Shown here: positions 1-64,000 of the stretch, one piece after another
Numbering within the stretch: the stretch's first letter is position 1
How the letters are laid out: each line of letters opens with the position of its first letter
Source of the DNA: Dehalococcoidia bacterium
GTDB taxonomy: Bacteria > Chloroflexota > Dehalococcoidia > GIF9 > DYGU01
Reading direction: 5' to 3'
NCBI GenBank assembly: GCA_042408205.1
Contig: JBHOQK010000025.1
Coordinates: 1,597-65,596, forward strand
Length of the DNA: 64,000 nt
Program-made: the position numbers and the translations under genes
Notes under the pieces: generated by a model
The model's input: the letters and a program-made list of their open reading frames with translations, nothing else
Databases searched by the model: none
What the model was told of the DNA's origin: nothing

Positions 1-47
1 TTGGCAAGGGGGCTTGGGGGGGTTAGTAGCTAAGGTAGCAGGCTATG

Positions 48-1175
48 TCACCACTGAACAAACATGGGCATGACGACATGGACATAGTTGTCGATACCCA
101 CGGGGCGGATGACGCCGGGGCTGGAGGGGGTAGTGATTTCCAGAGCTACTTGAGGTTGATGGATGACTCCGAGGACATCGGTGAGATATTTGGCATTAAA
201 AGCAATTTTAGCCGGTTCACCGTCTATTATGGCATCAATTTCGCTAACATTATCTCCAATTTCTTCAGCTCGGGCTGAAATTGTCATTTTGCCTGGGGTA
301 AGCTCAGTTCCAGGGGTAATGACTAAACGGATAATACCACTGCCATCGCGGGCAAAGATAGCGGACATTTTAACGGCTCGAGAGAACTGGGCGACCTCAA
401 CCACAGCTCGGGTAGCATAGCTTTGGGGGATAAGCTGGGCATAGTTAGGGAAAGTGCCCTGGATAAGCTGAGAGACCATTTCGGTGTTTTTGAGGCGGAA
501 GAAAACTTGGCTTTTTGGTTGGTTGACAACGATGGTCACTGGTTCCTCCTGGTCGGCAAGGAGGCGATTGAGTTCAATTAAGGTGCGCGCTGGAATAATG
601 ACGGCAGCTTTGCTGGTAACTGGGGAGAGGAGGTTTGTTTTGTGGACAGCCAGTCTAAAGCCATCGGCGGCAGCTAAAGTAAGTTTATTGCCATCAAATT
701 CGGTATGGACGCCGGTTAATACGGGGCGAGATTCTTCTGTAGCGGCAGCAAAGACAACTTGGCTAATAGCATTTCTTAGGGCATTAACTTCAATGGTGGT
801 GCTGATACCATCGGTAATCTGAGGGATGGGGGGAAAATCTTCGGCATCAATGCCGGTTATGCGAGCTTCAAAACGACCACTTTTGAGTTCCAGGACGCGA
901 TGGCTTAGGCTTAAGTCAATTCGGTCAGGAAGGAGGGAGTTGATAAATTCAGTGAGGAGGCGAGCTGGAACAGTGATGGCACCTTCTTTTTCCACATTAG
1001 CGCCAAGCCAGTGGGTGATAGCTATTTCTAAGTTAGTGGCGGTTAATTTGAGCCGGGACTGGTCAGTAGCAATGAGGACATTCTGGGTAATAGGTAAAGT
1101 AGTTCGGGTAGCAACAGCTCGGCTAACTATGCTAAGACCTTTAGCTAGATTTTCTTGAAGACAGGAAAGTTTCAT
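48..1175 (-). CDS. dnaN: DNA polymerase III subunit beta (sliding clamp)
   Basis: 375-aa ORF of typical three-domain clamp length. The N-terminus MKLSCLQENLAKGLSIVSRAVATR is typical of the family. SD ggaggtg lies just upstream on the minus strand. Confidence 0.9.
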   Translation of the reverse strand: MKLSCLQENLAKGLSIVSRAVATRTTLPITQNVLIATDQSRLKLTATNLEIAITHWLGANVEKEGAITVPARLLTEFINSLLPDRIDLSLSHRVLELKSGRFEARITGIDAEDFPPIPQITDGISTTIEVNALRNAISQVVFAAATEESRPVLTGVHTEFDGNKLTLAAADGFRLAVHKTNLLSPVTSKAAVIIPARTLIELNRLLADQEEPVTIVVNQPKSQVFFRLKNTEMVSQLIQGTFPNYAQLIPQSYATRAVVEVAQFSRAVKMSAIFARDGSGIIRLVITPGTELTPGKMTISARAEEIGDNVSEIDAIIDGEPAKIAFNAKYLTDVLGVIHQPQVALEITTPSSPGVIRPVGIDNYVHVVMPMFVQW

Positions 1176-1258
1176 AAGTCACCTCCCGCACAAGGACAAA
1201 AGCCATCGTCCTGATATATTAATGGTGAAAAGTAGAATAGCACGATGACGAGGGTAAG

Positions 1259-1720
1259 TCAATGAGAGAGTAAGTTAGTTTTTTTCTTTCCTGATTTACC
1301 GCCGCTTTTTTGGAGCAAGCGGATTTCTTCCAGGTGTAAGGATTGGTCAACGGTTTTGCACATATCGTAGATAGTGAGGGCAGTGATAGCCACGGCGGTG
1401 AGGGCTTCCATTTCAAAGCCCGTTTTGCCCCTACCTTTAACTGTGGCGGTAATGTCTACTGAGGAAGTTTGTTCGTTGAGGAAGAAATCAATAGAAATGT
1501 GTTCTATAAGGAGGGGATGGCACAGGGGGATGAGGTGATGAGTATTTTTGGCGCCGGCAATACCAGCAATTCGGGCAGTAGATAAGACATCTCCTTTAGG
1601 TAGCTTTCTCTCCTTTATGAGATTAAGGGTTGAGGCTTGCATAACGACTTTTCCCATGGCAATGGCTTCCCGGTAAGTTATCGGTTTTTGGCTGATGTCT
1701 ACCATATGGATATTGGACAT
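1259..1720 (-). CDS. moaC: cyclic pyranopterin monophosphate synthase MoaC
   Basis: 153-aa ORF with MoaC-like blocks (TARIAGIAGAKNTHHLIPLCHPL, GFEMEALTAV). It sits directly downstream of moaA. Confidence 0.9.
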   Translation of the reverse strand: MSNIHMVDISQKPITYREAIAMGKVVMQASTLNLIKERKLPKGDVLSTARIAGIAGAKNTHHLIPLCHPLLIEHISIDFFLNEQTSSVDITATVKGRGKTGFEMEALTAVAITALTIYDMCKTVDQSLHLEEIRLLQKSGGKSGKKKTNLLSH

Positions 1721-1722
1721 TT

Positions 1723-2718
1723 CTATCCTCCCAGTTGGGACATGAGGCTTTTAACTGGGGTTTGCTTTTCGGGGAGGGAGTGGTGGGAAGGTTTGGTGGA
1801 AATAGCTTGGTGGATAAGCTTTTTTATTTGGAGAGGTGAAGCTCCTTGGCGTAACGCCTGATGTAAGTCAATCTCGGTATCTTGGAGGAGGCAGGGGCGG
1901 AGTTTGCCCTGGGCAGTAAGACGAAGGCGGTTACAAGAAATACAGAAGTGCTCGGTTATAGGGGTAATAAAACCGATGGTTCCTTTAGCTTTTGGGAAGC
2001 GGAAATAACGAGCTGGACCATTGCCAGGAGGAGGTAATGAGGGTTCCAGGGAGCCGAGGGTAAGAAGTTGCTCTTTTATTTCAGCAGCGGGGACAAAGTT
2101 AACTGGGTGAATGGTGGTGGAGAAGGTGGGCATAAGTTCAATGAAGCGGACATGCCAACCCTCGGTAATGCTTCGGCGGGCAAAGTCAATTATTTCATCG
2201 TCATTTATACCCCGAAGGACAACCATGTTAATTTTGACGGGGTTGAGACCGAGGGCACGAGCGGTTTCAATACTTTTGAGGACATCTTTTAGCTTATCCT
2301 GGCCAGTAATGTAATGAAATTTGTCTGGTTTTAAGGAATCGAGGCTGATATTGACCCGGGTTAGCCCGGCTTGTTTTAAATCTTTAGCCTGAGAATGGAG
2401 GAGGACGCCATTAGTGGTTAGGGAAAGTTCTTCTATCTGGTCTATTTTGGCTAACATTTCAATGAGTTTTGGTAAATTCTTTCTGAGGAGGGGTTCACCT
2501 CCAGTAAGTCTTATTTTGGTGATGCCGAGTTCGGCGGCAATTTTGGTAATGGTAACCAGTTCTTCAAAGGAAAGGAGAGCCTGAGGAGGAAGAAGGGGGA
2601 TATTATTTTGTGGAAGGCAATAGCGGCAACGCAAATTGCACCGGTCGGTAACCGAGATGCGGAGGTAATTTATAGGGCGGCTAAAGGAATCAGAAAGTCC
2701 GGTCATAAAGCTCCTCAA
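1723..2718 (-). CDS. moaA: GTP 3',8-cyclase MoaA (radical SAM)
   Basis: CNLRCRYC radical-SAM CxxxCxxC motif near the N-terminus, and a C-terminal CISCNRLRLTAQGKLRPCL second-cluster motif. The start could be the internal Met at 2706. Confidence 0.9.
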   Translation of the reverse strand: MRSFMTGLSDSFSRPINYLRISVTDRCNLRCRYCLPQNNIPLLPPQALLSFEELVTITKIAAELGITKIRLTGGEPLLRKNLPKLIEMLAKIDQIEELSLTTNGVLLHSQAKDLKQAGLTRVNISLDSLKPDKFHYITGQDKLKDVLKSIETARALGLNPVKINMVVLRGINDDEIIDFARRSITEGWHVRFIELMPTFSTTIHPVNFVPAAEIKEQLLTLGSLEPSLPPPGNGPARYFRFPKAKGTIGFITPITEHFCISCNRLRLTAQGKLRPCLLQDTEIDLHQALRQGASPLQIKKLIHQAISTKPSHHSLPEKQTPVKSLMSQLGG

Positions 2719-3322
2719 GGAACTTTAGGGCTTTTTGGGCAGCTTTACCCCGGTGGCTAATTTGATTTTTAATTTCTAAGGGCAGTTCAGCCAGGGTTTT
2801 GCCTAATTGGGGGAGATAGAAAATTGGGTCGTAGCCAAAACCATTAGTCCCTCGGGGTTCGAAGGTGATAAAACCGAAGCAATCGCCATAAAATAGCTCA
2901 ACTTTACCATCGGGGAAAGCAATGGCAATAATGCAAACAAAACGAGCCGTTCTCTTTTCCCAGGGGATATTCTTGAGTAAGGATAAAAGATAGGCGATAT
3001 TAGCGGCATCGTTAGCTTTAGGACCGGCGAAGCGAGCGGAAAGGCTACCCGGTCTGCCACCAAGGGCATCAACTTCCAGTCCGGAGTCATCGGCTAAAGT
3101 AATGAGCTGACTGAGGTTAGCCCCAGTAATGGCTTTAAACCGGGCATTTTCTTCATAGGTTTCTCCTGGCTCGGTTATATTTACCTTAAGTCCTGTCTTA
3201 AGGGGTGTAATAACTTCAAAATTTTGGAGCAAGGACTCAAATTCTCTTATTTTTCCTGGGTTAGAAGTAGCCAGGAAAATTTTTAGCTTAGTTTGATTAT
3301 AGGTCTTCAAATCTTCCTTCAA
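2690..3322 (-). CDS. rdgB: non-canonical purine NTP pyrophosphatase (RdgB/HAM1 family)
   Basis: ATSNPGKIREF N-terminal motif and a FGYDPIF C-terminal motif, both typical of HAM1/RdgB. Confidence 0.85.
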   Translation of the reverse strand: MKEDLKTYNQTKLKIFLATSNPGKIREFESLLQNFEVITPLKTGLKVNITEPGETYEENARFKAITGANLSQLITLADDSGLEVDALGGRPGSLSARFAGPKANDAANIAYLLSLLKNIPWEKRTARFVCIIAIAFPDGKVELFYGDCFGFITFEPRGTNGFGYDPIFYLPQLGKTLAELPLEIKNQISHRGKAAQKALKFLEELYDRTF

Positions 3323-4391
3323 GTTTCTTCATTACTTGCGGCATGGTGGTATATTCCATTTCTTCTAAGGGGAGGCGGTGAGGTTCAAAGGGACCAAGAC
3401 GGCGCAAATAATCTGCCATAGCATTAGCTTGGCGTCGGGCTTCATCAAAAGCTGGGTCGTCAAAGAGGTCTCGGGGTCCAACGAGTTTGCCTGAAGAAAG
3501 CTGAAAACCGAGAGCCACTACCCGGGGTGGACCGTCAAAACGGGTGGGATTGCTATCTTTAAGGGCAACAGGCATTAAAGGACCATGGTGGGAGCCGCGC
3601 ATCCAGCCTTCTACAATATGAGGTGAGGTAAAAGGTTCCAAGATTTCTCCCACCGCCGGAAATTGTCCTTGGGAGCGGACAATACAAACAGGGTCGTCTT
3701 TGCCGACATATCGTCCGGCAATGAGAGCCAAGCGCTGGGTGGAAGAAACGGCAGCAATTTCTTTAGTTTCTCGGTGGTAGACGGCTTTAATGGCATAGCG
3801 ACTTGGTGAGCCAAGGAAGACAAGCATATCATAAATTTCTTCCGGAGCATTAAAAATAATTTTTTTGCTTAGCTTTACATCGTGGACTTCAAAGGCAAAG
3901 CCGGCATGCATATTGGGGGCGATGACTAGTCCAATGGTGTTAAAGGGATCAGCGAAGATTTTGTATAAAGGTAAGTTCCAAGCGCCGGCAGCAGTTTTAT
4001 CCGCCATAAAAATGACGATAGTCTCGGCTTCTCTTTCTTCAAACTGCATCTCCGCTACCCCCGGCCCCATTCCTTTGACAGTGCCGGTAAAGGCTTCAGC
4101 TAACAGGTCTTGACCGGCAGCATGAAGTTTTAGTTTTTTAGCGATCTGGGTGCATTCAGCGAAGGTATCCCAAGCAAGTTTATGAATAAGGTTGCTTTCT
4201 TCTCCCTGCTGATGGCTCATTATCAGCTGGAGGTCATCCCCACAATGGGTTACATGGTAGTCAATAAGGATTCCTTTCTTTAAGGCATTACTTAGGCTTT
4301 CTTTAGCCTTTTGAATTACCTCGGGGTGGGAACTGGAATGGCCAACCCAACCACCAATGTCAGCTTTGATGACGCTTAAAGTTATAATCAT
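3297..4391 (-). CDS. fbp: bifunctional fructose-1,6-bisphosphate aldolase/phosphatase (class V FBPase)
   Basis: 364 aa. The N-terminus TLSVIKADIGGWVGHSSSHPE is the hallmark of the archaeal-type FBP aldolase/phosphatase. Confidence 0.9.
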   Translation of the reverse strand: MIITLSVIKADIGGWVGHSSSHPEVIQKAKESLSNALKKGILIDYHVTHCGDDLQLIMSHQQGEESNLIHKLAWDTFAECTQIAKKLKLHAAGQDLLAEAFTGTVKGMGPGVAEMQFEEREAETIVIFMADKTAAGAWNLPLYKIFADPFNTIGLVIAPNMHAGFAFEVHDVKLSKKIIFNAPEEIYDMLVFLGSPSRYAIKAVYHRETKEIAAVSSTQRLALIAGRYVGKDDPVCIVRSQGQFPAVGEILEPFTSPHIVEGWMRGSHHGPLMPVALKDSNPTRFDGPPRVVALGFQLSSGKLVGPRDLFDDPAFDEARRQANAMADYLRRLGPFEPHRLPLEEMEYTTMPQVMKKLEGRFEDL

Positions 4392-4412
4392 GTTACCCCC
4401 TTCCTTTTAACT

Positions 4413-6068
4413 TTAGACTAAAGCTGGCAAACGATATTCACCAAAGACCCGGCGTAAAACACCACAGATTTCACCAAGAGTAGCATAAGCTTTCACTGCT
4501 TCCAAGATAAAGGGCATGAGGTTATCTGTTCTCTGAGCGGCTTGACGCAAAGCTTCCAGCTTTACTGAAACTAATTCATTGTCTCTTTCTCGGCGTATCC
4601 GGTTAAGGCGCTCTAAGTGTCTTCTTTCCCCCTCTTTGTCTATTTTTAGGAGGGGGATAGTGATAGGTTCGTTTGTTATATATTCATTAACGCCGACTAT
4701 AATTCGCTTCTTAGTATCTATTTCTCTCTGGTAGCGATAAGCTGATTCGGCAATTTCTCTGTGGAAGAAGCCTGACTCTATCCCGGCGATAACACCGCCG
4801 ATAGACTCAATTTTAGCGAAATAGTCATAGACAGCTTTTTCCATCTGATTGGTAAGGGCTTCTACGAAATAACTACCACCGAGGGGGTCAATAGTATTAA
4901 CTACACCACTTTCGTGGGCGATGATTTGCTGGGTGCGTAAGGCAATTCTCACGGCAAATTCTGAGGGTAAAGCTAAGGCTTCATCCATAGAATTAGTATG
5001 GAGGGATTGGGTGCCACCGAGAACGGCAGCTAAAGCCTGGATAGTAGTTCTAATGATATTGTTTTCCGGTTGCTGGGCGGTGAGGGAACAGCCGGCGGTT
5101 TGGGTATGGAAGCGGAGCCATTGGGAGCGCTCATTGGCGCCGAAGCGGTGTTTCATTTCCCTTGCCCAGATACGCCGAGCGGCTCGAAATTTGGCAATCT
5201 CTTCAAAGAAATCATTATGGCAATTGAAAAAGAAGCTGAGTCTGGGGGCAAAGTCATCTACTTTAAGCCCTCGGTCAATACCGGCTTGAACATAGGTTAA
5301 GCCATTAGCTAAAGTAAAAGCCAGTTCCTGTACAGCAGTTGCCCCTGCTTCCCGGATGTGGTAGCCACTAATACTGATAGTATTCCAGCGGGGGACATAT
5401 TTCATGCCGAACTCAAAAGTATCCACAATGAGGCGCAAAGACGGTTTTGGGGGGAAAATATAAGCATTTTGTGCCATATATTCCTTAAGGATATCATTCT
5501 GGATAGTCCCCCCCAGTTTATCCAGGGGTATGCCTCGTTTTTCGGCATTAGCCAAATACATAGCCCAGATAACGGCGGCGGGTCCATTGATAGTCATGGA
5601 GGTAGTTATTTGATCTAAGGGAATGCCATCAAAGAGGATTTCCATATCTGCCAAAGAAGACACTGCCACACCACATTTGCCAAATTCCCCCCGAGCCTCG
5701 GGGGCATCGGTGTCATAGCCATTAAGGGTAGGAAAATCAAAGGCGACGCTAAGACCAGTTTCCCCATGTTCCAGAAGGTATTTATATCGGGCATTACTTT
5801 CTTCGGCGCTGCCAAAGCCGGCAAACATGCGCATGGTCCAGAGTCGTCCGCGATAACCTGTATAATGGATGCCCCGAGTAAAGGGGTATTCCCCAGGGAA
5901 GCCTAAATCCCGGAAATAATCCATATCAGCAATATCGGCGGGTGTGTAGAGGCGTTCAATAGGAGTGCCCGAAGTGGTCACAAAAGTCTCTTGTCTTTCG
6001 GGGAAGCATTGGGACCGGGCATACCATTCTGCCACTTTTCTCTCTATTTCATCCTTTACCTCAAACAT
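4413..6068 (-). CDS. methylmalonyl-CoA mutase, catalytic (TIM-barrel) subunit; no B12-binding domain in this ORF
   Basis: 551 aa with [19 protein letters not shown] and [10 protein letters not shown] blocks typical of the MCM large-subunit N-terminal domain. The ORF ends before a cobalamin-binding domain would begin. Confidence 0.9.
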
Positions 6069-6083
6069 GGTACCTCCTCCAGT

Positions 6084-6644
6084 TTAGCAGTCAATGCCTT
6101 TTCGGGATAGAATACCTTTATCATAGGGGTGTTTCACTTTAACCATCTCTGTGACTAAATCTGCCAGTTCCACAAGTTTCGGGTGAGCATAGCGACCGGT
6201 CAAGATAAGTTCTACCTTTTCTGGCTTGTCTTTAATCAGCTTTATTACTTCCTCCAGGTCAATCAGTTTCCAGGCGGTAGCCACATTGACTTCGTCTAAT
6301 ATTACTATATCATAATTACCGCTAAGCATTGCCTGACGAGCTGCTTCCAGGGCTCTTCTGGCTTCTGCCTTTTCTTCTTCCTTAACATTATTTGGGTCAA
6401 CGAAATGTTCATGACCGAAAGTAGCCAGGGTTACATTAGGAATCTGGGCTAAAAATTTTTGTTCCCCATAAGGGAAGTTCCCTTTCATGAAAAAGGCAAT
6501 ATAAACTCTTAACCCATGGCCTAAAGCTCGGACTACTGTGCCTAAAGCGGCGGAAGTCTTTCCCTTGCCATCGCCGGTGAAGACTTCCACCAAACCTTTA
6601 GTCAAAGGCTTATGGGGAGGGATTTCCTTTGTTTTTTTGGGCAC
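6084..6644 (-). CDS. cobO: cob(I)yrinic acid a,c-diamide / cob(I)alamin adenosyltransferase
   Basis: 186 aa with a GLVEVFTGDGKGKTSAALG P-loop typical of the CobO/BtuR family. GTG start. Confidence 0.85.
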   Translation of the reverse strand: MPKKTKEIPPHKPLTKGLVEVFTGDGKGKTSAALGTVVRALGHGLRVYIAFFMKGNFPYGEQKFLAQIPNVTLATFGHEHFVDPNNVKEEEKAEARRALEAARQAMLSGNYDIVILDEVNVATAWKLIDLEEVIKLIKDKPEKVELILTGRYAHPKLVELADLVTEMVKVKHPYDKGILSRKGIDC

Positions 6645-6653
6645 AGCAAAAAG

Positions 6654-6683
6654 AGTTTAACAGAAATCAAATATAGCGGTCAA
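6654..6683 (-). promoter_or_regulatory. sigma70-like promoter for cobO (TTGACC-18-TAAACT)
   Basis: Read on the minus strand. The -10 box ends 9 nt upstream of the GTG start, and no SD is visible. Confidence 0.45.
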
Positions 6684-6712
6684 GGATAAGCCGTTTTTAG
6701 GTCTTAAAGGCT

Positions 6713-7723
6713 TTAATAGCGTCTTCGGAGAGCTAAAGCCAGCAGGGAAAGCAAAATGAAACCATTAATTACAGCTATACCTATAATAAGCCATGAAGGT
6801 TTTGGTGGCGGGGCTGGGGCAACCACGGTAAATTTGTCTTTAAGGTCACCAATTTCTACCTGGTACTCACCAATAATAGTTTTGGTGATAGGGAAGTCTA
6901 CTTTTTGGCTACTTCCGGGGGTGAGGGTCAATTCTTTTGTCGCTTCGACTCTGTGGTTTATCTTTAACTCCAAGTTATAACTACCTGTGGAACCACCAAT
7001 ATTGCTGACTATTACTGAGATAATAATGGTGGTGCCCACTGGGGCTTGTTTTGGTTTAATATTAAGACTGCTTATCGTGAAAGTGGCTGGAGTTGGTGGT
7101 GCCAGCTTAGCTAAGAGGGCAAACATAGCCGTATGGGTTATCTTTGCCGTGACTGTTCCTAACTCAGGGGTGCCAGCGGTTTCTGATTCTAACTCTATCC
7201 AGCCCTTGTTGGGATGATAATAAGCTATAACTAAAGAGGTAGTTTCTTTGGGCAGTTTAGGTGGTTCAAAGGTAAGGGTAAGTTTAGCTGGTGGGACGAA
7301 ACTTATTCCGTGGGGAGTGAAATCCCAAATATTACCAACTATCTTGGTATTGGGTGGTGGGGGTGGTGAGTCTTTTCTGTCTATAAATATCTGGGTAGCT
7401 GGTGTTCCGTCTGGATTATTAACCAGGGTGAACCTTTCTATTTCAAATCTTATCTGGTCTCTGGATATCAGAACCAGATTAGTCAGCCTTAAGTCGGTTA
7501 AGTGAGGAGAGGTGAGGATAGGGGAACCCTCAAAGTAGATATTTAGCTTTGGCGGTTCTGGAGCATAACCTCCTCCCCCTCCTCCACCTGGTAAGGGGAT
7601 TCCGGGCGTGGCAGTAATAGTAATGTCAGCCGTATTGCTACCACTACCTTGACCGATAGCAAAATAAACAGGTAAGCTGATAAAAGTGGCGGCGAGGATA
7701 AAAGCGCAGATTACTTTTCGCAT
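6713..7723 (-). CDS. secreted, C-terminally membrane-anchored protein with CARDB-like beta-sandwich domain
   Basis: N-terminal signal peptide and a GGGGGG tract. A CARDB-like segment follows (VGTTIIISVIVSNIGGSTGSYNLELKIN...GEYQVEIGD). The C-terminus is a PSW + hydrophobic helix + RRRY anchor. Confidence 0.55.
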   Translation of the reverse strand: MRKVICAFILAATFISLPVYFAIGQGSGSNTADITITATPGIPLPGGGGGGGYAPEPPKLNIYFEGSPILTSPHLTDLRLTNLVLISRDQIRFEIERFTLVNNPDGTPATQIFIDRKDSPPPPPNTKIVGNIWDFTPHGISFVPPAKLTLTFEPPKLPKETTSLVIAYYHPNKGWIELESETAGTPELGTVTAKITHTAMFALLAKLAPPTPATFTISSLNIKPKQAPVGTTIIISVIVSNIGGSTGSYNLELKINHRVEATKELTLTPGSSQKVDFPITKTIIGEYQVEIGDLKDKFTVVAPAPPPKPSWLIIGIAVINGFILLSLLALALRRRY

Positions 7724-7727
7724 TACC

Positions 7728-8201
7728 CTACTTCATGGTGACCAACCACCGGGAGCAAAGTTCGACCTGTATCATAGCTCCCGTCTCTTCTATTACTGAA
7801 ATCCAGAACTCCCACTTCTTGGACATTACTTTAGCCTGTTTAGGCATATCTAAGGCAACAAGTATATTTCTTGTTTCCCTTGGGGCTAAAACTGGGTTTG
7901 GGTCAGCTATTATTACCCAGTTTTGGCTTTCGGGCGGTGGCTTATCGTAGCCTTCAGCTACATAATCGGGGTAACGATACTTAATGGTAAATTGGCTGGG
8001 TGTCTCTTTTGCATTATAAATGGTAATATTCCATTCCGCCCTTGCCCCAGGGTAGAAGTTAGATATGTATACTTTTCCCGGACTGAGCCAGGTCTTATCT
8101 GGTGGAGGTAACCCCGCCGGAGATTCTATTGCTGGCTGGGTTTGGGCACAGCCAGTAAATAACACCACCAATAAGCTAACTATTAGCTTTGCTATCTTCA
8201 T
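7728..8201 (-). CDS. probable lipoprotein, unknown function
   Basis: Signal peptide ending in the lipobox-like LFTGC. It lies 4 nt upstream of the next ORF in the cluster. Confidence 0.5.
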   Translation of the reverse strand: MKIAKLIVSLLVVLFTGCAQTQPAIESPAGLPPPDKTWLSPGKVYISNFYPGARAEWNITIYNAKETPSQFTIKYRYPDYVAEGYDKPPPESQNWVIIADPNPVLAPRETRNILVALDMPKQAKVMSKKWEFWISVIEETGAMIQVELCSRWLVTMK

Positions 8202-8219
8202 TAATTCTCCAGCATTAAT

Positions 8220-8717
8220 TTAAGCTTGTGTTGCGGTCAACCGAACCGTATTTTGCTTTTGCTGCCCATCTTCAAATTGAGTAGGTGTTAACAGTTGTAA
8301 ACCAAACTGGAAGGATTGGCCTGCCTGGTGGTTCTCAACAATCTTATTAGGGTTGTTATACTTGACAACGATCCAATCATTATTACCATACTTTTTCGCC
8401 TTTAAAGCAACTGCATTTGTTCCCGGTTGGCCCGTGTCGCTATGATTCCAATTGCCTCCCCAGCTATTACTTGTGACACTTATAGTTACATTTATATTCA
8501 CACTACTACTATTGGTTACTGTAAACTGGGTGGTGGGTGTCTCATAACTGGCGTTTGGTTGCACTACACCAAAATTATAATTGTTTGGGCTAACTGAAAT
8601 ATTTATATATGCTGGGGTAGCCGTTACGGTAACATCAGCTGTGCTTGAAGCTAATACAGGAATACTTGGCATGAAAGTGAGCAAACTTATCAACAAAATG
8701 GTGATAAACTTTTTCAC
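8220..8717 (-). CDS. secreted beta-sandwich protein, paralog of 8831..9316
   Basis: GTG start with SD aaggaggg and a signal peptide MKKFITILLISLLTFMPSIPVLASS. It shares sequence blocks with the upstream ORF (FGVV.PN..Y, FTVTN...VNINVTI, GQPGTNAV.LKA). Confidence 0.55.
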   Translation of the reverse strand: MKKFITILLISLLTFMPSIPVLASSTADVTVTATPAYINISVSPNNYNFGVVQPNASYETPTTQFTVTNSSSVNINVTISVTSNSWGGNWNHSDTGQPGTNAVALKAKKYGNNDWIVVKYNNPNKIVENHQAGQSFQFGLQLLTPTQFEDGQQKQNTVRLTATQA

Positions 8718-8830
8718 TTTTTCCCTCCTTTCTTAATTTATTTTTAATAATGTTGCTAAGTTTTAAGGCTTTGAGTTCCGGCTTTGACCTGAATTTCACC
8801 CCCTTATTTATTTATTATATTTATAAATGG

Positions 8831-9316
8831 TTACCCTCCGGATGCGCTGGCTATCAATGTTATCCTGCCATGTTTTTTAACTCCGTCGGTAAAAGTTCCT
8901 GTCTCCATCTTAATCTCCCATTTCTTTGAACTTCCAGGTGACAATGAATAGATAAAGGGCTGGGAGGAGGTGGTTAGGGTAACCATGGCATCTTCGTTCT
9001 GATCCCCTGACCTACCAGCTTTGATACGCACTTGATTTTGTCCTGGCTGCCCAGTGACCAGTCCCCAACCAACACCACCACTGAAATTTGAGCCTTGGAT
9101 ATTGATGTTTACGGGCACATCACCAGTATTTTTTACTGTAAAGTAACATTCGTTGTCATCAAGGGGAAATTCGGGGGGAGTGCCATTAGACCAGTAGGCT
9201 GAGTTGGGGTTAACTATACCAAAGTCTATGTGTGGGGGGTTATTTTTAATGTGTGTGGGGGGGGGAGTAGTCCACTTTAACCCAGACTTGAGTACATTTT
9301 GCTTTATTTGAGGCAC
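8831..9316 (-). CDS. beta-sandwich domain ORF without its own signal peptide; probably the C-terminal part of a frameshifted or phase-variable gene with 9246..9863
   Basis: Paralogous to 8220..8717. There is no SD or signal peptide. It overlaps the upstream ORF by 71 nt, and a C9 run sits in the overlap. Confidence 0.45.
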   Translation of the reverse strand: MPQIKQNVLKSGLKWTTPPPTHIKNNPPHIDFGIVNPNSAYWSNGTPPEFPLDDNECYFTVKNTGDVPVNINIQGSNFSGGVGWGLVTGQPGQNQVRIKAGRSGDQNEDAMVTLTTSSQPFIYSLSPGSSKKWEIKMETGTFTDGVKKHGRITLIASASGG

Positions 9317-9863
9317 TCAGGCCGACTCCGGCTTGAAGCGTATTAATCTCCTCCCATGTCCATTGACTCCCTGTGCGGGGATTATTTAGATAAACTGTGA
9401 AGTAATCTCTATATTCCTTAATAAGGTTTTGTGACGTTCCTCTAAAAATAGTATCATAGGTCTTTATCACCGTCCGGGCATCACCACTTCCCCTGTCTTT
9501 TCTGCACCTAATGTAGACTGTCACGGAGTTAATTTTTCCAGCCGAAGAAACTTGAGTTAAGTTATATAAATCTTCCTGCCACTGCTGTTGAGAAGAAGTA
9601 AAAACACAAGTCTCATCTTCTTCTGAACTTTCGTCATCGACGCAGTCATAGTTAAGAAGGTTGTCGTCGGGATGAGGCGAAAGTTGAATATCCCCATTAC
9701 TTACTGGTCTTAGAATCACTGTGTCTGGAGCCGCGGCAACTGTTGTCACACTAATAGAGACAATTCCTGAAGGCTTAATATCGACCTTCCGGGGCAACAA
9801 CGCCACTCCACAGGCGATCATTAAAGCTATTATAATAAGGGTAAGCCAGTGCTTTTTCGTCAT
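9246..9863 (-). CDS. membrane-anchored/secreted protein, first gene of the surface cluster (N-terminal part of a putative fusion)
   Basis: N-terminal hydrophobic anchor MTKKHWLTLIIIALMIACGVALL. The ORF terminates 11 nt after the C9 run (minus strand; G-run 9257..9265 on the plus strand). Confidence 0.5.
   Translation of the reverse strand: MTKKHWLTLIIIALMIACGVALLPRKVDIKPSGIVSISVTTVAAAPDTVILRPVSNGDIQLSPHPDDNLLNYDCVDDESSEEDETCVFTSSQQQWQEDLYNLTQVSSAGKINSVTVYIRCRKDRGSGDARTVIKTYDTIFRGTSQNLIKEYRDYFTVYLNNPRTGSQWTWEEINTLQAGVGLSASNKAKCTQVWVKVDYSPPHTH
9257..9265 (-). repeat. C9 homopolymer (G9 on the plus strand) at the junction of two overlapping ORFs
   Basis: Counted directly from gtgtgtggggggggggagtag. 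Loss of one C would join frame 9246..9863 to frame 8831..9316. Confidence 0.9.
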
Positions 9864-9948
9864 CTGCTGTATAAGTTAAGTTATATTTATACTAAAATTT
9901 TGTAAAAATACCTACTGCCAAGGCTTTGTCTCAAATAATCAAAAGGAT

Positions 9949-10170
9949 CTAATACTCAATGATGGCGATAGTCTCCCCGGCTTTAACCACCTGTCCTGGG
10001 GTGACTTTGACTTCTTTAACTATCCCGGAAACAGGGGTAAGGATGGAATTTTCCATCTTCATGGACTCAATAACGCAAATTTCCTCCCCTTCTTTTACTT
10101 TATCTCCGGGATTAATGTTCACTCTAAGAACTTTTCCGACTAATGGAACTTCTACAATTTCTTGAGCCAT
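9949..10170 (-). CDS. biotin carboxyl carrier / biotinyl-domain protein
   Basis: 73 aa with the biotinylation motif IESMKMEN (E-x-M-K-M). Confidence 0.85.
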   Translation of the reverse strand: MAQEIVEVPLVGKVLRVNINPGDKVKEGEEICVIESMKMENSILTPVSGIVKEVKVTPGQVVKAGETIAIIEY

Positions 10171-10180
10171 GATTGTCTCC

Positions 10181-11785
10181 TTATAGGTTAATATTGGAAT
10201 ATTTCCTCCACACCTTCCAGGGGCAAGTTCCCGGGGTAACGAATTTGTTTTCCAGAAGGTCTAAAGCCAAATTGATGTATTTTCGGGTATCATGGGGCAT
10301 GATGATATCATCAATATAGCCGCGTTCGGCTCCCACATAGGGGTTCTCATAAATCTCGCTGTACTCTCGAATTCTTTTCCTTCTGGTTTCCTCTGGGTTT
10401 TCGGCTTCTCTTATTTCTCGGGCAAAAATAACGCTGGCAGCAGTGTCGGCACCAACAATAGTAACGCGAGCGGTGGGCCAGGCAAAGACAAAATCAGCGC
10501 CAATACTTTTATCTAGCATTCCATAATGGGCTCCGGCATAGGATTTTCGGACGATGATAGAAATTAGGGGGACGGTGGCATCAGACCAGGCATAAAGCAT
10601 TTTAGCTCCATGGCGCAAAATCCCGGCCCAATCGGCTTGGGAGCCAATGATGAAACCAGGGCAATCCACAAAGGTGACTAAAGGTATGTTAAAAAGGTCG
10701 CAAAATCGGATAAACCTGGCTCCCTTATCTGAAGCATTTATATCCAGCATGCCTGCAGCATACATGGGCTGGTTAGCCACTATACCTACCGGACGACCAT
10801 TAAAGCGAGCAAAGCCGGTGATTAAATTTCTGGCAAAGAGCCCCATGGTTTCAAAGAAATAGCCATCGTCGACTACTCTTTTTATCACCTCCTTCATGTC
10901 AAAGCCTTTGTAAGGCTCATCCGGAACTATATAATCCAGATCTTTGACAATCCGGTCTGGGGGATCTTCCGTTTTACGGCGAGGTGGTTTTTCTCGGTTG
11001 TTGGAGGGGAAGAAGGAGAGGAGTTCTTTAGCTTTGTCTATAGCATCTTTATCATCTTCGGCGACAATATGGGTCTGTCCTGATTTAACTGCGTGAGCCT
11101 TCCACCCGCAAAGCTCCTCCAGGCTGATTTCTTCCCCAATTTGAGTTTTGACAAAGGCAGGTCCGGCAATACCCATAAAGCCAGTATTTCGGGCTTGAAT
11201 GAGGAAATCTTGCATTATCGGATGGTAAGCTTGACCGCCAAGACATGGACCTAATAGGAGAGCAATCTGGGGTATAACTCCTGAAGCTAAGTCTTGCATT
11301 CGGAAAAGCCAACCATAAGCTTCTAAGGTGTCCATGCCTTCTTGGAGTCGGGCGCCTCCGGAATCATTCATACCGATAATGGGCCAACCTTTTTCCATAG
11401 CGAATTGGATAGCGTAGGTTTCTTTTTTACCGTGGTATTCACCAAAGGTTCCAGCCATAGCAGAATAGTCTTCAGAGAAGCTGACTACCCACCGACCATT
11501 AACCTTACCGAAAGCGGTGATAACTCCTTCTGCTGGTACCCAGGCTTTGTCCATACCAAAATGAACGGTTCTGTGTTTAATATGCATTCCTATTTCAGTG
11601 TATTCTCCGCCATCAAAGAGATATTCCAGTCTTTCTCTGGCATTTAGTTGTCCGGCTTGGCGGCGCTTTTCCAAAACCTTTGGGTCTCCCATTTGTTTTA
11701 TTTTTTGGCGTCTTTCTTCCAGTTCCCGATATAAGTCTTCCTTGGTTTTGTAAACTCCTCCGGGATACTCGTGCCATTCACTCAT
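10181..11785 (-). CDS. acyl-CoA carboxylase carboxyltransferase subunit (propionyl-CoA carboxylase beta / methylmalonyl-CoA carboxyltransferase family)
   Basis: 534 aa with the two-domain carboxyltransferase pattern (GMNDSGGARLQEG, GIVANQP, AGAHYGM). Confidence 0.9.
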   Translation of the reverse strand: MSEWHEYPGGVYKTKEDLYRELEERRQKIKQMGDPKVLEKRRQAGQLNARERLEYLFDGGEYTEIGMHIKHRTVHFGMDKAWVPAEGVITAFGKVNGRWVVSFSEDYSAMAGTFGEYHGKKETYAIQFAMEKGWPIIGMNDSGGARLQEGMDTLEAYGWLFRMQDLASGVIPQIALLLGPCLGGQAYHPIMQDFLIQARNTGFMGIAGPAFVKTQIGEEISLEELCGWKAHAVKSGQTHIVAEDDKDAIDKAKELLSFFPSNNREKPPRRKTEDPPDRIVKDLDYIVPDEPYKGFDMKEVIKRVVDDGYFFETMGLFARNLITGFARFNGRPVGIVANQPMYAAGMLDINASDKGARFIRFCDLFNIPLVTFVDCPGFIIGSQADWAGILRHGAKMLYAWSDATVPLISIIVRKSYAGAHYGMLDKSIGADFVFAWPTARVTIVGADTAASVIFAREIREAENPEETRRKRIREYSEIYENPYVGAERGYIDDIIMPHDTRKYINLALDLLENKFVTPGTCPWKVWRKYSNINL

Positions 11786-11835
11786 GTGACCCCTCCTTTT
11801 ATTAGTTTGGATTGAGTTTTTTCAGCTAAGGCTTT

Positions 11836-12978
11836 TTAGCGGATGCCAATTTCTCGGGAAATAATCAGTTGCTGGATTTCTGAAGTTCCTTCGGTGATAG
11901 TTGCCAGGCGAGCGTCCCGGAAATAGCGTTGGACTGGGGATTCTTCAGTGAGACCATAACCACCGTGGATTTGTAAGGCTTCGGTAGTTACCCTTACTGC
12001 CACTTCACTGGCGAAAAGTTTAGCCATAGCTGCTTCTTTTACATGGGGTAAGTTTTTGTCATAAAGCCAAGCTGCATAATACATAAGCCAGCGGGCTGCT
12101 TCTATATCTAAAGCCATTCGGGCTAATTTAAAGGCGTTAGTTTGGAATTTAGCAATAGGTTGCCCGAATTGGACTCTTTCTTGGGCATATTTAAGGGCAG
12201 CGTCATAAGCAGCCCGAGCCAAACCTAAACTTCTGGCTGCGTGGGAGATTCTTCCCCCATACAATACTTCTAAGATATAGGGAAAACCTTTGCCCTCTTC
12301 GCCAATAAGGTTTTCTTCAGGCACGGCACAATTGTCAAAGTGGAGCTCACCGGTTTCCCCAGGGCGAGAACAGAACTTATGGAGTTTCGAGCGGGTAAAG
12401 CCGGGAGTATCCTTTTCCACAATAAACAAGCTGACTCCCCGACCAGCGCCTTTACTTTTGTCAGTGTAGGCAGCCACCACTACGAAGTCACAAATATTAC
12501 CATTAGTAATGAAAATTTTGGTGCCGTTAATAATATATTTTCCGTTTTTCTTAACCGCGGTTGTTTCTATGGCGGCAGCATCGGAGCCGGCATTAGGCTC
12601 GGTAAGGCCAAAGGCGGCTATTTTTCTTCCTTTAATGGCTGGCACTAAATATTTTTGTTTTTGCTCTTCATTACCTCGAGTATAAATGGCTGAGGTGCCA
12701 ATTCCCCCCTGAACCATAATCCCAGCAGCTATACCCACATTGACATAAGCTATTTCTTCTATAGCGATGCAATCACCTATTTTACCCATTCCAGCCCCCC
12801 CGTATTCTGGGGGATACCTAACACATAGGTACCCCAGGTCACCCATTTTAGGAAATAGTTGGATAGGGAAGGTGGCGGTCTTTTCAGCTTCGTCAACTAA
12901 AGGGGCAATTTCTTTTTGGGCAAAATCTCGTATGGCTTGCTTAAACATCTTTTGTTCTTCAGTAAATTCAAAATCCAT
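11836..12978 (-). CDS. acyl-CoA dehydrogenase
   Basis: MDFEFTEEQKMF start with SD aaggagac 5 nt upstream, which I prefer over the 13047 start in the ORF track. Typical ACAD blocks (GLTEPNAGSD, YRDARLATITEGTSEIQ). Confidence 0.9.
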   Translation of the reverse strand: MDFEFTEEQKMFKQAIRDFAQKEIAPLVDEAEKTATFPIQLFPKMGDLGYLCVRYPPEYGGAGMGKIGDCIAIEEIAYVNVGIAAGIMVQGGIGTSAIYTRGNEEQKQKYLVPAIKGRKIAAFGLTEPNAGSDAAAIETTAVKKNGKYIINGTKIFITNGNICDFVVVAAYTDKSKGAGRGVSLFIVEKDTPGFTRSKLHKFCSRPGETGELHFDNCAVPEENLIGEEGKGFPYILEVLYGGRISHAARSLGLARAAYDAALKYAQERVQFGQPIAKFQTNAFKLARMALDIEAARWLMYYAAWLYDKNLPHVKEAAMAKLFASEVAVRVTTEALQIHGGYGLTEESPVQRYFRDARLATITEGTSEIQQLIISREIGIR

Positions 12979-13058
12979 TTTTGTCTCCTTTGTGTTAAGA
13001 TAATATTTGAACCTTGTGTATTTTATAAAAAACAATAAAAATTTCAAGTAGGAAGCAA

Positions 13059-13775
13059 ATGGAAATAATTCCAGCTATTGACCTTAAAGGGGGGAAGTGT
13101 GTTCGTTTGTATCAAGGGGACTTAAAACAAGAAATGGTGTTTTCTGAGGAACCGGTGGCGGTAGCTTTGGACTGGGAAGCTCAGGGGGCGTCACGCCTTC
13201 ATATTGTTGACCTGGATGGAGCTGTTACTGGAGAAATAGTTAATAAAGAGACGATAAAAGCAATTTTAGATAAAGTTAGTATACCGGTTCAGGTGGGGGG
13301 TGGGATTCGTCGGCTACAGGTAGTGACGGAGTTGCTCACCCTGGGTGCCAAGCGGGTAATATTAGGTACTATGGCTGTAGAAAATATAAGATTAGTGGAA
13401 GAACTGTGTCAGCGATTTGGGGAAGCCATTATTGTAAGTCTTGATGCCCGGGATGGTTATATAGCTACTCATGGCTGGCAAAGAACCAATCCGGTTACGG
13501 CTTTAGAGTTAGGGTTAAAATTAGTAAAAGCTGGGGTAAAGCGACTTATTTATACGGACATAAAGCGGGATGGCACTTTAACGGAACCTAATTTTGACGC
13601 TATAGCTGAGTTAGTGACAAAGTTAGCTGTGCCCATTATTGCCTCTGGGGGGGTTTCATCCTTATTTCATCTGAAACGGCTCAAAGATTTGGGGGTTGAA
13701 GGAGTTATTATCGGCAGGGCTCTTTATAGTGGTAATATAAAACTGACAGAAGCTATAACCCAAGCGAGGGTATAG
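13059..13775 (+). CDS. hisA: 1-(5-phosphoribosyl)-5-[(5-phosphoribosylamino)methylideneamino]imidazole-4-carboxamide isomerase
   Basis: IIPAIDLKGGKCVRLYQGD N-terminus, 238 aa, immediately upstream of hisF. Confidence 0.9.
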   Translation: MEIIPAIDLKGGKCVRLYQGDLKQEMVFSEEPVAVALDWEAQGASRLHIVDLDGAVTGEIVNKETIKAILDKVSIPVQVGGGIRRLQVVTELLTLGAKRVILGTMAVENIRLVEELCQRFGEAIIVSLDARDGYIATHGWQRTNPVTALELGLKLVKAGVKRLIYTDIKRDGTLTEPNFDAIAELVTKLAVPIIASGGVSSLFHLKRLKDLGVEGVIIGRALYSGNIKLTEAITQARV

Positions 13776-13796
13776 TAGACTTTAAGGAGGTTTGAG

Positions 13797-14594
13797 TTGT
13801 TAACTAAGCGGATAATTCCATGTCTTGATGTTACTGGGGGGAGGGTAGTTAAGGGGGTTAGTTTTGTTAAGCTTAGGGATGCGGGTGATCCGGTGGAGTT
13901 AGGCAGTTTTTACAGTAATGAAGGGGCTGACGAGTTGGTGTTTTTGGACATTACTGCTTCTTCTGAGGCTCGGGATATTATGGTAGAGGTGGTGGAACGG
14001 GTTTCTCGGGTAGTTTTTATACCTTTTACTGTTGGGGGTGGTATTCGGAGTCTCGATGATATGAGGCGGATTTTGGAAGCTGGAGCGGATAAAGTAGCTA
14101 TAAATACGGCGGCGGTGCATAATCCCCAGCTTATCACTGAGGGGGCAGCCAAATTCGGTAGCCAGTGCATTGTAGTGGCTATTGATGCTAAAAGACTGGA
14201 GGGGGAGAAACGGACGAGTGGAGCCTTAGGTTTAGATTCAGGTTCAAAATGGGAAGTATATATTTATGGGGGTAGACAGCCGACGGGTATTGATGCGGTG
14301 AAGTGGGCAAAAGAAGCCGTAAGGTTAGGTGCCGGGGAGCTTTTGGTGACCAGTATGGACTGTGATGGGCATCAGATGGGCTATGACTTGGAGTTGACCC
14401 GAACTATATCTGAGGGAGTAGAAGTACCAGTTATAGCCAGTGGTGGTGCTGGAAATCTGGAACATCTTTATGAGGCTATTGTAATCGGTAAGGCTGATGC
14501 AGTTTTAGCCGCCAGTATTTTTCATTATGGTAAATATTCTATTCGTCAAGCCAAAGAATATTTAGCCCAAAGGGGAATACCCGTTAGATTATAA
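13797..14594 (+). CDS. hisF: imidazole glycerol phosphate synthase cyclase subunit
   Basis: KRIIPCLDV...GRVVKG N-terminus and FTVGGGIRS block. TTG start with SD aaggagg. Confidence 0.95.
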
Positions 14595-14603
14595 AGGAGG
14601 TCA

Positions 14604-14951
14604 ATGCTTAAGTTTGATGATAAAGGTTTGATTCCAGCTATTATTCAGGATGTCAACACTGGTGAGGTGCTGATGGTGGGGTATATGAATCAAGAAGCTC
14701 TGCGACGAACTTTAGATAAAGGCGAAGTCTGGTTTTATAGTCGGAGCCGACAGGAATTGTGGCATAAAGGAGCTACTTCCGGCAGTATTCTTAAAGTTAG
14801 CTGGGTGGCTAAAGACTGCGATGGAGATGCCCTTTTGTTTAAGGTGGAGCCGGCTGGTCCAGTATGTCATACCGGTAACTGGAGTTGCTTTTTCCAATCT
14901 CTTACTCAAGAGGATTTGTCATTCCTGCCGGGAAAAAGACCAGATAGCTAA
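14604..14951 (+). CDS. hisI: phosphoribosyl-AMP cyclohydrolase
   Basis: GLIPAIIQD...[12 protein letters not shown]...[13 protein letters not shown] and the [10 protein letters not shown] block. 115 aa, so monofunctional HisI. Confidence 0.9.
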
Positions 14952-15698
14952 GCTGGTAACAATAATTGCTAAGGCTCCAATTACCAAGGTATCTTCAATA
15001 AGAGTTACCGGACGCCCAAACCAGATTATTGGAGGAACTACTGGACCTAATATTAGATAACGGATAGCATTTATTCCATAGGTGATGGGGTTTATTTTGA
15101 CAATAATATCCAACCAGTGGGGAAGATTAGTCAGGGGGAAGAAAATTCCAGAGAGAAAAATAAGAGGCATAAGCACTAAGCTGATAACTACTTGAAAGGT
15201 TTCCATGGTATAGGTTCGGGAAGCAATAAGTATCCCTAAGGAACTGAGGGTAAAGGCGGTGAGGAGCAAAAAGGGGAGTAAATAGGGAAGAGAAGTCAGG
15301 GAGAGATTTATCCCCAGGCAAGGAGCTAAGACTAAAAGAATTAAGCCTTGGACTATAGCCAAAGTAGCACCCCCTAAAGCTTTGCCCAGAACCATAGCTC
15401 GGCGACTTAAGGGGGAGACTAATACTTCTTTAAGAAACCCCATTTCCCTTTCCCAAACTACAGACATTCCTGACATCAGAGCTGTCATGAGCACAGTCAT
15501 TCCCAGAAGACCGGGAAAAAGGAATTGGGTAAAGTTTAAGCCTGGAGCCAGGGGTCCCATGGAGCGACTAAGTCCGAAGCCAAAAACTATCAGGTAAAGG
15601 AAAGGAGCTCCCAGGGAGGCTATAGCTCTGGGGCGCTCTCGCCTGAGTTTTAATATCTCTCGGTACCACAAAATATAAATTCCTTTAAGTTCAGCCAT
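14919..15698 (-). CDS. ABC-2 type transporter permease
   Basis: 259 aa with about six hydrophobic segments. It is adjacent to the ABC ATPase gene, with 1 nt between stop and start. Confidence 0.8.
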
Positions 15699-15699
15699 G

Positions 15700-16680
15700 T
15701 CAGTGGCGACGTCGGTGGTAGCGTATCCATTCCCGAAGGGCTTCAGCTCCGTTTAGTTCAGCTTCCCTTAGTTCCTTGCCAGTAAGCTTTAGGAAAACAT
15801 CTTCCAAAGTAGGACGACGCAGGCTGAGGCTGCGAATGGGAATAGAAAGACTGGAAACTAACCGGGGAATAAAATTACTTCCTTGGGGCACTTCAAACTT
15901 TAAACCATTGCCATCTTTCACGGCCGAAATGCCAAATTTGGTGGCTAATTCTTCAATAGCTACTTCATCTTTTTCTGTTTCCAGATAAATGAGGTCACCT
16001 TTTACCTTTTGCTTCAGGGCTTCAGGGGTATCTAAGGCAACAATAACTCCCTTATCCATGATAGCAATATAGTCAGCATTCTCCGCCTCGTCCATGTAAT
16101 GGGTAGTCAAGAAAATAGTTATCCCTTTCTCTCGCCTAAGTTGGTGAATATATTCCCACATTCGCGCTCTGGTCTGGGGGTCAAGCCCTAAGGTTGGTTC
16201 ATCCAAGAATAATACTTTGGGATGGTGGAGCAATCCCCGAGCCAACTCAAGTCTTCTTTTCATGCCTCCGGAAAAGGTGCGAACTAAACTGTCCCGCCGC
16301 TCCCAAAGTTCCACCATCCTCAACACTTCTTCAATGCGTTCCCGAGCTAATTTTTGGGGTAAGTTGTAAACGAAGGCGTGGAATCTAAGATTATCTAAAG
16401 CTGTCATTCGTTCATCCAGGGATGGCTCCTGGAAGACCAGGGCAATGCATTGACGAACCTTGTTTGGTTCTTTAACGACATCATAACCACAAACTGAAGC
16501 TCTTCCTGAGGTAGGCTTGATAAGAGTGCACAGGATATTGATAGTGGTAGTTTTGCCGGCTCCATTAGGCCCAAGAAAGCCAAAAATACTCCCGGCTTCT
16601 ACCTTAAAGCTAACGTTTTTTACTGCGGTAATAGGACCGAATTTTTTGACTAAGTGTTCTGCTTCAATTATGAAAGACAA
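15700..16680 (-). CDS. ABC transporter ATP-binding protein (DrrA-like)
   Basis: Walker A GPNGAGKTT, signature FSGGMKRRL, Walker B LFLDEPT. Confidence 0.9.
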   Translation of the reverse strand: MSFIIEAEHLVKKFGPITAVKNVSFKVEAGSIFGFLGPNGAGKTTTINILCTLIKPTSGRASVCGYDVVKEPNKVRQCIALVFQEPSLDERMTALDNLRFHAFVYNLPQKLARERIEEVLRMVELWERRDSLVRTFSGGMKRRLELARGLLHHPKVLFLDEPTLGLDPQTRARMWEYIHQLRREKGITIFLTTHYMDEAENADYIAIMDKGVIVALDTPEALKQKVKGDLIYLETEKDEVAIEELATKFGISAVKDGNGLKFEVPQGSNFIPRLVSSLSIPIRSLSLRRPTLEDVFLKLTGKELREAELNGAEALREWIRYHRRRH

Positions 16681-16693
16681 TTTGGTGAGGTTT

Positions 16694-16900
16694 TTATTCT
16701 GTCAATTTATAGCGTTTCTTAAATCTTTCTACTCTACCGGCGGTATCGGCGATGCGCTGTTCTCCAGTGAAGAAGGGGTGGCATTTACTACAGACTTCTA
16801 TTTTGAGGACTGGTTTAGTTGAACCAGTAATGAAAGTATTACCGCAGGCGCAAATTACTTTGGCTTCAGGATAATATTTGGGATGGATTTTTTCTTTCAT
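16694..16900 (-). CDS. rpmE: 50S ribosomal protein L31 (Zn-ribbon type)
   Basis: [10 protein letters not shown] start, with CACG and [10 protein letters not shown] motifs. Confidence 0.9.
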
Positions 16901-16901
16901 T

Positions 16902-17159
16902 TTAACTATTGGCGTAAACGCTGACCTTCTTTTTGTTTTTGGTTATAGGCTCAAATTTGACAATCCCATCAATAAGAGCAAATAAAGTGTGGTCCTTGCC
17001 CATACCGACGTTATTACCTGGGTAAATACGGGTTCCCCGTTGCCGAACCAAAATTTCGCCGGCACGAACTTGTTGGTTGTCATATCTTTTGACCCCTAAT
17101 CTTTTGGAGTGGCTATCTCTGCCACAGCGAGTGCTGCCACCGCTTTTTTTATGCGCCAT
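16902..17159 (-). CDS. rpmA: 50S ribosomal protein L27
   Basis: [25 protein letters not shown]-terminus. Confidence 0.95.
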
Positions 17160-17205
17160 TTAAACTTCACCCCCTATTTAATTTTCCTTAGAATTCTCTT
17201 TAGGC

Positions 17206-17529
17206 TCAAACCACTTCAGGTTTAAGGATTTCATTGATTTTTAGGTTGGTATAAAGTTGGCGATGCCCTTTTTTGCGACGGTAGCGAACTTTTGATTTAT
17301 ACTTAAAAACTATGATTTTGTCTCCTTTTTCCTCATTAAGGCAGGTTGCCCTTACTTTAGCCCCGTCAATAGTCGGTTTGCCCACAATTATATCATTACC
17401 ATCAGCAATAAGGAGCACTTTATCTAATTCAACAATATTACCCTCGGGTACATTTAAACGGTCAACCTTGATTATTTGTCCCGGGGTTACTTTATATTGT
17501 TTACCACCGGTTTCAATAATGGCGTAAAT
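17206..17529 (-). CDS. rplU: 50S ribosomal protein L21, apparently initiated at ATT
   Basis: The conserved L21 N-terminus YAIIETGGKQYKVTPGQ is encoded upstream of the first ATG in the ORF track. The frame opens TAA-ATT-TAC-GCC, and SD GGAGGTG lies 5 nt upstream of the ATT. Confidence 0.8.
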   Translation of the reverse strand: MYAIIETGGKQYKVTPGQIIKVDRLNVPEGNIVELDKVLLIADGNDIIVGKPTIDGAKVRATCLNEEKGDKIIVFKYKSKVRYRRKKGHRQLYTNLKINEILKPEVV

Positions 17530-17558
17530 TTATTCACCTCCTGAACTAAAACGTCTTA

Positions 17559-17587
17559 ATTTTAGCAATACCAATAAATGGTGTCAA
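17559..17587 (-). promoter_or_regulatory. promoter for rplU-rpmA-rpmE (TTGACA-17-TAAAAT)
   Basis: Consensus -35, 17-nt spacer and near-consensus -10, read on the minus strand upstream of the rplU SD. Confidence 0.6.
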
Positions 17588-17603
17588 AATTTAAAACAAA
17601 AGG

Positions 17604-18206
17604 TTAGGGACTATGGATTATCTTTTCCCATAGTTGCGTTACCTTAGTTTCTAACTGAGACAAGCTACAGTTAGTGTCAATTACCACCTGAGCTCGTTTA
17701 ATTTTTTCTTCCTGGGGTAGCTGGGAGTTGAGGCGGGCTAAGATTTGAGTTTCATCCCACCCCTTTTCCTTTTTGAGGCGTTCTATAATAACTTCCTTAG
17801 GGGCAGTGGCTAACCAAATTTGGTCAACGAGATTTGTCCAGCCAGCTTCAATAAGTAACGGAGCTTCTAGGACAATGACTTTAGCTCCCTTTTTTTGTTC
17901 CGTCTCAATTCTCTCTTTAGTTCTGTGATACATTTCAGGATGCATTATCTGGTTAAGGATAGCTAAGGCTTGGGGGTTATTAAAAACTATTTCTCCTAAT
18001 TTACGGCGGTCTATCTCATTATTAGCTTTGAGGATATCTTTGCCGAAGGTAGAAACTATTTTGTGCCAAGTTTGAGTTTTGGGTTGGAGGAGTTCATGTC
18101 CAATTTGATCGGCGTTAATTATAGTAGCTCCCAACTTGGCTAAGATGTTAGAAATAGTGGTTTTTCCGGTGCCGATGTTTCCCGTTAAGCCGATGACTAT
18201 TTTCAA
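17604..18206 (-). CDS. coaE: dephospho-CoA kinase
   Basis: IGLTGNIGTGKTT P-loop at the N-terminus, 200 aa. Confidence 0.9.
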   Translation of the reverse strand: MKIVIGLTGNIGTGKTTISNILAKLGATIINADQIGHELLQPKTQTWHKIVSTFGKDILKANNEIDRRKLGEIVFNNPQALAILNQIMHPEMYHRTKERIETEQKKGAKVIVLEAPLLIEAGWTNLVDQIWLATAPKEVIIERLKKEKGWDETQILARLNSQLPQEEKIKRAQVVIDTNCSLSQLETKVTQLWEKIIHSP

Positions 18207-18215
18207 CTTGGCTTT

Positions 18216-19382
18216 TTAGACGAAGGCGGGCAGGCCTAATATTTCGCGGCCAACGATGAGTTTTTGGATTTCGGTGGTGCCGTCGGCAAAGGTGAGCATT
18301 CGGGCATCCCGGAAATAACGCTCTAAAGGATATTCTTCAGAGACGCCATAAGCACCATGAATTTGAATGGCTTGGGAAGTTACCCTTATTGCCATTTCCG
18401 TGGCGAAGGCTTTTGCCATAGAGGCTTCTTTAAAGCAATTTTCCCCTTTCCCGAGGCGGTAATAAGCTTGATAGCAGAGGAAGCGAGCGGCTTCGGTGGT
18501 AATAGCCATATCGGCAATCATCTCTTGAATGAGCTGGAAAGTGCCAATGAGTCGTCCGAACTGCTTTCGCTCTTGGGCATATTTAATGGAGGCATCTAGG
18601 GCAGCTTGGGCAAGTCCAGTAGCCATCATTCCCATGCCAATGCGAATCTCAAGGAAATCCAAGAGAGCTAAGCGATAACCTCCCCCGAGACCGCCAAGGA
18701 TATTTTCTTTAGGAACCCGGCAGTTTTCAAAAATAAGTTCCGAGGTAGGGCAAGAGCGAAGCCCCAGGTGAGGCAGGTTTCGGCTGGTAAAAGGAGATTC
18801 AGCTCGGTCAACAATAAAGCAAGTAATGCCTTGAGCTCCCTTACTTCGGTCAGTGACGGCGAAAACAACAGCTATATCAGCAATATCCCCATTACTTATC
18901 CAAGTCTTAGTGCCATTTAGAATATAATAGTCGCCCTCAGGGACAGCCGTAGTTTTAATATCTCTGGCTCCGGAGCCGACATCAGGTTCAGTGGAAGCCA
19001 GACAGCAGATTTTCTCTAAGGCTAACACTTTGGGAATAAACTTTTGCTTTTGTTCAGGGGTACCATCTTTAAGTAAGCTAGGTAGTAAGGCTTCATTTTG
19101 GAGAATGACTATAAGACATAAGCTGGCATAAGCTCGGGAAAGCTCTTCAATGAGGATACCGTAAGAAACAAAGTCTAAGCCATGCCCCCCATATTCTTGA
19201 GGCAATAGGGCACCAATATAACCGAGGGGAGTTATTTTTTTCATAAGGTTTATAGCTATATCTCTGGGTAAAGGTTGATATTTTCGGTCATATTCATCAG
19301 CAATAGGAATTATTTCCTTCTCCATAAATTCCCGGGCACTTTTTTTAAGCATTTTCTGTTCTTCGCTAAACTCCAGTATCAT
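18216..19382 (-). CDS. acyl-CoA dehydrogenase
   Basis: 388 aa with ACAD blocks (STEPDVGSG, YFRDARMLTFADGTTEIQ). Confidence 0.9.
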   Translation of the reverse strand: MILEFSEEQKMLKKSAREFMEKEIIPIADEYDRKYQPLPRDIAINLMKKITPLGYIGALLPQEYGGHGLDFVSYGILIEELSRAYASLCLIVILQNEALLPSLLKDGTPEQKQKFIPKVLALEKICCLASTEPDVGSGARDIKTTAVPEGDYYILNGTKTWISNGDIADIAVVFAVTDRSKGAQGITCFIVDRAESPFTSRNLPHLGLRSCPTSELIFENCRVPKENILGGLGGGYRLALLDFLEIRIGMGMMATGLAQAALDASIKYAQERKQFGRLIGTFQLIQEMIADMAITTEAARFLCYQAYYRLGKGENCFKEASMAKAFATEMAIRVTSQAIQIHGAYGVSEEYPLERYFRDARMLTFADGTTEIQKLIVGREILGLPAFV

Positions 19383-19534
19383 GGCAACCTTCCTTTTAGT
19401 TTATGATTGGTTTTTTTCCGAAAGGGCTTTTAGGCTGGTTATCTCGCCTTAGCGATTATTATACTGCTTTGTATTTAAGAAGGGAATAGGTTTGTTCTTC
19501 AGGGAATGATATAATAAATTTGGAAGGGCTGAGG

Positions 19535-20578
19535 ATGATAAAGGCTTTACTTTACGAAAAACTTAATGGCAACCGAGTTCGGTGTAATGTATGCCAGTGG
19601 CGTTGTGTTATCCTTCCGGACAAAGTTGGCGTTTGCCGGGTGCGCCGCAATTATGATGGTGAACTCTACCTTCTCAATTATGCGGAAGTATCTTCTATAG
19701 GTGTTGACCCGATTGAAAAGAAACCTCTCTTTCATTTTTTCCCGGGGAGTTTTGTTTTTTCTTTAGGGGGCTGGGGGTGTAATTTTCATTGTCAGCATTG
19801 TCAGAACTGGGAAATTTCTTGTGTTGAAGAGCCGGGAAAGGGTGGCAGAATTTCTCGGAAAATTTCTCCTGAAGAAGCCATAGAGTTAACCATCCACTAT
19901 CGTTGTGGAGGTATTTGTTGGACTTATAATGAGCCGGCAATTTGGTTTGAGTATACTTTGGAAGGAGCCAAGTTAGCCCGACAGAAAGGTTTATATACAG
20001 CTTATGTCACTAATGGTTACCTTACCCCTGAGGCTTTAGATGTTATTGGACCTTATCTGGAAGCCTGGCGGGTTGATGTGAAAGGTTTTTCTGACAATTT
20101 TTATCAGAAACTGAGTAAAATTTATCGGTGGCGTGGTATTTTAGAGGTGGCGAAGCGGGCTCGGGAGAAGTGGGGAATGCATGTAGAAGTGGTGACCAAT
20201 ATTATACCGACTATGAACGATGATGAAGAACAATTACAAGGTATTGCCCGGTGGATTTGTGATGAATTAGGGGAATTAACCCCCTGGCATGTAACCCGGT
20301 TTTATCCTCACTATCATTTGACCCATCTGCCGCCAACTCCTATATCAACCCTGGAAAAAGCTTATTATATCGGTAAAAAAGCTGGATTAAAATTTGTTTA
20401 TCTTGGGAATGTGCCGGGACACGATAAGGAGAATACTGTTTGTTATTCTTGTGGTAAATTAAACATAAGTCGTTTTGGTTATAATACCCGGGTAGTTGGT
20501 GTTGATGGTTCAAAATGTAAGTTTTGCGGAGCCGAACTTAATATTAGGCAAACTATGAGAGGACGAGAGAGATGGTAA
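19535..20578 (+). CDS. AmmeMemoRadiSam system radical SAM enzyme
   Basis: CNFHCQHCQNW radical-SAM motif. Its N-terminal Cys cluster and length resemble PFL-activase-like enzymes. It is followed by MEMO-like and AMMECR1-like genes. I prefer the ATG at 19535 to the TTG at 19520. Confidence 0.8.
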   Translation: MIKALLYEKLNGNRVRCNVCQWRCVILPDKVGVCRVRRNYDGELYLLNYAEVSSIGVDPIEKKPLFHFFPGSFVFSLGGWGCNFHCQHCQNWEISCVEEPGKGGRISRKISPEEAIELTIHYRCGGICWTYNEPAIWFEYTLEGAKLARQKGLYTAYVTNGYLTPEALDVIGPYLEAWRVDVKGFSDNFYQKLSKIYRWRGILEVAKRAREKWGMHVEVVTNIIPTMNDDEEQLQGIARWICDELGELTPWHVTRFYPHYHLTHLPPTPISTLEKAYYIGKKAGLKFVYLGNVPGHDKENTVCYSCGKLNISRFGYNTRVVGVDGSKCKFCGAELNIRQTMRGRERW

Positions 20579-21387
20579 AAGTTAGGAATCCAGCAGTATC
20601 AGGGCAATTTTATCCGGCATCCCCTTCTTTACTTCGGGCTCAGATTGAAGGTTTTATTGACCCAAAAGCAGTTAAGGAAGAGGTAATAGGCCTAGTCTCA
20701 CCTCATGCTGGATATATTTATTCTGGAGGGGTGGCTGGTGCCGTTATCTCCAAGGTTAGATTCAAAGATACCTTTATTATTTTAGGACCAAATCATACTG
20801 GGTATGGAAGTCCTTTTAGTATTATGGCTGAAGGGGTCTGGAAAACTCCCCTCGGGGAGGTTGAGATTGACTCAAGATTGAGTAAAAAAATATTAGAAAT
20901 CTCCAAATATTTAAAGGAGGATCATCTGGCTCATTTGAGGGAGCATTCTATTGAGGTTCAATTACCCTTTCTCCAGTATTTCAAAGAAGATGTTAAGATA
21001 GTCCCCATTGTTCTTGCCCCTGCCCCGGGTAGCACTTATAAAGAGATTGGACGGGAAATAGCTAAGGCAATCAAGAATTTAAATAAAGAAGTAATCATCA
21101 TTGCCAGTACTGATATGACCCATTATGAACCTCATCAGGTAGCGCAAAGGAAAGATAAACAGGCTATAGAGGCAATACTGAATTTAAATGAAGATGAGCT
21201 TCTTAAGCGAGTAGATGAGTTAGACATATCCATGTGTGGCTATGGACCGACGGTTAGTCTTATCTCCGCCAGTAAAGAATTAGGCGCCAAGGTAGCTGAA
21301 CTGATTAAATATCAAACAAGTGGAGATACCTCTGGTAATTACGCCAGTGTTGTTGGCTATGCTGGAATAATAATTAAGAAGGGGTAA
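20572..21387 (+). CDS. AmmeMemoRadiSam system protein B (MEMO1 family)
   Basis: [10 protein letters not shown]...[10 protein letters not shown]...GPNHTG blocks typical of the MEMO family. The start overlaps the upstream stop. Confidence 0.85.
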
Positions 21388-21392
21388 CTAAA

Positions 21393-21896
21393 ATGCATCC
21401 CTTGGTTAAATTAGCTAAGGAAACCGTTGAAAACTATATCCGCAAGGGCAAGGTGGTAAAACCGGAAGAGCTCACTCCGGAGATGAAGGAAAGAGCTGGT
21501 GTTTTTGTCTGTATTAAAAAACATGGTGAATTACGGGGATGTATTGGGACTTTCGAACCTACCCAAGCTAATGTAGCCGAGGAAATTATAGCTAATGCTA
21601 TCAGTTCTGCTACTCGGGATCCTCGGTTCTCACCAATAACTGAGGCAGAGCTACCAGATTTAGAATACATTGTAGATATTCTTACCCGTCCTGAACCGGT
21701 GACGGATATAAGACAGCTTGATCCGAAGAAATATGGGATAATTGTTGAGAGTGGCTTCAGGCGTGGACTCCTTCTTCCTGACCTGGAAGGAGTTAATACG
21801 GTTGAGGAGCAAATAGCTATCTGTCGGGCTAAAGCCGGCATACTTCCTGAAGAACCAATAAAACTTTATCGTTTTCAGGTGAGGCGATATAAGTGA
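21393..21896 (+). CDS. AmmeMemoRadiSam system protein A (AMMECR1 domain)
   Basis: [18 protein letters not shown] and RDPRFSP motifs typical of AMMECR1. Confidence 0.85.
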
Positions 21897-22957
21897 AGTT
21901 ATTGGTTATTGGTTTAGGCAAGGGTGGCTCTCGAATTGCTGATGAATTTGCTCAGTTAAATAAAAAAGCTAAAGCAGAGCGGAATGTGACTATATTAACG
22001 GCAGCATATGCCGCTTGCTCTGATGGGGAGACCTTAGAGAAGCTAATTTCTAAAGAGACAGATCTTCTGGTTCGGTTATTAGTGCCGGAACCTTCATCGA
22101 CAAAACCTAATGAGACAGTCCAAGCCATTAGTGAACGAATTTTATCAGCTATACGGCGGAGTGAATATTTTGATACTGAAGCTTTCCTGGTTATTGCTGG
22201 TGCTGGTGGCAATTTTGGTTCTAAGATGGCGCCTCTAATCGGACAAAAATTAAAGGAGCGCTTTGTTGGTAAGCCTATTTATAGCCTTCTGGTTCTTCCC
22301 TTCGAATCAGAAGAATTAACTGAGACCGAAGCAATTTATCGGGCAGCGGTTTGTCTTAAATCTCTTTACCGGGTGACTGAGGCTGTTTTTTTGGTGGACA
22401 ATGAAAAGTTGCGGCGAGGCAAGGTATCGTGGGGGCAGCCACAAATTAATCAGGAGATAGTAACCTTCTTTTATGACCTTTTATGTGCCAGTGAGGTTTC
22501 TGGGTCTAAATACGCTGGGGTAAGAAACTTAAGTGTTGGCGATATAATCCAGACCCTTTATGGTTTTACTGCTATAGGCACTGGGAAAGTTGAACTTACT
22601 TCACGGTTTTCCTTCTGGAGGTTACCTACGTTTCGAGAGAAGGGAGAGGAGCAATTGAAGGCTCTGGAGGCAATTAATTTAGCCTTAAACAATTTGTCGA
22701 TTGATTGTGGACTAAAAGATTCGGGCAAAGCTTTATATCTTGTTTCAGCCCCGGCTAAAGAAATGAGCGTCGATATGGCTAAGGCTTTAGCTGGTCGTTT
22801 ACGAGAACTGACCGAGGTTGCTGAAATTAGGGGTGGTGATTTTGCTGGTAGCACCAATTCAGTTCAAGTTACCGTGGTTTTGTCCCAACTTGCCTTTGTA
22901 GAAAAAGTAAAAAATTATTATGACAAAGCTGTTGCCTTTTTGAAATTGAAGAGATAA
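21893..22957 (+). CDS. tubulin/FtsZ-superfamily paralog with degenerate nucleotide-binding loops
   Basis: GTG start inside GTGA, overlapping the AMMECR1 stop, with SD ggtgagg. The N-terminus [19 protein letters not shown] is clearly paralogous to 26195..27373. The T4 signature reads GAGGNFGS, the NTD motif reads CSDGE, and the Gly-rich T3 region is absent. Confidence 0.6.
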
Positions 22958-22962
22958 TAAAT

Positions 22963-24273
22963 ATGACTTTTTTAGATAAAGATGTGCCTTTAGCATTTAG
23001 GCTGCGCCCGCGGAATTTTGACGAATTTGTGGGACAAGAACATTTAATTGGGGAAGGGAGGGTGCTTCGGAAATGTATTGAGATGGATCAGTTACCGTCT
23101 TTAATCCTGTGGGGTCCTCCTGGGAGTGGCAAAACAAGTTTAGCTTATGTTATTGCTAACATGACCAAGTCTCATTTTAGTCCTGTAAGTGCCGTTAATG
23201 CTGGTGTGGCTGATTTGCGCCAGATTATCAAGGAAGCTAAACAGCGCCGGAACTGGGGGCAAAGAACTATCCTTTTTATTGATGAAATTCACCGCTTCAA
23301 TAAAGCCCAGCAGGATGCCATTTTACCCTTCGTAGAAAAGGGAACGATAACCCTTATCGGAGCTACTACTGAAAATCCATCTTTTGAAGTAATTTCTCCT
23401 CTTTTATCTCGGTGTCGAGTATTTACTTTAAAACCTTTATCGGATAAAGAGATTGAACTTATTATCAAGAGGGCTTTAGAGGATGAAGAACGGGGGTTGG
23501 CTAAATTAAAGGTGAAGTTAAAGGATGAAGCCTTAGAATATCTTATTCTTATGTCCAATGGGGATGCTCGAATAGCTCTCAATGCTTTAGAAATGGCAGC
23601 TTGGGCAACACCTCCTGATGAGACTGGGCAGCGGTGTCTGACTTTGCCAATTATTGAAGAAGCTCTTCAAAGTCGGACTTTTCTTTACGATAAGGCTGGT
23701 GACCAGCATTATGACCTTATTTCAGCTTTACATAAATCCTTAAGGGGTTCGGCTCCTGATGCCGCTTTATATTGGTTAGGGCGGATGCTGGAGGCTGGGG
23801 AAGACCCTTTGTATATAGCTCGGCGCTTAATTCGCTTTGCCTGTGAAGATATCGGAATGGCTGACCCCCAAGCCTTAGTCATCGCTGTCGCTGCTCAGCA
23901 AGCTGTCCATTTTGTGGGCATGCCTGAAGGTAATCTGGCTTTAGCTGAAGCCGTGGTCTACTTAGCTACAGCTCCGAAAAGTAACTCTATATATGAGGCT
24001 TATAGTCAAGTGCAGCAAGATATAGAAAAAGGTCGAAACGATCCCGTACCCCTTCATTTGCGCAATCCAGTTACTCCACTAATGCGTGGCTTTGGATATG
24101 GAAAAGACTATAAATACCCCCATGACTACCCAGGACATTTTGTTGCTCAAGAGTATTTGCCCAAGAGTTTAGCCGGAAAGCGCTATTACCTGCCTAGTGA
24201 CCAAGGTTATGAAAAAGAAATTCAAGTTCGACTCCAAAATTGGTGGGGAAATAAGAAAACTAAACCAGACTAA
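22963..24273 (+). CDS. rarA: replication-associated recombination protein A (AAA+ ATPase)
   Basis: GPPGSGKTS Walker A, LFIDEIHRFNK Walker B/sensor, and C-terminal MgsA-type blocks (HYDLISALHKSLRGS, YPHDYP). Confidence 0.9.
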   Translation: MTFLDKDVPLAFRLRPRNFDEFVGQEHLIGEGRVLRKCIEMDQLPSLILWGPPGSGKTSLAYVIANMTKSHFSPVSAVNAGVADLRQIIKEAKQRRNWGQRTILFIDEIHRFNKAQQDAILPFVEKGTITLIGATTENPSFEVISPLLSRCRVFTLKPLSDKEIELIIKRALEDEERGLAKLKVKLKDEALEYLILMSNGDARIALNALEMAAWATPPDETGQRCLTLPIIEEALQSRTFLYDKAGDQHYDLISALHKSLRGSAPDAALYWLGRMLEAGEDPLYIARRLIRFACEDIGMADPQALVIAVAAQQAVHFVGMPEGNLALAEAVVYLATAPKSNSIYEAYSQVQQDIEKGRNDPVPLHLRNPVTPLMRGFGYGKDYKYPHDYPGHFVAQEYLPKSLAGKRYYLPSDQGYEKEIQVRLQNWWGNKKTKPD

Positions 24274-24354
24274 ACCCCCTCACCCCTAAATTCCTCTCTG
24301 TTAGAAACTTTTATCGCCCAGCCTAAACAAAATACCACCACGGACATTTTTAAA

Positions 24355-24383
24355 TAGACTTATTAGAACATTAGTGCTAATAT
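24355..24383 (+). promoter_or_regulatory. promoter of the terminase module (TAGACT-17-TAATAT) containing the conserved element TTAGAACATTAGTGCTAA (24363..24380)
   Basis: The spacer and -10 are almost identical to the promoter at 42449..42477. The ATG at 24390 lies 6 nt after the -10 box, with no SD. Confidence 0.5.
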
Positions 24384-24389
24384 ATAGCC

Positions 24390-24578
24390 ATGAAGCTTTT
24401 AAAGTTAGCCTTAGAAACCCAGCGCTATGACCTGGCAGCCCATGCCTTAGTCTTTGGCTTAATCAAAGCCAAGATTGACAATGGCAGACAGGGAAATGGT
24501 AAAGACCAGAGAAAGTCAAGACAAGCCAAAAAGACCATCATTCTACGAACAAGCCTTAAAGGAAGCCGAAAAGCTTGA
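24390..24578 (+). CDS. possible leaderless small ORF (62 aa), uncertain
   Basis: The ATG lies 6 nt downstream of the predicted -10. The first ~30 aa look helical and the remainder is a basic tail. It overlaps the next ORF in the +1 frame. Confidence 0.25.
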   Translation: MKLLKLALETQRYDLAAHALVFGLIKAKIDNGRQGNGKDQRKSRQAKKTIILRTSLKGSRKA

Positions 24579-24831
24579 ACTCCAAGAAGCTTTAGGCATT
24601 GATGGGATTGACCAGGAAATAGCGCTACTAAGGATAAAACTCAGGGAGCTTATTGTGTCTCAGCCCGATAGAATAGATTTACACCTTGAAGCTGCTTCTA
24701 CTATCGCCCGGTTAGTTAGAACCAGATACTTGATCACCAAGGAGCAAAAGAAGTCCCTAAAGGAAGCTATCACTAAAGTCATCACCGAAATTGCTGTTCC
24801 TTTAGGCGTTAAAGTGTTAATGAGGGAGTAA
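24481..24831 (+). CDS. hypothetical protein immediately upstream of the large terminase (small-terminase candidate)
   Basis: The position is the only evidence. Its stop is 1 nt from the terminase ATG, the protein is helical and charged, and I recognise no motif. Confidence 0.4.
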   Translation: MADREMVKTRESQDKPKRPSFYEQALKEAEKLELQEALGIDGIDQEIALLRIKLRELIVSQPDRIDLHLEAASTIARLVRTRYLITKEQKKSLKEAITKVITEIAVPLGVKVLMRE

Positions 24832-24832
24832 C

Positions 24833-26212
24833 ATGAAGTTAAGACCATATCAATTAGAAGTGGCTAAAGCCGTAGTCGAAAGTGTCATCGAAAAGAAAGG
24901 CTTAACCTTCTCCGTAGAAATAGCCCGGCAGGGAGGGAAAAATGAACTCTCTGCCCATTTGGAGGTACTTCTTTTGACTCTGTTTATGGCTAAAGGTGGT
25001 AATGCCGTTAAATGTTCTCCTACCTTTAAGCCCCAGACTATTATCTCAATGATGCGACTTAAGGAAAGACTTGATGAGTTCGGCTTTACTGGTATTTATC
25101 GTCCTGAAATGGGCTATATCCTTCGCTTGGGGAATGCTTGCCAAATCTTTTTATCTGCCGATGAGCAAGCCTCCGTAGTCGGTCATACTGCCGATATCCT
25201 CTTAGAAATTGATGAAAGTCAAGATGTCAGTAAAGACAAATATACTAAGGATTTCCGACCCATGGCTTCAGCCTACAACACTACTACCGTCCATTACGGC
25301 ACGACCTGGGATGATACCACTCTCTTGGAAGAGATAAAGCAAATGAACTTAGAGCTGGAAAAGAAAGACGGCATCAAAAGACATTTTCGCTATGACTGGC
25401 AGGAAGTAGGTAAATATAACCCCGATTATTTAGCCTTTGTAGAAAGTGAACGGGAAAGGTTAGGCGAAAATCATCCCCTGTTTTTAACCCAATATGCTCT
25501 TAAACCCATAAGAGGCGGTGGTGGCTTTCTAACCAATCTTCAGATTGCCCAGATGTTAGGCAATCATCCCAGACAAAAATACCGAGAAGAAGGTAAAACT
25601 TATATTGCCGGCATTGACTTAGCTGGGCAGGAAGAACAATTAGATGAGTTAATTCTCACCAGACCCTCCCGGGATGCCACTGTTATCACCATTGCTGAAT
25701 TAGACCTTCGCCACCAATCCGAAGCTAACTTAGTTCAGCCAAGTCTAAAAATAGTCGAACACTATGCCTGGATTGGCAAAAAACACACCGAAGCCATAAA
25801 CACCATTATTGACTTAATGAGAAATACTTGGAATATCAGTAAAGTAGTAGTCGATGCCACGGGAATTGGTGAGCCCATCGCAGCCATCCTAAAACAAGCC
25901 CTGGGAAGTAAGGTCGTTCCCTTCGTCTTTACCCAGAAATCTAAATCAGAACTGGGCTTTGAACTTTTAGCCTTTATCAACTCAGGCAGGCTAAAAATCT
26001 ACCGGCAAGATGGCTCAGAAGATTATAAAGAACTAATGTATCAGCTTGAGAAAGCTAAGTCCGTTTACCGCCCTAACCAGACCCTAAACTTCTTTGTCGA
26101 CCCGCAAGACGGGCACGACGATTATCTAATGAGCTTAGCCCTCTTAGTTTTTGGGGCTAAAGAATGGCAACCCCGAGTAGCTCGGGGTTTGACTTCAAAT
26201 AAGGGTTGGTAA
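24833..26212 (+). CDS. phage terminase large subunit-like protein
   Basis: 459 aa. Walker A-like ARQGGKNE and Walker B-like ILLEIDESQ in the N-terminal half. RNase-H-like nuclease pattern in the C-terminal half (IAGIDLAG ... VVVDATGIG ... GHDDYLMSLAL). SD gagggag. Confidence 0.7.
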   Translation: MKLRPYQLEVAKAVVESVIEKKGLTFSVEIARQGGKNELSAHLEVLLLTLFMAKGGNAVKCSPTFKPQTIISMMRLKERLDEFGFTGIYRPEMGYILRLGNACQIFLSADEQASVVGHTADILLEIDESQDVSKDKYTKDFRPMASAYNTTTVHYGTTWDDTTLLEEIKQMNLELEKKDGIKRHFRYDWQEVGKYNPDYLAFVESERERLGENHPLFLTQYALKPIRGGGGFLTNLQIAQMLGNHPRQKYREEGKTYIAGIDLAGQEEQLDELILTRPSRDATVITIAELDLRHQSEANLVQPSLKIVEHYAWIGKKHTEAINTIIDLMRNTWNISKVVVDATGIGEPIAAILKQALGSKVVPFVFTQKSKSELGFELLAFINSGRLKIYRQDGSEDYKELMYQLEKAKSVYRPNQTLNFFVDPQDGHDDYLMSLALLVFGAKEWQPRVARGLTSNKGW

Positions 26213-27373
26213 TTCTTTAGCTGCTTCTTCCATATCCCGGAGGCGGCTGGTAGTTTCTTTTATCCTTTCTTTCTGACTGCGGGCAAAGGCAGAAGCCCGG
26301 TCGTAATAATCTCTTATTTTTTGGACAAAAGCCAGCTGGGAAAACATTACGGTAACATCAATAGCTCCTTTTTCCCAAGGGAAGTCACCGCTTCTAATAA
26401 CAGCATTTTCAGCTAATTCTCTAAGATAATCCCCCAAGCCTTTAGCCATATCCATATTCATGTGTCGAGCTGGAGCGGCTAACAGAAAGAGAGCTCGCCC
26501 CGCATCCGCTGGATTACAGGCTAAAGAAAGCTCACTTAAGGCAGCATCCATAGCTTGCATAGCCCGAAGAGTCTCTCGACTCTTTTCTCGGAAAGTGGCG
26601 GTGGGTCTTTCCCAAGGGAAGCGCCAGCGGGGGATTTCCGTTCTGCCCACGCCAATCACAGTCCAGCCATCAATAGACTGGATAATATCGCCGGCATCGA
26701 GGGTCTTTGCCCCCACATATTTGTATTTAGTTACTTCACCAGCACACATTATGTCATAAAAGGGTTCAACAATTTGCCTATTTATTCGCTGTAAGTTTGT
26801 GGCTAAAGAGGCATCTTTTCTTACATAGCGTTGATTATCAACTAAGAAAACACCATCGGCAACAGTGTGGATAGACTTAAGACAGGTAGCTGTATTATAG
26901 ACACTTCTTAATTCAGCCATTTCCTCGTGTTCAAAGGGGAGGACTATCAGGGCATAAACAGGCTTGCCAATATAACGCTCTTTAATCATTTGGGTAATAA
27001 CGGAGATGGCTCCAGAGCCAGTACCACCAGCCGCGCCGGCAATGAGGAGAAAAGCATGAGTTTCATAAAAGCGGGGAGCTGTCCGGATGGCATCAATAAC
27101 TTTGTCCCCATCTTCTTTAGCCAGCTCGGCTCCCATTTCATTTACTTTACCGACGCCGTGCCCCCAAGTCTTACGCCCGCCAATAAGAATGCGGTGGAGA
27201 TAATCAGAGCCAATATAAGTTAATCCTGTTAGGTCAGCTTGGTCAGTGTTTACGGCAAAAGCTCCGGTAACGATAGTTGTCTTTCGCTCACTCTGGGCTC
27301 TGGCATTAAGCCGGACAAATTCATCAGCAATCCGTGAACCACATTGTCCTAAACCAATAACCATTAATTTCAT
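26195..27373 (-). CDS. tubulin/FtsZ-superfamily GTPase (intact motifs)
   Basis: [19 protein letters not shown] (T1, GQCG as in tubulin/CetZ), AVNTDQADL (as FtsZ NTDAQAL), GHGVGKVNEMG (T3-like), IAGAAGGTGSG (T4 tubulin signature), TLDAGD (T7-like NxDxxD). SD agagagg. Confidence 0.7.
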   Translation of the reverse strand: MKLMVIGLGQCGSRIADEFVRLNARAQSERKTTIVTGAFAVNTDQADLTGLTYIGSDYLHRILIGGRKTWGHGVGKVNEMGAELAKEDGDKVIDAIRTAPRFYETHAFLLIAGAAGGTGSGAISVITQMIKERYIGKPVYALIVLPFEHEEMAELRSVYNTATCLKSIHTVADGVFLVDNQRYVRKDASLATNLQRINRQIVEPFYDIMCAGEVTKYKYVGAKTLDAGDIIQSIDGWTVIGVGRTEIPRWRFPWERPTATFREKSRETLRAMQAMDAALSELSLACNPADAGRALFLLAAPARHMNMDMAKGLGDYLRELAENAVIRSGDFPWEKGAIDVTVMFSQLAFVQKIRDYYDRASAFARSQKERIKETTSRLRDMEEAAKELPTLI

Positions 27374-27409
27374 CTTCTTACCTCTCTTTCTTTTAGTAAG
27401 ATTTTCCTT

Positions 27410-27437
27410 ATTATAACCATAGTTTTCAGTTTGTCAA
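27410..27437 (-). promoter_or_regulatory. near-consensus promoter for the tubulin-like gene (TTGACA-16-TATAAT)
   Basis: Read on the minus strand. It starts immediately after the stop codon of the upstream IPT-repeat gene. Confidence 0.6.
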
Positions 27438-29207
27438 CTATTCCTCCAATTTCATTTGTTTTAATACTTGGCGCAGGCGGAAAATTATAGCCCCTATTAG
27501 CAAAATAAATCCTATAACCGAGACGATAAATAGCCAGGTCTGTATCAAACCAACTCGGAAGGATTGGGGAGTTGTCCACGGGCTTTCATTTTGAGCCCCA
27601 TCTACAGCTTTTACTCTCCAATAATAAATACCGTAGCTTAAAGCTTCTTTACTGGTTAATTTATAAGTAGTTTCATTTAGGTTAACTTTGCGCAAACTAA
27701 GATTGGTAAAGTCTTCGGTCTTAGCTATTTCCAGATTATAACTGACGCCACTGGGGTCAGTAACGGGAGACCAGCTAAATTGGGGGGTAGCTTTACCTAA
27801 GAGATTGACCCGGGCTCCCGGGGATGGCAATAGGAGATTTGGGGTTGGTGGTGGGGTTGTTTCCATAGTTACTGAAGAAATAACAGAATTACCAGCAGCA
27901 TCTTTAACTTCTATTTTATGTCCTCCACCTTTGCTTTTGGGAGCTTTGAAGGTAATAGTGAAACTACCAGTAGTATCTGTTATTGCTGTAGCTACTTCCA
28001 GAGTGTCATAAATAATGGTTATAGGTGAATTCTTAGCAAAGCCACTGCCGACAATAGTAATCGTTGTGCCTACAGCTATGTTAGTTGGGTTAACTTTTAT
28101 GGCGGAAGTTACAGTAAAGATTAGGTCGGGGATTTCGGTATCTGGGGTAATAGTCCCGGAGGCATCAATAATATGACTACCTTTGGCTCCGGGTGGCACT
28201 TCCAAAGTAGTTATCCACGAACCCGTAGCATCGGCGGTAATATCGCTTTTAACCACATTTCCATCATAAAGGAGGCGGATATTCTTTTCATTTCCAGCAA
28301 AGCCGCTACCAGTAATGGTTATGGTACTCCATACTGGTGCTGAAGTTGGCTCAACCTTTATCCTGGGGGCAATAGTAAAAATAACATCAGGAACTTCGGT
28401 AGCTAAGGTAGTGCCCATAGCATCAATGATATGATCGCCTCGGATAGCCGTCGGCACTGAAAAGGTAGCTGTCCAGCTTCCTTTGTCATCGGCGGCAATA
28501 CCTGTTTTAACGGCAGTGCCAGCAAAGGTAACCCGGATATTCGTTTCATTGGCGTTAAAGCCGGTGCCAGTAACGGTGACTAAAGTACCGACCCCGCCTG
28601 AGGTAGGGGATAGGCTGATTTTTGGGGTGACGGTGAAGGTTCCAGCTGGCACCTCGGTTTCTAAAGTGATCGCGCTAAAGCCAACAACCTGATGGGCTCC
28701 CTTAGCACTTATCGGCACGGTAAAAGTCGTTGTCCAGGAGCCACTGCTATCGGCGGTGATGCCTGTTTTTTGCTCTATACCATCATAAGTTATTTTGATA
28801 TTAGGTTCGGTAGCTGTAAAGCCCCTGCCAGTGACTGTGACAGTAGTCCCCACTGGTCCACTGCTTGGGGTTAGGCTAATACTTGGGGTGACTCGGAAAG
28901 TTTTACTGTCAGTGTTTGGAGGGGAGGCATCATCAGTAACAGTAATAGTATGGTTACCCTTAACGCTGGGGGGGATAGTGAAAGCGGCAGTAATTGTTCC
29001 CCCTTGAACTAATCCCCGAGCCATTTCCACCCCATCATAAGTGACTCTGAAGTTAATACCGCTAAAACCACTCCCAGTGACGGCGACAGCAGTACCTACT
29101 GGACCTGAATCGGGAGTGAGGCTGATGCTGGCAGCAGCATTAACACCTCTCGGTATTAAAGTTATCCCGAGGAAAACTATCAAAAAAGCCCAAATTTTTA
29201 TTTTCAT
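27438..29207 (-). CDS. secreted IPT/TIG-like repeat protein with C-terminal Fn3-like YYWRV module and TM anchor
   Basis: Signal peptide. At least six ~85-aa repeats of the form ISLTP.SGPVGT.VTVTG.GF...I.VTYDG. The C-terminal module is FSWSPVTDPSGVSYNLEIA...YYWRVKAVDGAQNESPW followed by a hydrophobic helix. Confidence 0.7.
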   Translation of the reverse strand: MKIKIWAFLIVFLGITLIPRGVNAAASISLTPDSGPVGTAVAVTGSGFSGINFRVTYDGVEMARGLVQGGTITAAFTIPPSVKGNHTITVTDDASPPNTDSKTFRVTPSISLTPSSGPVGTTVTVTGRGFTATEPNIKITYDGIEQKTGITADSSGSWTTTFTVPISAKGAHQVVGFSAITLETEVPAGTFTVTPKISLSPTSGGVGTLVTVTGTGFNANETNIRVTFAGTAVKTGIAADDKGSWTATFSVPTAIRGDHIIDAMGTTLATEVPDVIFTIAPRIKVEPTSAPVWSTITITGSGFAGNEKNIRLLYDGNVVKSDITADATGSWITTLEVPPGAKGSHIIDASGTITPDTEIPDLIFTVTSAIKVNPTNIAVGTTITIVGSGFAKNSPITIIYDTLEVATAITDTTGSFTITFKAPKSKGGGHKIEVKDAAGNSVISSVTMETTPPPTPNLLLPSPGARVNLLGKATPQFSWSPVTDPSGVSYNLEIAKTEDFTNLSLRKVNLNETTYKLTSKEALSYGIYYWRVKAVDGAQNESPWTTPQSFRVGLIQTWLFIVSVIGFILLIGAIIFRLRQVLKQMKLEE

Positions 29208-29410
29208 ACTACTTTAAGCCGATAATACTTAGCCCTGCCTATTTGTCGTGAAACTTCAATGATATTCCTTTCCTCAAGTCTGGCTAAACTGGCCACAACC
29301 TTCTCCCGACTCTTAATCCCCAAACCCCTCATTATCTCCGGAATCGCATAATCCCGCCTCAAGTCAGCTTTCATTAGATTGATGATTTCTTTTTCTATTT
29401 CTTTTTCCAT
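29204..29410 (-). CDS. small winged-helix DNA-binding protein
   Basis: 68 aa from the internal ATG at 29410; the longer track start lies upstream of the predicted -10. wHTH-like LARLEERNIIEV. The stop overlaps the next start (ATGA). Confidence 0.5.
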   Translation of the reverse strand: MEKEIEKEIINLMKADLRRDYAIPEIMRGLGIKSREKVVASLARLEERNIIEVSRQIGRAKYYRLKVV

Positions 29411-29427
29411 TTCAAATCTTTTGTGAA

Positions 29428-29456
29428 ATAGTAGCACAAATAAAAAGAAATGTCAA
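29428..29456 (-). promoter_or_regulatory. promoter for the wHTH / IPT-repeat operon (TTGACA-17-TACTAT)
   Basis: Read on the minus strand, just downstream of the rho stop. Confidence 0.55.
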
Positions 29457-29490
29457 GGGTGGAATTTGAGATTTTTGGGATTTTAGGGGT

Positions 29491-30753
29491 TTAGATATCT
29501 TTACTTAGGGTAGCTAAAAATTCGGCGTTAGTTTGGGTTTTAGCCAGTCTTTCCAGGACTCTTTCGGTGACTTCGGTGGGATTAGGCAAGTCTTCGGCTA
29601 CCATAGCTACCATTCGCCGGAAAAGTCGCACCCTTTCCAAGGTAGTTTCATCTAAGAGGAGTTCTTCCCGGCGGGTGCCACTGGGGATTATGTTTATTGC
29701 CGGAAAGACTCTTTTTTCGGCTAACCTTCGGTCAAGGTGAACTTCCATATTTCCGGTACCTTTAAATTCTTCATAAATAAGGTCATCCATCCGGCTGCCT
29801 GTATCCACAAGGCAGGTAGCGATGATAGTCAAACTCCCGCCACCTTCTGTGTTTCGAGCTGTGCCAAAGAATCGTTTTGGTGGATAAAGGGCTACTGAGT
29901 CAATTCCTCCCGAGAGGGTACGACCACTGGGGGGCATAGCTAAGTTATAAGAACGGGTGAGGCGGGTAATGCCGTCCAGGAGGATGACCACATCCTTACC
30001 TATCTCAACTAGTCTTTTTGCCCTCTCTAAAGCTAATTCAGCGACCCGAGTATGAGTTTCAGCTGGCTCATCAAAGGTAGCGGCGATAACTTCAGCTTTA
30101 ACGGAGCGCTTCATATCGGTAACTTCTTCCGGTCTTTCCCCAATAAGACAGACCATGAGGTGGATATCGTTGTAATTAGTAGTGATAGCGTTGGCAATAT
30201 GCTTTAAAAGCATGGTTTTGCCCGCTTTTGGTGGTGACACAATAAGTCCTCTTTGACCGCGTCCGATAGGGGCGACCAGATTAAGCAGGCGAGTAGACAG
30301 GTTATTAGAGGTTGTCTCCAGATTGATAAGTTTATTAGGGAAAGTGGGGGTAAGGTTAGAGAAGTGGGGGCGGTTTTTAGCTGTTTCTGGGTCTAAGCCG
30401 TTAACCGCTTCCACTCGAAGCAAGCTGTGATATTTTTCTCCTTCTTTTGGTGGTCTTCCTTGACCGGAAACTAGGTCACCGTTTCTTAAACCGAGGCGGC
30501 GAATTTGGGAAGCGGAAATATAGACGTCATTGGGGCTGGGGAGGAGGTTGTCCTGGCGCAAAAAACCATAGCCTTCGTCCATAATTTCTAAAATGCCGGA
30601 AAGGAATAGATAGCCTTGCTGTTCCGCTTGTGCCTGGAGAAGACGAAGGATAATCTCCGACTTTTTCAGCCCGGTAATGCCAGTAATTCCGTATTCCCGA
30701 GCTAATTCCAGAAGTTCCTCCTTGGTTTTAGCCTCCAGTTCCGTAATATTCAT
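29491..30753 (-). CDS. rho: transcription termination factor Rho
   Basis: 420 aa with the Rho N-terminal domain ([14 protein letters not shown]), RNA-binding region, P-loop PPKAGKT and C-terminal ATPase blocks. Confidence 0.95.
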
Positions 30754-30778
30754 TCTGTCACCCCTTTATTTATCAAGA

Positions 30779-31426
30779 CTATCCCATAACCCTTTTCCAA
30801 TCCTCGAGGAAACGAATAATACCCCCATCGGTCAAGGGGTGGCGAATCATTTGTAGTAGCACTTCATAAGGAACGGTAGCAATATGGGCGCCAACTTTGG
30901 CTGCTTCCACACAGTGGCGGGTATGCCTAATACTGGCAGCAATGACTTGAGTAGGAAAATTATAATGCTTAAACACCTCCACAATTTCCTTGACTAATCC
31001 TATTCCATCCTGACCAATATCGTCCAATCTACCAATGAAGGGGCTGACATAAGTTGCCCCGGCAAGGGCTCCCAGGAGAGCCTGATTTAAGGAAAAGCAA
31101 AGAGTGAAATTTACCTTTATCTTTTCTTGAGACAGGATGGAAGTAGCTTCAATACCGGCGATGGTGGCGGGAATTTTTATCACCACATTCTCCGCCCACC
31201 GGGAAATCTCTCGAGCTTCGGCTACCATTCCTGTGACTTCCTGGCTCAAGACTTCAGTGGACACTGGACCGGGAACGAGGGCACAAATTTCTTGGATAAG
31301 CTCTTTGTAGTTAACTTTACCTTCTTTAGCTACCAAAGTTGGGTTAGTAGTTACCCCAGTAATAACTCCTAATTTAACTCCGTGTCGAATATGGTCAATA
31401 TTAGCTGTATCTAAAAATAATCTCAT
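30779..31426 (-). CDS. tal: transaldolase / fructose-6-phosphate aldolase (short, TalC/FSA type)
   Basis: [13 protein letters not shown]...GVTTNPTL, 215 aa. Confidence 0.9.
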
Positions 31427-31450
31427 TAGAGTGGCTCTATCCTTTTTAGT

Positions 31451-33079
31451 TTAACCCAAAGGCAAGGTCACCTGAGCCCCTTCCACCAAAGTTTGTTTAG
31501 CTTGGGCAATGAAATCCAAGAACAAAGGATGGGGGCGGTTGGGGCGAGATTTAAATTCAGGATGAAACTGACAGGCGACCATCCATGGGTGGTCTCTAAT
31601 TTCACAAATTTCCACTAACTTACCATCGGGAGATAGACCACTAACTATAAGACCAGCTTTGTTCAATGGTTCTCGGAATCGGTTGTTGAATTCAAAACGA
31701 TGGCGATGGCGCTCATAAATGATACTTTGCTGATATGCCTGGTAGGCTTTTGTTCCCGGAATCACATGGCAAGGGTAGCTACCTAATCGCATTGTCCCGC
31801 CTAAGGTGGTGATTTCCTTTTGTTCCGGCATGAGGTCAATTACGGGATAGGGGGTATTCGGGTCAAATTCGGTAGAATTAACTTCAGGAGTGCCAAAAGC
31901 ATAGCGCCCAAACTCAATGACCATTACTTGCATTCCCAGACATAAGCCCAGATACGGGATTTCTTTCTCTCGGGCATAAGTAGCAGCTTTTATCATCCCT
32001 TCAATACCTCGATGCCCAAAGCCACCGGGAACGATAATCCCTTGAGCTTGTTTCAGCAAATGGTCACCATTTTTAGCCAGGTCTTCGGAATGCACCCACA
32101 AAATATTTACCTGCCGGTTATGGTAAAGCCCGGCATGGCATAAAGCTTCCCTAACAGAATAATAAGAATCTTTAAGCTCCACATATTTCCCCACCAAAGC
32201 TATAGTCACCGATTCCTTAGGACTTTTCAATTTAGCCACCAACTCTCGCCATTCTTCCAGTTCCGAAGGCTGTGCCTCCAGCTCCAGACGACGGACGATT
32301 AAATCTCCCAGTCCCGCCTCTTCCAAAATCAGGGGCACTTCGTAAATAGTCTCCGCTGTTATCAGGGGAATAACGGCTTCTTTATCTACATCGCAGAAAA
32401 GAGAAATCTTTTCTTTTATCGCTTCTGGAATGGGGTGGTCAGAGCGGCAGAGGATAATATCAGGTTGGATACCGATACGCCTTAGTTCGTTGACACTATG
32501 TTGGGTTGGCTTAGTTTTGAGCTCACCGGTAGTGGTAATAAAGGGTAGAAAAGTAACATGAATATAGAGGACATTATCTCTACCTTCCTCTTTTCTCATC
32601 TGGCGGATAGCTTCCAAAAAAGGTTGCCCTTCAATATCCCCTACCGTGCCCCCTACTTCCACAATAACCACCTGAGCCTGGGAAATCTCCGCTACTTCCC
32701 GTATCCGTCTCTTTATCTCATTAGTCACATGGGGCACTACTTGGATAGTGCCGCCTAGGAAATCCCCTCGTCTTTCCCGGGCAATAACTGCGGAATAAAT
32801 TTGCCCTGAAGTAACATTGGAAGCCTGAGTTAAATTGACATCAATAAACCGTTCATAATGCCCCAGGTCTAAGTCTGTTTCGGCACCGTCCTCTGTAACG
32901 AAGACCTCGCCATGCTGATAGGGAGACATAGTCCCTGGATCCACATTAAGGTATGGGTCAAGCTTCTGAACCGACACTGAAACCCGGCGGCTCTTCAGGA
33001 TTCGGCCAATAGCAGCTACAGAAATCCCCTTCCCTACCGAACTAACTACTCCCCCAGTCACAAATATATACTTAGTCAT
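31451..33079 (-). CDS. pyrG: CTP synthase
   Basis: [20 protein letters not shown]-terminus and a C-terminal GATase ([15 protein letters not shown]). Confidence 0.95.
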
Positions 33080-33172
33080 AAATTAACTACTCGTCTTAGT
33101 CTGGTCAACTAATTCTTTTATGAGCCTTCTGGGTTCTTTAACTCTATTGAGGTAAGAGCGAGGTTTTTATTT

Positions 33173-33201
33173 ATTGTAAAAGGGCAAAGCAAATCTGTCA
33201 A
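33173..33201 (-). promoter_or_regulatory. pyrG promoter (TTGACA-17-TACAAT), part of a duplicated ~45-nt cassette
   Basis: Read on the minus strand. The cassette 33158..33201 is closely similar to 35909..35954. Confidence 0.6.
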
Positions 33202-33259
33202 GCTTATCCAGCTCAAAGGGTTCCCTTTGGGCAAGGGATTTAGCTTCATATAAGAACTT

Positions 33260-35833
33260 TCATTTTATTTTCCGGCTGAGGAGTGACAGAGCCACTATAG
33301 TCAAACCTATGGTGGCAGCAGTTCCAGGGCGGCCACAGCCTTTTTTAGGTGGTGGGGGTTGGGGTGGTGGCGGTGGCTGCTGTACTGAGGGAGGAGGTGG
33401 CGGTGTCTTTGGGGTTTGGGGGTCAAAGTAATGATATAAAACATTAGTGGCAATAGTTTTCCCTTCTTTAACGATAATCGTTGCGTCTATTGCCCAGAGG
33501 TAAACGCCGTCGCTGGCTTTGAGAGCTTTAGGGAGACGGCAGAATTGGGGTGGCAGGGGTGGTAAGTAAGGTTCTGGTGGTGGTGGTTTATATTTTGGAA
33601 TACCTGAAGTGAGACTATCTAAGGTGGGGGTTGGGCTGGCGGGAGCCAGCAGGCGAAGGGCACCGCTGCTGGGGGGGAGAAATTCCGGATAGGGTGGTGA
33701 AGGTGGCGGCTGGAACCAATAAAATGAGGCATAAACAACTCCCCAGTGTTGAACTAAACCGCTGAGGCGCTGATAGCTTTCAACTCGCTTGATCTGAGTC
33801 CACTCTTTGCTGGTGTCTATAACAAAGCGGTAAATACCTTCTCCAGGAGTATCGGAGGCAGCATAAATAGTCTTGTTAGTGCCAAAATCTATATCAGCAA
33901 CTACTTGTATATTACCTCTGCCGCCGCCAAGGGGGAGAGTAAGAAAGAAAGTAGCTCCGCCATCAGGGGAATAGCTCACCTGACCATTTTCGGCGCCACC
34001 AACCAAGACATAATTACCCGGGGCAGTAGTAATCATATTAGCCTTCCCAATACGACTATCTACTGGTCGGCTCCAGGTCTTGCCGCCATCGGGGCTCTTG
34101 ACCACTTGCCCGGCGCTATTGACTATATAAAGAATGTTTGGGCTGGCAATTGCCATATCTATAGTTGGTAGGGGGGCTATTATTTTTTCAAAGGTTTGTC
34201 CCATATCTTTTGAGGTATAGATAGTCGTGGTGCCACTAACGGCAGTATTAGTCTCCGCCAGATAAAAAGTTTTACCCTCAGGGTCATCGGGGATAATTCT
34301 AAGGAGGGCGGTATTAGTTTGGGTAGCGAAACATAATATTCTTTCCCAGCTTTTTCCTTGATTAACCGTTCGCCACAGGCTATCAAAGCCGGGGGAGGTA
34401 GTTACCAGATAAACTGTTTTAGAATTTAAGGTGGGGGCGACATCTTGGAAGGAGGAGGTGCTGGTATTAATTTCAGTATCAATAAGGCTTATTTGGTTAA
34501 AAGAGACACCTCCATCCAGACTCAGGGATAGGGCTGATTCATCCTTTGCGGTCATGATGGGGCTGGAAGTAGCGGTATAAACCGCTTTTCCATCGGGAGA
34601 GACTCGGACTAAAGCATTGCCCGGACCGGTAGGGGGTTTTAGGGACAGTTGCCAAGTGGGGGGTGAGGCTTGGGGATTAGTCGTCCGTCTGATTTGGACT
34701 GAAGCTGTTTCCGGGCTGCCTTTGACTTCCCCCGCCCAGAGGTTACCGGAAGCAACGGTGCCGAAATAAGTTAGACTGGCTATAGGAATATCAGCGCCGG
34801 CATTAGCATTAAGTCGGGTGACGGTAGTATTGTCTAAGCGGTAGACATCGGGATTACCGGTAGCCCCGCCGGCTATTTGGGGCTGGCTGTTCCAGGCGAT
34901 ATAAAGGCGTCGTTTAGCTATTTCTGCCCCGGAGTAGTCTTGGGGCAAAACCATAGTAGAGCTCAGGATTCTACCGCTTTGTCCGGCTTTTGGTCCCGGG
35001 TGGGCGGTGCCTTCGGCTGGTGAATCAGTGCCGGGAGTTTCTATCCTTACTGGATAGCCAGCAAAGAGCTTAGGGTCATTCCAGGTGAGGGGCAAAATTC
35101 GGGTATTTAATATATTAAGGAAAGTATCGCCGTCATTATTTCCTGGCTGGTCAGTAGTTGATGCCACGGCTAAGATAGTGAAGTCAAGGGGGTAGTTAGG
35201 CGAAATAGCTACTGCGGTGACATCACCGCCGGAGAAGCCTTTTACTTGGTAAGGGTCGGTGAGGTCTTCCCATTTTCCCGGGGTGGGGAAAGTGAAGCGA
35301 GCTACAATCCCATAGCTATAGCCATCATTGAGAGAAGCGCTGCCGACAATAATGTCTCTAACGGCGCCAATAGCTGGCGAAATAGCTATGTCCTTAATTA
35401 AAGTCGGGGGCAAGTTGGGGATAGCTCCAGTTTTGATGAAAGTCCTCCCCCCATCAGTAGAAATATGGACTTTAGTGCCATCTTCAACTATAGCCAAAAA
35501 GAAAGGGTCATCAGGGGCTAAGGCTAAACCAGTAAGATTGCCCAAGATACCCTGATGCCTTAGCTCGGAAGTTAGTTCTATCCAGGTAATGCCAGCATTT
35601 GTGGATTTAAATAATCGAAAATTAACGCTGTCTAAGGCAAAGAAAGTAATGCCATCCTTACCGATGGCTAAATGGGTTATTTCGGAAGGGCTCAGGATAA
35701 CCAAACCGTCACTACTGGGAGTGGGGAAAATAGACCAGCTCCCTGAGGTAGCAACCGCCGGACTTATGGTTATGGGCAAGACCAAGAGAATAAGACTAAG
35801 CCTCAAAATTAAATTTCTCCTTTGTTTTTTCAC
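33260..35833 (-). CDS. large secreted Asp-box (BNR) beta-propeller protein with Pro-rich stalk and C-terminal anchor
   Basis: 857 aa, GTG start with SD aggagg, signal peptide. Repeated Asp-boxes (STDGGRTF, STNAGITW, SLDGGVSF, SPDGGKTW, SPDGGATF). PPPPP runs, then GCGRPGTAATIGLTIVALSLLSRKIK. Paralog of 38764..41991. Confidence 0.65.
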   Translation of the reverse strand: MKKQRRNLILRLSLILLVLPITISPAVATSGSWSIFPTPSSDGLVILSPSEITHLAIGKDGITFFALDSVNFRLFKSTNAGITWIELTSELRHQGILGNLTGLALAPDDPFFLAIVEDGTKVHISTDGGRTFIKTGAIPNLPPTLIKDIAISPAIGAVRDIIVGSASLNDGYSYGIVARFTFPTPGKWEDLTDPYQVKGFSGGDVTAVAISPNYPLDFTILAVASTTDQPGNNDGDTFLNILNTRILPLTWNDPKLFAGYPVRIETPGTDSPAEGTAHPGPKAGQSGRILSSTMVLPQDYSGAEIAKRRLYIAWNSQPQIAGGATGNPDVYRLDNTTVTRLNANAGADIPIASLTYFGTVASGNLWAGEVKGSPETASVQIRRTTNPQASPPTWQLSLKPPTGPGNALVRVSPDGKAVYTATSSPIMTAKDESALSLSLDGGVSFNQISLIDTEINTSTSSFQDVAPTLNSKTVYLVTTSPGFDSLWRTVNQGKSWERILCFATQTNTALLRIIPDDPEGKTFYLAETNTAVSGTTTIYTSKDMGQTFEKIIAPLPTIDMAIASPNILYIVNSAGQVVKSPDGGKTWSRPVDSRIGKANMITTAPGNYVLVGGAENGQVSYSPDGGATFFLTLPLGGGRGNIQVVADIDFGTNKTIYAASDTPGEGIYRFVIDTSKEWTQIKRVESYQRLSGLVQHWGVVYASFYWFQPPPSPPYPEFLPPSSGALRLLAPASPTPTLDSLTSGIPKYKPPPPEPYLPPLPPQFCRLPKALKASDGVYLWAIDATIIVKEGKTIATNVLYHYFDPQTPKTPPPPPSVQQPPPPPQPPPPKKGCGRPGTAATIGLTIVALSLLSRKIK

Positions 35834-35924
35834 ATTACCTCCTGAGATTATATTTCCTTGCTACCGTGGGCAATTTTTGCTTTAACTAAGGAGATTTTTC
35901 GGGGCGATAGCGAGGTTTTTCTTA

Positions 35925-35954
35925 ATTGTAAAAGGGGTAAGGCAAGGCTGTCAA
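35925..35954 (-). promoter_or_regulatory. promoter of the 857-aa surface protein gene (TTGACA-18-TACAAT), second copy of the cassette
   Basis: Read on the minus strand. It shares -35, most of the spacer, -10 and the downstream aaaaacctcgc with the pyrG promoter. Confidence 0.55.
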
Positions 35955-35979
35955 GTTTAAAGGAGACTAATACCCTCTT

Positions 35980-36267
35980 TTACTGCCTCTTTAACCAAGC
36001 CAATTCTCTTTTTCTTAATTTCAAATTCTTTTTCTGTATAGCATAAATGTCTAAAGGTAGCCCCACTTCCCGGTATTTATAAAGCCGAGAGGCTCGTTCC
36101 GGAAAGGGGATATCGCCAAAGTCATCTGAGACCAAAATTAAGTCAAAATCACTCTCTTTAAGGTAATCACCCCTAGCTCGGGAGCCAAATAAAATAGCCC
36201 TTTTTAAATGATAATCTTGAGCTATTTTACTGACGAAGCGCCTTACTTTATTAATTGTTTCGTCCAT
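35980..36267 (-). CDS. nucleotidyltransferase-domain protein (MNT-type)
   Basis: ILFGSRARGDY...DFDLILV (GS-x-RG ... D-x-D). I prefer the internal ATG at 36267. Confidence 0.7.
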   Translation of the reverse strand: MDETINKVRRFVSKIAQDYHLKRAILFGSRARGDYLKESDFDLILVSDDFGDIPFPERASRLYKYREVGLPLDIYAIQKKNLKLRKRELAWLKRQ

Positions 36268-36382
36268 GTAAGGATCCCCTGGGCATATTCCAGGTGCAAT
36301 ACCGTTCATGCTCCAAAAGAAGCTCAGCCGTCTTTAAGTCCTCTTCAGCCTGGAGGAGTAAGTCTCGGACTTCCTGTCTCAT
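36251..36382 (-). pseudogene. HEPN N-terminal remnant (43 codons)
   Basis: MRQEVRDLLLQAEEDLKTAELLLEHERY resembles the N-termini of the two intact HEPN ORFs in this window (WLEQAYEDLKWAKDL...). The similarity then stops, and the ORF runs into the NTase start. Confidence 0.4.
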
Positions 36383-36384
36383 AG

Positions 36385-36795
36385 TTAGTTAGGGGCAATT
36401 TTTTCCTTAACTAAGGCACAGATTTCCTCAGCTATGGCAATTGCCTCTGTAGCTACTTTCTGGTTATACACCCGTGCCGGAATACTATCGGGTAAGGCAT
36501 TGGGATAGCGGGTGGGGACATAATAGCCATCCAGAATTGCCCATTCTTTGGCTTTTTGCCCAAAAACCTGGTCATAGACACTAGCCAGGGAGCACAACCT
36601 TTCCACGGAATGTCCCAAGACAATTTCTTCACCGCAGGCATAAAGAAAAGCTTTTAACGCCTTCTCCCCTATTTGTTGAGCTAAAAAGCAAACAATATGA
36701 TAACCGCCTCTTGAGGCTAAGTCTTTTGCCCATTTTAAGTCCTCATAGGCTTGTTCCAACCACCTTTTGCCGTCTTCAATAGGACTTTTTCTCAT
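36385..36795 (-). CDS. HEPN domain protein
   Basis: 136 aa. N-terminal WLEQAYEDLKWA helix, AQQIGEKALKAFLY, and the RYP motif region. It overlaps the upstream NTase gene by 20 nt. Confidence 0.75.
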   Translation of the reverse strand: MRKSPIEDGKRWLEQAYEDLKWAKDLASRGGYHIVCFLAQQIGEKALKAFLYACGEEIVLGHSVERLCSLASVYDQVFGQKAKEWAILDGYYVPTRYPNALPDSIPARVYNQKVATEAIAIAEEICALVKEKIAPN

Positions 36796-37135
36796 AAAGA
36801 ACCACTTCCTGAGCTAAAACTTGCTTTAAAAAGCCCCTCTGTTTCATTTGGTCAAACTCTTCAACGGTATAACATATAATATCAGCAGCCACGGGCAAGC
36901 TGAGAGAAGCATAAATTTCCCTGAGCCTATCGATAAAACTTTTATCACTATCCATTACAATCAGGATATCTAAGTCAGTAAATAGGTCAGCCCTCCCTTG
37001 AGCATAAGAGCCGAAGAGGCTGACTCTTTTGATATCACTTCTGTGGCAGAGCTCCCTTTTAACTTTCTCTACGGAAGCTTTAAGAAGCTCCACATATTCC
37101 TTTCGCTTTTGGGCTATTTTTTGGTTGATATCCAT
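36776..37135 (-). CDS. nucleotidyltransferase-domain protein (MNT-type)
   Basis: VSLFGSYAQGRADLFTDLDILIV motif. The start overlaps the upstream stop (TAATG). Confidence 0.75.
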   Translation of the reverse strand: MDINQKIAQKRKEYVELLKASVEKVKRELCHRSDIKRVSLFGSYAQGRADLFTDLDILIVMDSDKSFIDRLREIYASLSLPVAADIICYTVEEFDQMKQRGFLKQVLAQEVVLYEKKSY

Positions 37136-38457
37136 TAGTAATAAAACATGCTTTTCAGCCAGCGGAAAAAGCCAACTATGAGGCGGATGATAAGCCAGAG
37201 GCTGATAATGGCGGCTATAACGCCAGCAAGAACAAGGCTCCAGAGGGGGAAGAAGCCGACTTGGAAGGGGTGGGGGGCAATGACCCAGGGGCTTTCATTG
37301 CCAGCTCCATCCACGGCTTTTACTCTCCAATAATATCTTCCCGGAGGCATTTTCTCCTTCGTTTTATATTCAGGCTCCGTCAGTCCTGACCGCCTTAGAT
37401 AAGGGGGGAAGAAATTTAAGTCTTTGGCTACCTCCAAAGTATAACTAACGCCACTGGGGTCAGTGACTTTTGTCCAAGTGAAGGTAACCTGACTTCCTCC
37501 ATACCAATTAATACGGCTAGTGGGGGAAATGGGCATTGGGGCTGGTGGCGGTGTTCTTTCCAAGAATAAGGTCATATCTAAAGTAGCGGTATTGCCGGCA
37601 GTATCGGTAGCCGTAATAGTTGGTTTTAAAGTGGTGCCCATTCCTAAGGTAAAGGTAGCGGTAAAGGTGCCTAAGGAGTTAGTCTTTAGGGGGGAGGGGT
37701 CGGTAGTTATGGTAGTACCGTTATATTTTACGGTTACAGTGCGCTCCGCGCCAAAGCCTTTACCGGTGATAGTAATTGGTTTGCCTATTTCTGCCGGGGA
37801 GGGAGTGATGATAATCACTGGCTTGACTTCCAGTTTAAGAGGTGGCACCTCTTCCTCTGGGGTAGAAATACTGGAAGCGCGCAAGATATGATCCCCGGCA
37901 GTAGCTTCGGGTATGGTAACCTGGGTAGTAAAGCTGCCTAAGCTATTAACCAAAATATTGTCTTTAATAACCTGGCCATCCAGAGTTACTTTAGCTGTAT
38001 CATTAGCCACAAAACCCTTGCCCGTTACGGTAACTGTTCCCCCGGGTATAACGGTTTTTGGCTCTAAGAAAAGGCTTGGGGTAATGTAAAAAGCTGGAGC
38101 CACAATAGCGTCCCGAGCTCCGAGAGGGACGATGTATAGGGGATGGCGACCGTAATGGTCTTCAGGGATAGTGAAAGTGACGGAGAACTTTAAGGGATGG
38201 TCTAAAGGAGCTCCAGTTTTCCCCTCCACTAATTTTGGTCCGATCGTAGAGTTCCAGTGGACGCTAAAGGGGCTATCAGGGATATCAATACTCCCCTTAA
38301 GGTTAACCTGAGTTCCCACCGGACCTTGGGCTGGGGTTAAGGTGATGTTCTGGGCTAATGATGGTGCTGCAAAGAGTAAGAAGCTAACTATCAAAGCTAA
38401 GAAAATTACTCCTCTCAGGCTCACCATTTTAGATCTTACTAACCCCAGATTCATCAT
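37135..38457 (-). CDS. secreted IPT/TIG-like repeat protein with Fn3-like YYWRV module and TM anchor (paralog of 27438..29207)
   Basis: Signal peptide and repeats (LTPAQGPVGTQV..., EPKTVIPGGTVTVTGKGF...). The C-terminus is FTWTKVTDPSGVSYTLEVA...YYWRVKAVDGAGNESPW plus a hydrophobic helix. Confidence 0.65.
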   Translation of the reverse strand: MMNLGLVRSKMVSLRGVIFLALIVSFLLFAAPSLAQNITLTPAQGPVGTQVNLKGSIDIPDSPFSVHWNSTIGPKLVEGKTGAPLDHPLKFSVTFTIPEDHYGRHPLYIVPLGARDAIVAPAFYITPSLFLEPKTVIPGGTVTVTGKGFVANDTAKVTLDGQVIKDNILVNSLGSFTTQVTIPEATAGDHILRASSISTPEEEVPPLKLEVKPVIIITPSPAEIGKPITITGKGFGAERTVTVKYNGTTITTDPSPLKTNSLGTFTATFTLGMGTTLKPTITATDTAGNTATLDMTLFLERTPPPAPMPISPTSRINWYGGSQVTFTWTKVTDPSGVSYTLEVAKDLNFFPPYLRRSGLTEPEYKTKEKMPPGRYYWRVKAVDGAGNESPWVIAPHPFQVGFFPLWSLVLAGVIAAIISLWLIIRLIVGFFRWLKSMFYY

Positions 38458-38551
38458 CGCTTAGTTGCCCTCCAGACATCGGCTAAAATAACACCAAAGC
38501 AGGTGATGCTTACTATGTTGGCTTAAGTCTAATTCATTTTCTTTTCTTCTG

Positions 38552-38695
38552 TCAACTTTTGCACATTAGACCGACTGCTTTAATTCCCAATTCTTCAGCC
38601 AAACTTTGGGGTAAAACGGTTAAAGTAGCTCCGGTATCGGCTAGGGCAGTCACCTCTTTGATTCGGCTCTTGTCCAGATTCCCAACTTTTGTCAA
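38552..38695 (-). pseudogene. truncated retropepsin-like aspartyl protease fragment
   Basis: VTALADTGATLTVLPQSLAEELGI carries the D-T-G-A active-site motif. The frame stops about 20 codons later, and only a TTG start is available. Confidence 0.35.
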
Positions 38696-38706
38696 AGATT
38701 TGGGCA

Positions 38707-38740
38707 GAAAAAAAGAAGGGGTGGTCTTTGCCACCCCTTC
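38707..38740 (-). terminator. intrinsic terminator after the 1075-aa gene
   Basis: Perfect 10-bp stem gaaggggtgg/ccaccccttc with a 6-nt loop, followed on the minus strand by a T-run (ttttttttc). It begins 23 nt after the stop. Confidence 0.75.
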
Positions 38741-38763
38741 TTGCTTTTCCCAAGCAGGATGTA

Positions 38764-41700
38764 TTATGCCCGGCGACCAGTCCTGACGATGAGGATCAAG
38801 GTGACGATCACCAGGATAGCCCCGATGGCAATCACTGTCCACACCCAGGCCGGGGTTGGTGGTGGTGGTGCTGGTGGTTCCGGCGGTGGTGGTGGTGGTA
38901 GTTTCACCACCGTGAAGTTAGCCACTGGGCTGGGGTTGCCCACCGGGTCAATAGCCTGAACCTGCCAGAAGTAAGTGCCAGGGGCAAGGTCAGTGCCTAC
39001 CTGATAAGCCGGTGTGGTCACCTCTTTAGGCGTGCCATCAACAGTCTTGGTCAGGGCTGGGTCAGTGGCAATGACAATCTTATACTTCTTAGCCACAGTC
39101 CCGGGCTCCGGTGACCAGGAGAAGGCTGGCATAGCTTTCTCATCGTGCTTATAGGTCAAGGTAGCCCCATTTGCTGGAGATAGGATCAGAGGACCAAGGT
39201 GAGGCGCTCCTACCGGGACACCAGCCTCCACCATGAAGCTCCTCACCGCTGACCACGGGCTCAGGATAAGGTCACCAGTAACTTCGTCCCACACTCTGAC
39301 TCTCCAGTAATAGGTCTTGCCAGCCTCAAGGTTAAGTGTGATAGCACCGGTAGGACCGACAACCGCAGCCGGTTTCGCGACATCAGGCGGAGAGTAGTCA
39401 GTTTTATCCAGGAGGACCTGGGTAAATTCGGGATCCTTTGCTATCTGTATATGGTAACGTGTAGCCAGGTCAATGAAAGCCCAAGTTAAGGTAACATTGG
39501 CAGCTCTGCCTGAGACTGGGTCAATGCCAATCGTAGCTTTGTCTGCAGGTGTAGTCAAGTCAGGTCCAGCCTTGGATAAGGCATCCAGGTAGGCAACAAG
39601 TGTATCATCGCCGTTCAATGTCCAAACCAGGACACCATCAGATACCTTTATTGACTGGGGTTGGAGACTGAACATGCCACTAACGGTAGCTATATCCATC
39701 TGCGTCCACTCTGGTCCCGGTGGAATAGGAGTTGTTGGGTTAAGGGAACGATCAGCCCAACGGTTTGTTGAGTCACCAGCATAGAGGGTACCACAGTGAG
39801 TAGCCAAACCGGTTATGGTCCGATTATCGCCAGAGATGAGCGTTGACCAGACAGTGCTAACGCCGATAATCCAGCGCCCAATACCCTGACCAGCAGTAGC
39901 AGAACCAGCATAGATAATCTTGTTGGTATCGAAGTCCTTATCAGCAATTACCTCCACATTACCTGTACCCCAGGCAAGGGGGATGAGGGTGAAGCTGGCA
40001 CCACCATCAGTGGAATAGCTAACACGACCACTAGTGCCACCAACAAAGACGTTGCCCTTCTTATACACACTTATCATATTGGCAGCGCCAACCATGCTGT
40101 CCACAGGAATTGACCAAGTCCAACCAGCGTCGGTTGACTTAGCCACAAAGCCAGAAGTGCCATCGACACCATAAATAGTCAGTTTGTCTTCAACGGCTAA
40201 GTCCCTCAGGCTAGCGATATTGCTGGCTCGGGATCCCCAGGTTTCACCTTTATTGGTGGTAACACGAATCTTGTTTGAGTCGGTAGCCTCTATGTAATAA
40301 ACAACAGAGCCATCTGGGGTGTCAGGAGATGGTCTGATTTTGGCTAACCCATTGCCTGCCCAGGCTCGTGTCTCAACTCTTTCCCACCTTGTCCCGTGAG
40401 GGATAGTAGTGCTGCGGAATATACTGTCATAGGAAGCGGTACTCTGATTAGCAATAAAGACTACTGAGCCATCAGCGGATACACCGACATCAGTCAACTT
40501 TGAGTCGCCTGTGGCAATGTCGGTATCTATAAGCCCTCTTTGGTTAAAGGAAACACCATCATTAGTTGAAGCTGAGAAGGCTGTCTCGTCATTGGGCTCA
40601 GCCGCAACCAGGAAATTAGCTGTGTGTTTCTCAGGAACGCCAGTACTGGTAACGGCAAAAGCTATCTTGCCATCAGGGCTCCACCGGACAAAGGCATTAC
40701 CCGTTGGAGTTGTGCCTATAGTTTTGCCTCCGGTGGGTGGCTTAGCTGAGTCTAGCCAAGTGGGGAAACGAGCCTGTGGATCCATGGTACGTTTCACTTG
40801 GGTAAAGGGTGCTGCCCAACCCACTTGTCCAGCTAAAAGCTTACCTGTATCGCGCGTACCATGATAAGCCAGGCTGGTTATAGATAAATCAGCTCCAGCA
40901 TTAATGTCAAGCCGGAAAACAGTAACATTGTCAACGCGGTAAACATCGTCAGTAGCTGCTGCGTCTCCACCGCTATCAATGGTGAGCCACACCCGGCGCA
41001 TAGCTGCCTCAGCGAAGTTGGCGTCTGAAGGTATAGCCATGTCCGAAGTTCGCCACTGACCCTCCTTAGCTCCAACCGTGCCAGGTGGGTACTGCAGATT
41101 TACTGGCCACAGAGTATAAATAGCAGCCCCATTCCAGGCGGGCACAGCCCCTAAGTTGGCCGCCTGTAACCAGGCACTGGCAGCATCGTGAGTGATAGCC
41201 AATAGGGTTCTATCAAGTGGGAACGCGGGGGAGAACCGGACTGAGCTTACATCTGAATGTGTCCAACCGGCGATAGTAGGAGGAGGACCAGGGGTATAGC
41301 CCGGTATTTTCCACGAAGTGGCAACAGCCCCGACCTCAAGAATAGCCGCAAAACCATGCCCATTATCGTCACTAGTAAACCACTTGCCGTCAGTACCTTT
41401 ATCAATATCGTCAGGATCATATACACCCACGGCTACAGTGCGTATAGTGCCCAGACCACCAGGTATAGACTTGGCTATGTCAAGAGCCCTTGGGGCAATG
41501 CGAGCGTTAGCAGTAAGACCACCCCAAAGGTTTGGCAATGGACCGGTGTAGCCCCAGTTATGCCCGCCATCGTTGGAAATGACCACATACTGGTTAGCTA
41601 TTCCAGTGGCACTCTCCCCGGCAATAGCCACAAAATTGGGGTCATCAGGAGCTACGGCTATTGCCCAGAACTGAGTAAATGTTGCTGGTAAACCGGTAGC

Positions 41701-41991
41701 TGCCTGTACCCGAGCTGTTAAGTCAAGCCAAGTATAGCCACCATCGGAAGACTTCCAAAAGCGCGGGGCAGCTGCGCGACCGATGGCATAAATGATTTTG
41801 TCTGTAGCTACGCCGATCTGATAAATCTCTGTACCTGGAGCAATAACATTGTGAGTGGTACTCGGCGTTGTTATCACCCGCCACCTCATTGGCGTTGGTA
41901 CCTCAGCTTGAGCTGTTGGCGCCAACGGCACTAAGCTGACTACCAGTGTCAGGATGGCTAAACCAGCCAAGATTTTGGGAATTTTACTCAA
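38764..41991 (-). CDS. giant secreted Asp-box beta-propeller protein with two Fn3-like YYWRV modules, Pro-rich stalk and TM anchor
   Basis: 1075 aa, TTG start with SD aaaggagg, signal peptide. Asp-boxes (SSDGGYTW, SNDGGHNW, TTNKGETW, STDAGWTW, STDGGASF). Modules ending YYWRVRVWD and YFWQVQAID. The C-terminus is PPPPPPEPPAPPPPTPAWVW plus a helix plus RTGRRA. Confidence 0.65.
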   Translation of the reverse strand: MSKIPKILAGLAILTLVVSLVPLAPTAQAEVPTPMRWRVITTPSTTHNVIAPGTEIYQIGVATDKIIYAIGRAAAPRFWKSSDGGYTWLDLTARVQAATGLPATFTQFWAIAVAPDDPNFVAIAGESATGIANQYVVISNDGGHNWGYTGPLPNLWGGLTANARIAPRALDIAKSIPGGLGTIRTVAVGVYDPDDIDKGTDGKWFTSDDNGHGFAAILEVGAVATSWKIPGYTPGPPPTIAGWTHSDVSSVRFSPAFPLDRTLLAITHDAASAWLQAANLGAVPAWNGAAIYTLWPVNLQYPPGTVGAKEGQWRTSDMAIPSDANFAEAAMRRVWLTIDSGGDAAATDDVYRVDNVTVFRLDINAGADLSITSLAYHGTRDTGKLLAGQVGWAAPFTQVKRTMDPQARFPTWLDSAKPPTGGKTIGTTPTGNAFVRWSPDGKIAFAVTSTGVPEKHTANFLVAAEPNDETAFSASTNDGVSFNQRGLIDTDIATGDSKLTDVGVSADGSVVFIANQSTASYDSIFRSTTIPHGTRWERVETRAWAGNGLAKIRPSPDTPDGSVVYYIEATDSNKIRVTTNKGETWGSRASNIASLRDLAVEDKLTIYGVDGTSGFVAKSTDAGWTWSIPVDSMVGAANMISVYKKGNVFVGGTSGRVSYSTDGGASFTLIPLAWGTGNVEVIADKDFDTNKIIYAGSATAGQGIGRWIIGVSTVWSTLISGDNRTITGLATHCGTLYAGDSTNRWADRSLNPTTPIPPGPEWTQMDIATVSGMFSLQPQSIKVSDGVLVWTLNGDDTLVAYLDALSKAGPDLTTPADKATIGIDPVSGRAANVTLTWAFIDLATRYHIQIAKDPEFTQVLLDKTDYSPPDVAKPAAVVGPTGAITLNLEAGKTYYWRVRVWDEVTGDLILSPWSAVRSFMVEAGVPVGAPHLGPLILSPANGATLTYKHDEKAMPAFSWSPEPGTVAKKYKIVIATDPALTKTVDGTPKEVTTPAYQVGTDLAPGTYFWQVQAIDPVGNPSPVANFTVVKLPPPPPPEPPAPPPPTPAWVWTVIAIGAILVIVTLILIVRTGRRA

Positions 41992-42062
41992 TTTTTCCTC
42001 CTTTTTAGTTTAACTAACTTCAGTTAGTTCCTTCCTTTCGGTTCAGAACTAAGCTAAAGACC

Positions 42063-42098
42063 CTTGCCGAAATCGACCTTTTTATTTCTTTCGGCAAG
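42063..42098 (-). promoter_or_regulatory. 10-bp perfect hairpin in the leader of the 1075-aa gene
   Basis: cttgccgaaa / tttcggcaag arms with a 16-nt loop. Function unknown. Confidence 0.4.
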
Positions 42099-42324
42099 AG
42101 TTTTGGGAAAAAAACCCTTTTGGGCTTATTTTCCTGTTTTGATGAGTATTTATTAAGCCCGCCCATCCGGGCTACCCCAAGGATAATAACCTATGCCCCG
42201 GGTCAGGGCAAAACTTCCTTGCCTTGGCTTCCGCCGCGGCCTTTTGCCATAGCCTCACCTCCTTTCTAATACAAGTTTTGCCATTACCGTCAACCTTTCT
42301 TCTACCCTCTATATTTTATCATAA

Positions 42325-42337
42325 CTTGTCAAGACCC
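42325..42337. repeat. 13-nt direct repeat copy 1 (CTTGTCAAGACCC, contains the palindrome CTTGWCAAG)
   Basis: Exact copy of 42380..42392, with starts 55 nt apart, in the divergent intergenic region. Confidence 0.85.
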
Positions 42338-42379
42338 AATTTGTTAAAGAGCTACTTCTTCCACCACCATTTTACCACG

Positions 42380-42392
42380 CTTGTCAAGACCC
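42380..42392. repeat. 13-nt direct repeat copy 2 (CTTGTCAAGACCC)
   Basis: Exact copy of 42325..42337. Confidence 0.85.
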
Positions 42393-42448
42393 CCTTTTAT
42401 AACGAGGTACTAAGATCCCACAACCAATAAGCCCCGGTCATTTTTCCC

Positions 42449-42477
42449 TTGCTTAATTAGAACATAAGTGCTAAATT
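42449..42477 (+). promoter_or_regulatory. promoter of the portal/capsid module (TTGCTT-17-TAAATT) containing the conserved element TTAGAACATAAGTGCTAA (42457..42474)
   Basis: 17 of 18 positions of the element are identical to 24363..24380. The ATG at 42486 lies 8 nt after the -10 box. Confidence 0.5.
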
Positions 42478-42485
42478 ATTTGGTG

Positions 42486-42740
42486 ATGATAGAGTTAGAG
42501 GAATGGGAATATCGGGATGAGGGGTGTGAGGTATTTCATAGTTGTCTTAACTGTCCGTTACCGAGGTGTGTGGAGGAGGAGCCGCGGGGGCGGCAGAAGT
42601 TACGGCAGAGGTTGAGGGATGAGGTAATGAGGGATTTAAGGCGGCAGGGGAAGACGACGGCGGAAATTGCGGCTATTTTTGGGGTTAGTCCCAGGACAGT
42701 AAGACGGGCATTACATCGGAGCCGACATGACCAACTTTGA
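42486..42740 (+). CDS. small Cys-cluster + helix-turn-helix protein (regulator or small-terminase-like)
   Basis: C-x5-C-x2-C-x4-C cluster (CEVFHSCLNCPLPRC), then a basic region and the HTH TTAEIAAIFGVSPRTVRRAL. I prefer the ATG at 42486 to the GTG at 42468. Confidence 0.5.
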   Translation: MIELEEWEYRDEGCEVFHSCLNCPLPRCVEEEPRGRQKLRQRLRDEVMRDLRRQGKTTAEIAAIFGVSPRTVRRALHRSRHDQL

Positions 42741-44109
42741 CCCTCAGATATTAATCAATTTAGACCAAGACCGGCTTAGGCGGTATCGGGAGAACTTGGA
42801 TTTTTATAATGGCAACCAGTGGCAAGGCTCGTCTCGAGAGCGGCGTTTGGTGTTTAACTATGCTAAAGTGGCTATTGACAAAGTCACCAGCTACCTCTGC
42901 CAAGGCTTTAATTTTGCCGTTGACCCGGTCACTGCTGAAGCTACTGAAACTGCTCGCACCGCCGAACAAATCCTAAGACAAGTTTATGATGAAAATAATT
43001 TGGCTCAATTAGACTATGAAACCGAGATCGATACGGCGATTTTAGGGGATGGGTGTTACAAGGTTATCTGGGATATTAAGGAGAAGCGAGTTAAAGTTAC
43101 TGCTCCGGACGTCTCGGGCATTTTTGCCTGGTGGTGGGGGGATGATATTAGTCGAGTGTGGCGAGTGGCGTCTAAATATACTTTGTCCCAGGAGGAAGTC
43201 CAGTTAGCCTATGGGGTTAAGGCGCCGAAGAAGCAAACCACCATTATTGAAGTCTGGACAGATACGGATTTTGAGCTTTATATTGATAACCAGCTTCACC
43301 AAAAAAAGCCTAACCCTTATGGCTTTATCCCCTTCATCATCTTCCCTAACTTAAGACAGCCAAAACAGTTTTGGGGGATATCCGATATCCCGCCCTTAAT
43401 GGAAGCGCAGCGGGAGCTAAACCGAGCCATGTCTCAACTTTCCCGAATTTTAGAACTTTCCGGCAACCCTATTGCCGTCTTAGAAAATGTCGATACTGCC
43501 GAAGGCATTAAAGTCCAGCCTGGGGCTGTGTGGACACTTCCCGAAGATGCCCGAGCTTATCTTTTAGACCTGCTCCAAGGGGGTGGCGTCAGACTCCATA
43601 TCGACTATATCGAGCTACTTTACCGCTGCCTTCACGACCTCTCTGAAACCCCCAGAGCCGTTTTCGGCGGTATTGAACGAGAACTCTCCGGCGTTGCCCT
43701 GGAAATCGAAACCCAGTCCCTCCTCCAAAAAGTTAACCGAAAACGAACTATTAGAACCGCTGTCTATAAAAAGCGTAACTCGATGATATTATCTCTAATA
43801 CAAATGTTTAGCCAACACTCGTTCCCGGGTATTCGGCATCGGATAGTTTGGGGAGCAATAATACCTCAAGACAGGGCGCGACAAGTCCAGAATGAGCAGT
43901 TACTGGTTCAAGCTGGGGTTCATTCCCGGCGGCGGGCAATGGACGAATTAGGCATTGAGGATCCGGATCTGGAATTTGAGCGCTGGCTTGAGGAGCGGCG
44001 GCGGATTTTAGAGATGAACTTAGAATATCGAGCCCGGTCACGCCGTGGTGAGCGAGGGAGAGCTTTTGCCGCCGACATGACTGAGGCTTTACCAGAAATC
44101 CCAGATTAA
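42727..44109 (+). CDS. phage portal protein-like
   Basis: 460 aa. The N-terminal LRRYRENLDFYNGNQW block is typical of SPP1-gp6-type portals. It sits between the HTH gene and the scaffold/capsid genes. Confidence 0.7.
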   Translation: MTNFDPQILINLDQDRLRRYRENLDFYNGNQWQGSSRERRLVFNYAKVAIDKVTSYLCQGFNFAVDPVTAEATETARTAEQILRQVYDENNLAQLDYETEIDTAILGDGCYKVIWDIKEKRVKVTAPDVSGIFAWWWGDDISRVWRVASKYTLSQEEVQLAYGVKAPKKQTTIIEVWTDTDFELYIDNQLHQKKPNPYGFIPFIIFPNLRQPKQFWGISDIPPLMEAQRELNRAMSQLSRILELSGNPIAVLENVDTAEGIKVQPGAVWTLPEDARAYLLDLLQGGGVRLHIDYIELLYRCLHDLSETPRAVFGGIERELSGVALEIETQSLLQKVNRKRTIRTAVYKKRNSMILSLIQMFSQHSFPGIRHRIVWGAIIPQDRARQVQNEQLLVQAGVHSRRRAMDELGIEDPDLEFERWLEERRRILEMNLEYRARSRRGERGRAFAADMTEALPEIPD

Positions 44110-44121
44110 AGGAGGTTTATC

Positions 44122-44559
44122 GTGGTCGAAGAAACTACCACCACTAATGACAGTCTTACCTTAGACGAACGGGAAGCTATCACAGCCCAACTGGAAGCCG
44201 AAATTAAGGCAAAAAGGGAAAAAGACCAGACTATTATTAATCTCCAAGCCGAAATTAACCGCCTTACCCAGGAAAAAGACCTCTTAACCCAAGCCTTATC
44301 CCAGTCGGTGATGAAATATCGGGAGCTTATTATCTCTCAGCACCCTTATTTAGCCGATTTTATCCAAGGAAACTCAATAGAGGAAATTGATGCCTCTTTA
44401 GCCAAGGCTAAAGCTTTAATGGAGAAGGTAAGAACGGCTTTGGAGACAGAAATTAAGCAGGCTCAAGTTCCCGCCGGGGCTCCAGTAAGGCTTAACCTTA
44501 TCCCTGAAGGCTTAAGCCCCAGGGAGAAAATCGTCTATGGCATAAGCCAGAAAAGATAA
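44122..44559 (+). CDS. scaffolding-like coiled-coil protein
   Basis: 145 aa, highly charged and helical, immediately upstream of the capsid gene. Call is by position only. Confidence 0.4.
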   Translation: MVEETTTTNDSLTLDEREAITAQLEAEIKAKREKDQTIINLQAEINRLTQEKDLLTQALSQSVMKYRELIISQHPYLADFIQGNSIEEIDASLAKAKALMEKVRTALETEIKQAQVPAGAPVRLNLIPEGLSPREKIVYGISQKR

Positions 44560-44579
44560 AAAGGAAGGAGGTGATTTAA

Positions 44580-45521
44580 ATGGCAACAACGCTTGCTGAA
44601 TATGCCAAGCTGTCTCATGATGTTCTGCTTCAAGGCGTCATTGAGACTATCATTAAAGAAAGCCCTATTTTACAAAAACTTCCCTTTATTGAAATTGTTG
44701 GCAATGGTCTCACTTATAACCGAGAAAGAAGCCTCCCCCAAGCCAAATTTTACGCCGTGGATGCCACCTGGGATGCTCCACCTGCCTTAGAGTTTGACCA
44801 ACTCACGGCGGTGCTCAAAATTCTGGGGCAAGATGCTGATGTGGATAATTATGTCAAAGCTACCCGGTCTAATGTCCAGGATATTGAAGCGGCTATTATT
44901 GAGCTTACGGCTAAATCCGTCAGGCATCGGTTTGAGGAAACCTTTATCTACGGCACTACCACCAATTTTTTAGACATGACTGGGGATCCCAATGCCTTTG
45001 ATGGTCTTATCAAGCTCATTAACACCAGTCAAGCCTCAAGTCAGGTCATAACTATGGGTGGCACCGGCGCCAGTCTTACCCTGTCTAAGCTTGACGAGCT
45101 GATTGATGCCGTAAAAGGCGGTAAGCCTGACTTACTCTTAATGAGCCGGCGGAGTCGGCGGAAAATCAATGCCTTAGTCCGAGCCTCCGGAGCTTATCTG
45201 GAAACTGTCAAGGGGGAATTTGGGGAATTCATTCAGCTTTACAACGGCATCCCCATCGGTGTCTCTGACTTTATCCGAGATACCCATGTCTTAACCGGTG
45301 GCTATGAAACTGCCGTTACTGGTGGCACTTGTTCCACTATCTATGCTCTTTGTTTTGGGGAAGGTGCTATCTGTGGCATCACTGGTCCTGGGGGGCTTAT
45401 GGTAGAGAGAATTGGCTCCTTGGAGTCGAAAGATGCCACCAGAACCCGGATAAAGTGGTATTGTGCTATTGCTGACTTTTCTCAGGTTAAGCGGGCAGCT
45501 TTAATCGGTGTCCAAGACTAA
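44580..45521 (+). CDS. major capsid protein-like (HK97-fold family)
   Basis: 313 aa in the position after the scaffold gene. The block pattern (ESPILQKLPF, FDGLIKLI, LSKLDELIDAV, LLLMSRRSRRKINAL, RIKWY) recalls HK97-type capsid families. SD aaggaggtg. Confidence 0.6.
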   Translation: MATTLAEYAKLSHDVLLQGVIETIIKESPILQKLPFIEIVGNGLTYNRERSLPQAKFYAVDATWDAPPALEFDQLTAVLKILGQDADVDNYVKATRSNVQDIEAAIIELTAKSVRHRFEETFIYGTTTNFLDMTGDPNAFDGLIKLINTSQASSQVITMGGTGASLTLSKLDELIDAVKGGKPDLLLMSRRSRRKINALVRASGAYLETVKGEFGEFIQLYNGIPIGVSDFIRDTHVLTGGYETAVTGGTCSTIYALCFGEGAICGITGPGGLMVERIGSLESKDATRTRIKWYCAIADFSQVKRAALIGVQD

Positions 45522-45593
45522 ACTAAGCGGGGGTAAAGCTGGGGATGAGCATAAGCTTAGCTTTACCCCCATTAAAAACTTATAAGGAGATAA

Positions 45594-46205
45594 ATGAATC
45601 TAAACTTGATGCGGGAATTAGTCCGGCGCGATTTAAAAGATGAAGACCCCAGTCAATATCGCTTCACTGATGCTGAAATTGACCGAGCCATCCAGAAAGC
45701 GTTAAGGGAGTTTAGCCGCTATTGCCCCAGGGAAATGAAGTCAACCTTGGCGACTACCCCAGGTAGTAGAAATGTCGATATTTCAAGCTTGACTGATAGA
45801 GTTTCCATTGACCTGGTCGAGTATCCGGTAGACAAATATCCGAAGCAATTCCGCAACTTCTCCATTTATCAGGATACTTTAACCTTAGGCAAGCCTTACG
45901 ACCCAGATAAGGCGGATACTGTCCCTGACGGCTCTAATTGCTATATCTATTGGGGTAAGCTCCATACTTTAGATGCCCAAACTTCTACCATCCCATCCCA
46001 GTATGAAGATTTAGTTGCCTTAGGTGCCGCTGCCTATGCCATTATCGCCCATTCCCAGTATTCTACCGAAAGAATAAACCCAGGAGGCAGAGATACGGAT
46101 AGAGACTATTCCTTCTGGGGTAGGGATAGACTAAGGCAGTTTCAGCAAGAGTTAAAGCGGATAGCCAAAAGCCGAAAATTAAAGGTGAGCCGGTTCTATG
46201 AGTGA
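45594..46205 (+). CDS. hypothetical, possible head-tail adaptor
   Basis: Its position after the capsid gene, and an N-terminus (LVRRDLKDED...FTDAEIDRAIQKAL) resembling gp6-like connector proteins. Weak. Confidence 0.3.
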   Translation: MNLNLMRELVRRDLKDEDPSQYRFTDAEIDRAIQKALREFSRYCPREMKSTLATTPGSRNVDISSLTDRVSIDLVEYPVDKYPKQFRNFSIYQDTLTLGKPYDPDKADTVPDGSNCYIYWGKLHTLDAQTSTIPSQYEDLVALGAAAYAIIAHSQYSTERINPGGRDTDRDYSFWGRDRLRQFQQELKRIAKSRKLKVSRFYE

Positions 46206-46434
46206 CATCACCAGGTATACCAGCCACAGGAAGGCTCTGTTGAAAGCCTTTGACAGCACCAGTTACTTAGCCTCTGTCCAGTTAGTTGGTTCCCAAAAAG
46301 CCCTCTTAGTGGGTATCCCAGTAGCTCGAAATATCGCTGCTGCTGAAATGGTCGTGGGTAGATTTGTTGAGGTGACTATGTTTGACCAGAATAACCCTAA
46401 AGATGCTGTAGTCACTGGAGTTTATACCTTTTAA
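46198..46434 (+). CDS. hypothetical small protein (phage-like module)
   Basis: 78-aa ORF overlapping the previous stop by 8 nt. No motif recognised. Confidence 0.35.
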   Translation: MSDITRYTSHRKALLKAFDSTSYLASVQLVGSQKALLVGIPVARNIAAAEMVVGRFVEVTMFDQNNPKDAVVTGVYTF

Positions 46435-46446
46435 TGGAGGTAAAGA

Positions 46447-46794
46447 ATGACTAAAACAAGCCGAGACAAAATTAAAGACGGCTTACCCAAGACTAAAGAC
46501 GGGCTCCCTTACCAGGCTTATGCTATTGTGGGTGATAAAGATGACCCGGAGACGTGGAAACTACCCCATCATACTAAAGCCATTTGGCGAGCCTTAAAAG
46601 GTAAAATCGGGCATTACCGAACTACCGACTGGGATAGGCTTCCCTTAGCCGTCGCCGCTTTATCCCCTGGGGGATACCGGGGTCGACGGGTAGAAGCTAC
46701 CCCAGAGCAAATTCTGGAAGCTGCCCGACATTTAGCCCGTCATTATACTGAAAATGATAAGTCTCTCCCTGATACTTTGTTAGCCTTAATATGA
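46447..46794 (+). CDS. hypothetical protein (phage-like module)
   Basis: 115-aa ORF with SD ggaggt, tightly packed with its neighbours. Confidence 0.4.
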   Translation: MTKTSRDKIKDGLPKTKDGLPYQAYAIVGDKDDPETWKLPHHTKAIWRALKGKIGHYRTTDWDRLPLAVAALSPGGYRGRRVEATPEQILEAARHLARHYTENDKSLPDTLLALI

Positions 46795-47075
46795 TATTAG
46801 AAGAGTTAGTTGCCCAATTAGCCTTAAGGCTCACTGCTTTAGAGCGAGCCTTAAAGGAAAAAGGCTTTATTGATGAAGCTGAAGTTCGTTGTCCCAGTGA
46901 TGTCTCTCTTCCTGAAGACCTGGGGGAAAAAATTAGAGCCTTAAATTGTCCCCAAACCCTGGCACTAATGAGCCAGAAAAGAGAGGATAAACCTTGGGGG
47001 AAGATTGCCGAAATAGAAGCCAGACTAACCACCTTAGAAGCTGAATTAATTAAGAAAGGAGGTGACATAAAATGA
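46791..47075 (+). CDS. hypothetical coiled-coil protein (phage-like module)
   Basis: 94 aa, with 4-nt overlaps to both neighbours. Confidence 0.4.
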   Translation: MILEELVAQLALRLTALERALKEKGFIDEAEVRCPSDVSLPEDLGEKIRALNCPQTLALMSQKREDKPWGKIAEIEARLTTLEAELIKKGGDIK

Positions 47076-47737
47076 TAAACCCCAAAACATCAGAAAAGCC
47101 CTTCTATAAGTCCAAAAAGTTTTGGTATGCAGTAGTCATTGCCGTAGCTGGGATTGCCCGGGAAGCCGGTCTGAATATTCCTATGGAAGCTATTTATGCC
47201 GGTCTTGCCTTAATCTTGGGTCAAGGTCTTGCCGACTTAGGCAAAAACAAGGTGGAAAAAAATGCCTCGCCTGCCCCAGCTTCAGCTGAAGCTTCTCTTT
47301 CCCCTCCGCCATCTCCAGAGGATATACCTCAGCCTGAAACTACTCCTGAAATAAAGCCTGAGGCTCAAATTTTAGAAGAAACAAAAAAGCCTAAGGCTTA
47401 TGAGGAAATGACTCCTTGGGAAGTAGAGCAAGCCCATCTGGCTTATTTTGAGGAGAGGCTTAGGAAAGCCAGAGAATATCTCAGGTTTGTCCAAGACTTA
47501 TATAAAGACATCCCCCAGGGGAGGGAAGAAATTGAGCTTGCCCAAACTATGGTTAAAGACGCCGAACATAGCCTTGAGGTAGAAAAGACGCTTATTGAAG
47601 CTGTCAAAACCGGTAAGGCTTTGCCGGTGTGTGAAGCCCATTACTATATCATCGGCTCTAAACCCCCTTGGAAACAGCCAAAAGGTAAGGAAATCGAATA
47701 TCTGGATTATTACCGTAAGTTAGGTTGGAAAATATAG
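47072..47737 (+). CDS. membrane protein with two N-terminal TM helices, Pro/Ala/Glu linker and C-terminal domain
   Basis: FWYAVVIAVAGIA and AIYAGLALILGQGLA hydrophobic segments, a PAPASAEASLSPPPSPEDIPQPETTPE linker, SD aaggaggtg. Confidence 0.45.
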   Translation: MINPKTSEKPFYKSKKFWYAVVIAVAGIAREAGLNIPMEAIYAGLALILGQGLADLGKNKVEKNASPAPASAEASLSPPPSPEDIPQPETTPEIKPEAQILEETKKPKAYEEMTPWEVEQAHLAYFEERLRKAREYLRFVQDLYKDIPQGREEIELAQTMVKDAEHSLEVEKTLIEAVKTGKALPVCEAHYYIIGSKPPWKQPKGKEIEYLDYYRKLGWKI

Positions 47738-47744
47738 AGGAACT

Positions 47745-48191
47745 ATGGCAGTTTACTCTATAACCTTAAATGCCCAGACCAGAGCTTCTGGTACTACCGA
47801 GCTCACTATTGTTAACCCAGCTAATTCGGGGAGGGCAATAAGAATTCTGGATATCTTCTTTGGCACTGGTGGTACGGCTTCGGCGGCTTCCCGAATAACG
47901 GTGAGAGAGCTTTCTGGCACTGCCGACGGCACTGGTACCCAAGTTACCCCCAGAAATTTAACTATCGGTGGTGCTCCATCCGTAGCTACCGTCAAAAAAG
48001 ACCATACTGCCGAGCCAACTTATGCCAATGTCGAGCCCTTAATAGTATTTGCCTTTAATGATATGGCTTTTGTCCGCTGGGTGGCTATTAGAAATTTGGA
48101 AGAAATTGTCCTTGAGCCCGGGAGAGGTATCGGCTTTAGAAATGAAGCCGGCACTACTGCCTTGTCTATGACCGTTATTTATGAAGAGTAA
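47745..48191 (+). CDS. hypothetical beta-rich protein (phage-like module)
   Basis: 148-aa ORF, tightly packed. No motif recognised. Confidence 0.4.
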   Translation: MAVYSITLNAQTRASGTTELTIVNPANSGRAIRILDIFFGTGGTASAASRITVRELSGTADGTGTQVTPRNLTIGGAPSVATVKKDHTAEPTYANVEPLIVFAFNDMAFVRWVAIRNLEEIVLEPGRGIGFRNEAGTTALSMTVIYEE

Positions 48192-48203
48192 GAAGGGTTA
48201 ACC

Positions 48204-50264
48204 ATGTCTATAAGCCTGTCCGAAAATCTAAACCCAAACCAGCTCACTATCCCCAGAAGGATTAAAGTCCTCTCCGCCCCTCTTCTTAATGAGCAAAGAA
48301 AACACGGCTTAAAAAAGCCCGTCCTTGACGCCCAAATCTATCCTTATTTCGCCGGTGTCCCCAGACTTTGTTGGCAAAAGCTTTATTCCGGTACCGAAGA
48401 AGATGGCTCTATTGCCTTAGCCTTTGATGGACAAGGGAGCTTATACCGGGGAAGGAGCCTCGGCACTAACCCAGCTGTCTACCGCCAGAAAGTAACTAAC
48501 CCAGCCCCGGGTTCTGACTTCTCTAACTGGACACAAGCCTTTTCGGCGAAAGATGGTAAATTCGCCTTATGCGCCCAAGGTGCTGAAATTTGCTTTTTCT
48601 ACTTCAACCCAAGTGATTACAATTATATCTATCAGCATCGCTCCACAAATTACGGGGCTACCTGGACATCATCTAAGATAACTCTCTACCTCACCCCAAA
48701 CTATGCCACTAACTACCTTGCCGCTGACTTTAAGCCAAATGGCGATATCTATCTGTTTAACGCTAACTACCACCCAAACTATACCGGACGGGCAATTGTA
48801 TACGTCCTGAGGCGAATTAATAACCTTTGGGACACCTACCCAACCATAATCCTCGAGTTTGGTCAAGACATTCACACCGGTATCGCCGTTAAATATGACG
48901 GTGACTGGAATTTGCTCATCACCATAAAAAGAGGCAACATCTTCTATCTCTATAAAGTCATTTATGGTGATGGCTATAGGCTACGAGAAGAGCAGACATC
49001 TACCCCAGAAGTAGTCATGTCTATGCCGGCAGGGCAAGGCTATGAGTGGTACCACCCTTTCTTAATCAACCTCCCCCAAGAAAAGCGCCATAGTTTCTTA
49101 ATGTCCTTTTCGGAAAGATATACTGGGCAGGAAGCTATATCACGACCTTTCTTAGCCTATGGGCTTAAAGAAACTGATTTTTACGATACCCTGTGGCGGG
49201 AGCCTCTCCCCTTTAACTGTCATAGCCAATATGGCTTAGCCTTAGCCTGTTTCGGTAATTATGCTTGGGCAGCTACTCCTTCTGGGGTTTGGCGGGCTCC
49301 TATCGTAACTAACCCTATCACTATAACGGAAACGGAAATTCTCAGCTTAGACGAAGATATAACCCAAAACTGGGCTCAGCTTACCCTGGAAATAGACAAT
49401 GCCAAAGGCAGTTACCAGAACCTTAACCGAGGCGATGAAATTAGGCTTAGCGGTGGTTATTATACCAAAGCCGGTAGAGACAAAGTTGAGCTTAATCATT
49501 ATTGGATTGAAAGAATTGAGCACCGAATGACTAACCCCAACCAAAGAACCTTAGTTTTAACTGCCTTAAGCCCGTGGCAACTCCTTGACCAATGGACACC
49601 CCGGCATAGCCTCCGCTGGCAACAAAATACCACCGTTTATCATATCTTAAGGCAAATCCTGGCTAAAGTTGGTATCCCCTTAGATATAGTGTCGGTAAGC
49701 CCAACTTGCCTTGGCTTTATGCCTGATTTTGCCATAAACCCGGGTGATAATGGCTTAAATGCCGTAAAACGGCTCCTATCCTTTGTCCCCGATGTTTTAA
49801 TTTTCTGCCAAGGTAAAGCTTACTTGGTAAACCCAGCTCAAGAAGGTGTCCCAGTCTATGAATATGGTAGTGGTAGCCATCCTATCCTTGAAGTCACTTT
49901 TACCCAAGATACCCCAGAAATAACCCATGTCCAGGTCTTAGGCAGAAGTGACACTACCGATATCATCGTCGAGGACTTTATCTGGGGGGAAATCCAAACT
50001 GGTCTAGACCGCCTTAGCTTTGTCCCAGACCTCAGCCTTACCACTATCCCCCAGGCTAAAGCCAGAGCCCAAGCCATCCTGTCAAAACAGTTAAGTCAAA
50101 GCGTTAAACTCGTTATTCCACCGGATTTCGCCCGAGAACTCTATGACTTAGTCACTATCACTACCCCAGTAATTAAGGCTCAATTCCGCCTTAAAGCCTA
50201 TCAGTTATCTTACCGAGCCCAAACTAATCAGCTCTATGCCATCCTTAGCTTGGCTCAAGGCTAA
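48204..50264 (+). CDS. large tail/baseplate-hub-like protein with N-terminal Asp-box-containing domain
   Basis: 686 aa. An Asp-box (STNYGATW) lies in the N-terminal half. The C-terminal half has a pattern reminiscent of gpD/VgrG-type hubs (LVLTALSPWQLLDQWTPRHSLRWQQNTTVYHILRQILAKVGI). Confidence 0.4.
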   Translation: MSISLSENLNPNQLTIPRRIKVLSAPLLNEQRKHGLKKPVLDAQIYPYFAGVPRLCWQKLYSGTEEDGSIALAFDGQGSLYRGRSLGTNPAVYRQKVTNPAPGSDFSNWTQAFSAKDGKFALCAQGAEICFFYFNPSDYNYIYQHRSTNYGATWTSSKITLYLTPNYATNYLAADFKPNGDIYLFNANYHPNYTGRAIVYVLRRINNLWDTYPTIILEFGQDIHTGIAVKYDGDWNLLITIKRGNIFYLYKVIYGDGYRLREEQTSTPEVVMSMPAGQGYEWYHPFLINLPQEKRHSFLMSFSERYTGQEAISRPFLAYGLKETDFYDTLWREPLPFNCHSQYGLALACFGNYAWAATPSGVWRAPIVTNPITITETEILSLDEDITQNWAQLTLEIDNAKGSYQNLNRGDEIRLSGGYYTKAGRDKVELNHYWIERIEHRMTNPNQRTLVLTALSPWQLLDQWTPRHSLRWQQNTTVYHILRQILAKVGIPLDIVSVSPTCLGFMPDFAINPGDNGLNAVKRLLSFVPDVLIFCQGKAYLVNPAQEGVPVYEYGSGSHPILEVTFTQDTPEITHVQVLGRSDTTDIIVEDFIWGEIQTGLDRLSFVPDLSLTTIPQAKARAQAILSKQLSQSVKLVIPPDFARELYDLVTITTPVIKAQFRLKAYQLSYRAQTNQLYAILSLAQG

Positions 50265-50280
50265 TTTCCTTGGGGATGAG

Positions 50281-50961
50281 TTATTTAGGGGAGATAAGAC
50301 CGTGTTTCATGGCGATAATTACGGCTTGGGTGCGGGCATTGGCATCTAATTTTCTGAGGATAGAAGTGACATGGTTTTTAACTGTCTGTTCACTGATGCC
50401 GAGGGCAAGGGCAATTTGTTTATTTAGGTAACCCTGAGCCATATAATTTAGAACTTCCCTTTCCCGCTGGGTGAGGGGGGAGAGCATGTTTTCTATTCCT
50501 TCCCCCCAAGAGAGGTCTTGAAACTGTTTTATAATCTGCTCGACTACTTTTGGGTAAGCGGAGAGAGTCTCGTTTATCGGATATTCTCCAGCGGCAACTC
50601 TCCTGATAGTGGTTATTAATTCTTCAGGGGGAAGGTCGCGGCTGATATAAGCAGCAGCTCTGGCTTTAATAGCCTGAAATAGCTGGTCGTCTTCAGGCTT
50701 TGGGGTAGTAAGGATAATGCTGATGCTGGGGAGGCGTCGCTTTATCAGGCGGCAGAGGTCTATTCCGGTTAGGGAGGGGAAGTTGATATCGATAATGGCG
50801 ACATCGGGCAAAGTGTTTTCCAGGGAAGCTACGGAGCTTATTTTCACCTCAGCCTCGCCACAGACTTCTATATCTTTGGTCTCTTGGGACAAGGTCTGGC
50901 TTAGTTTTTGGCGGAAGGGAGGTTGCTGGTCTATAAGGAAGACTCTTATTTTTGGTAGCAT
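50281..50961 (-). CDS. LuxR/NarL-family response regulator with atypical receiver
   Basis: Receiver domain plus the C-terminal HTH LTQREREVLNYMAQGYLNKQIALALGISEQTVKNHV. I prefer the start at 50961 (MLPKIRVFLID) because the predicted -10 lies 7 nt upstream of it. Confidence 0.8.
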   Translation of the reverse strand: MLPKIRVFLIDQQPPFRQKLSQTLSQETKDIEVCGEAEVKISSVASLENTLPDVAIIDINFPSLTGIDLCRLIKRRLPSISIILTTPKPEDDQLFQAIKARAAAYISRDLPPEELITTIRRVAAGEYPINETLSAYPKVVEQIIKQFQDLSWGEGIENMLSPLTQREREVLNYMAQGYLNKQIALALGISEQTVKNHVTSILRKLDANARTQAVIIAMKHGLISPK

Positions 50962-50968
50962 CAAATTT

Positions 50969-50997
50969 AGTGTAACAAAGGAAGACAAATAGGTCAA
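50969..50997 (-). promoter_or_regulatory. promoter of the response regulator gene (TTGACC-17-TACACT), leaderless geometry
   Basis: Read on the minus strand. The -10 box ends 7 nt before the ATG at 50961. Confidence 0.5.
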
Positions 50998-51081
50998 ATG
51001 AGGAAGTCCCAGGCTTGGTATCGGGATAGCCAACCCTTTCACCTAAGGCTACAGCGCTGGGGGTTGAGGAAGCTTAGTATC

Positions 51082-51110
51082 TTGACACTAAAGGAGCCAG
51101 TCTATAGAAT
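51082..51110 (+). promoter_or_regulatory. promoter for meaB (TTGACA-17-TAGAAT)
   Basis: Consensus -35 and a good -10, followed by SD aggtgag and the ATG at 51126. Confidence 0.6.
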
Positions 51111-51125
51111 AGGTGAGATTTAGCG

Positions 51126-52097
51126 ATGGTTAGTCCAGGAATAATGAATTTGGTTGAGGAGATGCTTAAGGGGAGTGTTTTGTCTCTGGCTCGGTTGATA
51201 ACGGTGGTGGAGGGGGAGGGGAAGGAAGTCCCGGAGATAATAAGGTCGGTCTATTCCCATTTAGGTAAAGCTTATCGAATTGGAATTACTGGACCACCGG
51301 GGGCGGGGAAGAGCACGGTGGTGGATAAACTGACGGTGTTAATGAGGCAGCAGGGGCATAGGGTAGGCATAATTTGTGCTGACCCTTCCAGTCCCTTTAC
51401 TGGTGGGGCGGTTTTGGGAGACCGGATTCGGATGCAACAGCATTATCTGGATGAAGGGGTTTTTATCCGGAGCATGGCAACTCGGGGGAGTCGTGGGGGT
51501 TTGCCACGGACTGTGGGCAGTGTGATGAAGCTCATGGATGCTTTTGGCATGGACTTGATTTTGGTGGAGACAGTGGGGGTGGGGCAAACGGAGCTGGATA
51601 TTGTGGAAAATGCCGATACCGTAATGGTTATCTTGGTTCCTGAAGCTGGTGATACTATCCAGACCATGAAAGCGGGTCTTATGGAAATTGCTGATATTTT
51701 TGTAGTGAATAAAGCTGACCGACCGGGGGCTGATAATGTGGTGGCGGAACTTAAAGCTATGATAAGGTTGAAACCTGAGCCGGGCTGGTGGTCAATACCA
51801 GTGATAGCCACCGAAGCAGTAAATAATAAGGGTATTGATGAACTTTATAAGCAAATTGAGCAGCATCGGGAAGTAATGGTAGCTACGGGAAAGTTAGCCT
51901 TAAGGCGTCAGGAACAGAGGCGCCGGGAATTTATCCAGATAGTAGAGCAGAAAGTTACTGGAGACCTATTGAAATGGGTGGAGCAGGATGAGCGTTTAGC
52001 CGAGTATATCCGCAAGGTGGAGGCGGGGGAAGTTGACCCCTATTCGGCAGCCGAAGCCATACTTCAGTCTGGTTTCCCTTACCTTGACCTCCCTTAG
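51126..52097 (+). CDS. meaB: methylmalonyl-CoA mutase-associated GTPase (MeaB/ArgK)
   Basis: GPPGAGKST P-loop, VETVGVGQ and NKADR motifs, 323 aa. Confidence 0.9.
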   Translation: MVSPGIMNLVEEMLKGSVLSLARLITVVEGEGKEVPEIIRSVYSHLGKAYRIGITGPPGAGKSTVVDKLTVLMRQQGHRVGIICADPSSPFTGGAVLGDRIRMQQHYLDEGVFIRSMATRGSRGGLPRTVGSVMKLMDAFGMDLILVETVGVGQTELDIVENADTVMVILVPEAGDTIQTMKAGLMEIADIFVVNKADRPGADNVVAELKAMIRLKPEPGWWSIPVIATEAVNNKGIDELYKQIEQHREVMVATGKLALRRQEQRRREFIQIVEQKVTGDLLKWVEQDERLAEYIRKVEAGEVDPYSAAEAILQSGFPYLDLP

Positions 52098-52124
52098 GGA
52101 CGGGAAATCAACGGGAAAAGAAGG

Positions 52125-53543
52125 ATGAGGACTCCCCGAAGTCTGGAGAGGAAGAAATATGATGTAATTATTGTTGGTTGTGGTCCGGCGGGGATATTTG
52201 CTGCTTTGGAGCTGTGTCAGCAAGGGGTTGAGGTTTTGGTGGTGGAGAAGGGAGGGGAGATAGAGCAGCGGGTGTGTCCGGCTCAGGGAAAAAATATTCC
52301 CTGCCCGACGTGTTCTTTATGTCATCAGGTGAGTGGGGTGGGTGGTGCTGGAGCTTTTAGTGATGGCAAATTGACCTTGTCGCCTGAGGTAGGGGGTAGG
52401 CTGGGGGAGTTTATGGCTCAAGATAAGGTTAGGGAGCTGATTGATTATGTCGATAGTCTTTATCTTAAGTTTGGGGCTGAGCCTAAAGTTTATGGGGCTG
52501 GGGAGGAAGTAGCTGAATTACAGAGGCGAGCCACTTTAGCCGAACTAAGATTAATTCCGGTAAAGCTAAGGCATATGGGCACGGAGAGGTCACGGCAGGT
52601 TCTTAAAGCAATGTGGGACTTTGTCTTGCCTAAAGTAGACCTGAAACTAAAGGAAATGGTGGTTAGGATTTTGGTGGAGGGGGGAGTGGTCAAAGGGGTA
52701 GAAACTAATCATGGGGAGATAATGGAATGTAGCTACTTAATTTTAGCTCCGGGTCGGGAAGGGGCTGATTGGTTGGCAAAGGAAGCTAAGCGCCTTGGGC
52801 TTAGTTTACGGTCTAATCCTGTGGATGTGGGGGTGAGGGTAGAGGTGCCGGCGGCTGTCCTTGAGGAGTTGACCTCAGTGATGTATGAGTGTAAGTTAGA
52901 GTTCTTTTCTAAGAGTTTTGATGACCGAATTCGGACTTTCTGCATGTGTCCTCAGGGGGAGGTGATCACGGAGTTAACCGGTGGCGATGACCCGGTAATA
53001 ACGGTTAATGGTAGTAGCTCTATAGAACGGAAGACAGGAAATACTAACTTTGCCATATTAGTTAGCACTACCTTTACCGAGCCTTTTCGGGAGCCGATAG
53101 CCTATGGGAAATATATCGCCCGCTTGGCTAATATTTTAAGTGGTGGTGTCTTGGTGCAGCGTTTAGGCGACTTGATGCAAGGGCACCGGTCAACCTTAAC
53201 TCGAATTCAGTCCAGTATTGTGCAGCCGACGTTAAAGTCGGCGGTGCCCGGAGATTTAAGTTTTGCCTTACCTTTCCGGCATCTGAAAGGTATTGTAGAA
53301 ATGCTTCAAGCAATGGATAAATTAGCTCCTGGGGTGGCTTCCCGGCATACTTTGCTTTATGGGGTGGAGGTTAAGTTTTATTCCAGTCAGCTAAAGCTCA
53401 GTCCGTGTTTGGAGACGGAGATTGGTAATATGTTTGCCTGTGGGGATGGGGCTGGGGTGAGTCGGGGTTTGGTTCAAGCTTCGGCTTCTGGGGTGGTGGT
53501 AGCCCGGGAGATTCTGCGTCGGTTGGGGAAGAAACAAGGTTAA
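52125..53543 (+). CDS. FAD-dependent protein (COG2509-like NAD(FAD)-utilizing dehydrogenase)
   Basis: YDVIIVGCGPAGIFAAL dinucleotide fold, a C-terminal GDGAG motif, 472 aa. Confidence 0.75.
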   Translation: MRTPRSLERKKYDVIIVGCGPAGIFAALELCQQGVEVLVVEKGGEIEQRVCPAQGKNIPCPTCSLCHQVSGVGGAGAFSDGKLTLSPEVGGRLGEFMAQDKVRELIDYVDSLYLKFGAEPKVYGAGEEVAELQRRATLAELRLIPVKLRHMGTERSRQVLKAMWDFVLPKVDLKLKEMVVRILVEGGVVKGVETNHGEIMECSYLILAPGREGADWLAKEAKRLGLSLRSNPVDVGVRVEVPAAVLEELTSVMYECKLEFFSKSFDDRIRTFCMCPQGEVITELTGGDDPVITVNGSSSIERKTGNTNFAILVSTTFTEPFREPIAYGKYIARLANILSGGVLVQRLGDLMQGHRSTLTRIQSSIVQPTLKSAVPGDLSFALPFRHLKGIVEMLQAMDKLAPGVASRHTLLYGVEVKFYSSQLKLSPCLETEIGNMFACGDGAGVSRGLVQASASGVVVAREILRRLGKKQG

Positions 53544-54309
53544 ATATTGGGTGGGGGAGACCAGAAAAAGCTATCAGCTTTGGAATTAAAATATAACCTG
53601 TCTTAGTGTCCCCAAAGACATGATAGCCTTGAGGACCCCAATACCAGGCATGGTAGCCGATATAGGCGCACAGCAGGGCATCTAAGAGGTCTTCATAGGT
53701 CTTAAGGCTGTTTCCTGATAAAGAAAAGGGATTTTTAAAAGAGGATGGGCTCAGGTGGAGGGATGGCTTGGCGGAGTCAAGGCGGACAATATATTCCTGG
53801 AGATGGTTTAATTCTTTTTGGCGCTCTTCTATGCTTCGTCCCTTTCTCCTTTTATACTTGAGGATGCGCGGCAGGTGGAAAAGAATGATAGTCGCCGGGT
53901 GGGGATAGACTTCTATTACCTGGCGGACTTGAGTCTGGCGAGCAACTTTTGGAGTATGAATAAAGTTTTGGCGCCGTAATAAGTGGACGATTTCTTCCCC
54001 TCGGACTTTGCCTCCAAATTTAGCCCGGTTGGCTGGGAAAGTTCCGGCATGGTAGCGACCAAAAATCCGGGTTATTTCCCGGTCGCAAGGGCGACTTCCA
54101 GTTTGGTTAGGCACAATTAGGGGGGCGTCTATGGTGACTAAAGCTGGGTTGGTACCGGCAATTTTGGAAATAAAGTTAAGGATTTCCTCATTCTGCCCCA
54201 GACATTCCTGGGTGGAAATAAGTTCACTGGTATCATCTTTGGCATAAATACAGGCAGCGGCTGAATTATTTCTTTCTGACCAGGCTAAATCAATGCCAAT
54301 GAAATACAT
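53398..54309 (-). CDS. DUF429-like protein (predicted RNase H-fold)
   Basis: MYFIGIDLAWS N-terminus and ALLCAYIGYHAW block. The last ~60 aa are low-complexity and overlap the convergent gene by 146 nt. Confidence 0.6.
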   Translation of the reverse strand: MYFIGIDLAWSERNNSAAACIYAKDDTSELISTQECLGQNEEILNFISKIAGTNPALVTIDAPLIVPNQTGSRPCDREITRIFGRYHAGTFPANRAKFGGKVRGEEIVHLLRRQNFIHTPKVARQTQVRQVIEVYPHPATIILFHLPRILKYKRRKGRSIEERQKELNHLQEYIVRLDSAKPSLHLSPSSFKNPFSLSGNSLKTYEDLLDALLCAYIGYHAWYWGPQGYHVFGDTKTGYILIPKLIAFSGLPHPIFNLVSSPTDAESPGLPPPQKPKLEPNPDSPQPHPHRQTYYQSPSPNTD

Positions 54310-54312
54310 ATT

Positions 54313-55008
54313 TTAGACGTAACTTCGGTCGTAGAGGAGGCGGTTTAAAAGGATGCTTTTGAGATTGGGGGCGTTTTTGAGGTCTTGGGTTAGTCCTGCG
54401 GTAAGGCGGCGGAGGATGATAAGGAGGAATAAGATAGTCAGGGCTAAAGTAAGGGGGAGGGGTTGGCGGGAGAGTCCGGAGGCGATGGGCAGAGTCAGGA
54501 AGCCAGTTGCCATGCCCAGGGGTAAGCTACGGCTGGCTGGACCACCAAACTTAAGGCGTTCATTTAAAGATTGACCTTTAGCCAAGAAGCGGGGGATAGT
54601 TCGGATAGAAATGCCGAGGAGGATGGGGATAAAAGCCAATAATATGGGGTAAGCCCGGTAAACTAAGGCTAAAGTTATTGCCAGGGCAATGCCCACACTA
54701 TTCCCTTTTTCCCCATCGAAGTTACGGAAGACAGGCCACATTTGCCCGGCGACGGCAGCTACTCCAGCGGTAACTACTGCCCAAAGAGGCAGATTAAAGC
54801 CATAACCGATAAGGACGGGTATAATTCCCTTGCTCAGGTCAACTAAGATTCCAGCTAATCCTTCCCGACGCCCTACCTTTCGCCATAAAGCAATGTGCAA
54901 GTCTTCTTCCTGAGACAGGTCAATGCCTTTAGCCTGGCTAAGGGCAATCATAAAGGGTAAAGATCCGAAGAGATAAGCACTAAGGATTAAGGCAATTTCA
55001 GCTATCAC
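54313..55008 (-). CDS. plsY: glycerol-3-phosphate acyltransferase PlsY family
   Basis: AYLFGSLPF N-terminal motif, a multi-TM profile, GTG start. Confidence 0.7.
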   Translation of the reverse strand: MIAEIALILSAYLFGSLPFMIALSQAKGIDLSQEEDLHIALWRKVGRREGLAGILVDLSKGIIPVLIGYGFNLPLWAVVTAGVAAVAGQMWPVFRNFDGEKGNSVGIALAITLALVYRAYPILLAFIPILLGISIRTIPRFLAKGQSLNERLKFGGPASRSLPLGMATGFLTLPIASGLSRQPLPLTLALTILFLLIILRRLTAGLTQDLKNAPNLKSILLNRLLYDRSYV

Positions 55009-55089
55009 TTTGACACTTGCTTTTGAACCTAATTTGGGCTAATTATGTTTTAGAATAGCATTGACTCTTCGTAGCGTCAACGGGTCTTA

Positions 55090-55340
55090 CCTGCCAACGG
55101 GGAAAAAGTAACCACGGCTACACCAATCTTCGAAGGGGGAACAGTTACTGGGGCTGCCAGCCCCAAAGAGTCTATCATAAGGTAGGTGAGCCCTTTACTT
55201 CACTAATCAGCTTCATCACCGGCTGGAAGAAGTTTTTGTATAGCTTCAGCTCATTCCGATAAAGGTCATGGTTAATCATCCATTTCTAAGAAGGGTTTAA
55301 GCCTTTGCCCACTGGAGAGATTCATCGGTGACATTTTAGA
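55090..55340 (-). pseudogene. possible decayed transposase/integrase C-terminal fragment
   Basis: Minus-strand frames read ...INHDLYRNELKLYKNFFQPVMKLISEVKGSPTL* and, shifted, ...PYDRLFG.... This recalls the LY-NFFQP-KL ... TPY-RL tail of rve-type IS transposases. Stops and frameshifts break it up. Confidence 0.3.
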
Positions 55341-55357
55341 CGATTTAAATCGTTTTC

Positions 55358-55386
55358 TTGACAGGAATTTATTTGGGATTTAAAAT
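55358..55386 (+). promoter_or_regulatory. promoter for rpsU (TTGACA-17-TAAAAT)
   Basis: Consensus -35, 17-nt spacer and a near-consensus -10, about 70 nt upstream of the rpsU start. Confidence 0.6.
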
Positions 55387-55458
55387 GACGTTTTAGCCAT
55401 TTTGGGGTGGGGTAATTTTCTATTTTAAATTTAGACTGGGAAAGGAGGGAGATGACCT

Positions 55459-55644
55459 TTGACTGAAGTGAGGCTAATGGAAGGAGAAGATTTTGAGAGT
55501 TTGCTGCGGCGGTTTAACAAGCAAGTGCAGCAGGCTCGCATTTTAAGTGAGATTCGGCGTCGGGAATTTTATGAGAAGCCCAGTGTGAGGCGGAAGAAGA
55601 AGGAAGCCATAAAAAGACGGAAAAGTGCTCGTAGCTCCCAATGA
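55459..55644 (+). CDS. rpsU: 30S ribosomal protein S21
   Basis: TTG start 9 nt after SD ggaggg. [23 protein letters not shown] and a basic C-terminus are typical of S21. Confidence 0.9.
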
Positions 55645-56090
55645 CTTTAGTGGAAAAGATAAAGGAAGACCTTAAAGAGGCAATCAGGAAAGAAGATAGA
55701 ATTCGGCGCTCGGTGCTTCGTTTGGCTTTAGCCAGAATAAAAGATGCCGAGATTGCTCAACAGAGGGTATTAGATGATGCTGGAGTGATGGAGGTTTTGG
55801 TTAAGGAAGTAAAACAGCGTCGGGAAAGTATTGAAGCTTTCCGCCGAGGCAATCGGGAAGACTTAGTTAGTCAGGAAGAAGCGGAACTGGCTATTCTGTT
55901 AGAATATTTGCCCCAACCACTGTCTCGGGAGGAAATTATAGCTCTGGCTCAAAAAACCATAGCTGAAGTGGGAGCCAAAGGACCTGGGGATAAAGGGAAA
56001 GTGATGGGGCGGCTAATGCCTCAGTTAAAAGGAAGAGCTGATGGGAAAGAAGTAAGCACCATTGTTTCCGAACTTTTGGCTTCTTCATGA
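55641..56090 (+). CDS. GatB/YqeY domain protein
   Basis: 149 aa. [31 protein letters not shown] matches the YqeY pattern, and the common rpsU-yqeY linkage is present. Confidence 0.85.
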
Positions 56091-56195
56091 CGGCTTGAAT
56101 ACTACCCCTTATTTTAAGTTTTTATTGCTTTAAACTTGGGTTTTTATTTTTGATAGCCTTACTTTTAACCGGGATGAAGGGGGAAGGGAACTGAT

Positions 56196-56894
56196 ATGAG
56201 GTTTGGCATAATTGTTTTTCCTGGCACTTGGAGTGACCGGGATTGCTACTATGCGTTGAAGGCAGTTTTAGGGCAAAAGGTGGATTATATTTGGCATAAG
56301 GAGACAGATCTTTCCGCTTATGATTGTGTTGTTCTTCCAGGGGGTTTTTCTTATGGTGATTATCTTCGGGCTGGGGCTATTGCCCGATTTTCTCCGGTTA
56401 TGAAGGCAGTGGCAGATTTGGCTGCCCGGGGTAGATTTGTTATTGGTATTTGTAATGGTTTTCAAATTTTGTGCGAAGCTGGTCTTCTTCCTGGAGCTTT
56501 GTTGCGCAATAGTCACCTTCAATATCGTTGCCAGTGGGTGAATCTAAGGGTGGAGAATAATCAGTTGCCGTTTACTCGGCTGTGTCAAGCTGGACAAATA
56601 TTGAAGATCCCTATCTCCCATTATGAAGGCAATTATTATGCCGATGAAGTTACTTTGCAGGAACTGGAATCAAGGGGTCAAATAGTTTTTCGCTACTGTT
56701 CCGAGACGGGAGAAATAACTGAGGCAGCTAATCCTAATGGGGCTCTTCATAATATTGCTGGAATTGTTAATAAAGAGGGCAATGTTTTGGGGATGATGCC
56801 CCATCCGGAGCGGGCTTGTGAAGCCCTTCTGGGGGGTAGGGATGGTAATTTAATTTGGGAGTCGCTAATTGCCAGTTTCAAAAGAAGTTCTTGA
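56196..56894 (+). CDS. purQ: phosphoribosylformylglycinamidine synthase I (glutaminase subunit)
   Basis: [11 protein letters not shown]..., GICNGFQ nucleophile elbow, MMPHPER motif. Confidence 0.9.
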
Positions 56895-59064
56895 GGAAAT
56901 TGCTTTAAGTGAAGCTGAATATGAGCTTATCGTTAAGCTTTTAGGGAGAGAGCCTAACGAGGTTGAGTTAGGCATGTTTGGGGCTTTGTGGAGTGAACAT
57001 TGTGGCTATAAGCATTCTAAGGTTTTATTAAAAGGGTTGCCCGTTACTGGGAGAGGTGTTTTAGTCAAGCCTGGGGAGGAAAATGCTGGGGTAATAAGTA
57101 TTGGGGATGGGTTGGTGGTGGTGATGAAAATAGAGTCTCATAATCATCCATCGGCTATTGAGCCGTATCAAGGGGCGGCAACGGGAATTGGGGGGATTGT
57201 CCGCGATATTTTTACTATGGGAGCGCGCCCGATAGCTCTACTTAATTCCTTGCGCTTTGGTCTCTTGGAAGAGGCGCGAAATCGGTACCTGTTTAATGGG
57301 GTGGTGGCTGGGATAGCTGGTTATGGTAATTGTCTTGGCATAGCTAATGTAGGTGGGGAGGTCTTTTTTGCCCCTTGTTATTCAGCTAATCCTCTGGTTA
57401 ATGTTTTATGTCTGGGTATTGCGGAGAGGGGGAAATTGGTTCGGGCTAAAGCCAGGGAAGGTAGCCTGTTAATGTTGGTGGGAGCTGATACGGGGCGGGA
57501 TGGGCTTCATGGGGCGTCCGGTTTAGCTTCCAGAACTTTTGACGCTGACCGGGAATTAAGGGCAGCTGTCCAGGTAGGTAATCCTTTTTTGGAGAAGTTA
57601 CTTATGGAGGCTTGTCTTGAATTAGCTGGAACTGATTGGATTGAAGGGATGCAGGACTTAGGTGCTGCTGGTTTAACAAGTGCCTGTGTGGAATCGGCAG
57701 CTCGGGGAGGGGCAGGAGTTGAAATTGATGTCCTTAAAGTTCCACGGCGAGAACAGGGTATGACCCCCTATGAGGTGATGCTGTCTGAGTCTCAGGAGAG
57801 AATGCTGGTTATGGTAAAGCCGGGGTATGAGGGGAAGGTAAAAGAAGTGTTTAATCGGTGGGAATTAACTTCAGAAATCATCGGGAAGGTGACGGGGGAT
57901 GGTATGGCTAAGGTCAGGGAGGGGGATAAGGTAGTAGCTCAAGTTCCCGTTTCTTTATTGGTGTCAGCTCCGATTTACCGTCGTCAGGTTAGAAAACCAG
58001 CCTGGCTCCGAAAATTGCAAAGCTTTGATATATCCACTGTACCCGATTTAAAGCCTCAGGAGTGTGGTTCGGTTTTGCTGAAGCTTTTGTCTTCTCCTAA
58101 CATTGCCAGTAAGGAATGGGTTTACCGACAGTATGACCATCAGGTAGGGAATAATACTGTGGTTCTTCCTGGGAGTGATGCGGCAGTGTTGCGGATTCAG
58201 GGTACCTCAAAAGCTATTTCTGTGACTACTGATGGTAATGGTCGCTATTGTTATCTTAATCCCTATTTAGGGGCGGCGATGGCAGTAGCGGAAGCAGCTC
58301 GGAACATTGTCTGTAGTGGGGCTCGTCCGTTAGCTGTAACTGATTGCCTTAATTTGGGAAATCCGGAACGGGATGATATTTATTATCAGCTAAAAGAGTG
58401 TATTCGCGGGCTAGCTCGGGCTTGTCGGGTTTTGGGGATTCCGGTTATTAGCGGTAATGTGAGCTTATATAATGAAACTAAAGGTGAGGCTGTCTATCCG
58501 ACACCGGTGGTAGGCATGGTTGGGCTAATGGAGGATGTCCACAGGCATTGCACTATGGCTTTTAAGGAAGATGGGGATGTGGTTTTTTTGCTTGGTGGGG
58601 AGGGGGATGGTCTTGGGGGGAGTGAATATCTGGCGGTGGTGCATGGGATAGTGGCGGGAAATTTATATCTTGACCTTGATTTGGAAAAGAGGGTGCAGCA
58701 ATGTTGTCTTGAAGCCATTAGAGCTGGTATAGTCAAGTCAGCTCATGATTGTTCTGAAGGGGGGTTGCTGGTGGCTATTGTTGAAAGCTGTCTGGCTGGG
58801 GGGCGAGGCTTTGTTAATGACGACTGGCAAATAAGGGGAAGGTTAGATAAAGCTCTCTTTGGTGAGTCACCTTCCCGGATTGTGGTTTCGGTAGCTGCTG
58901 CCTCCGTACCAAAGTTGACCGCAATCGCTGGCAAAAGGGGCGTGCCTATAAGGAAACTTGGGATAGTCGGAGGGGAGCGTTTGGTAGTTAAAGGTTTATT
59001 AGATTTACCTTTAACTCTTTTGGAGGAAGCCTGGCGGGGTGGGTTAGAAAAAAGACTGGGGTAG
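56869..59064 (+). CDS. purL: phosphoribosylformylglycinamidine synthase II
   Basis: 731 aa, TTG start overlapping purQ by 26 nt. Blocks [25 protein letters not shown]. Confidence 0.9.
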
Positions 59065-59067
59065 TCT

Positions 59068-60336
59068 GTGGCTGAAATTAATCCTTTTAGAGGTATACGG
59101 TATAACCAACAAATTGTTGGCGACCTTAGTTTGGTAATTTGCCCGCCTTATGATGTTATTACTCCGGAAGAGCAGAAGGCTTACTATGAAAAGAGTGCCT
59201 ATAACATTATTCGTCTGGAATATAGTTTAGACATGCCTGAAGATCTACCCGGTAGCAAGTATGCTCGGGTAGCCGCTACTTTTAGCCAATGGCTCAATGA
59301 AGGTATCCTCCAAAGAGATAATGCTCCAGCTTTTTATATTCATGAGCACCAGTTCCTTTATAAGGGGGTAAGAAGAAAGCGCCTTGGGTTTATGGCTTGC
59401 GTCAAACTAGAGCCGTGGGAAAGCCGAATGATTTGCCCCCATGAAAATACTGTCCCTGAAATTAAGAGTGACCGTCTGGAATTAATACGAGCCTGTGAAG
59501 CTAATATTAGCCCTCTTTTAGCTCTGTATGAAGACCCGGGACAAAAGGTAGTTCAATTATTACAGACTCGTCGCCGCTTAGTTATGGATTTTACTGCCGG
59601 TGACGAGATTCATAAAGTGTGGGTAATTACCGAGCCGGAATTTATTCAGCGGATCAGCCATTTTTTGGCGTCAAAGCCGCTTTATATTGCCGATGGGCAT
59701 CATCGGTATGAAACTGCCTTAACTTTTCAGCAGGAGAAGAAAAAAGTTTCTGCTGCCACTGGGGAGGAAGCGTTTAATTTTGTGATGATGACCCTGGTTA
59801 GTCTGGCTGACCCTGGGCTTATCGTTTTGCCGGTGCATCGCTTGGTGCGGGGTTTGTCGGAGTCAACCTTGGTAAAACTAAAAAGCCAGTTTCAGGAATT
59901 TTTTGAAATTAAATTTAGCTCAGCTAATCCTTCCGAGTTACCTTTACCTGAAGGTAGTATAGGGGTTTTGGGGTTGGAACCAGGTCAAGTAGCAATTTTG
60001 AGGTTACGTCCTGATGTGGCTCTTTCTGAAGTTATACCTGCAGGTCATTCTGAAATTTACTCCAAGCTAAGTGTCAGTCTTTTCCAACATCTTATTTTGG
60101 AGAAGTTAATTGGACCTCTTCCTCCAGGGAGTATTACCTATACTCCCAGTGTGGAAATGGCTCACCGTCAACTGGAAAGTGGTGACTATCAGCTTGCCTT
60201 TTTATTGCCTTCCATTCCTGTAAGCAAAATAAAAGCTATTGTCGATGCTGGTGACCGCGTGCCGGGAAAGTCCACCTATTTCTATCCCAAGTTACCTACA
60301 GGGCTGGTGATTAATTCTCTGATTGGGAAGCTATAG
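59068..60336 (+). CDS. DUF1015 family protein
   Basis: GTG start. INPFRGIRYN...ICPPYDVI N-terminus and a ADGHHRYETAL block. Confidence 0.8.
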   Translation: MAEINPFRGIRYNQQIVGDLSLVICPPYDVITPEEQKAYYEKSAYNIIRLEYSLDMPEDLPGSKYARVAATFSQWLNEGILQRDNAPAFYIHEHQFLYKGVRRKRLGFMACVKLEPWESRMICPHENTVPEIKSDRLELIRACEANISPLLALYEDPGQKVVQLLQTRRRLVMDFTAGDEIHKVWVITEPEFIQRISHFLASKPLYIADGHHRYETALTFQQEKKKVSAATGEEAFNFVMMTLVSLADPGLIVLPVHRLVRGLSESTLVKLKSQFQEFFEIKFSSANPSELPLPEGSIGVLGLEPGQVAILRLRPDVALSEVIPAGHSEIYSKLSVSLFQHLILEKLIGPLPPGSITYTPSVEMAHRQLESGDYQLAFLLPSIPVSKIKAIVDAGDRVPGKSTYFYPKLPTGLVINSLIGKL

Positions 60337-60341
60337 TCTAC

Positions 60342-60400
60342 TCACAGCTTCACCAGTTCGGCGGTGTCGATGTTAGGCAGGGTTAAGGGGTTCATCTAAT
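60342..60400 (-). pseudogene. decayed duplicate of the serA 3' end
   Basis: The minus strand reads ..LDEPL.. (one frame), then LPNIDTAELVKL* (next frame). The real serA C-terminus is LDEPLGEEQRQQILALPDVYTAKLVKL* at 61248. Nucleotide similarity is visible over about 50 nt. Confidence 0.6.
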
Positions 60401-60461
60401 GTGATATTTGCTTTAAAGTTATACTCTATGTTATTTTGATGAGGTAAGGGATTAAAATTAA

Positions 60462-60779
60462 ATGAATAAACAGATAAGCCGACGATTGAGAAAGATAAGC
60501 AAAAGGTTGAAGGAAGAATATAATGCCCAGAGAGTCATTCTGTTCGGTTCTTACGCCCGGGGAGAGGCTTCCGAGGGTAGCGACCTTGACCTTTTTATTA
60601 TCGCCCCCACTAATGAGCGTTTCTTTGACAGGATGGCAACAGTGCTCGAACTGGTTCGTGACCTTTACCCCGGATTGGCTCTATCGCCAATCGTATTAAG
60701 ACCGGAAGAGGTAAAGGAGAGATTAAAGATAGGAGATCATTTTATTCAGGAAATATTAGAAACAGGAATAGAATTATGA
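60462..60779 (+). CDS. nucleotidyltransferase-domain protein (MNT-type)
   Basis: VILFGSYARGEASEGSDLDLFII motif, 105 aa. Confidence 0.8.
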   Translation: MNKQISRRLRKISKRLKEEYNAQRVILFGSYARGEASEGSDLDLFIIAPTNERFFDRMATVLELVRDLYPGLALSPIVLRPEEVKERLKIGDHFIQEILETGIEL

Positions 60780-61174
60780 AAAAACCTGAGAGTTCTATTC
60801 TTGAGGATTGGAAAAAGATAGCTAGAAAGGATTGGGCTCGTCTAAAAAGGAACTTGAAGGATGGGGATGCTGAAGCTGCCGGCTATTTTTTACAGCAGGC
60901 ATTAGAAAAGTATTTGAAAGCTTTTTTACTTGGGCATGGTTGGAGATTGAAGAAAATTCATGCACTTCACGATTTGCTTAGTGATGCTGTTATTTATAAT
61001 CCAGTTCTGGAATCTTTTCGTAAATTATGTGAGCAGACCTCTGGATATTATTTTGCTGATAGATACCCGCCTCTTGTTCCGACAGAGCTTACTTGTGAAG
61101 ACATAGAAGAAAATATGAAAGAGGCGAAAAAGCTTATCCAAACATTGTTCCCGGAGGAAGAATTAGATAACTAA
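60776..61174 (+). CDS. HEPN domain protein
   Basis: 132 aa with a 4-nt overlap to the NTase gene. FLQQALEKYLKAFLL and DRYP motif region. Confidence 0.8.
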   Translation: MKKPESSILEDWKKIARKDWARLKRNLKDGDAEAAGYFLQQALEKYLKAFLLGHGWRLKKIHALHDLLSDAVIYNPVLESFRKLCEQTSGYYFADRYPPLVPTELTCEDIEENMKEAKKLIQTLFPEEELDN

Positions 61175-61247
61175 AAACCCATTAGCCAGAACTGATAATA
61201 AGGCAAAAAGTAAGCTGGGGAAGTTTCAAATCCTTGTGGATAGTGTT

Positions 61248-62822
61248 TTAAAGTTTTACCAATTTGGCGGTGTAGACATCAGGGAGGGCTAAGATTTGTT
61301 GTCTTTGTTCTTCTCCTAAGGGTTCATCCAGGGCTAAAATCATTAGTGCTGGTCCCCGAGGCTTTAATCTGCCTAAATACATAGCACTGATGTTTATATC
61401 GGCTTTACCAGTAATAGTCCCCACAGCGCCGATAAGTCCGGGACGGTCTTTGTGGTCGCTGAATAGAAAATAGCCACCGGTGGGGACAATATCTACCCAG
61501 AAGTCATTAACTCGAACAATGTGAGTTTCTTTCCGCATTACTGTTCCAGCAACGGTAATGGTTCCAGTACTGGTAGTTACTTTGAGGGTAATAAGGCTAT
61601 CATAGTTTTCACAAGTAGCTTCTTTTTGCTCAATAACTTTTAGACCACGTTGGGCTGCTATTAGATGGGCATTAACGAGGGTAATTCTTTCCTCGCTAAT
61701 CCTTTCCAGAAATCCGCCGAGGAGGGCGGCTTTTAAGGCGGTGGTATCATAGTTAGAAATTTCTCCACTATAAGTAATCTGGAGGCTATTTATCTGTCCT
61801 TCCATTAGCTGGCTGGCTAAACTGCCAATGGTAGTGGCGGCAGAGAGGAAAGGTGTCAAAATAGGGGCAATTTCAGGAGGAATGTAAGGGGCGTTCACTG
61901 CATATTTGGCTGGTTTACCATTAAAGATGGCTAAAATTTGTTCGGCAATGTCTCTGGCAATAGTGACTTGGGCTTCTGCGGTGGAGGCACCTAAGTGGGG
62001 AGTCACAATAATCCTGTCATCTTTGAAAAGAATGTTATCGGTAGTAGGTTCTACACTAAAAACATCAACAGCGGCTCCAGCTATCCTTCCATCTTGGACG
62101 GCTTTGAAAAGGGCTTCTTCATTAATAAGCTCACCTCGGGCGCAATTAATAATTCGAGCCCCTGGTTTGACTTTGGATAGTTCTTGAGCGTTAATAAATT
62201 CTTTAGTGTTAGGGTTTAGGGGTAAATGGAGAGTAATAAAATCAGATTCAGCCAGTAACTGATCTAAGGAGACTAATTCTACCCCGAGGTTTTGGGCACG
62301 TTCTGGGGAGACAAAAGGGTCATAGGCGATAAGGCGCATTTCAAAAGCTTTAGCCCGCCGAGCTACTTCGGAACCTACATTGCCTAAGCCGATGATGCCT
62401 AAAGTTTTGTTTCGGAGCTCGGTACCGAGGAAAGCACTTCGTTGCCAAACTCCTGATTTGAGTTTATAGTTGGCTTGGGGGATATGACGAGCTAAGGCCA
62501 GCATTAAAGCCATAGTATGCTCAGCGGCGGAGATGGTATTGCCAGTGGGGGCATTGACTACTATTATGCCTTTTTTAGTGGCGGCAGCCACATCAATATT
62601 GTCCAGTCCAGCGCCAGCCCGGGCAATGACTTGAAGTTTTTCCCCAGCTTCAATAATCTCACTAGTGACTTTAGTTTCACTACGGACGATTAAAGCATCA
62701 TAATTGCCAATTATAGCCTTTAACTCTTCAGGCTTCAGCCCTAACTTGATATCAACTTCAACCTGTTCTCGGAGAATCTTTATACCTTCTTCCGCAAAAG
62801 GGTCGGTAATCAGGACTTTCAT
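61248..62822 (-). CDS. serA: D-3-phosphoglycerate dehydrogenase (long form with ASB and ACT domains)
   Basis: 524 aa. GIIGLGNVGSEVA NAD fold, a catalytic HLGAST block, and a C-terminal ACT-like region. Confidence 0.9.
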   Translation of the reverse strand: MKVLITDPFAEEGIKILREQVEVDIKLGLKPEELKAIIGNYDALIVRSETKVTSEIIEAGEKLQVIARAGAGLDNIDVAAATKKGIIVVNAPTGNTISAAEHTMALMLALARHIPQANYKLKSGVWQRSAFLGTELRNKTLGIIGLGNVGSEVARRAKAFEMRLIAYDPFVSPERAQNLGVELVSLDQLLAESDFITLHLPLNPNTKEFINAQELSKVKPGARIINCARGELINEEALFKAVQDGRIAGAAVDVFSVEPTTDNILFKDDRIIVTPHLGASTAEAQVTIARDIAEQILAIFNGKPAKYAVNAPYIPPEIAPILTPFLSAATTIGSLASQLMEGQINSLQITYSGEISNYDTTALKAALLGGFLERISEERITLVNAHLIAAQRGLKVIEQKEATCENYDSLITLKVTTSTGTITVAGTVMRKETHIVRVNDFWVDIVPTGGYFLFSDHKDRPGLIGAVGTITGKADINISAMYLGRLKPRGPALMILALDEPLGEEQRQQILALPDVYTAKLVKL

Positions 62823-62838
62823 TAGATAGTCTCCACTT

Positions 62839-63921
62839 TTATCCTTTAATAGCTTTAGGCAAGGTTTCTTTTATAGCTCCGAGGACTTCTTCCATGTCTT
62901 TTTCCGTTACCCAGCCTAAATGACCGATCCGGAAAATTTTTCCGGCTAAAGCATCTTGTCCACCAGCAAGAACTATGTTGTATTCTTTTTGTAAAATTTG
63001 GAGGAGTTTAGAAACATCCAGTTTTTCTGGAGCTTTAACCGCCGTAACAGTATTAGAGGCATATTTTTCTTCTGGGAAAAGACTTAGACCATTAGACTTT
63101 ATTCCTTCTCGGACTTTATTGGCTACCCGGGCGTGTCGGGCAAAGATGTTAGGTAGTCCTTCAGCTAACATAAGGTCTATAGCTGCGGCTAAACCAAAGC
63201 AGGTGGACACCGCTGGTGTCCAAGGAGTCTGTCCTTTTTCTAAATAGCTCTTGGCTTTGGTAAAGTCCCAGTAATATCGGGGCATTTTGGCTTTGGTATG
63301 GGCTTGCCAGGCTTTTTCGCTCATACTCACCATAGCTAAACCTGGAGGTGCCATCCACCCTTTTTGAGAAGCAGTGACAACTACATCGCACTGCCAGGCA
63401 TCTACTGGTAACTCAATAGAACCGAGACTACTTATGGCATCAACTAAGATTAATTTATCAAACTCTTTGACGATGGCACTAATAGTTTTTAGGTCATTAG
63501 TAACACCGGTAGAAGTCTCATTATGGGTGACTAAAACCGCTTTAATTCCGGGGTTAGCTTTTAAAGCTTGGCGGACAGCTTCAGGGTCTACGGGCTTTCC
63601 CCAGTCAAAGTTAAGGCGTTTCACTTCAGCCCCAAACTCTTCGGCGAGTTCACTGAAGCGGTCACCGAAGAAGCCATTGCTAACGGCTAAGACTTTATCT
63701 CCTGGGGAAAGGGTATTGACAATGGCAGCTTCCATACCCCCAGTGCCCGAACCAGTAAGTAAGAAAACATCCCCCTTAGTCTGGAAAAGTTCCTTTAATT
63801 TTGCCGTTAAATGATGAAGAAGCTCGCCGAACTCTTTACCCCGATGGTTTATCATTTGTCGGCTTATGGCTTTAAGAACTTCGGGGGGGCAAGGGGTAGG
63901 ACCCGGTATACGCAATTGCAT
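62839..63921 (-). CDS. class V aminotransferase (serine-pyruvate / phosphoserine aminotransferase-like)
   Basis: 360 aa. MQLRIPGPTPCPPEVL N-terminus, TGSGTGGMEAA, and SQKGWMAPPG (PLP-Lys region). It is adjacent to serA. Confidence 0.8.
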   Translation of the reverse strand: MQLRIPGPTPCPPEVLKAISRQMINHRGKEFGELLHHLTAKLKELFQTKGDVFLLTGSGTGGMEAAIVNTLSPGDKVLAVSNGFFGDRFSELAEEFGAEVKRLNFDWGKPVDPEAVRQALKANPGIKAVLVTHNETSTGVTNDLKTISAIVKEFDKLILVDAISSLGSIELPVDAWQCDVVVTASQKGWMAPPGLAMVSMSEKAWQAHTKAKMPRYYWDFTKAKSYLEKGQTPWTPAVSTCFGLAAAIDLMLAEGLPNIFARHARVANKVREGIKSNGLSLFPEEKYASNTVTAVKAPEKLDVSKLLQILQKEYNIVLAGGQDALAGKIFRIGHLGWVTEKDMEEVLGAIKETLPKAIKG

Positions 63922-64000
63922 AATCTTTCCTCCTTAGGGTTTCTCTGGTTTAATTTTCTCTTTAAGGATTGACTTAGCTTGTTCTATATCCCTTTTTATT

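Follow-up and report, generated by a model that had tools for sequence, protein, structure and literature searches.

Genes of the AmmeMemoRadiSam system in an uncultured hot-spring Dehalococcoidia bacterium are followed directly by a gene encoding a degenerate relative of tubulin and FtsZ, which raises the question of whether this protein is a substrate or partner of the system, as was proposed in a first-pass annotation of the locus. The function of AmmeMemoRadiSam is a long-standing puzzle and its components have human-disease relatives; therefore, any conserved neighbor of its genes is a potential lead to a substrate. The locus was analyzed in a window of 64,000 nucleotides and compared with approximately 180 related loci. 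A literature search covering AmmeMemoRadiSam, CetZ in Chloroflexi or under the stem Dehalococcoid, and AMMECR1, MEMO, and radical SAM identified no link of the system to a tubulin homolog, in agreement with the annotation, which knew of no description of such a link.

A complete AmmeMemoRadiSam operon of the ordinary kind occupies the locus, on the conserved Dehalococcoidia backbone of coaE, rSAM-(MEMO)-AMMECR1, and, further downstream, rarA. The radical SAM enzyme (rSAM, 19535..20578, plus strand) belongs to Pfam Radical_SAM, scores 286.1 bits against the NCBIfam profile TIGR04337 (cut-off 220), and contains the CxxxCxxC cluster motif in the form CNFHCQHC. It also has a weaker similarity to glycyl-radical activases, for example PflA and NrdG. 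An alternative TTG start of the rSAM gene is located at 19520. The MEMO-like protein (AmmeMemoRadiSam protein B, 20572..21387, plus strand) reaches 325.2 bits against TIGR04336 (cut-off 26) and 269.4 bits against Pfam Memo (E = 3.9e-80). The AMMECR1-like protein (AmmeMemoRadiSam protein A, 21393..21896, plus strand), which has more than 120 protein clusters at 75–86% identity, reaches 143.9 bits against TIGR04335 (cut-off 99) and 173 bits against Pfam AMMECR1. The three genes agree with the AmmeMemoRadiSam system in passing all three NCBIfam cut-offs and in being adjacent on one strand in the order rSAM-MEMO-AMMECR1, so that the trio recognized in the annotation is indeed complete. The locus differs from the system in the CetZ-like gene, termed cetZ-A or type A, and the rarA gene, which are appended to the trio in the clade that has type A. 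In relatives, the MEMO slot may hold a LigB-type protein or a fusion to AMMECR1, or may be empty.

The coordinates of the rSAM, MEMO, AMMECR1, and cetZ-A (21893..22957) genes check out, and all four are on the plus strand. The tight junctions of the trio that had been noted previously are present in the sequence: the start of MEMO overlaps the stop of rSAM by seven nucleotides (ATGGTAA), and a 5-nt spacer separates MEMO from AMMECR1. The GTG start of cetZ-A (21893-21895) overlaps the TGA stop of AMMECR1 (21894-21896) in a GTGA sequence, and a Shine-Dalgarno-like GGTGAGG (21878..21884, plus strand) is positioned within the AMMECR1 gene 8 nt 5' of the GTG, both as described in the annotation. 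The annotation was right about the tight packing but not about the number of genes, since it counted four and overlooked rarA, which follows cetZ-A after 5 nt as the fifth gene of the cluster. Upstream, the divergently oriented coaE and acyl-CoA dehydrogenase genes (17604..19382, minus strand) form the conserved flank of the backbone. The intergenic segment between the acyl-CoA dehydrogenase and rSAM genes (19383..19534, no strand) is likely to be the promoter region of the operon, and GGAAGGG is located 6 nt 5' of the rSAM ATG at 19535. A scan of 19383..19534 for the sigma-70 consensus returned no convincing site. Terminator-like sites identified by a consensus scan are fewer than in shuffled sequence, and none of them is at a gene junction. 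A single sequencing run, of DNA from a hot-spring metagenome, contains the sequence, and no RNA run does. The cetZ-A gene is probably co-transcribed with the trio and rarA.

The product of cetZ-A genuinely belongs to the tubulin/FtsZ superfamily and is most similar to archaeal CetZ proteins. It scores 63.7 bits against Pfam Tubulin PF00091 (cut-off 33) and 46.7 bits against CetZ_C PF21011 (cut-off 21.6), and its best sequence matches in the PDB are 4b46 and 4b45, CetZ1 and CetZ2 of Haloferax. The AlphaFold2 model (pLDDT 79, pTM 0.83) retrieves CetZ1 and CetZ2 as the top Foldseek matches, with E = 3e-23 to CetZ1, together with hundreds of FtsZ and tubulin chains. Profiles, PDB sequence matches, and fold thus all place the protein in the superfamily to which the annotation had assigned it. 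Translation from the GTG gives an N-terminus that matches those of 25 homologs (MKLLVIG...). The superfamily fold is shared with canonical FtsZ; however, CetZ-A does not match the FtsZ profile TIGR00065, and its paralog CetZ-B scores 58.6 bits, below the cut-off of 295.2.

The degeneration of the protein, also recognized in the annotation, is evident at the motif level. The T4 signature GGGTG[ST]G is replaced in CetZ-A by GAGGNFGS (residues 103-110, 22199..22222, plus strand), where the intact paralogs, termed type B, have GAAGGTGS. All readable T4 motifs of type A proteins have the form G-x-[FLV]-G-S, in which x is N, S, T, A, or G, whereas all those of type B contain GGTGS. In the T3-loop region (residues ~62-78, 22076..22126, plus strand), a shortened variable stretch replaces the GHGVGK block that alignments identify in type B and archaeal CetZ proteins. 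The T3 loop, which contacts the gamma-phosphate and contains GHGVG in CetZ, is lost or replaced by variable sequence in all type A and retained in all type B proteins. The split between the two types is clean: T4, T3, and the C-terminal tail co-vary over approximately 110 genes. By contrast, neither type varies at the T7-loop residues G216-D217 (22538..22543, plus strand). In a residue-by-residue alignment with 4b46, D217 corresponds to the acidic T7 residue E218 of CetZ1; in the superfamily, this acidic residue triggers hydrolysis in the adjacent subunit. These motif changes indicate that CetZ-A has probably lost GTP binding.

It could be argued that CetZ-A is a decaying, functionless duplicate, an incipient pseudogene that hitch-hikes in the operon, since its GTP-binding motifs and tail are gone and its nonsynonymous change is 2–7 times faster than that of type B. 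Nevertheless, none of the 26 lineages has a disrupted reading frame, the fold is predicted with confidence, and types A and B have 33 invariant columns in common, including the T7 G-D pair. CetZ-A is under purifying selection, with dN/dS, calculated for genes chosen by position, of 0.06–0.25 for type A and 0.008–0.05 for type B. The purifying selection largely refutes the decay of a pseudogene, which we consider extremely unlikely.

The type B paralog is encoded nearby. The cetZ-B gene (26195..27373, minus strand) retains GGTGSG and GHGVG intact, as well as a C-terminal tail, KELPTLI, that is conserved; its product scores 106.8 bits against Pfam Tubulin, contains CetZ_C, matches PDB 4b46 with E = 6e-43, and is 46% identical to CetZ-A of the window over its full length. 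CetZ-B is located 3–15 kb from cetZ-A in all clade-I loci of sufficient length, where clade I is the single Dehalococcoidia clade to which all type A genes belong, and keeps its relative position in relatives without type A whose loci extend that far. It is presumed to be both the parent and the working partner of type A. The rarA/mgsA gene (22963..24273, plus strand), which encodes an AAA+ replication-associated recombination protein (Pfam MgsA_C, AAA_assoc_2, and AAA), is directly 3' of cetZ-A in most clade-I loci and directly 3' of AMMECR1 in clade II. Between rarA and cetZ-B are a gene for a 118-residue protein (24475..24831, plus strand), conserved at 44–76% identity in approximately 60 loci and without a family match in Pfam, NCBIfam, and PHROGs profile searches, and a gene resembling that of the phage terminase large subunit (24833..26212, plus strand; Pfam Terminase_6C and PHROGs terminase large subunit families). 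The small gene is always 5' of the terminase-like gene, which is convergent with cetZ-B; the ends of these two genes overlap, and the pair is kept across Dehalococcoidia. Downstream of cetZ-B, a gene in a conserved position (27438..29207, minus strand) encodes a membrane protein that has a signal peptide, several copies of an Ig-like (TIG/Big) domain recognized by NCBIfam, and a C-terminal membrane anchor. A recent horizontal transfer or prophage origin of the region was considered and rejected, because the G+C content of the region reveals no compositional anomaly and the gene resembling a terminase is conserved on the chromosome.

Archaeal CetZ1 has a role in cell shape. The archaeal proteins, CetZ1 and CetZ2 of Haloferax volcanii (4b46/4b45) and CetZ of Methanosaeta (3zid), provide the best sequence and fold matches and have in common with those described here the pair of Tubulin and CetZ_C domains and the aligned T7 acidic residue. 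They differ in that the host here is bacterial, type A lacks GGGTGSG and the T3 loop, and the identity is only 22–25%. CetZ-like proteins of Chloroflexota-Dehalococcoidia, from the same lineage and family, are noted in the article by Santana-Molina et al. 2023 (PMC9871819), where the CetZ C-terminal model matches them and Dehalococcoidia sequences are listed with further CetZ-like proteins, in sparse paraphyletic groups. The searched text of that article does not separate intact from degenerate paralogs, nor does it mention Memo, AMMECR1, or radical SAM. Dehalococcoides mccartyi has a separate ftsZ-ftsA pair (DET0343/DET0342) and extra genes annotated as FtsZ (PMC5102406).

If, in clade I, CetZ-A, or CetZ-B through CetZ-A, served the AmmeMemoRadiSam enzymes as a substrate, scaffold, or physical partner, the activase-like rSAM could, for example, act together with MEMO and AMMECR1 to install a modification on the tubulin-like protein. 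The resemblance of rSAM to PflA and NrdG, which act on proteins, agrees with this idea, as does the recurrence of the adjacency beyond the genome of the window: 25 of the 26 distinct type A genes, with orthologs down to ~41–49% identity, are directly 3' of AMMECR1, and the start/stop overlap is found in the window and its closest relatives. Within clade I, the adjacency persists despite the loss of rarA (L001/L009, L014), differing upstream flanks, and repeated swaps of the gene in the MEMO slot. However, the spacer between AMMECR1 and cetZ-A varies from 0 to ~615 nt, the stop-start overlap is not conserved, and one locus (L069) retains cetZ-A with no trio within 21 kb. The best 75 genome loci are all from Dehalococcoidia/Chloroflexota, and among 80 metagenome loci sampled via AMMECR1, cetZ-A is present in two and demonstrably absent from 67. 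In neighbor-joining trees of rSAM and AMMECR1, all loci with type A group together to the exclusion of those without it, although the monophyly of this clade has weak basal support (bootstrap 45%, distance tree from ~500 columns). The adjacency is consistent with a single origin.

The position occupied by cetZ-A, between AMMECR1 and rarA, is variable in sister lineages. Sister Dehalococcoidia have the same backbone of CoaE and rSAM-(MEMO)-AMMECR1, followed by RarA, and the slot is empty in 44 of the 80 metagenome loci, where rarA directly follows AMMECR1, in 39 of them within ~60 nt or less. In other loci the slot contains a YaaC-like gene; PAS-HD, glyoxalase, and Na/H exchanger genes; NMO and nitroreductase genes; or ParE-type and VapBC toxin-antitoxin pairs, the latter located behind a full separate trio. 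Many Dehalococcoidia lack CetZ-A although their corresponding locus holds a MEMO-AMMECR1 fusion or a full trio of separate genes, which counts against a role of the tubulin-like protein in the system. The clade II loci that reach far enough have the order rSAM-AMMECR1-rarA, approximately 2 kb, the small gene, the terminase-like gene, and cetZ-B, with no type A; therefore, the trio had a tubulin-like neighbor even before the origin of type A. This distribution seems better explained by one insertion, confined to a single lineage, into a variable slot than by a functional partnership. The very stable adjacency in clade I counts against this reading, as selection for co-expression would also produce such a pattern.

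A further line of evidence concerns the MEMO slot, in which Memo-type and LigB-type proteins have repeatedly been exchanged in place. The covariation of MEMO with CetZ-A was perfect in the sample collected from the AMMECR1 side, where MEMO was present exactly where CetZ-A was, and collapsed after a search for MEMO homologs. Three sister pairs with swapped MEMO types exhibit an approximately twofold excess of CetZ-A divergence, a possible signal of co-evolution. However, an all-pair regression of CetZ-A divergence on MEMO type (Memo/LigB) with label permutation is not significant (p = 0.12), nor is it with RarA included in the backbone (p = 0.31). For rSAM, covariation with MEMO type is significant (p = 0.003, permutation regression). 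AmmeMemoRadiSam, by its TIGRFAMs definition, is widespread in prokaryotes without CetZ. An analysis of its genomic contexts by Burroughs and colleagues, published in 2019 in J Biol Chem, reportedly pointed to the modification of nucleotide bases or isoprenoids and not to the cytoskeleton. The analogy with MEMO1 and microtubules is a resemblance and is not evidence. The proposal of the annotation stands with respect to the superfamily of the protein and the recurrence of the adjacency, but it has gained no further support, the adjacency being confined to one clade whose sisters hold unrelated genes or nothing in the slot. The data do not support CetZ-A as a substrate or partner of the trio; such a role is conceivable but, in our view, unlikely. 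The more specific version, in which the degenerate protein was recruited as a client or scaffold of AmmeMemoRadiSam so that rSAM modifies CetZ-A, or CetZ-B through it, appears quite improbable.

It is also conceivable that CetZ-A is tied to RarA instead of the trio, as a tubulin-like accessory in replication, recombination, or segregation, with cetZ-A-rarA forming a real sub-operon. The junction of the two genes is tight in most loci (−4 to +12 nt), the loose upstream spacer could hold a promoter, and in L069 cetZ-A stays with rarA while parted from the trio, albeit across a gap of 434 nt. TubZ-type relatives of tubulin act in DNA segregation, and the TubZ-family structure 4ei7 is among the sequence matches of type B and the fold matches of type A. 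However, clades II and III have rarA at this position without cetZ-A, and rarA is gone 3' of cetZ-A in L001/L009 and L014. We know of no precedent for a partnership of RarA with a tubulin, and consider the association distinctly improbable.

The explanation that we favor, and hold to be probable though by a limited measure of confidence, is that a duplicate of cetZ-B was inserted into the AMMECR1-rarA slot and is now a GTP-free partner of CetZ-B and not a substrate of the trio. In the ancestor of clade I, a copy of the nearby intact cetZ-B would have been placed into the variable slot. From the type A copy, the T3 loop, the GGTGSG signature, and the tail at the C-terminus would then have disappeared, while the fold of the tubulin/FtsZ superfamily and the acidic residue of T7 were kept, with purifying selection acting on the gene ever since. 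As far as can be judged from the retained and lost motifs, type A most likely functions with type B: the T7 face of CetZ-A may dock on the GTP pocket of a CetZ-B subunit, and may cap or regulate the polymer. There is an analogy, and only an analogy, to the heterodimers of alpha/beta-tubulin and BtubA/BtubB, in which two paralogs are unequal at the nucleotide site and the T7 catalytic residue of one partner enters the pocket of the other. Alpha-tubulin, however, still binds GTP, whereas CetZ-A has degenerate motifs in the pocket itself and its hetero-assembly is a prediction.

As a clade-specific passenger in a variable slot, the tubulin neighbor does not provide guilt-by-association evidence for a cytoskeletal role of AmmeMemoRadiSam. 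Were CetZ-A a client or scaffold after all, it would be the first protein substrate of this enigmatic, universally distributed system, and a prokaryotic counterpart of the reported connection of MEMO1 to the cytoskeleton. Within Dehalococcoidia, the linkage of rSAM-AMMECR1 to rarA reaches deeper and is found more widely than the link to tubulin. The bacterial pair of CetZ-like proteins, one with intact and the other with degenerate GTP motifs, may represent a simple model of asymmetric partnerships in the tubulin family.

The plus strand of the window carries five tightly packed genes between positions 19535 and 24273. The first three encode the AmmeMemoRadiSam trio: a radical SAM enzyme (rSAM, 19535–20578; TIGR04337, 286.1 bits against a cut-off of 220, with the motif CNFHCQHC present), MEMO (20572–21387; TIGR04336, 325.2 bits), and AMMECR1 (21393–21896; TIGR04335, 143.9 bits against a cut-off of 99). 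They are followed by a CetZ-like gene, cetZ-A (21893–22957), and by rarA/mgsA (22963–24273), which starts 5 nt past the end of cetZ-A and was absent from the first-pass annotation. Reading of the sequence places the rSAM/MEMO overlap within ATGGTAA and a 5-nt spacer between MEMO and AMMECR1; the stop codon of AMMECR1 and the GTG start of cetZ-A share GTGA, with GGTGAGG located 8 nt upstream of the GTG. The family matches and the re-read junctions agree with the earlier description of the trio. A consensus scan of the window found no terminator-like sites at the gene junctions. Because the genes overlap and such sites are missing, cetZ-A is likely co-transcribed with the trio and rarA in the window. 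The genes for bL21, bL27, and bL31 lie just upstream of the cluster, and the host is a bacterium; the sequence originates from a hot-spring metagenome, and the named relatives all belong to Dehalococcoidia/Chloroflexota.

Two Pfam families, Tubulin (63.7 bits) and CetZ_C (46.7 bits), match the product of cetZ-A with scores that exceed their gathering thresholds. Its nearest solved structures, by sequence and by fold, are Haloferax CetZ1 and CetZ2; the AlphaFold2 model has a pLDDT of 79 and a pTM of 0.83, and its best Foldseek match has E = 3e-23. A paralog, cetZ-B (26195–27373, minus strand), is 46% identical to cetZ-A over its full length. An alignment of 26 relatives, together with a motif table of about 110 genes, divides the family cleanly into two types. 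Type B, including cetZ-B of the window, retains T4 as GGTGSG, T3 as GHGVG, and the C-terminal tail K-[EGD]-[LI]-P-S-L-[IL]. Type A, including cetZ-A of the window, has T4 in the form G-x-[FLV]-G-S, where x is N, S, T, A, or G, and lacks both the T3 block and the tail. The T7 pair G216-D217 is common to the two types, and D217 occupies the aligned position of the T7 residue E218 of Haloferax CetZ1. The gene at 21893–22957 is therefore a CetZ-like paralog with degenerate GTP-binding motifs, and its earlier label, degenerate tubulin/FtsZ-like, is apt. Judged from these motifs, the nucleotide pocket of type A is probably non-functional. The type A gene is not decaying; dN/dS is 0.06–0.25 in type A versus 0.008–0.05 in type B.

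CetZ-like sequences have been recorded in Chloroflexota-Dehalococcoidia, and the searched text of that article contains no mention of Memo, AMMECR1, or radical SAM (Santana-Molina et al. 2023, PMC9871819). In addition to a canonical ftsZ-ftsA pair, Dehalococcoides mccartyi has extra genes that bear the annotation "FtsZ", and its proteomes include a product labelled tubulin/GTPase (PMC5102406, PMC8163811). We infer that the extra genes belong to the CetZ-like family, which would then be additional to FtsZ in this group.

The order rSAM-MEMO-AMMECR1-cetZ-A recurs in orthologs with identities of 66%, 64%, 53%, 51%, and 49%, usually with rarA next. A scan of GTDB species genomes gave 555 relatives; the best 75 loci of the 555 were taken, and these are from Dehalococcoidia throughout. 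Flanking sequence was available for 23 distinct type A genes, of which 22 lie directly past AMMECR1, and three further genes from later samples bring the count to 25 of 26. The sole exception (L069) has cetZ-A beside rarA and the cetZ-B block, with no trio found within 21 kb of cetZ-A. Therefore, the adjacency is not limited to this genome; all its occurrences fall within one clade. The stop-start overlap is restricted to near relatives of the window: among 24 distinct loci, the spacer between AMMECR1 and cetZ-A is at most 7 nt in 10, 19–184 nt in 11, and about 613 nt in 3 (L013, L033, and L050, which belong to clade I, the Dehalococcoidia loci with cetZ-A). The majority of loci have a cetZ-A/rarA junction of −4 to +12 nt.

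In neighbour-joining trees of concatenated rSAM and AMMECR1, a single group holds all cetZ-A loci, with a weak bootstrap of 45% at its base. Outside it are clade II, a large set of sister loci without cetZ-A (100% bootstrap), and a clade with fused MEMO-AMMECR1 genes (100%), as are the toxin-antitoxin locus and L084, where an rSAM-AMMECR1 pair has been relocated. No sign of more than one gain of cetZ-A was seen in these trees. Since the cetZ-A loci form one group with no sign of a second gain, the 25 of 26 adjacencies amount to effectively one evolutionary observation.

AMMECR1 is 72–86% identical over hundreds of protein clusters. Eighty metagenome loci (L092–L171) were picked solely on AMMECR1 similarity; cetZ-A is present in 2, demonstrably missing in 67, and 11 are of insufficient length for judgement. 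Within the 67, rarA lies directly past AMMECR1 in 44, and the remaining 23 extend 1.3 kb or more downstream without cetZ-A. Clade II loci (such as L118, L155, and L087) contain only rSAM and AMMECR1, with MEMO missing at the locus. Where rarA comes directly next, its spacing from AMMECR1 is near constant, about 19 nt in the loci with called ORF boundaries. Those reaching far enough have the order rSAM-AMMECR1-rarA, about 2 kb, a small gene, the terminase-like gene, and cetZ-B. In L087, a Y1 (IS200-like) transposase gene (5350–5748) lies between rSAM and AMMECR1, at the place of MEMO. The AMMECR1-rarA linkage in Dehalococcoidia is more widespread than the link to the tubulin homolog.

The closest MEMO homologs in the MEMO-side sample are mostly MEMO-AMMECR1 fusions of 435–437 residues, encoded right past the radical SAM gene (L172–L176 and L180; proteins P0246–P0360) on a backbone with L21/L27/coaE upstream and rarA downstream. 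The slot between AMMECR1 and rarA in these loci holds a YaaC-like gene; PAS-HD, glyoxalase, and Na/H exchanger genes; or NMO and nitroreductase genes. A separate lineage with a complete trio, whose MEMO is 76% identical to that of the window, has ParE-type and VapBC toxin-antitoxin pairs there; in L177 (7608–8929), and also in L178 and L179, two modules, ParE-type and VapB/PIN, lie between AMMECR1 and rarA. The slot is an insertion hot spot, marked by the toxin-antitoxin modules of L177–L179. Because sister loci hold unrelated genes there, cetZ-A sits in a slot for variable cargo, while the backbone around it is conserved.

The MEMO slot of clade I holds either a Memo-type or a LigB-type (LigB/extradiol-dioxygenase) protein, with a mutual identity of 24% (window 20572–21387 compared with L001 6665–7486, L005, L007, L011, L014, L046, L050, and L080). 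Even sister genomes differ in type: the window versus L001, L033 versus L050, and, less well supported, L003 versus L046. CetZ-A has an about twofold excess of divergence in these three MEMO-swapped sister pairs; an all-pairs regression of CetZ-A against MEMO type, with the labels permuted, is not significant (p = 0.12, and 0.31 with RarA in the backbone), and for rSAM divergence it is significant (p = 0.003). The first-pass annotation had proposed that the tubulin-like protein could be a substrate or partner of the trio. Its family assignment holds and the adjacency is conserved within the clade; however, nothing beyond one lineage-specific event speaks for a functional link, and it is rather improbable that CetZ-A is a genuine client of the trio. 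No link between AmmeMemoRadiSam and a tubulin homolog was found in the literature searched, whose reach did not extend to Burroughs et al. 2019, reportedly the key comparative work on Memo-AMMECR1-radical SAM contexts.

The surroundings of cetZ-B are also conserved. A plus-strand pair at 24475–26212 encodes a 118-residue protein and a 459-residue terminase-large-subunit-like protein (Pfam Terminase_6C, PHROGs TerL families). This chromosomal pair is convergent with cetZ-B across Dehalococcoidia and recurs in some 60 related loci, L003 13206–14902 and L087 9948–11737 among them, with dN/dS of about 0.1–0.15 in the pairs tested and no other phage genes nearby. The terminase-like gene may be a DNA-translocase-like gene that was domesticated and is linked to the tubulin homolog. 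Immediately downstream of cetZ-B, in a conserved position, is the gene for a 589-residue protein (27438–29207, minus strand). Its sequence comprises a signal peptide, about seven Ig-like repeats (TIG/Big), a membrane anchor at the C-terminus, and a short tail on the cytoplasmic side; the product may be a surface protein that is coupled to KELPTLI, the tail motif of CetZ-B. Genomes labelled Dehalococcoidaceae/Dehalococcoidales carry two intact type B genes about 3–4 kb apart (L055, L062, L065, L068, L070, L072, L074–L076, and L078); they lack a type A copy, and the 10 kb around the pair contain none of the AmmeMemoRadiSam genes.

Wherever a locus is of sufficient length, cetZ-A lies within 3–15 kb of cetZ-B, and in clade II the operon ending in rarA already adjoins the cetZ-B block without type A. 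The simplest account of cetZ-A is that cetZ-B was duplicated locally and the copy landed in the neighbouring trio-rarA operon, at a permissive slot. The copy would then have lost its nucleotide-pocket motifs and tail while selection continued. If asymmetric pairs in the tubulin family are a guide, type A, whose T7 face is intact and whose top face would be dead, might join a type B subunit that carries GTP, and its addition would terminate or regulate the type B polymer. The type A genes are thus a subfamily of CetZ-like paralogs with degenerate GTP-binding motifs, set into an AmmeMemoRadiSam-rarA operon.

Follow-up and report, generated by a model that had tools for sequence, protein, structure and literature searches.

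A bacterial pair of CetZ-like paralogues, one motif-complete and one with eroded nucleotide loops, in an uncultured member of the Dehalococcoidia

In several lineages of the tubulin superfamily, namely alpha/beta-tubulin, BtubA/B, Asgard AtubA/B, and Heimdall alpha/beta, duplication of the tubulin fold has given a pair of subunits in which one nucleotide site is catalytically active and the other silent. In tubulin, GTP is bound by both subunits, and one site is silent because the partner lacks the catalytic T7 residue. The known heterodimeric tubulins are encoded by adjacent, co-expressed genes and form an alternating polymer. In FtsZ and tubulin structures, T3 contacts the gamma-phosphate, and elements of T5, T6, and H7 contact the ribose and base. 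Additionally, engineered FtsZ interface mutants in which one longitudinal face works and the other is defective cap the filament end and block or alter growth at low ratios, and ARC3, a plant FtsZ-like inhibitor, illustrates that a degenerate FtsZ-like domain can regulate assembly.

The CetZ branch includes CetZ1 (4b46) and CetZ2 (4b45) of Haloferax volcanii and the CetZ of Methanosaeta thermophila (3zid). CetZ1 and CetZ2 are co-conserved paralogues of which the rarer antagonises the abundant one; in H. volcanii, CetZ2 does so when its ratio to CetZ1 is 1:40 to 1:5 (PMC13556191). The family has been described as archaea-specific (PMC9856176), whereas CetZ sequences from Dehalococcoidia have received only a passing note as "sparse" (PMC9871819). 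Dehalococcoidales are peptidoglycan-less and S-layer-bearing, and retain a distinct mraZ-mraW-ftsA-ftsZ cluster (PMC10608941). Here, we compare with these systems two genes, A and B, found in a window (the whole stretch of DNA analysed, 64,000 nucleotides) from an uncultured Dehalococcoidia bacterium. At a probability of about 0.5, we infer that B is a filament-forming GTPase and A a lower-abundance regulatory or end-capping subunit docking on B via its T7 face.

Two CetZ-like paralogues outside the FtsZ family

Table 1. Features in and around the A/B locus (window coordinates).
Feature	Position	Strand	Remarks
Radical-SAM, Memo, AMMECR1 genes	19520..21896	+	Upstream of A; Pfam; host operon of A
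CetZ-like A	21893..22957	+	354 aa, GTG start; derived paralogue; Pfam Tubulin + CetZ_C
RarA/MgsA AAA+ ATPase	22963..24273	+	5 nt downstream of A; Pfam MgsA_C 243 bits
Terminase large subunit (TerL) homologue	24833..26212	convergent with B	Preceded by a small 118-aa ORF
Terminator-like hairpin	26169..26189	-	Directly past B stop; 9 bp stem, 6 GC pairs, T-rich tail; consensus scan only
CetZ-like B	26195..27373	-	392 aa, ATG start; intact tubulin-superfamily GTPase; Pfam Tubulin + CetZ_C
Promoter-like site of B	27410..27437	-	TTGACA, 16 nt, TATAAT; 12/12 match
TIG/Ig-repeat type I membrane protein	27438..29207	-	Directly upstream of B; Pfam TIG 96.7 bits

A and B are identical at 168 of 369 residues (46%; BLASTP, E=1e-107), far past chance, and no third tubulin/FtsZ homologue occurs in the window. 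Both exceed the Pfam curated cutoffs for PF00091 Tubulin (A 63.7 and B 106.8 bits; cutoff 33) and PF21011 CetZ_C (46.7 and 56.7 bits; cutoff 21.6). By sequence and predicted fold, their best PDB matches are CetZ1, CetZ2, and Methanosaeta CetZ, over the full length including PF21011, while heterodimeric tubulins are matched only weakly and over part of the length (E about 1e-9 to 1e-4). For B, CetZ1 is matched at E=6e-43 (phmmer) and, with a clade profile, at E=1e-58 over the full length. The AF2 model of B (pLDDT 80.5) has CetZ1 and CetZ2 as top Foldseek matches, and that of A (pLDDT 88.7, pTM 0.90) has CetZ1, CetZ2, and 3zid. Archaeal CetZ and the pair have in common GHGVG at T3, the block (I/V)RGGD(F/Y)P, and, at T7, an acidic residue at the aligned position of CetZ1 E218, although identity to CetZ1 is only 31% for B and 25% for A.

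Among 218 homologues, two clades are found, each with its own fixed motif state. In neighbour-joining trees (about 366 columns, three outgroups), A was monophyletic in 60 of 60 bootstraps, as was A+B against archaeal CetZ, and B alone in 22 of 60; A may either be nested in B or be its sister. These data show that A and B are paralogues in a bacterial, Dehalococcoidia-wide CetZ branch of the tubulin superfamily, in a family otherwise described from archaea. A sequence-only reading had named these two ORFs as tubulin-superfamily paralogues with a pattern nearer to CetZ/tubulin than to canonical FtsZ; its ORF positions are exact, every motif string it quoted is present, and the 46% identity, the Pfam and profile searches, and the PDB matches all agree with it.

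A and B share the superfamily fold and GTPase domain with canonical FtsZ, TubZ, and PhuZ, yet neither is any of these. Similarity to FtsZ is limited to the N-terminal domain (E about 1e-10, clade profile), and the pair, unlike those proteins, lacks neighbouring ftsA or dcw genes, a viral or plasmid context, and any presence in IMG/VR. The same reading doubted that either is the cell's FtsZ, and the searches support this: against TIGR00065, B scores 58.6 bits, far below the 295.2-bit cutoff, and A has no match, while Dehalococcoidales carry a separate ftsZ in the cluster named above.

Genomic context and distribution

A and B are transcribed separately, from opposite strands, and their expression signals differ greatly. 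The promoter-like site of B is the sole 12/12 match within 19.3-31.5 kb in a consensus scan and is conserved in relatives, 100 of 110 related loci having a site of at least 10/12 ahead of B, versus ~4% of random 150-nt windows; the terminator-like hairpin overlaps the convergent terminase gene, lying within its 3' end. The GTG start of A, in contrast, overlaps the AMMECR1 stop (GTGA). Judging solely by promoter and start-codon features, A is probably rarer than B.

Of 28 distinct A genes, 22 adjoin AMMECR1 and 21 adjoin RarA; in the closest relatives (L083, L003), RarA is missing between A and B. Where a genome lacks A, the AMMECR1-RarA gap measures 64-80 nt and holds no remnant of A. Judged by this gene order, A was inserted into a pre-existing rSAM-Memo-AMMECR1-RarA operon; RarA is the original downstream member of that operon and is context, a candidate partner at most. 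The terminase homologue matches that of Bacillus phage vB_BboS-125 (33% identity over 95% of the length, E=6e-53) and most plausibly goes with the portal-capsid cluster at 42.5-50.3 kb, 16 kb away. The intervening genes are as first described, RarA/MgsA and a genuine terminase large-subunit homologue, and the pair does bracket them. This arrangement is incidental and carries no functional weight, since RarA is absent in L083 and L003, A was inserted into an older operon, and the terminase most plausibly belongs with the portal-capsid genes.

The TIG gene adjoins B in 41 of 44 loci with sufficient flank. Its product has five TIG repeats and, by hydropathy, a signal peptide, a transmembrane segment at 550-583, and a short basic cytoplasmic tail, which differs among lineages. 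This membrane protein is a conserved neighbour of B and a candidate envelope partner.

B lies on the same locus in 23 of the 28 distinct A genes. The five A loci without B in reach comprise three short ones (2.5-7.2 kb), L011, which has B on the same contig 16 kb off, and L012 (18.8 kb), whose MAG has B-type genes on other contigs; A without B was thus never found among the 28 where sequence sufficed to look. B has a far wider distribution than A, and many genomes carry B alone, so A is not needed for B to work; phyletically, A depends on B.

Release of constraint at the nucleotide face of A

B is motif-complete, with T1 GLGQCG (GLGQCGSR), AVNTDQADL, T3 GHGVGKVNEMGAE (GHGVGKVNEMG), T4 GGTGSG (GAAGGTGSG), and T7 LDAGD (TLDAGD). 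Its clade is large and highly conserved, with near-invariant GTPase motifs and a conserved C-terminal peptide (...AAKELPTLI) whose P389 and L391 fall in a gap in A. A has T3 deleted, T4 GGNFGSK (GAGGNFGSK), T7 LSVGD (NLSVGD), and no C-terminal tail. The T3 deletion extends to the whole A clade except one basal member, P0137, in which the loop is degenerate but of full length (GQGIVE); a hydrophobic residue (Leu, Phe, Ile, or Val) takes the place of the T4 Thr, and the window's subclade additionally lacks the NxD motif and the final Gly of T4. Erosion in the A clade is progressive, as expected after release of the pocket constraint.

The losses are nevertheless selective. A retains the T1 glycines, T5 LPFE.E, T6 DN, and the H7 Asn, and most A-clade members keep G-x-x-G-S-G. 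The earlier description of A as non-binding consequently went too far, as T5, T6, and H7 elements are still in place and a nucleotide such as GDP may still be bound. At T7, D217, which aligns with CetZ1 E218, reaches at least 90% conservation across the clade, while the first T7 Asp (equivalent to CetZ1 D215) is Gly or Ser in most members; given this replacement, hydrolysis activation by A may be weakened. The observation that one copy has eroded GTP loops and keeps the T7 acid holds for an entire conserved clade, beyond this genome.

Segment conservation ratios of A to B are 1.00 in S1-H1, 0.95 in H7, 0.91 in T7-H8, and 1.03 in the C-terminal domain, and they are low at the nucleotide face, with 0.65 in T2-T3 and 0.44 post-T6. 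A varies most in its top-face segments (entropy 2.0-2.75 bits versus 0.7-1.0 in B), and about 34 of the 43 columns conserved in B only fall within residues 41-79, T4 117-118, and 181-197. By these alignment measures, A has been selectively freed of constraint at T2-T3, the T4 Thr, and the post-T6 segment, and it is as conserved as B at the T7-H8 face, helix H7, and C-terminal domain.

A also lies farther from the outgroups (1.87 versus 1.48 for B). In one and the same genome pair, dN/dS is about 0.12 for A and 0.04 for B, values that show A under purifying selection, though evolving ~4x faster than B. It is the fastest-evolving protein of its operon, the sole faster neighbour being the TIG surface protein in one comparison. 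Its ORF is intact in 28 of 28 distinct genomic copies, and 27 clade members share 41 invariant columns.

Proposed roles and alternative readings

B would be a GTP-dependent filament former that, by analogy with CetZ1 in haloarchaea, probably organises the membrane or envelope and hence cell shape in these wall-less, S-layer-bearing bacteria, with its C-terminal peptide as an anchor or partner-binding handle. A would no longer sense or hydrolyse GTP in its own pocket; instead, its intact T7 face would dock on a B subunit or filament at the end that bears GTP, completing B's active site. Because the top face of A is degenerate and its tail missing, the filament would be ended or modified there, and A, rather than serving as a building block at 1:1, would be a scarce subunit that caps filament ends or regulates turnover. 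Whether it stabilised or limited the filament would depend on the kinetic polarity of CetZ polymers. CetZ2 offers a precedent for such a ratio, although CetZ1 and CetZ2 both have working GTPase sites, whereas A lacks T3 and the T4 Thr. The FtsZ cappers are laboratory-made and ARC3 is a eukaryotic multidomain protein, whereas A would be a natural stand-alone capper within the CetZ family. The pair looks like an independent bacterial case of active and inactive tubulin-like subunits.

It is unlikely that A became a scaffold or adaptor for the radical-SAM/Memo/AMMECR1 system and RarA, independent of B and of nucleotide, with the tubulin fold as a platform only. Its translational coupling to AMMECR1, the 5 nt to RarA, the same placement in most A-bearing genomes, and the loss of B's tail and GTP-sensing loops fit this idea. 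However, the operon is unchanged in genomes lacking A, so the association has the look of an accident of insertion close to the parental gene; RarA is not beside A in L083 and L003, A was never seen apart from B where sequence sufficed to look, and conservation of the catalytic T7 Asp and the T7-H8 face makes little sense if A no longer engages a nucleotide site of the tubulin type.

A decidedly doubtful alternative is an obligate 1:1 heterodimer, with alternating A-B-A-B filaments and GTP exchange and hydrolysis at the B site only. One motif-complete and one eroded paralogue, a T7 acid in both, and tight gene linkage recommend it, and the authors of the CetZ1/CetZ2 study speculate on such evolutionary routes. 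Such a polymer would require a conserved A-top/B-bottom interface, against which the variability of A's nucleotide face among orthologues argues; the opposite strands and dissimilar expression signals, the many B-only genomes, and the lack of B's C-terminal peptide in A are also at odds with it. The alpha/beta-tubulin logic proposed from sequence is only partly apt. It fits a duplicated pair with one active and one silent site, but, unlike the silent tubulin subunit, A lost its own pocket yet keeps the catalytic residue; the top face of A is free of constraint, and its gene and that of B are transcribed separately.

It is very unlikely that A is a working GTPase with non-standard phosphate binding and filaments of its own, specialised like CetZ1 to CetZ6 or FtsZ1/FtsZ2. 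Its fold is fully preserved, most of the clade retains the nucleotide elements listed above, and two paralogues, both fully intact, occur in another Dehalococcoidales lineage; yet T3 is deleted in all members but P0137, the T4 Thr is replaced, the window's subclade has lost still more, and the progressive erosion is what a released pocket would lead one to expect.

That A is a decaying pseudogene copy of B, as its fast evolution and lost catalytic motifs might suggest, is refuted by its intact ORFs, dN/dS, invariant columns, B-like C-terminal conservation, and confident AF2 fold. Equally improbable is that the tubulin homologues are carried by a mobile element or a phage and function together with the adjacent terminase, as PhuZ or TubZ would: a genuine TerL homologue with its small upstream ORF does converge on B, and portal, capsid, and tail-like genes share the window, but this origin is largely refuted by the absence of B-type proteins from about 2.9 million IMG/VR viral contigs (the single match, of 48 residues, is spurious), the PHROG search (no significant match for A, only E=0.002 for B), the sub-cutoff Pfam Tubulin_2 score (14.7 versus 27), the synteny, conserved throughout B's own Dehalococcoidia subgroup, with Rho, transaldolase, CTP synthase, and RarA, a wider B family of at least 539 matched stretches, and the housekeeping-like identity levels.

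The erosion pattern of A recurs in long CetZ-like proteins of Methanomicrobiales (Methanogenium organophilum WP_268187180.1, Methanomicrobium sp. MDD3407685.1), of which we found no published description in the literature. In these, T3 is deleted and T4 degenerate (GLGGNV-LD and similar), and T7 LDAGE and the RSGDYP block are intact. They differ from A in being archaeal, nearer to CetZ1, and much longer (575-917 aa; 748 and 917 for the two named), and the two erosions evidently arose independently.

Family placement and bacterial context of the two genes

The sequence-only reading of this DNA had proposed two paralogous genes of the tubulin/FtsZ superfamily, and both are confirmed: ORF A, whose pocket loops are eroded, and the motif-complete ORF B lie at the expected positions, are identical at 168 of 369 residues (46%, E = 1e-107) and contain every motif string quoted from them. 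The Pfam Tubulin profile (PF00091) matches A with 63.7 bits and B with 106.8 bits (curated cutoff 33), and profile searches place both proteins inside the superfamily, with CetZ as the nearest family. The CetZ-specific C-terminal domain PF21011 is also recognized in both (A, 46.7 bits; B, 56.7 bits; cutoff 21.6). In a PDB sequence search, CetZ1 of H. volcanii (4b46) is the top match for both (B, 6e-43; A, 2e-19), with CetZ2 (4b45) and Methanosaeta CetZ (3zid) among the further best matches. A profile of clade B, the orthologue group of B, aligns with 4b46 from end to end (positions 1-390, E = 9.6e-59) and matches 4b45 at E = 2.4e-38 and 3zid at E = 2.3e-19; FtsZ and tubulins are matched over the N-domain only, at about 1e-10 to 1e-8 (best FtsZ, E = 2e-10). 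AF2 models of both proteins have the two-domain fold, comprising an N-domain, core helix H7 and a C-terminal domain (A, pLDDT 88.7 and pTM 0.90; B, 80.5 and 0.83), and Foldseek searches of the PDB with these models return solely CetZ, FtsZ and TubZ (TM up to 0.86), CetZ structures occupying ranks 1-3 for A and 1-2 for B. The TubZ-type profile Tubulin_2 (PF13809) yields 14.7 bits for B, under its cutoff of 27, and nothing for A, while the FtsZ model TIGR00065, whose cutoff is 295.2 bits, scores B at 58.6 and does not match A, in line with the initial view that neither is likely to be the cell's FtsZ. On the strength of the PDB, profile, Foldseek and TIGR00065 results, A and B are CetZ-like and not FtsZ, and this family assignment is solid. 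The name "cell division protein FtsZ" carried by database relatives is a wrong over-call, and the FtsZ labels of such entries need correction. No ftsA or dcw/mraZ-mraW neighbours were found in 37 scanned window ORFs (a set that omits 12 ORFs of at least 150 aa at the two window ends) or in the syntenic loci, and the window contains no third tubulin/FtsZ homologue.

Coordinates of features in the window
Feature	Position	Strand	Description
Radical-SAM/Memo/AMMECR1 triad and RarA/MgsA	19520..24273		"AmmeMemoRadiSam" operon
ORF A	21893..22957	+	354 aa, GTG start
Small ORF and TerL	24475..26212		
ORF B	26195..27373	-	392 aa
C-terminal segment of B	26198..26290		...AAKx[LI]P[ST]L[IL]
Promoter-like site of B	27437..27410		TTGACA-16-TATAAT
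TIG/Ig-repeat protein	27438..29207		Type I membrane protein with a signal peptide, five TIG repeats, a single TM and a tail that is short and basic
Small ORF between Rho and TIG genes	29204..29437		77 aa, weak HTH DNA-binding matches
Promoter-like site before the 77-aa ORF	29428..29456		10/12, extended -10 TG
Predicted surface protein	33260..35833		857 aa, BNR/sortilin repeats
Predicted surface protein	38764..41991		1,075 aa, Ig-like domain
Head cluster	42468..50264	same strand	SPP1-type portal, 145-aa ORF, HK97-type capsid, six small/medium ORFs, 686-aa tail-like protein

CetZ has been described in the literature as archaea-specific (PMC9856176), whereas the A and B loci are bacterial: the window encodes a bacterial Rho and ordinary housekeeping genes, and about 235 related loci in a species-representative genome collection come, with few exceptions, from Dehalococcoidia or Chloroflexota MAGs. 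B-type genes are found in at least 539 matched stretches of species-representative genomes, B has matches in more than 6,000 protein clusters, and the best 80 matches of the genome-collection scans for relatives of A and B are MAGs only. CetZ is not confined to archaea but belongs to the conserved core genes of a major class of bacteria. B is a bacterial member of a known family whose presence in bacteria has barely been noted before; Santana-Molina et al. placed sequences from Dehalococcoidia among the CetZ-like groups and described them as "sparse paraphyletic groups" (PMC9871819). Contigs labelled Thiorhodovibrio sp. (L069/L122), Deltaproteobacteria bacterium (L150) and Acidobacteriaceae bacterium (L231) also carry B-type genes, at 63-76% identity to a Dehalococcoidia B query; these contigs are probably mis-binned rather than products of transfer. 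A phage-tubulin reading of A and B was discarded: a search of IMG/VR viral contigs with B gave only a spurious 48-residue match, the PHROG search gave nothing for A and a match of E = 0.002, not meaningful, for B, and both genes lie inside a conserved chromosomal synteny block rather than a plasmid or phage context.

In Dehalococcoidia, this block has the order Tal-Rho-(HTH)-TIG-B, converging on a small ORF and TerL, followed by a variable spacer and then rSAM-Memo-AMMECR1-A-RarA. The AmmeMemoRadiSam operon with RarA is itself conserved across the class, with or without the CetZ-like insert. The bracketing of rarA and the terminase by the two paralogues, part of the initial description, is positional only, RarA being absent between A and B in L083, the closest relative, and in L003. 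Genomes whose B is only 60-63% identical to that of the window have an AMMECR1-RarA gap of 64-80 nt with no remnant between, and A-type genes are seen solely in genomes with a B of the window's B subgroup. In neighbour-joining trees rooted on three archaeal CetZ sequences and containing no FtsZ or tubulin, A is monophyletic in 60 of 60 bootstrap replicates, A and B together in 60 of 60 and B alone in 22 of 60, so that A branches either beside B or from inside it. Under the simplest history, B was duplicated locally, the copy entered an operon already present a few kilobases away, and it then diverged fast; an older duplication with several subsequent losses is a less simple possibility. On the same fetched locus, B accompanies 23 of the 28 distinct A genes. 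Three of the remaining five loci are short (2.5-7.2 kb), L011 has B 16 kb off on the same contig, and L012 (18.8 kb) has B-type genes on other contigs of the same MAG. B-only genomes are common: A accompanies B, which can do without it. A 973-nt insert (L078:12447-13419) occupies the AMMECR1-RarA junction of one genome that lacks A; it contains no CetZ remnant and carries a 100-codon opposite-strand ORF that looks toxin-like by eye (RelE/ParE-type).

Local erosion of the nucleotide pocket in clade A

The motifs of clade A and clade B were compared across 218 homologues. Those of clade B are essentially invariant, and the proposed combination of eroded GTP loops with a retained T7 holds across clade A rather than for the window's copy alone. 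The tubulin signature of T4, [SAG]-G-G-T-G-[SA]-G, is present in B (GAAGGTGSG) and absent from A (GAGGNFGSK). The catalytic acid of T7 is kept in both, A D217 and B D229 aligning with CetZ1 E218, the residue mutated in the published GTPase-dead CetZ1, and A D217 is conserved in at least 90% of clade A. The first Asp of T7 (CetZ1 D215, B D226) is missing from most of the clade.

Motif states of the two orthologue groups
Motif	Clade B	Clade A
T1	GxGQCG	G[DNK]CG
NxD	AVNTD	Variable (AVNND; ACSDGE in the window's A)
T3	GHGVGK[VI]NE[ML]GAE	Deletion of the Gly-rich part
T4	GGTGSG	G-x-[LFIV]-GSG, Thr replaced
T7	LDAGD	Mostly LG[IV]GD

Erosion within clade A is graded. The basal member P0137 still has a loop of T3 length (GQGIVE), one subclade keeps T7 as LDAGD with T4 as GSLGSG, and in the subclade of the window's A the final glycine of T4 (GNFGSK) and the NxD motif are gone as well, which makes the window's A the degenerate extreme of its clade.

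The relaxation of constraint on A is local. The ratio of conservation in A to that in B is 1.00 in S1-H1, 0.99 in H4, 0.95 in H7, 0.91 in T7-H8 and 1.03 in the C-terminal domain, and it is low in T2-T3 (0.65) and in the segment after T6 (0.44). The 43 columns conserved in B only lie mostly at residues 41-79, 117-118 and 181-197, and P389 and L391 of the B terminal peptide are absent from A. In FtsZ, tubulin and CetZ protofilaments, the elements eroded in A form the nucleotide pocket and the "top" longitudinal face, and T7-H8 belongs to the "bottom" face, which is inserted into the pocket of the next subunit. All 28 distinct genomic copies of A have an intact ORF. Against L083, dN/dS is 0.12 for A (dN 0.162), 0.04 for B (dN 0.041) and 0.04-0.08 for the neighbours, ratios that are rough because dS is near saturation. 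A lies consistently farther from the archaeal outgroups than B (1.87 vs 1.48), indicating accelerated evolution. A is functional and not decaying, its dN/dS and conservation ruling out a pseudogene. It is a new variant, a conserved CetZ paralogue whose pocket is eroded and whose T7 is retained, and this erosion pattern is solid. The original observation is confirmed, and the interpretation attached to it is supported in part.

A proposed division of labour between B and A

The two genes differ in their expression signals. The promoter-like site of B is the sole 12/12 sigma-70-type match in a 12-kb region, 100 of 110 related loci have a site of at least 10/12 in front of B, a score reached in about 4% of random windows, and B is preceded by a Shine-Dalgarno sequence and followed, after its stop, by a 9-bp GC-rich hairpin. 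The GTG start of A overlaps the AMMECR1 stop (GTGA), and RarA begins 5 nt past A. These signals suggest that B may be abundant and that A may be made at the level of an operon enzyme. The termini differ too: in B, a predicted long helix leads into a conserved terminal peptide (Pro 92%, Leu 94%; for example, DIPSLL or ELPTLI), and in A the globular domain is followed directly by a terminus that is short, variable and often rich in Lys. The B peptide resembles the D-I-P-x-F-L peptide at the C-terminus of FtsZ, which binds FtsA, ZipA and SepF, and this likeness serves as a lead only. In 41 of 44 loci the gene directly upstream of B encodes the TIG protein, and the deeper lineages L075-L081 have two or three tandem copies of it. 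The idea that B docks on a conserved motif in the cytoplasmic tail of the TIG protein is unsupported, this tail being short, basic and lineage-variable.

In the explanation that we favour, B would be a GTP-dependent filament former that organizes membrane or envelope and cell shape, by analogy with CetZ1. A would be blind to the gamma-phosphate in its own pocket, and it retains the face and the Asp by which the active site of an adjoining subunit is completed. Because its pocket appears unable to sense the gamma-phosphate and its T7 face and Asp are kept, A is proposed to dock bottom-first on the GTP-bearing end of B, where it could trigger or tune hydrolysis. Since the top face of A is unconstrained and the protein tail-less, the filament might be ended or altered at that point. 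We place the probability of this layered explanation, with B as the filament GTPase and A as a docking regulator or capper, at about 0.5; the A-B contact and the capping role in particular are inferred. The nearest precedent is the CetZ1/CetZ2 pair of H. volcanii, in which CetZ2, found only in species with CetZ1, counteracts CetZ1 at ratios of 1:40 to 1:5 (PMC13556191); unlike A, both of these proteins are still active GTPases.

Among the alternatives, a role for A alone, tied to the AmmeMemoRadiSam/RarA operon in which it is embedded, is possible, but it leaves the conserved T7 Asp unexplained, and a functional tie was downgraded on the ground that the identical operon exists without A, with its 64-80 nt junction. 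That A is an unorthodox GTPase is possible but unlikely, given the T3 deletion. An alternating heterodimer of the alpha/beta-tubulin kind, the logic first proposed for one GTP-binding and one non-binding protomer, is disfavoured: in alpha/beta-tubulin both pockets are kept and one partner lacks the catalytic residue, whereas A lacks T3 and the T4 Thr yet keeps the catalytic Asp, and B is complete. The variable top face of A, the separate transcription units of the two genes and the existence of B-only genomes all speak against it as well.

The erosion of one copy here, next to a lineage with two intact paralogues, bears directly on how tubulin-like polymers came to depend on active and inactive subunits, a question also raised by the CetZ1/CetZ2 authors (PMC13556191). 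Dehalococcoidales have neither peptidoglycan nor dcw genes, possess an S-layer-type wall and carry a separate mraZ-mraW-ftsA-ftsZ cluster for division (PMC10608941). The occurrence of CetZ in Dehalococcoidia, which are without peptidoglycan and have an archaeal-style S-layer, suggests that its use is set by envelope type and not by domain of life. A wider claim, which we hold to be rather unlikely, is that clade A is a natural nucleotide-insensitive, end-capping and hydrolysis-activating subunit of a bacterial CetZ filament. It would then be an independent bacterial origin of the active-plus-inactive design behind alpha/beta-tubulin, convergent with a similarly eroded CetZ-like group of Methanomicrobiales, with CetZ filaments shaping a peptidoglycan-less S-layer cell and FtsZ left with division. 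A and B are two small soluble proteins, which makes the question testable.

Related cases and other genes of the window

When 1.84 billion cluster representatives were searched exhaustively with a profile, only 542 proved related, 52 with E<=1e-30, and motifs were surveyed in the 80 full-length clusters within the 150 best matches. Among these 80, clade A amounts to essentially a single cluster, T3 is scrambled and T4 intact in several Dehalococcoidia-type clusters, and the combination of deleted T3, degenerate T4 and intact T7 recurs in one other group, from Methanomicrobiales archaea, whose members are 575-917 aa long and include Methanogenium organophilum WP_268187180.1 (748 aa) and Methanomicrobium sp. 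MDD3407685.1 (917 aa). Erosion in this group looks convergent with that of clade A and apparently arose independently; no paper describing the group was found. The long CetZ-like proteins of Methanomicrobiales (P0455, P0459, P0479, P0482, P0483 and P0486) span 388-917 aa and have an intact T7, LDAGE.

A separate large lineage of Dehalococcoidales carries a same-strand pair of CetZ-like genes, both motif-intact and separated by about 4.3 kb (L162:5734-11179), with some 55 similar loci (L161-L233). The pair flanks opposite-strand ORFs of 174 and 726 aa of unknown function and lies among GAPDH, enolase and dnaX. It is a duplication independent of A and B, indicating that duplication is recurrent and erosion specific to clade A. 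The class offers a natural experiment, with two intact paralogues in one lineage and, in another, stepwise loss of the GTP loops with the catalytic finger and its face kept. D. mccartyi 195 has, besides canonical ftsZ/ftsA (DET0343/0342), two further "FtsZ" genes, DET0589 and DET0636 (PMC5102406). In strain BTF08, proteomics detected an "FtsZ/Tubulin GTPase" (btf_0551) and an "FtsZ" (btf_0595), both lower in co-cultures with barrel-shaped cells (PMC8163811). As a lead, DET0589/DET0636 and btf_0551/btf_0595 are candidate orthologues of A and B.

The 459-aa TerL is a full-length homologue of the terminase large subunit, with Terminase_6C and terminase PHROG matches. Its homologues number at least 3,798 at E <= 0.001; identity is 68-84% for the best 120, among which the named entries are "hypothetical proteins" of Dehalococcoidia or Chloroflexi. 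TerL is, unusually, a single conserved chromosomal gene under strong purifying selection (dN/dS about 0.04), and it adjoins B in 34 of 44 loci. The head cluster lies about 16.5 kb from TerL, with B, the TIG protein, Rho, transaldolase and CTP synthase between. The nearest relative has a syntenic portal of 84% identity, and a genome scan that finds close relatives only recovered the portal in 15 loci. Given the conservation of TerL and the head cluster at this distance, the terminase most plausibly belongs with a dispersed head module and not with the tubulin homologues. The split head and packaging blocks look like a domesticated, gene-transfer-agent-like element rather than a prophage. Scans of the window for tRNAs and Rfam families returned nothing. 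Two very large predicted surface proteins are encoded between CTP synthase and the portal cluster, and at 38-42 kb the GC content increases to about 0.51.

Follow-up and report, generated by a model that had tools for sequence, protein, structure and literature searches.

The analysed stretch of Dehalococcoidia DNA (64,000 nucleotides, hereafter the window) carries a set of about 13 phage-type genes, 9.6 kb in all, arranged in two modules on the plus strand. Module 1 (24390-26212) comprises a small ORF and the genes of the small and the large terminase (TerS, TerL), module 2 (42486-50264) encodes a Cys4-HTH protein, a portal, a scaffold, an HK97-fold capsid protein (MCP), an adaptor, five small proteins and a baseplate hub. 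Between the modules lie genes for a CetZ-like tubulin, TIG/Ig proteins, a BNR protein and NTase/HEPN pairs as well as rho, tal and pyrG; the remaining genes of the window are core metabolism genes and dnaN. An earlier note on this DNA had given these module coordinates and gene identities and had placed tubulin-like, surface protein, rho, tal, pyrG and NTase/HEPN genes in the gap; all of this holds, and the terminase, portal, capsid and hub identities were confirmed by profile and fold searches.

In module 1 the "one or two small ORFs" noted before TerL proved to be a 62-aa ORF and TerS. The 62-aa ORF (24390..24578) has about 40 conserved N-terminal residues and shares part of its length, in the +1 frame, with the small terminase gene; at least 16 loci keep both the peptide and this frame offset, and family searches with the ORF gave no match. 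The 118-aa ORF (24475..24831, probably starting at the ATG at 24481) lies directly 5′ of TerL and is conserved in 19 loci. Its homologue in locus L055 matches phrog_1889 (3e-9) and phrog_509, terminase small subunit; by sequence, the 118-aa ORF is a small terminase subunit. TerL (24833..26212), an ATPase with an RNaseH-like nuclease, matches Pfam Terminase_6C (5e-7) and four terminase-large PHROGs. Its Walker A (R32-Q-G-G-K36) and Walker B (D127-E128) motifs and the acidic residues of the nuclease (D262, D341, D429/D430) are invariant across 14 homologues. The best of 3798 TerL homologues are 68-84% identical and labelled Dehalococcoidia or Chloroflexi; the nearest TerL of an isolated phage is 33% identical.

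Module 2 opens with a Cys4 zinc-ribbon and HTH protein (42486..42740; HTH_23 4.5e-9, Sigma70_r4_2 1.6e-8), a candidate regulator, which has a weak late-activator PHROG match and stands 5′ of the portal gene in 66 loci. The SPP1-type portal (42727..44109; SPP1_portal 9e-26, phrog_64 2e-38) is present in 77 loci with a median identity of 63%. The ORF at 44122..44559, whose family matches are of the coiled-coil type only and which has homologues in 80 loci, is assigned as the scaffolding protein from its position between portal and MCP. The HK97-fold MCP (44580..45521) matches phrog_212 (4e-61), SU10_MCP and Phage_capsid. It is followed by a head-to-tail adaptor (45594..46205, found in 69 loci), whose SU10_adaptor match (1e-5) scores 26.5 bits, slightly below the Pfam cut-off of 27; the L001 homologue also has SU10_adaptor among its precomputed matches. 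The next five proteins, g78 (46198-46434, conserved in 45 loci), g115 (46447-46794, in 36 loci), g94 (46791-47075), g221 (47072-47737) and g148 (47745-48191), the last three conserved in the closest relatives only, found no match in family or PDB searches, and are probably connector or tail-completion proteins. With two hydrophobic N-terminal helices and an all-helical AF2 model of low confidence, g221 could be a membrane protein, a holin-like protein or something like a short tape measure. In the AlphaFold2 model (pLDDT 88) of the 686-aa tail-tip/baseplate hub (48204..50264) the N-terminal half is a sialidase-like beta-propeller. The C-terminal approximately 340 residues match the gp27, Mu gp44 and VgrG hubs (Foldseek E 4e-14, TM about 0.7), thus the label "hub-like" was right.

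Convergent with the hub gene is a minus-strand gene for a LuxR-family response regulator (50281..51042; Pfam Response_reg and GerE). In many loci the hub gene is followed by one or two LuxR-type regulators, to which a histidine kinase and an Xre protein are often added, and judged by this position the response regulator may be linked to the particle system. Two minus-strand genes in the gap, a TIG/Ig-domain surface protein (27438..29207) and an Ig-domain surface protein adjoining module 2 (37135..38457), belong to the spacer family that separates the modules in most relatives.

As the earlier note had stated, the window holds no tRNA, and an iterative search revealed no integrase homologue in it; att site, AlpA-type regulator and primase-replicase were likewise not found at the locus. 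At the sequence level none of the locus genes could be recognised as a tail tube, tape measure, sheath or lysis gene, so that the particle may fall short of a complete, infective one. The earlier claim that tape measure, tube and lysis genes are missing stands at that level, with the qualification that g221 has hydrophobic helices and an all-helical model. Of the supposed lack of a compositional break, the GC part was borne out (0.459 against 0.455), whereas the tetranucleotide usage of the modules is farther from the remaining window than that of 99% of control segments, although the difference is mild.

Both modules are headed by the same promoter architecture, read from the sequence. P1 (24343..24389, plus strand) consists of an upstream element GACATTTTT (24343-24351), a palindromic SOS-type box TTAGAACATTAGTGCTAA (24363-24380) and an extended -10, TGc-TAATAT (24375-24383). 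Translation would begin at the ATG at 24390, 7 nt past the -10, which makes a leaderless mRNA probable. P2 (42437..42485, plus strand) has the upstream element GTCATTTTT (42437-42445), a -35 TTGCTT (42449-42454), the SOS-type box TTAGAACATAAGTGCTAA (42457-42474) and the extended -10 TGc-TAAATT (42469-42477). At both modules a TAGAAC-N4-GTGCTA palindrome fills the promoter spacer and overlaps the extended -10. The 18-mer TTAGAACATWAGTGCTAA occurs in the window only at 24363 and 42457 (chance expectation 0.05), which bears out the shared promoter element of the earlier note. The element is conserved before both modules across the clade: about 70 further Dehalococcoidia loci have the architecture, with the consensus GACAAAA-N5-6-TTGAC-N6-7-TAGAACATATGTGCTA-nTAT, 5′ of both modules and nowhere else, and 16 other loci have that of P1 before TerS-TerL. 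The 77 AGAAC-N4-GTNCT sites in 1.26 Mb of locus DNA all lie just 5′ of either module, in one constant orientation; this DNA is confined to within about 10 kb of a capsid or terminase gene, without any SOS gene being noticed there, therefore the absence of the motif elsewhere in it is uninformative. Metagenome sites showing the complete architecture all stand before a module wherever the sequence that follows is long enough for a verdict. 5′ of P2, a 32-nt direct repeat (CTTGTCAAGACCC...) is present in two copies (42325..42411, plus strand), and other loci have recurrent TGTCAA motifs 5′ of their conserved GACAAAA element. A second regulator may bind at the repeat.

The same 16-mer palindrome as at the two modules stands directly 5′ of recA in three unrelated metagenome contigs, which makes the palindrome very probably a LexA box on sequence grounds; it also precedes a radical-SAM gene, read, without a family search, as one of DNA-repair type. 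From the motif class we infer LexA binding at both operators. Dehalococcoides LexA reportedly (Fernandez de Henestrosa et al. 2002, J Bacteriol 184:6073) binds GAAC-N4-GTTC, but in most sites the right arm is GTGC. This could be explained by the overlapping extended -10 or by a different regulator. The palindrome might then be the operator of a dedicated regulator (the Cys4-HTH, Xre or LuxR protein) responding to a signal other than DNA damage, a reading otherwise compatible with the particle-system explanation given below. A regulator gene opens the head operon, two-component genes are linked to the locus, a second conserved upstream element is present and, in the 1.26 Mb, the motif is restricted to the two modules. 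The last point loses its force with the confinement of that DNA to the capsid/terminase vicinity, the G of the right arm is accounted for by the TGn of the extended -10, and the left arm and the spacing fit the Gram-positive/Dehalococcoides LexA box. Moreover, the box is a perfect GAAC-N4-GTTC in several loci (L014, L026, L028, L030, L046). With the recA sites on the other side of the scale, we regard a dedicated regulator as doubtful, yet with an appreciable chance of being right.

We found no earlier description of a Dehalococcoidia capsid locus. The MCP has 5447 homologues and occurs, at 63-80% identity, in at least 586 species-level genomes, all labelled Dehalococcoidia, Dehalococcoidales or Chloroflexi; the nearest MCP of an isolated phage is 37-39% identical. 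There is one MCP locus per genome (80 loci fetched), and the gene was uninterrupted in 79 of the 79 species-level genomes checked. Across species the 5′ flank (c21) and the 3′ flanks (LuxR, histidine kinase, Xre, FAD-oxidoreductase, YqeY and radical-SAM genes) are conserved, the window sharing LuxR, FAD472 and YqeY with its relatives. Pairwise MCP and portal identities track that of the neighbouring FAD-oxidoreductase gene (Spearman 0.96 and 0.87, respectively), and the absolute values are similar. Between the window and its closest relative, TerL, portal and MCP are 83%, 85% and 80% identical, the housekeeping genes rho, pyrG and tal 89%, 87% and 84%. The dN of TerL, portal and MCP is 0.11-0.16 at saturated synonymous sites (pS 0.75-0.85), a low non-synonymous divergence that bears out the purifying selection envisaged in the earlier note.

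The distance between TerL and the head genes varies: the modules are contiguous, 2.7-7.2 kb apart or more than 7 kb apart, in many species a few kb, and in 19 species one or two minus-strand TIG/Ig genes are the sole spacer. The 16-kb split described for the window is thus real but one state of a variable character. Relatives with TerL identities of 83% and 69% have both modules with the same split (CetZ-TIG-rho-tal-pyrG beside TerL), so the split is old and not a recent rearrangement. A minority of relatives (L055, L012, L210, L235, L237) are contiguous and carry a tyrosine integrase, as does L014, where the integrase lies beside tRNA-Arg and the SOS box is perfect. The earlier note had raised the possibility that relatives carry these genes as one prophage with integrase; this applies to that minority, whereas no integrase occurs within +/-10 kb of any split-type locus. 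The contiguous, integrase-bearing relatives look like the mobile ancestor type, and from L014 the SOS-box wiring is probably older than domestication. In a rough NJ tree the integrase-bearing relatives (MCP identity 67-72%) are interleaved with the fixed forms; there may have been exchange between the two.

The explanation we favour, with somewhat better than even confidence, is that the locus is a fixed, vertically inherited, phage-derived, SOS-induced particle system like a gene transfer agent (GTA) or PBSX. It is a strong candidate for a new, independently evolved GTA of putative function, which supports, at the level of sequence, the domesticated GTA-like interpretation of the earlier note. 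If the palindrome is the host LexA operator, both operons would be silent until DNA damage triggers LexA self-cleavage. After induction, portal, scaffold and capsid protein would build proheads, to be filled by TerS/TerL in a headful mode; because the locus lacks an excision/replication function, any chromosomal DNA at hand would serve as substrate. The portal would be closed by the adaptor, the small connector proteins and the hub, which would also make up a short tail tip. Cell lysis would release the particles, and g221 may disrupt the membrane. Dehalococcoides have no peptidoglycan wall; if the relatives lack it too, an endolysin would not be needed. The particles would carry host DNA to related cells, as GTAs do, or at least out of the cell, like PBSX. 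A second layer of control may be provided by the Cys4-HTH protein together with the neighbouring response regulator, acting at the conserved upstream GACAAAA/TGTCAA elements. GTA genes can be dispersed over several loci (PMC5026251), and LexA takes part in GTA control (PMC6473078). In a metavirome of D. mccartyi cultures packaged chromosomal regions were not strongly indicated, but that host may lack the locus (bioRxiv 10.64898/2026.09.15.751708).

The conservation, selection and SOS-type control would fit equally well a domesticated particle that does not transfer DNA, such as an SOS-induced killing or suicide device (PBSX-like) or anti-phage interference by way of the host terminase and capsids. 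Lacking a recognisable tube and tape measure the particle may not inject DNA, and the sialidase-like propeller of the hub could act on surfaces. TerS, TerL and portal are, however, as conserved as the capsid, which is hard to explain unless filled heads matter, and the hub together with lectin-like LamG proteins in many relatives points to binding of target cells; we consider a non-transfer role unlikely.

A selfish element, either a fixed or helper-dependent satellite (cf-PICI-like) or a virus with its remaining genes elsewhere, would borrow tails and replication from another phage and package its own or its partner's genome. This is suggested by the tyrosine integrase of the contiguous relatives, with L014 at tRNA-Arg and its SOS box, by the fact that, as in satellites, no tube, tape measure or replication genes can be recognised in these relatives, and by at least 589 contigs of this kind listed as viral in IMG/VR. 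But none of these contigs exceeds 18 kb, and L213 among them is in fact the contig of genome locus L012, a bin contig of that size. The absence of integrase within +/-10 kb of the window locus and the split-type loci, the rho, pyrG and other housekeeping genes between the modules, the conserved flanks and the co-divergence with a host gene also speak against a selfish element, which we judge quite improbable. A decaying, functionless prophage remnant, intact by chance, would account for the presence of only part of a phage genome, with tail and lysis genes missing. It is already contradicted by the spread over at least 586 species with an MCP 63-80% identical and uninterrupted in 79/79, by the low dN despite saturated synonymous sites, by the invariant catalytic residues of TerL and by the promoter conserved at both modules, and is very improbable indeed.

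Among isolated phages, siphoviruses of the Xp15, Ab18 and vB_CtyS-FA67 type are closest by MCP (37-39%, full length), and the fold of the hub is common to sipho- and myovirus tail tips. Their genomes, however, are 47-59 kb long and include complete tail, replication and lysis modules, and the identity is far below that among the Dehalococcoidia chromosomal copies (63-86%). In the LexA-repressed temperate phages GIL01 of Bacillus thuringiensis and CTXphi, SOS boxes lie in the promoters and induction occurs by LexA cleavage. The SOS box inside phage promoters is shared with the present locus, but GIL01 and CTXphi are complete self-propagating viruses, whereas here only packaging, head and hub genes remain. 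With cf-PICIs the locus shares the compact TerS, TerL, portal, capsid and connector set without tail tube genes, a layout resembled by the integrase-bearing relatives L012, L055 and L014. Unlike cf-PICIs, the locus in the window lacks an integrase, an att site, an AlpA-type regulator and a primase-replicase, is split by housekeeping genes, co-diverges with the host and encodes a hub. PBSX of Bacillus subtilis is SOS-inducible, packages random host DNA in small heads and cannot propagate. Like the present locus, PBSX and PBSX-like defective prophages are fixed in the chromosome, but PBSX is a contiguous myovirus-like element of about 28 kb with sheath, tube, lysis genes and its own Xre repressor; here the genes are split, no sheath or tube was found and control is apparently direct, by a LexA-type box.

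The RcGTA-type agents of Alphaproteobacteria (Rhodogtaviriformidae) are likewise chromosomally fixed, caudovirus-derived head and packaging genes. They are fixed, vertically inherited, under purifying selection, host-controlled and spread over more than one locus (PMC9662315, PMC5026251), and LexA influences their production (PMC6473078). Vertical inheritance, purifying selection and more than one locus are features in common, as probably is control by host regulators; for the present locus a GTA function is putative. The two differ in origin, which is independent: the present locus has an SPP1-type portal and its host phylum is Chloroflexota. It is much smaller, without a recognisable tube or tape measure, and assembles with a scaffold and without a prohead protease, its MCP belonging to phrog_212/SU10_MCP. 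Finally, RcGTA is under CtrA/GafA control, whereas here an SOS-type operator lies directly within both promoters.

The ORF listing and the profile searches bore out the gene calls that the earlier note had made for both modules. Module 1 lies on the plus strand and comprises a 62-aa ORF (24390-24578, from the ORF listing), the gene of the small terminase TerS (118 aa, 24475-24831) and that of the large terminase TerL (459 aa, 24833-26212). TerS was assigned through its homologue in the related locus L055, which matches phrog_1889 and phrog_509. TerL matched Terminase_6C (5e-7) and four large-terminase PHROGs, and alignment of 14 homologues revealed that the Walker A (RQGGK) and Walker B (DE) motifs and the acidic residues of the nuclease are invariant. 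The 62-aa ORF overlaps the TerS gene in the +1 frame; its N-terminal peptide and its frame offset to TerS are the same in at least 16 diverse loci. The overlap suggests either programmed frameshifting that would extend TerS at its N-terminus or tight coupling of a small gene.

Module 2, also on the plus strand, starts with a Cys4 and HTH protein (42486-42740; HTH_23, 4.5e-9). It is followed by an SPP1-type portal (PF05133, 42727-44109; 9e-26, and phrog_64, 2e-38), a coiled-coil scaffold between portal and capsid genes (44122-44559), the HK97-fold major capsid protein (MCP, 44580-45521; phrog_212, 4e-61) and an SU10-type adaptor (45594-46205), whose match (1e-5) falls slightly under the Pfam cut-off. 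Five small proteins (g78, g115, g94, g221 and g148; 46198-48191), none of which had a match in Pfam or PHROGs, precede the 686-aa hub protein (48204-50264). In the closest relative (L002/L003, 8082-9995) the gene call fuses portal and scaffold into a 637-aa product; the window has an ORF for each, with 12 nt between the two.

Sequence searches with the hub, the adaptor and g221 against PDB sequences gave no match. The hub was identified by Foldseek from an AlphaFold2 model built on 37 homologues (pLDDT 88.3). Its C-terminal ~340 residues superpose on Mu gp44, T4 gp27, VgrG, the phage 80alpha hub and Listeria gp18 (E 4e-14 to 1e-12, TM about 0.6-0.7), and the N-terminal half of the model resembles sialidase-type propellers. 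The g221 protein (47072-47737), which has homologues in the closest relatives only, has two hydrophobic helices close to its N-terminus (KKFWYAVVIAVAGIA... and AIYAGLALILGQGL); a linker rich in Pro, Ser and Glu follows, and the C-terminal part is helical. Its single-sequence AlphaFold model was of low confidence (pLDDT 63) and was kept out of the fold search; g221 could be a holin-like or membrane-disrupting protein, or a very short tape-measure-like protein. Pfam, PHROGs and PDB searches revealed no recognisable tube, tape measure, sheath or endolysin in the window, and no prohead protease family was present there.

The accessory part of the operon turns over and the core is fixed. Fifteen HMMs of clusters that recur unnamed among the accessory and flank genes of relatives did not match the small proteins of the window; the sole exception was the short-ORF cluster c18, whose HMM hits a portion of the hub. 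When 58 unassigned proteins of relatives were pooled and scanned with Pfam, only LamG lectin domains came up, in one cluster. Many relatives have a LamG/concanavalin-like lectin gene within the structural operon, between the MCP and adaptor genes in L019, L052, L057, L059, L071 and L084, and a LamG gene is also found in L012 (15602-16942). In many relatives variable 169-aa and 134-aa families stand directly after the capsid gene. The window has none of these lectin, 169-aa and 134-aa genes.

The two modules have a common promoter architecture. The 18-mer TTAGAACATWAGTGCTAA occurs in the window at positions 24363 and 42457 only, with 0.05 occurrences expected by chance. In 1.26 Mb of related loci the motif AGAAC-N4-GTNCT was found 77 times, always directly upstream of TerS-TerL or HTH-portal and in constant orientation. 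Alignment of 75 non-redundant sites gave the consensus aaaaa-cGACAAAAt-N5-6-TTGAC-N6-7-TAGAACATATGTGCTA-nTAT. Here TTGAC is the -35 element (replaced by TATAGCC/TGTAGCC in module-1 promoters), the palindrome fills the spacer, and its right arm forms with the following bases an extended -10 (TGn-TAnTAT). This overlap could explain why the right arm reads GTGC instead of GTTC. The start codons in the window (GTG 42483, ATG 24390, ATG 42486) are located 6-9 nt after the -10, and both mRNAs are therefore probably leaderless. A generic sigma-70 scan reported neither window promoter, since the -35 hexamers are degenerate; the promoter call is based on the cross-species consensus in place of that scan.

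Both window promoters carry TAGAAC-N4-GTGCTA between the -35 and the -10, with one right-arm mismatch to GAAC-N4-GTTC, the Gram-positive box, which the LexA protein of Dehalococcoides reportedly binds. The perfect palindrome is present in L014, L026, L028, L030 and L046. The 16-mer of the window promoters was found unchanged directly upstream of recA in three unrelated metagenome contigs (L096, L196, L206) and upstream of a radical-SAM gene, which was read as DNA-repair type without a family search; three further sites precede genes read as lytic-transglycosylase-like. Since the same 16-mer precedes recA and a gene read as repair-type, the palindrome of the two promoters very probably belongs to the LexA operator class. 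It is possible that it serves a dedicated regulator, not LexA; the sites upstream of recA speak for LexA. A scan of public metagenomes for TAGAACAWWTGTGCTA found at least 120 stretches. Among the matches listed, a module follows 21 of 121 sites, and every site with the full GACAAAA architecture and judgeable downstream sequence precedes a module; the remaining sites are in DNA of very different GC content. A third operon under the same promoter was looked for in this exact 16-mer scan, and the full-architecture sites listed contained none.

Upstream of the module-2 promoter there is a 32-nt direct repeat starting with CTTGTCAAGACCC, in two copies 55 nt apart (42325-42356 and 42380-42411), and in other species TGTCAA motifs lie upstream of the conserved GACAAAA element. 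These elements suggest a site for a second regulator, for which the Cys4-HTH protein and the linked response regulator are candidates.

The genes between the modules are all on the minus strand and encode a CetZ-like tubulin, a TIG/Ig protein, rho, tal, pyrG, a BNR/sortilin protein, two NTase/HEPN pairs, an Ig protein and a 1075-aa protein. Module 1 is preceded by genes for radical SAM, Memo, AMMECR1, a second CetZ-like tubulin and RarA, module 2 is followed by a LuxR response regulator (50281-51042), MeaB and FAD oxidoreductase, and the rest of the window consists of core metabolism genes. The CetZ-like paralogues (Tubulin + CetZ_C; 21893-22957, plus strand, and 26195-27373, minus strand) flank the RarA-TerS-TerL block, and the position of the CetZ gene convergent with TerL is kept in L004-L007 and L016. 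CetZ is an archaeal cell-shape tubulin family; the genome here, which has rho, is bacterial. The two adjacent nucleotidyltransferase/HEPN pairs (35980-37135, minus strand) are typical MNT-HEPN toxin-antitoxin cassettes, and a further HEPN gene of this type is found at 60776-61174 (plus strand); the closest relative has no such cassettes at the corresponding position. The window starts with dnaN (48-1175, minus strand), and if dnaN lies near the replication origin here, the distance from the origin to either module may be no more than about 50 kb. The record of the complete genome CP070810.1 has its head module at about 62-68 kb. The window contains no tRNA, an Rfam scan of it gave no match and iterative search found no tyrosine-integrase homologue in it.

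The locus is widespread in the group. MCP homologues numbered 5447; the best 120 are 65-86% identical, several of them on contigs of 0.17-1.03 Mb named Dehalococcoidia. TerL had 3798 homologues, the best ones 68-84% identical. A relative of the MCP is encoded by at least 586 genomes of a collection in which each species is represented once. The best 80 of these, which have one locus each, are named Dehalococcoidia, Dehalococcoidales, Dehalococcoidaceae or Chloroflexi, except two bins labelled Deltaproteobacteria. The nearest isolated phages are siphoviruses, with 37-39% identity for the MCP and 33% for TerL.

Gene order in 40 long loci defined a canonical arrangement: TerS and TerL preceded by a gene of cluster c21 and followed by one or two Ig genes (both kinds in reverse orientation), then HTH, portal, scaffold, MCP, 2-3 variable genes, adaptor, optionally g115, and hub. 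After the hub come signal-peptidase-like, LuxR, LuxR, histidine-kinase, Xre, FAD-oxidoreductase, YqeY and radical-SAM genes, of which LuxR, FAD-oxidoreductase and YqeY are common to the window. A block of one or two LuxR genes with histidine kinase and Xre after the hub is seen in L021, L034, L051, L061, L076 and L082-L085; the window keeps one LuxR regulator. The split synteny that the earlier note had described in the window recurs. Two relatives (TerL 83% and 69% identical) have its exact layout, with TerS-TerL followed by oppositely oriented CetZ, TIG, rho, tal and pyrG genes and the head module about 20 kb on in the same contig.

In a small sample (8-10 genomes) pairwise identity of the MCP and the portal followed that of the adjacent FAD-oxidoreductase (Spearman 0.96 and 0.87, respectively) and was of similar magnitude. 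The dN/dS check agreed with purifying selection, which the earlier note had proposed to look for: relative to the closest relative dN was low (TerL 0.12, portal 0.11, MCP 0.16; rho, pyrG, tal and radical SAM 0.06-0.11) and synonymous sites were saturated (pS 0.6-0.87 overall), so omega is roughly 0.1 or lower. Because of this saturation even against the closest relative, most phage-like genes have no dN/dS ratio. All 79 species genomes checked have an uninterrupted MCP gene.

The earlier note had seen, by eye, no obvious compositional break; this held for GC content (0.459 vs 0.455) and failed for tetranucleotide usage, in which the modules stood farther from the remainder of the window than 99% of the control segment pairs did from each other. 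The pS to the closest relative is also higher in the phage-like genes (0.74-0.87) than in the housekeeping genes (0.62-0.71). Behind the two deviations there could be a difference in codon usage or in history.

The distance between TerL and portal was scored in 38 informative species genomes. TerL was contiguous with the portal in three; in 19 it was 2.7-7.2 kb away, with nothing in the gap but TIG/Ig surface-protein genes, one or two of them, on the minus strand; in one it was inverted. In the other 15, including the complete 1.03-Mb genome CP070810.1, the first 7 kb or more upstream of the head module contained no TerL. Seven distinct contiguous forms (L012, L014, L055, L227, L235, L240, L260) emerged from the genome and IMG/VR loci combined, three of them among the 38, and the seven have no HTH gene before the portal. 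Tyrosine integrases are encoded in L055 (4480-5868), L235 and L012 (1941-3149), in the last on one strand with HNH, HTH, methyltransferase, nucleotidyltransferase and LamG genes; in L014 the integrase adjoins tRNA-Arg. L210 and L237, whose TerL-portal layout was not classified, also have a tyrosine integrase. The box before TerS is missing from L012, L055, L227, L235 and L260 and perfect in L014 and L240. Within +/-10 kb, split-type loci are free of integrases. A rough NJ tree of the MCP places the contiguous forms on several deeper branches, and its large crown contains nothing but loci of the split type with HTH gene and box. We read these forms as a series in which an integrase-bearing element would have become LexA-wired, lost its integrase and been fixed, then received surface-protein genes and later larger separations. 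Exchange between mobile and fixed forms is also possible, the contiguous forms being spread over several branches of a rough tree that is not robust.

What kind of element the window carries was judged against published criteria for gene transfer agents (GTAs) and viriforms (PMC9662315): chromosomal structural and packaging genes of caudovirus derivation, vertical transmission, purifying selection, no self-propagation, control by host circuits, DNA delivery to recipient cells, and particles with random host DNA in less than the particle-encoding amount. The window has caudovirus-derived TerS, TerL, portal, scaffold, MCP, adaptor and hub genes between housekeeping flanks; the flanks are conserved, MCP and portal co-diverge with the FAD-oxidoreductase gene in 8-10 genomes, dN is low and the MCP is intact. 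No genes for integration, excision or replication were found in the 64-kb window or, within +/-10 kb, in split-type loci. As to host control, both promoters contain a putative SOS-type operator; as to delivery, there is the hub in the window and lectin-like proteins in relatives, with no tube or tape measure found.

An intact or recently inactivated prophage would be one contiguous element between att repeats, with an integrase and usually at a tRNA. The window has neither tRNA nor integrase, rho, tal and pyrG occupy the 16-kb gap, and the layout is old in relatives. No replication, lysogeny-control or lysis family was found in the window, although some of its small ORFs have no match and g221 may resemble a holin. 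A prophage rearranged recently would also have separate modules, but relatives at 69-83% TerL identity share the split, which is thus not recent. A capsid-forming PICI or satellite fits poorly with the absence of integrase, AlpA-type regulator and primase-replicase from the window and of integrases from split-type loci within +/-10 kb. With PBSX-like defective prophages or tailocins only the hub fold is common, sheath and tube families being absent, and an encapsulin-like compartment would have neither the portal nor the terminase found here.

We put it at somewhat less than an even chance that the locus is an independently evolved GTA, the first in Chloroflexota, present in much of the order Dehalococcoidales, in which about a dozen LexA-wired genes would respond to damage by making capsids with chromosomal DNA. 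The proposal starts from the gene identities, their intactness, conservation and co-divergence, the absence of mobility genes from the window and the shared LexA-class promoter; the steps of the mechanism are conditional. LexA would repress both operons and DNA damage would de-repress them. Proheads would assemble on the portal with the scaffold, in P22/SPP1 style since no protease is present, and TerS/TerL would fill them by headful packaging. The packaged DNA would be chromosomal, because the locus would be unable to excise or replicate. The adaptor, connector proteins and hub would complete a short tail tip, and lysis would release the particles. Dehalococcoides has no peptidoglycan, and if the relatives of the window are alike in this, release would not require an endolysin.

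Sediments and aquifers harbour Dehalococcoidia in abundance, and the group is important for bioremediation; reductive dehalogenases, its key traits, are known to move horizontally. A GTA, if true, would be a general gene-exchange route for the group and would bear on the spread of dehalogenase genes. Virus catalogues built from metagenomes would then systematically contain false 'viral' contigs derived from it. At least 589 IMG/VR contigs have this MCP, none longer than 18 kb among the matches listed. L213, one of the IMG/VR loci L208-L287, and the genome locus L012 are one and the same bin contig, and many of the IMG/VR contigs are probably this chromosomal locus classed as virus; such entries affect the virus-host and virus-diversity statistics of the group.

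To our knowledge only a handful of independently domesticated GTAs exist, none from Chloroflexota, and the literature searched describes neither a GTA nor conserved terminase, portal or capsid genes in Dehalococcoidia. The locus would add one such agent with an unusually small gene set and a simple, readable control, the SOS-type operator in both promoters. In its relatives the proposed evolutionary series can be followed, from integrase-bearing contiguous forms through contiguous forms with an SOS box at a tRNA and the surface-gene split to the 16-kb housekeeping split. A 2026 preprint on Dehalococcoides metaviromes (bioRxiv 10.64898/2026.09.15.751708) describes IME1, a different, filamentous element, presents micrographs with 'possible tail-less capsids' and gives no strong evidence of packaging for other D. 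mccartyi mobile elements or dehalogenase regions.

The locus would work like GTAs (PMC9662315, PMC5026251) or like PBSX. The traits that we used as criteria for the RcGTA family are an HK97-type portal, prohead protease, tube, tape measure, an alphaproteobacterial host and CtrA/GafA control. Family assignments set the locus apart from it by the SPP1-type portal, the lack of protease, tube and tape measure and the Chloroflexota host, and we rate it as a candidate for an independent domestication in a new phylum, with minimal gene content and direct SOS wiring.
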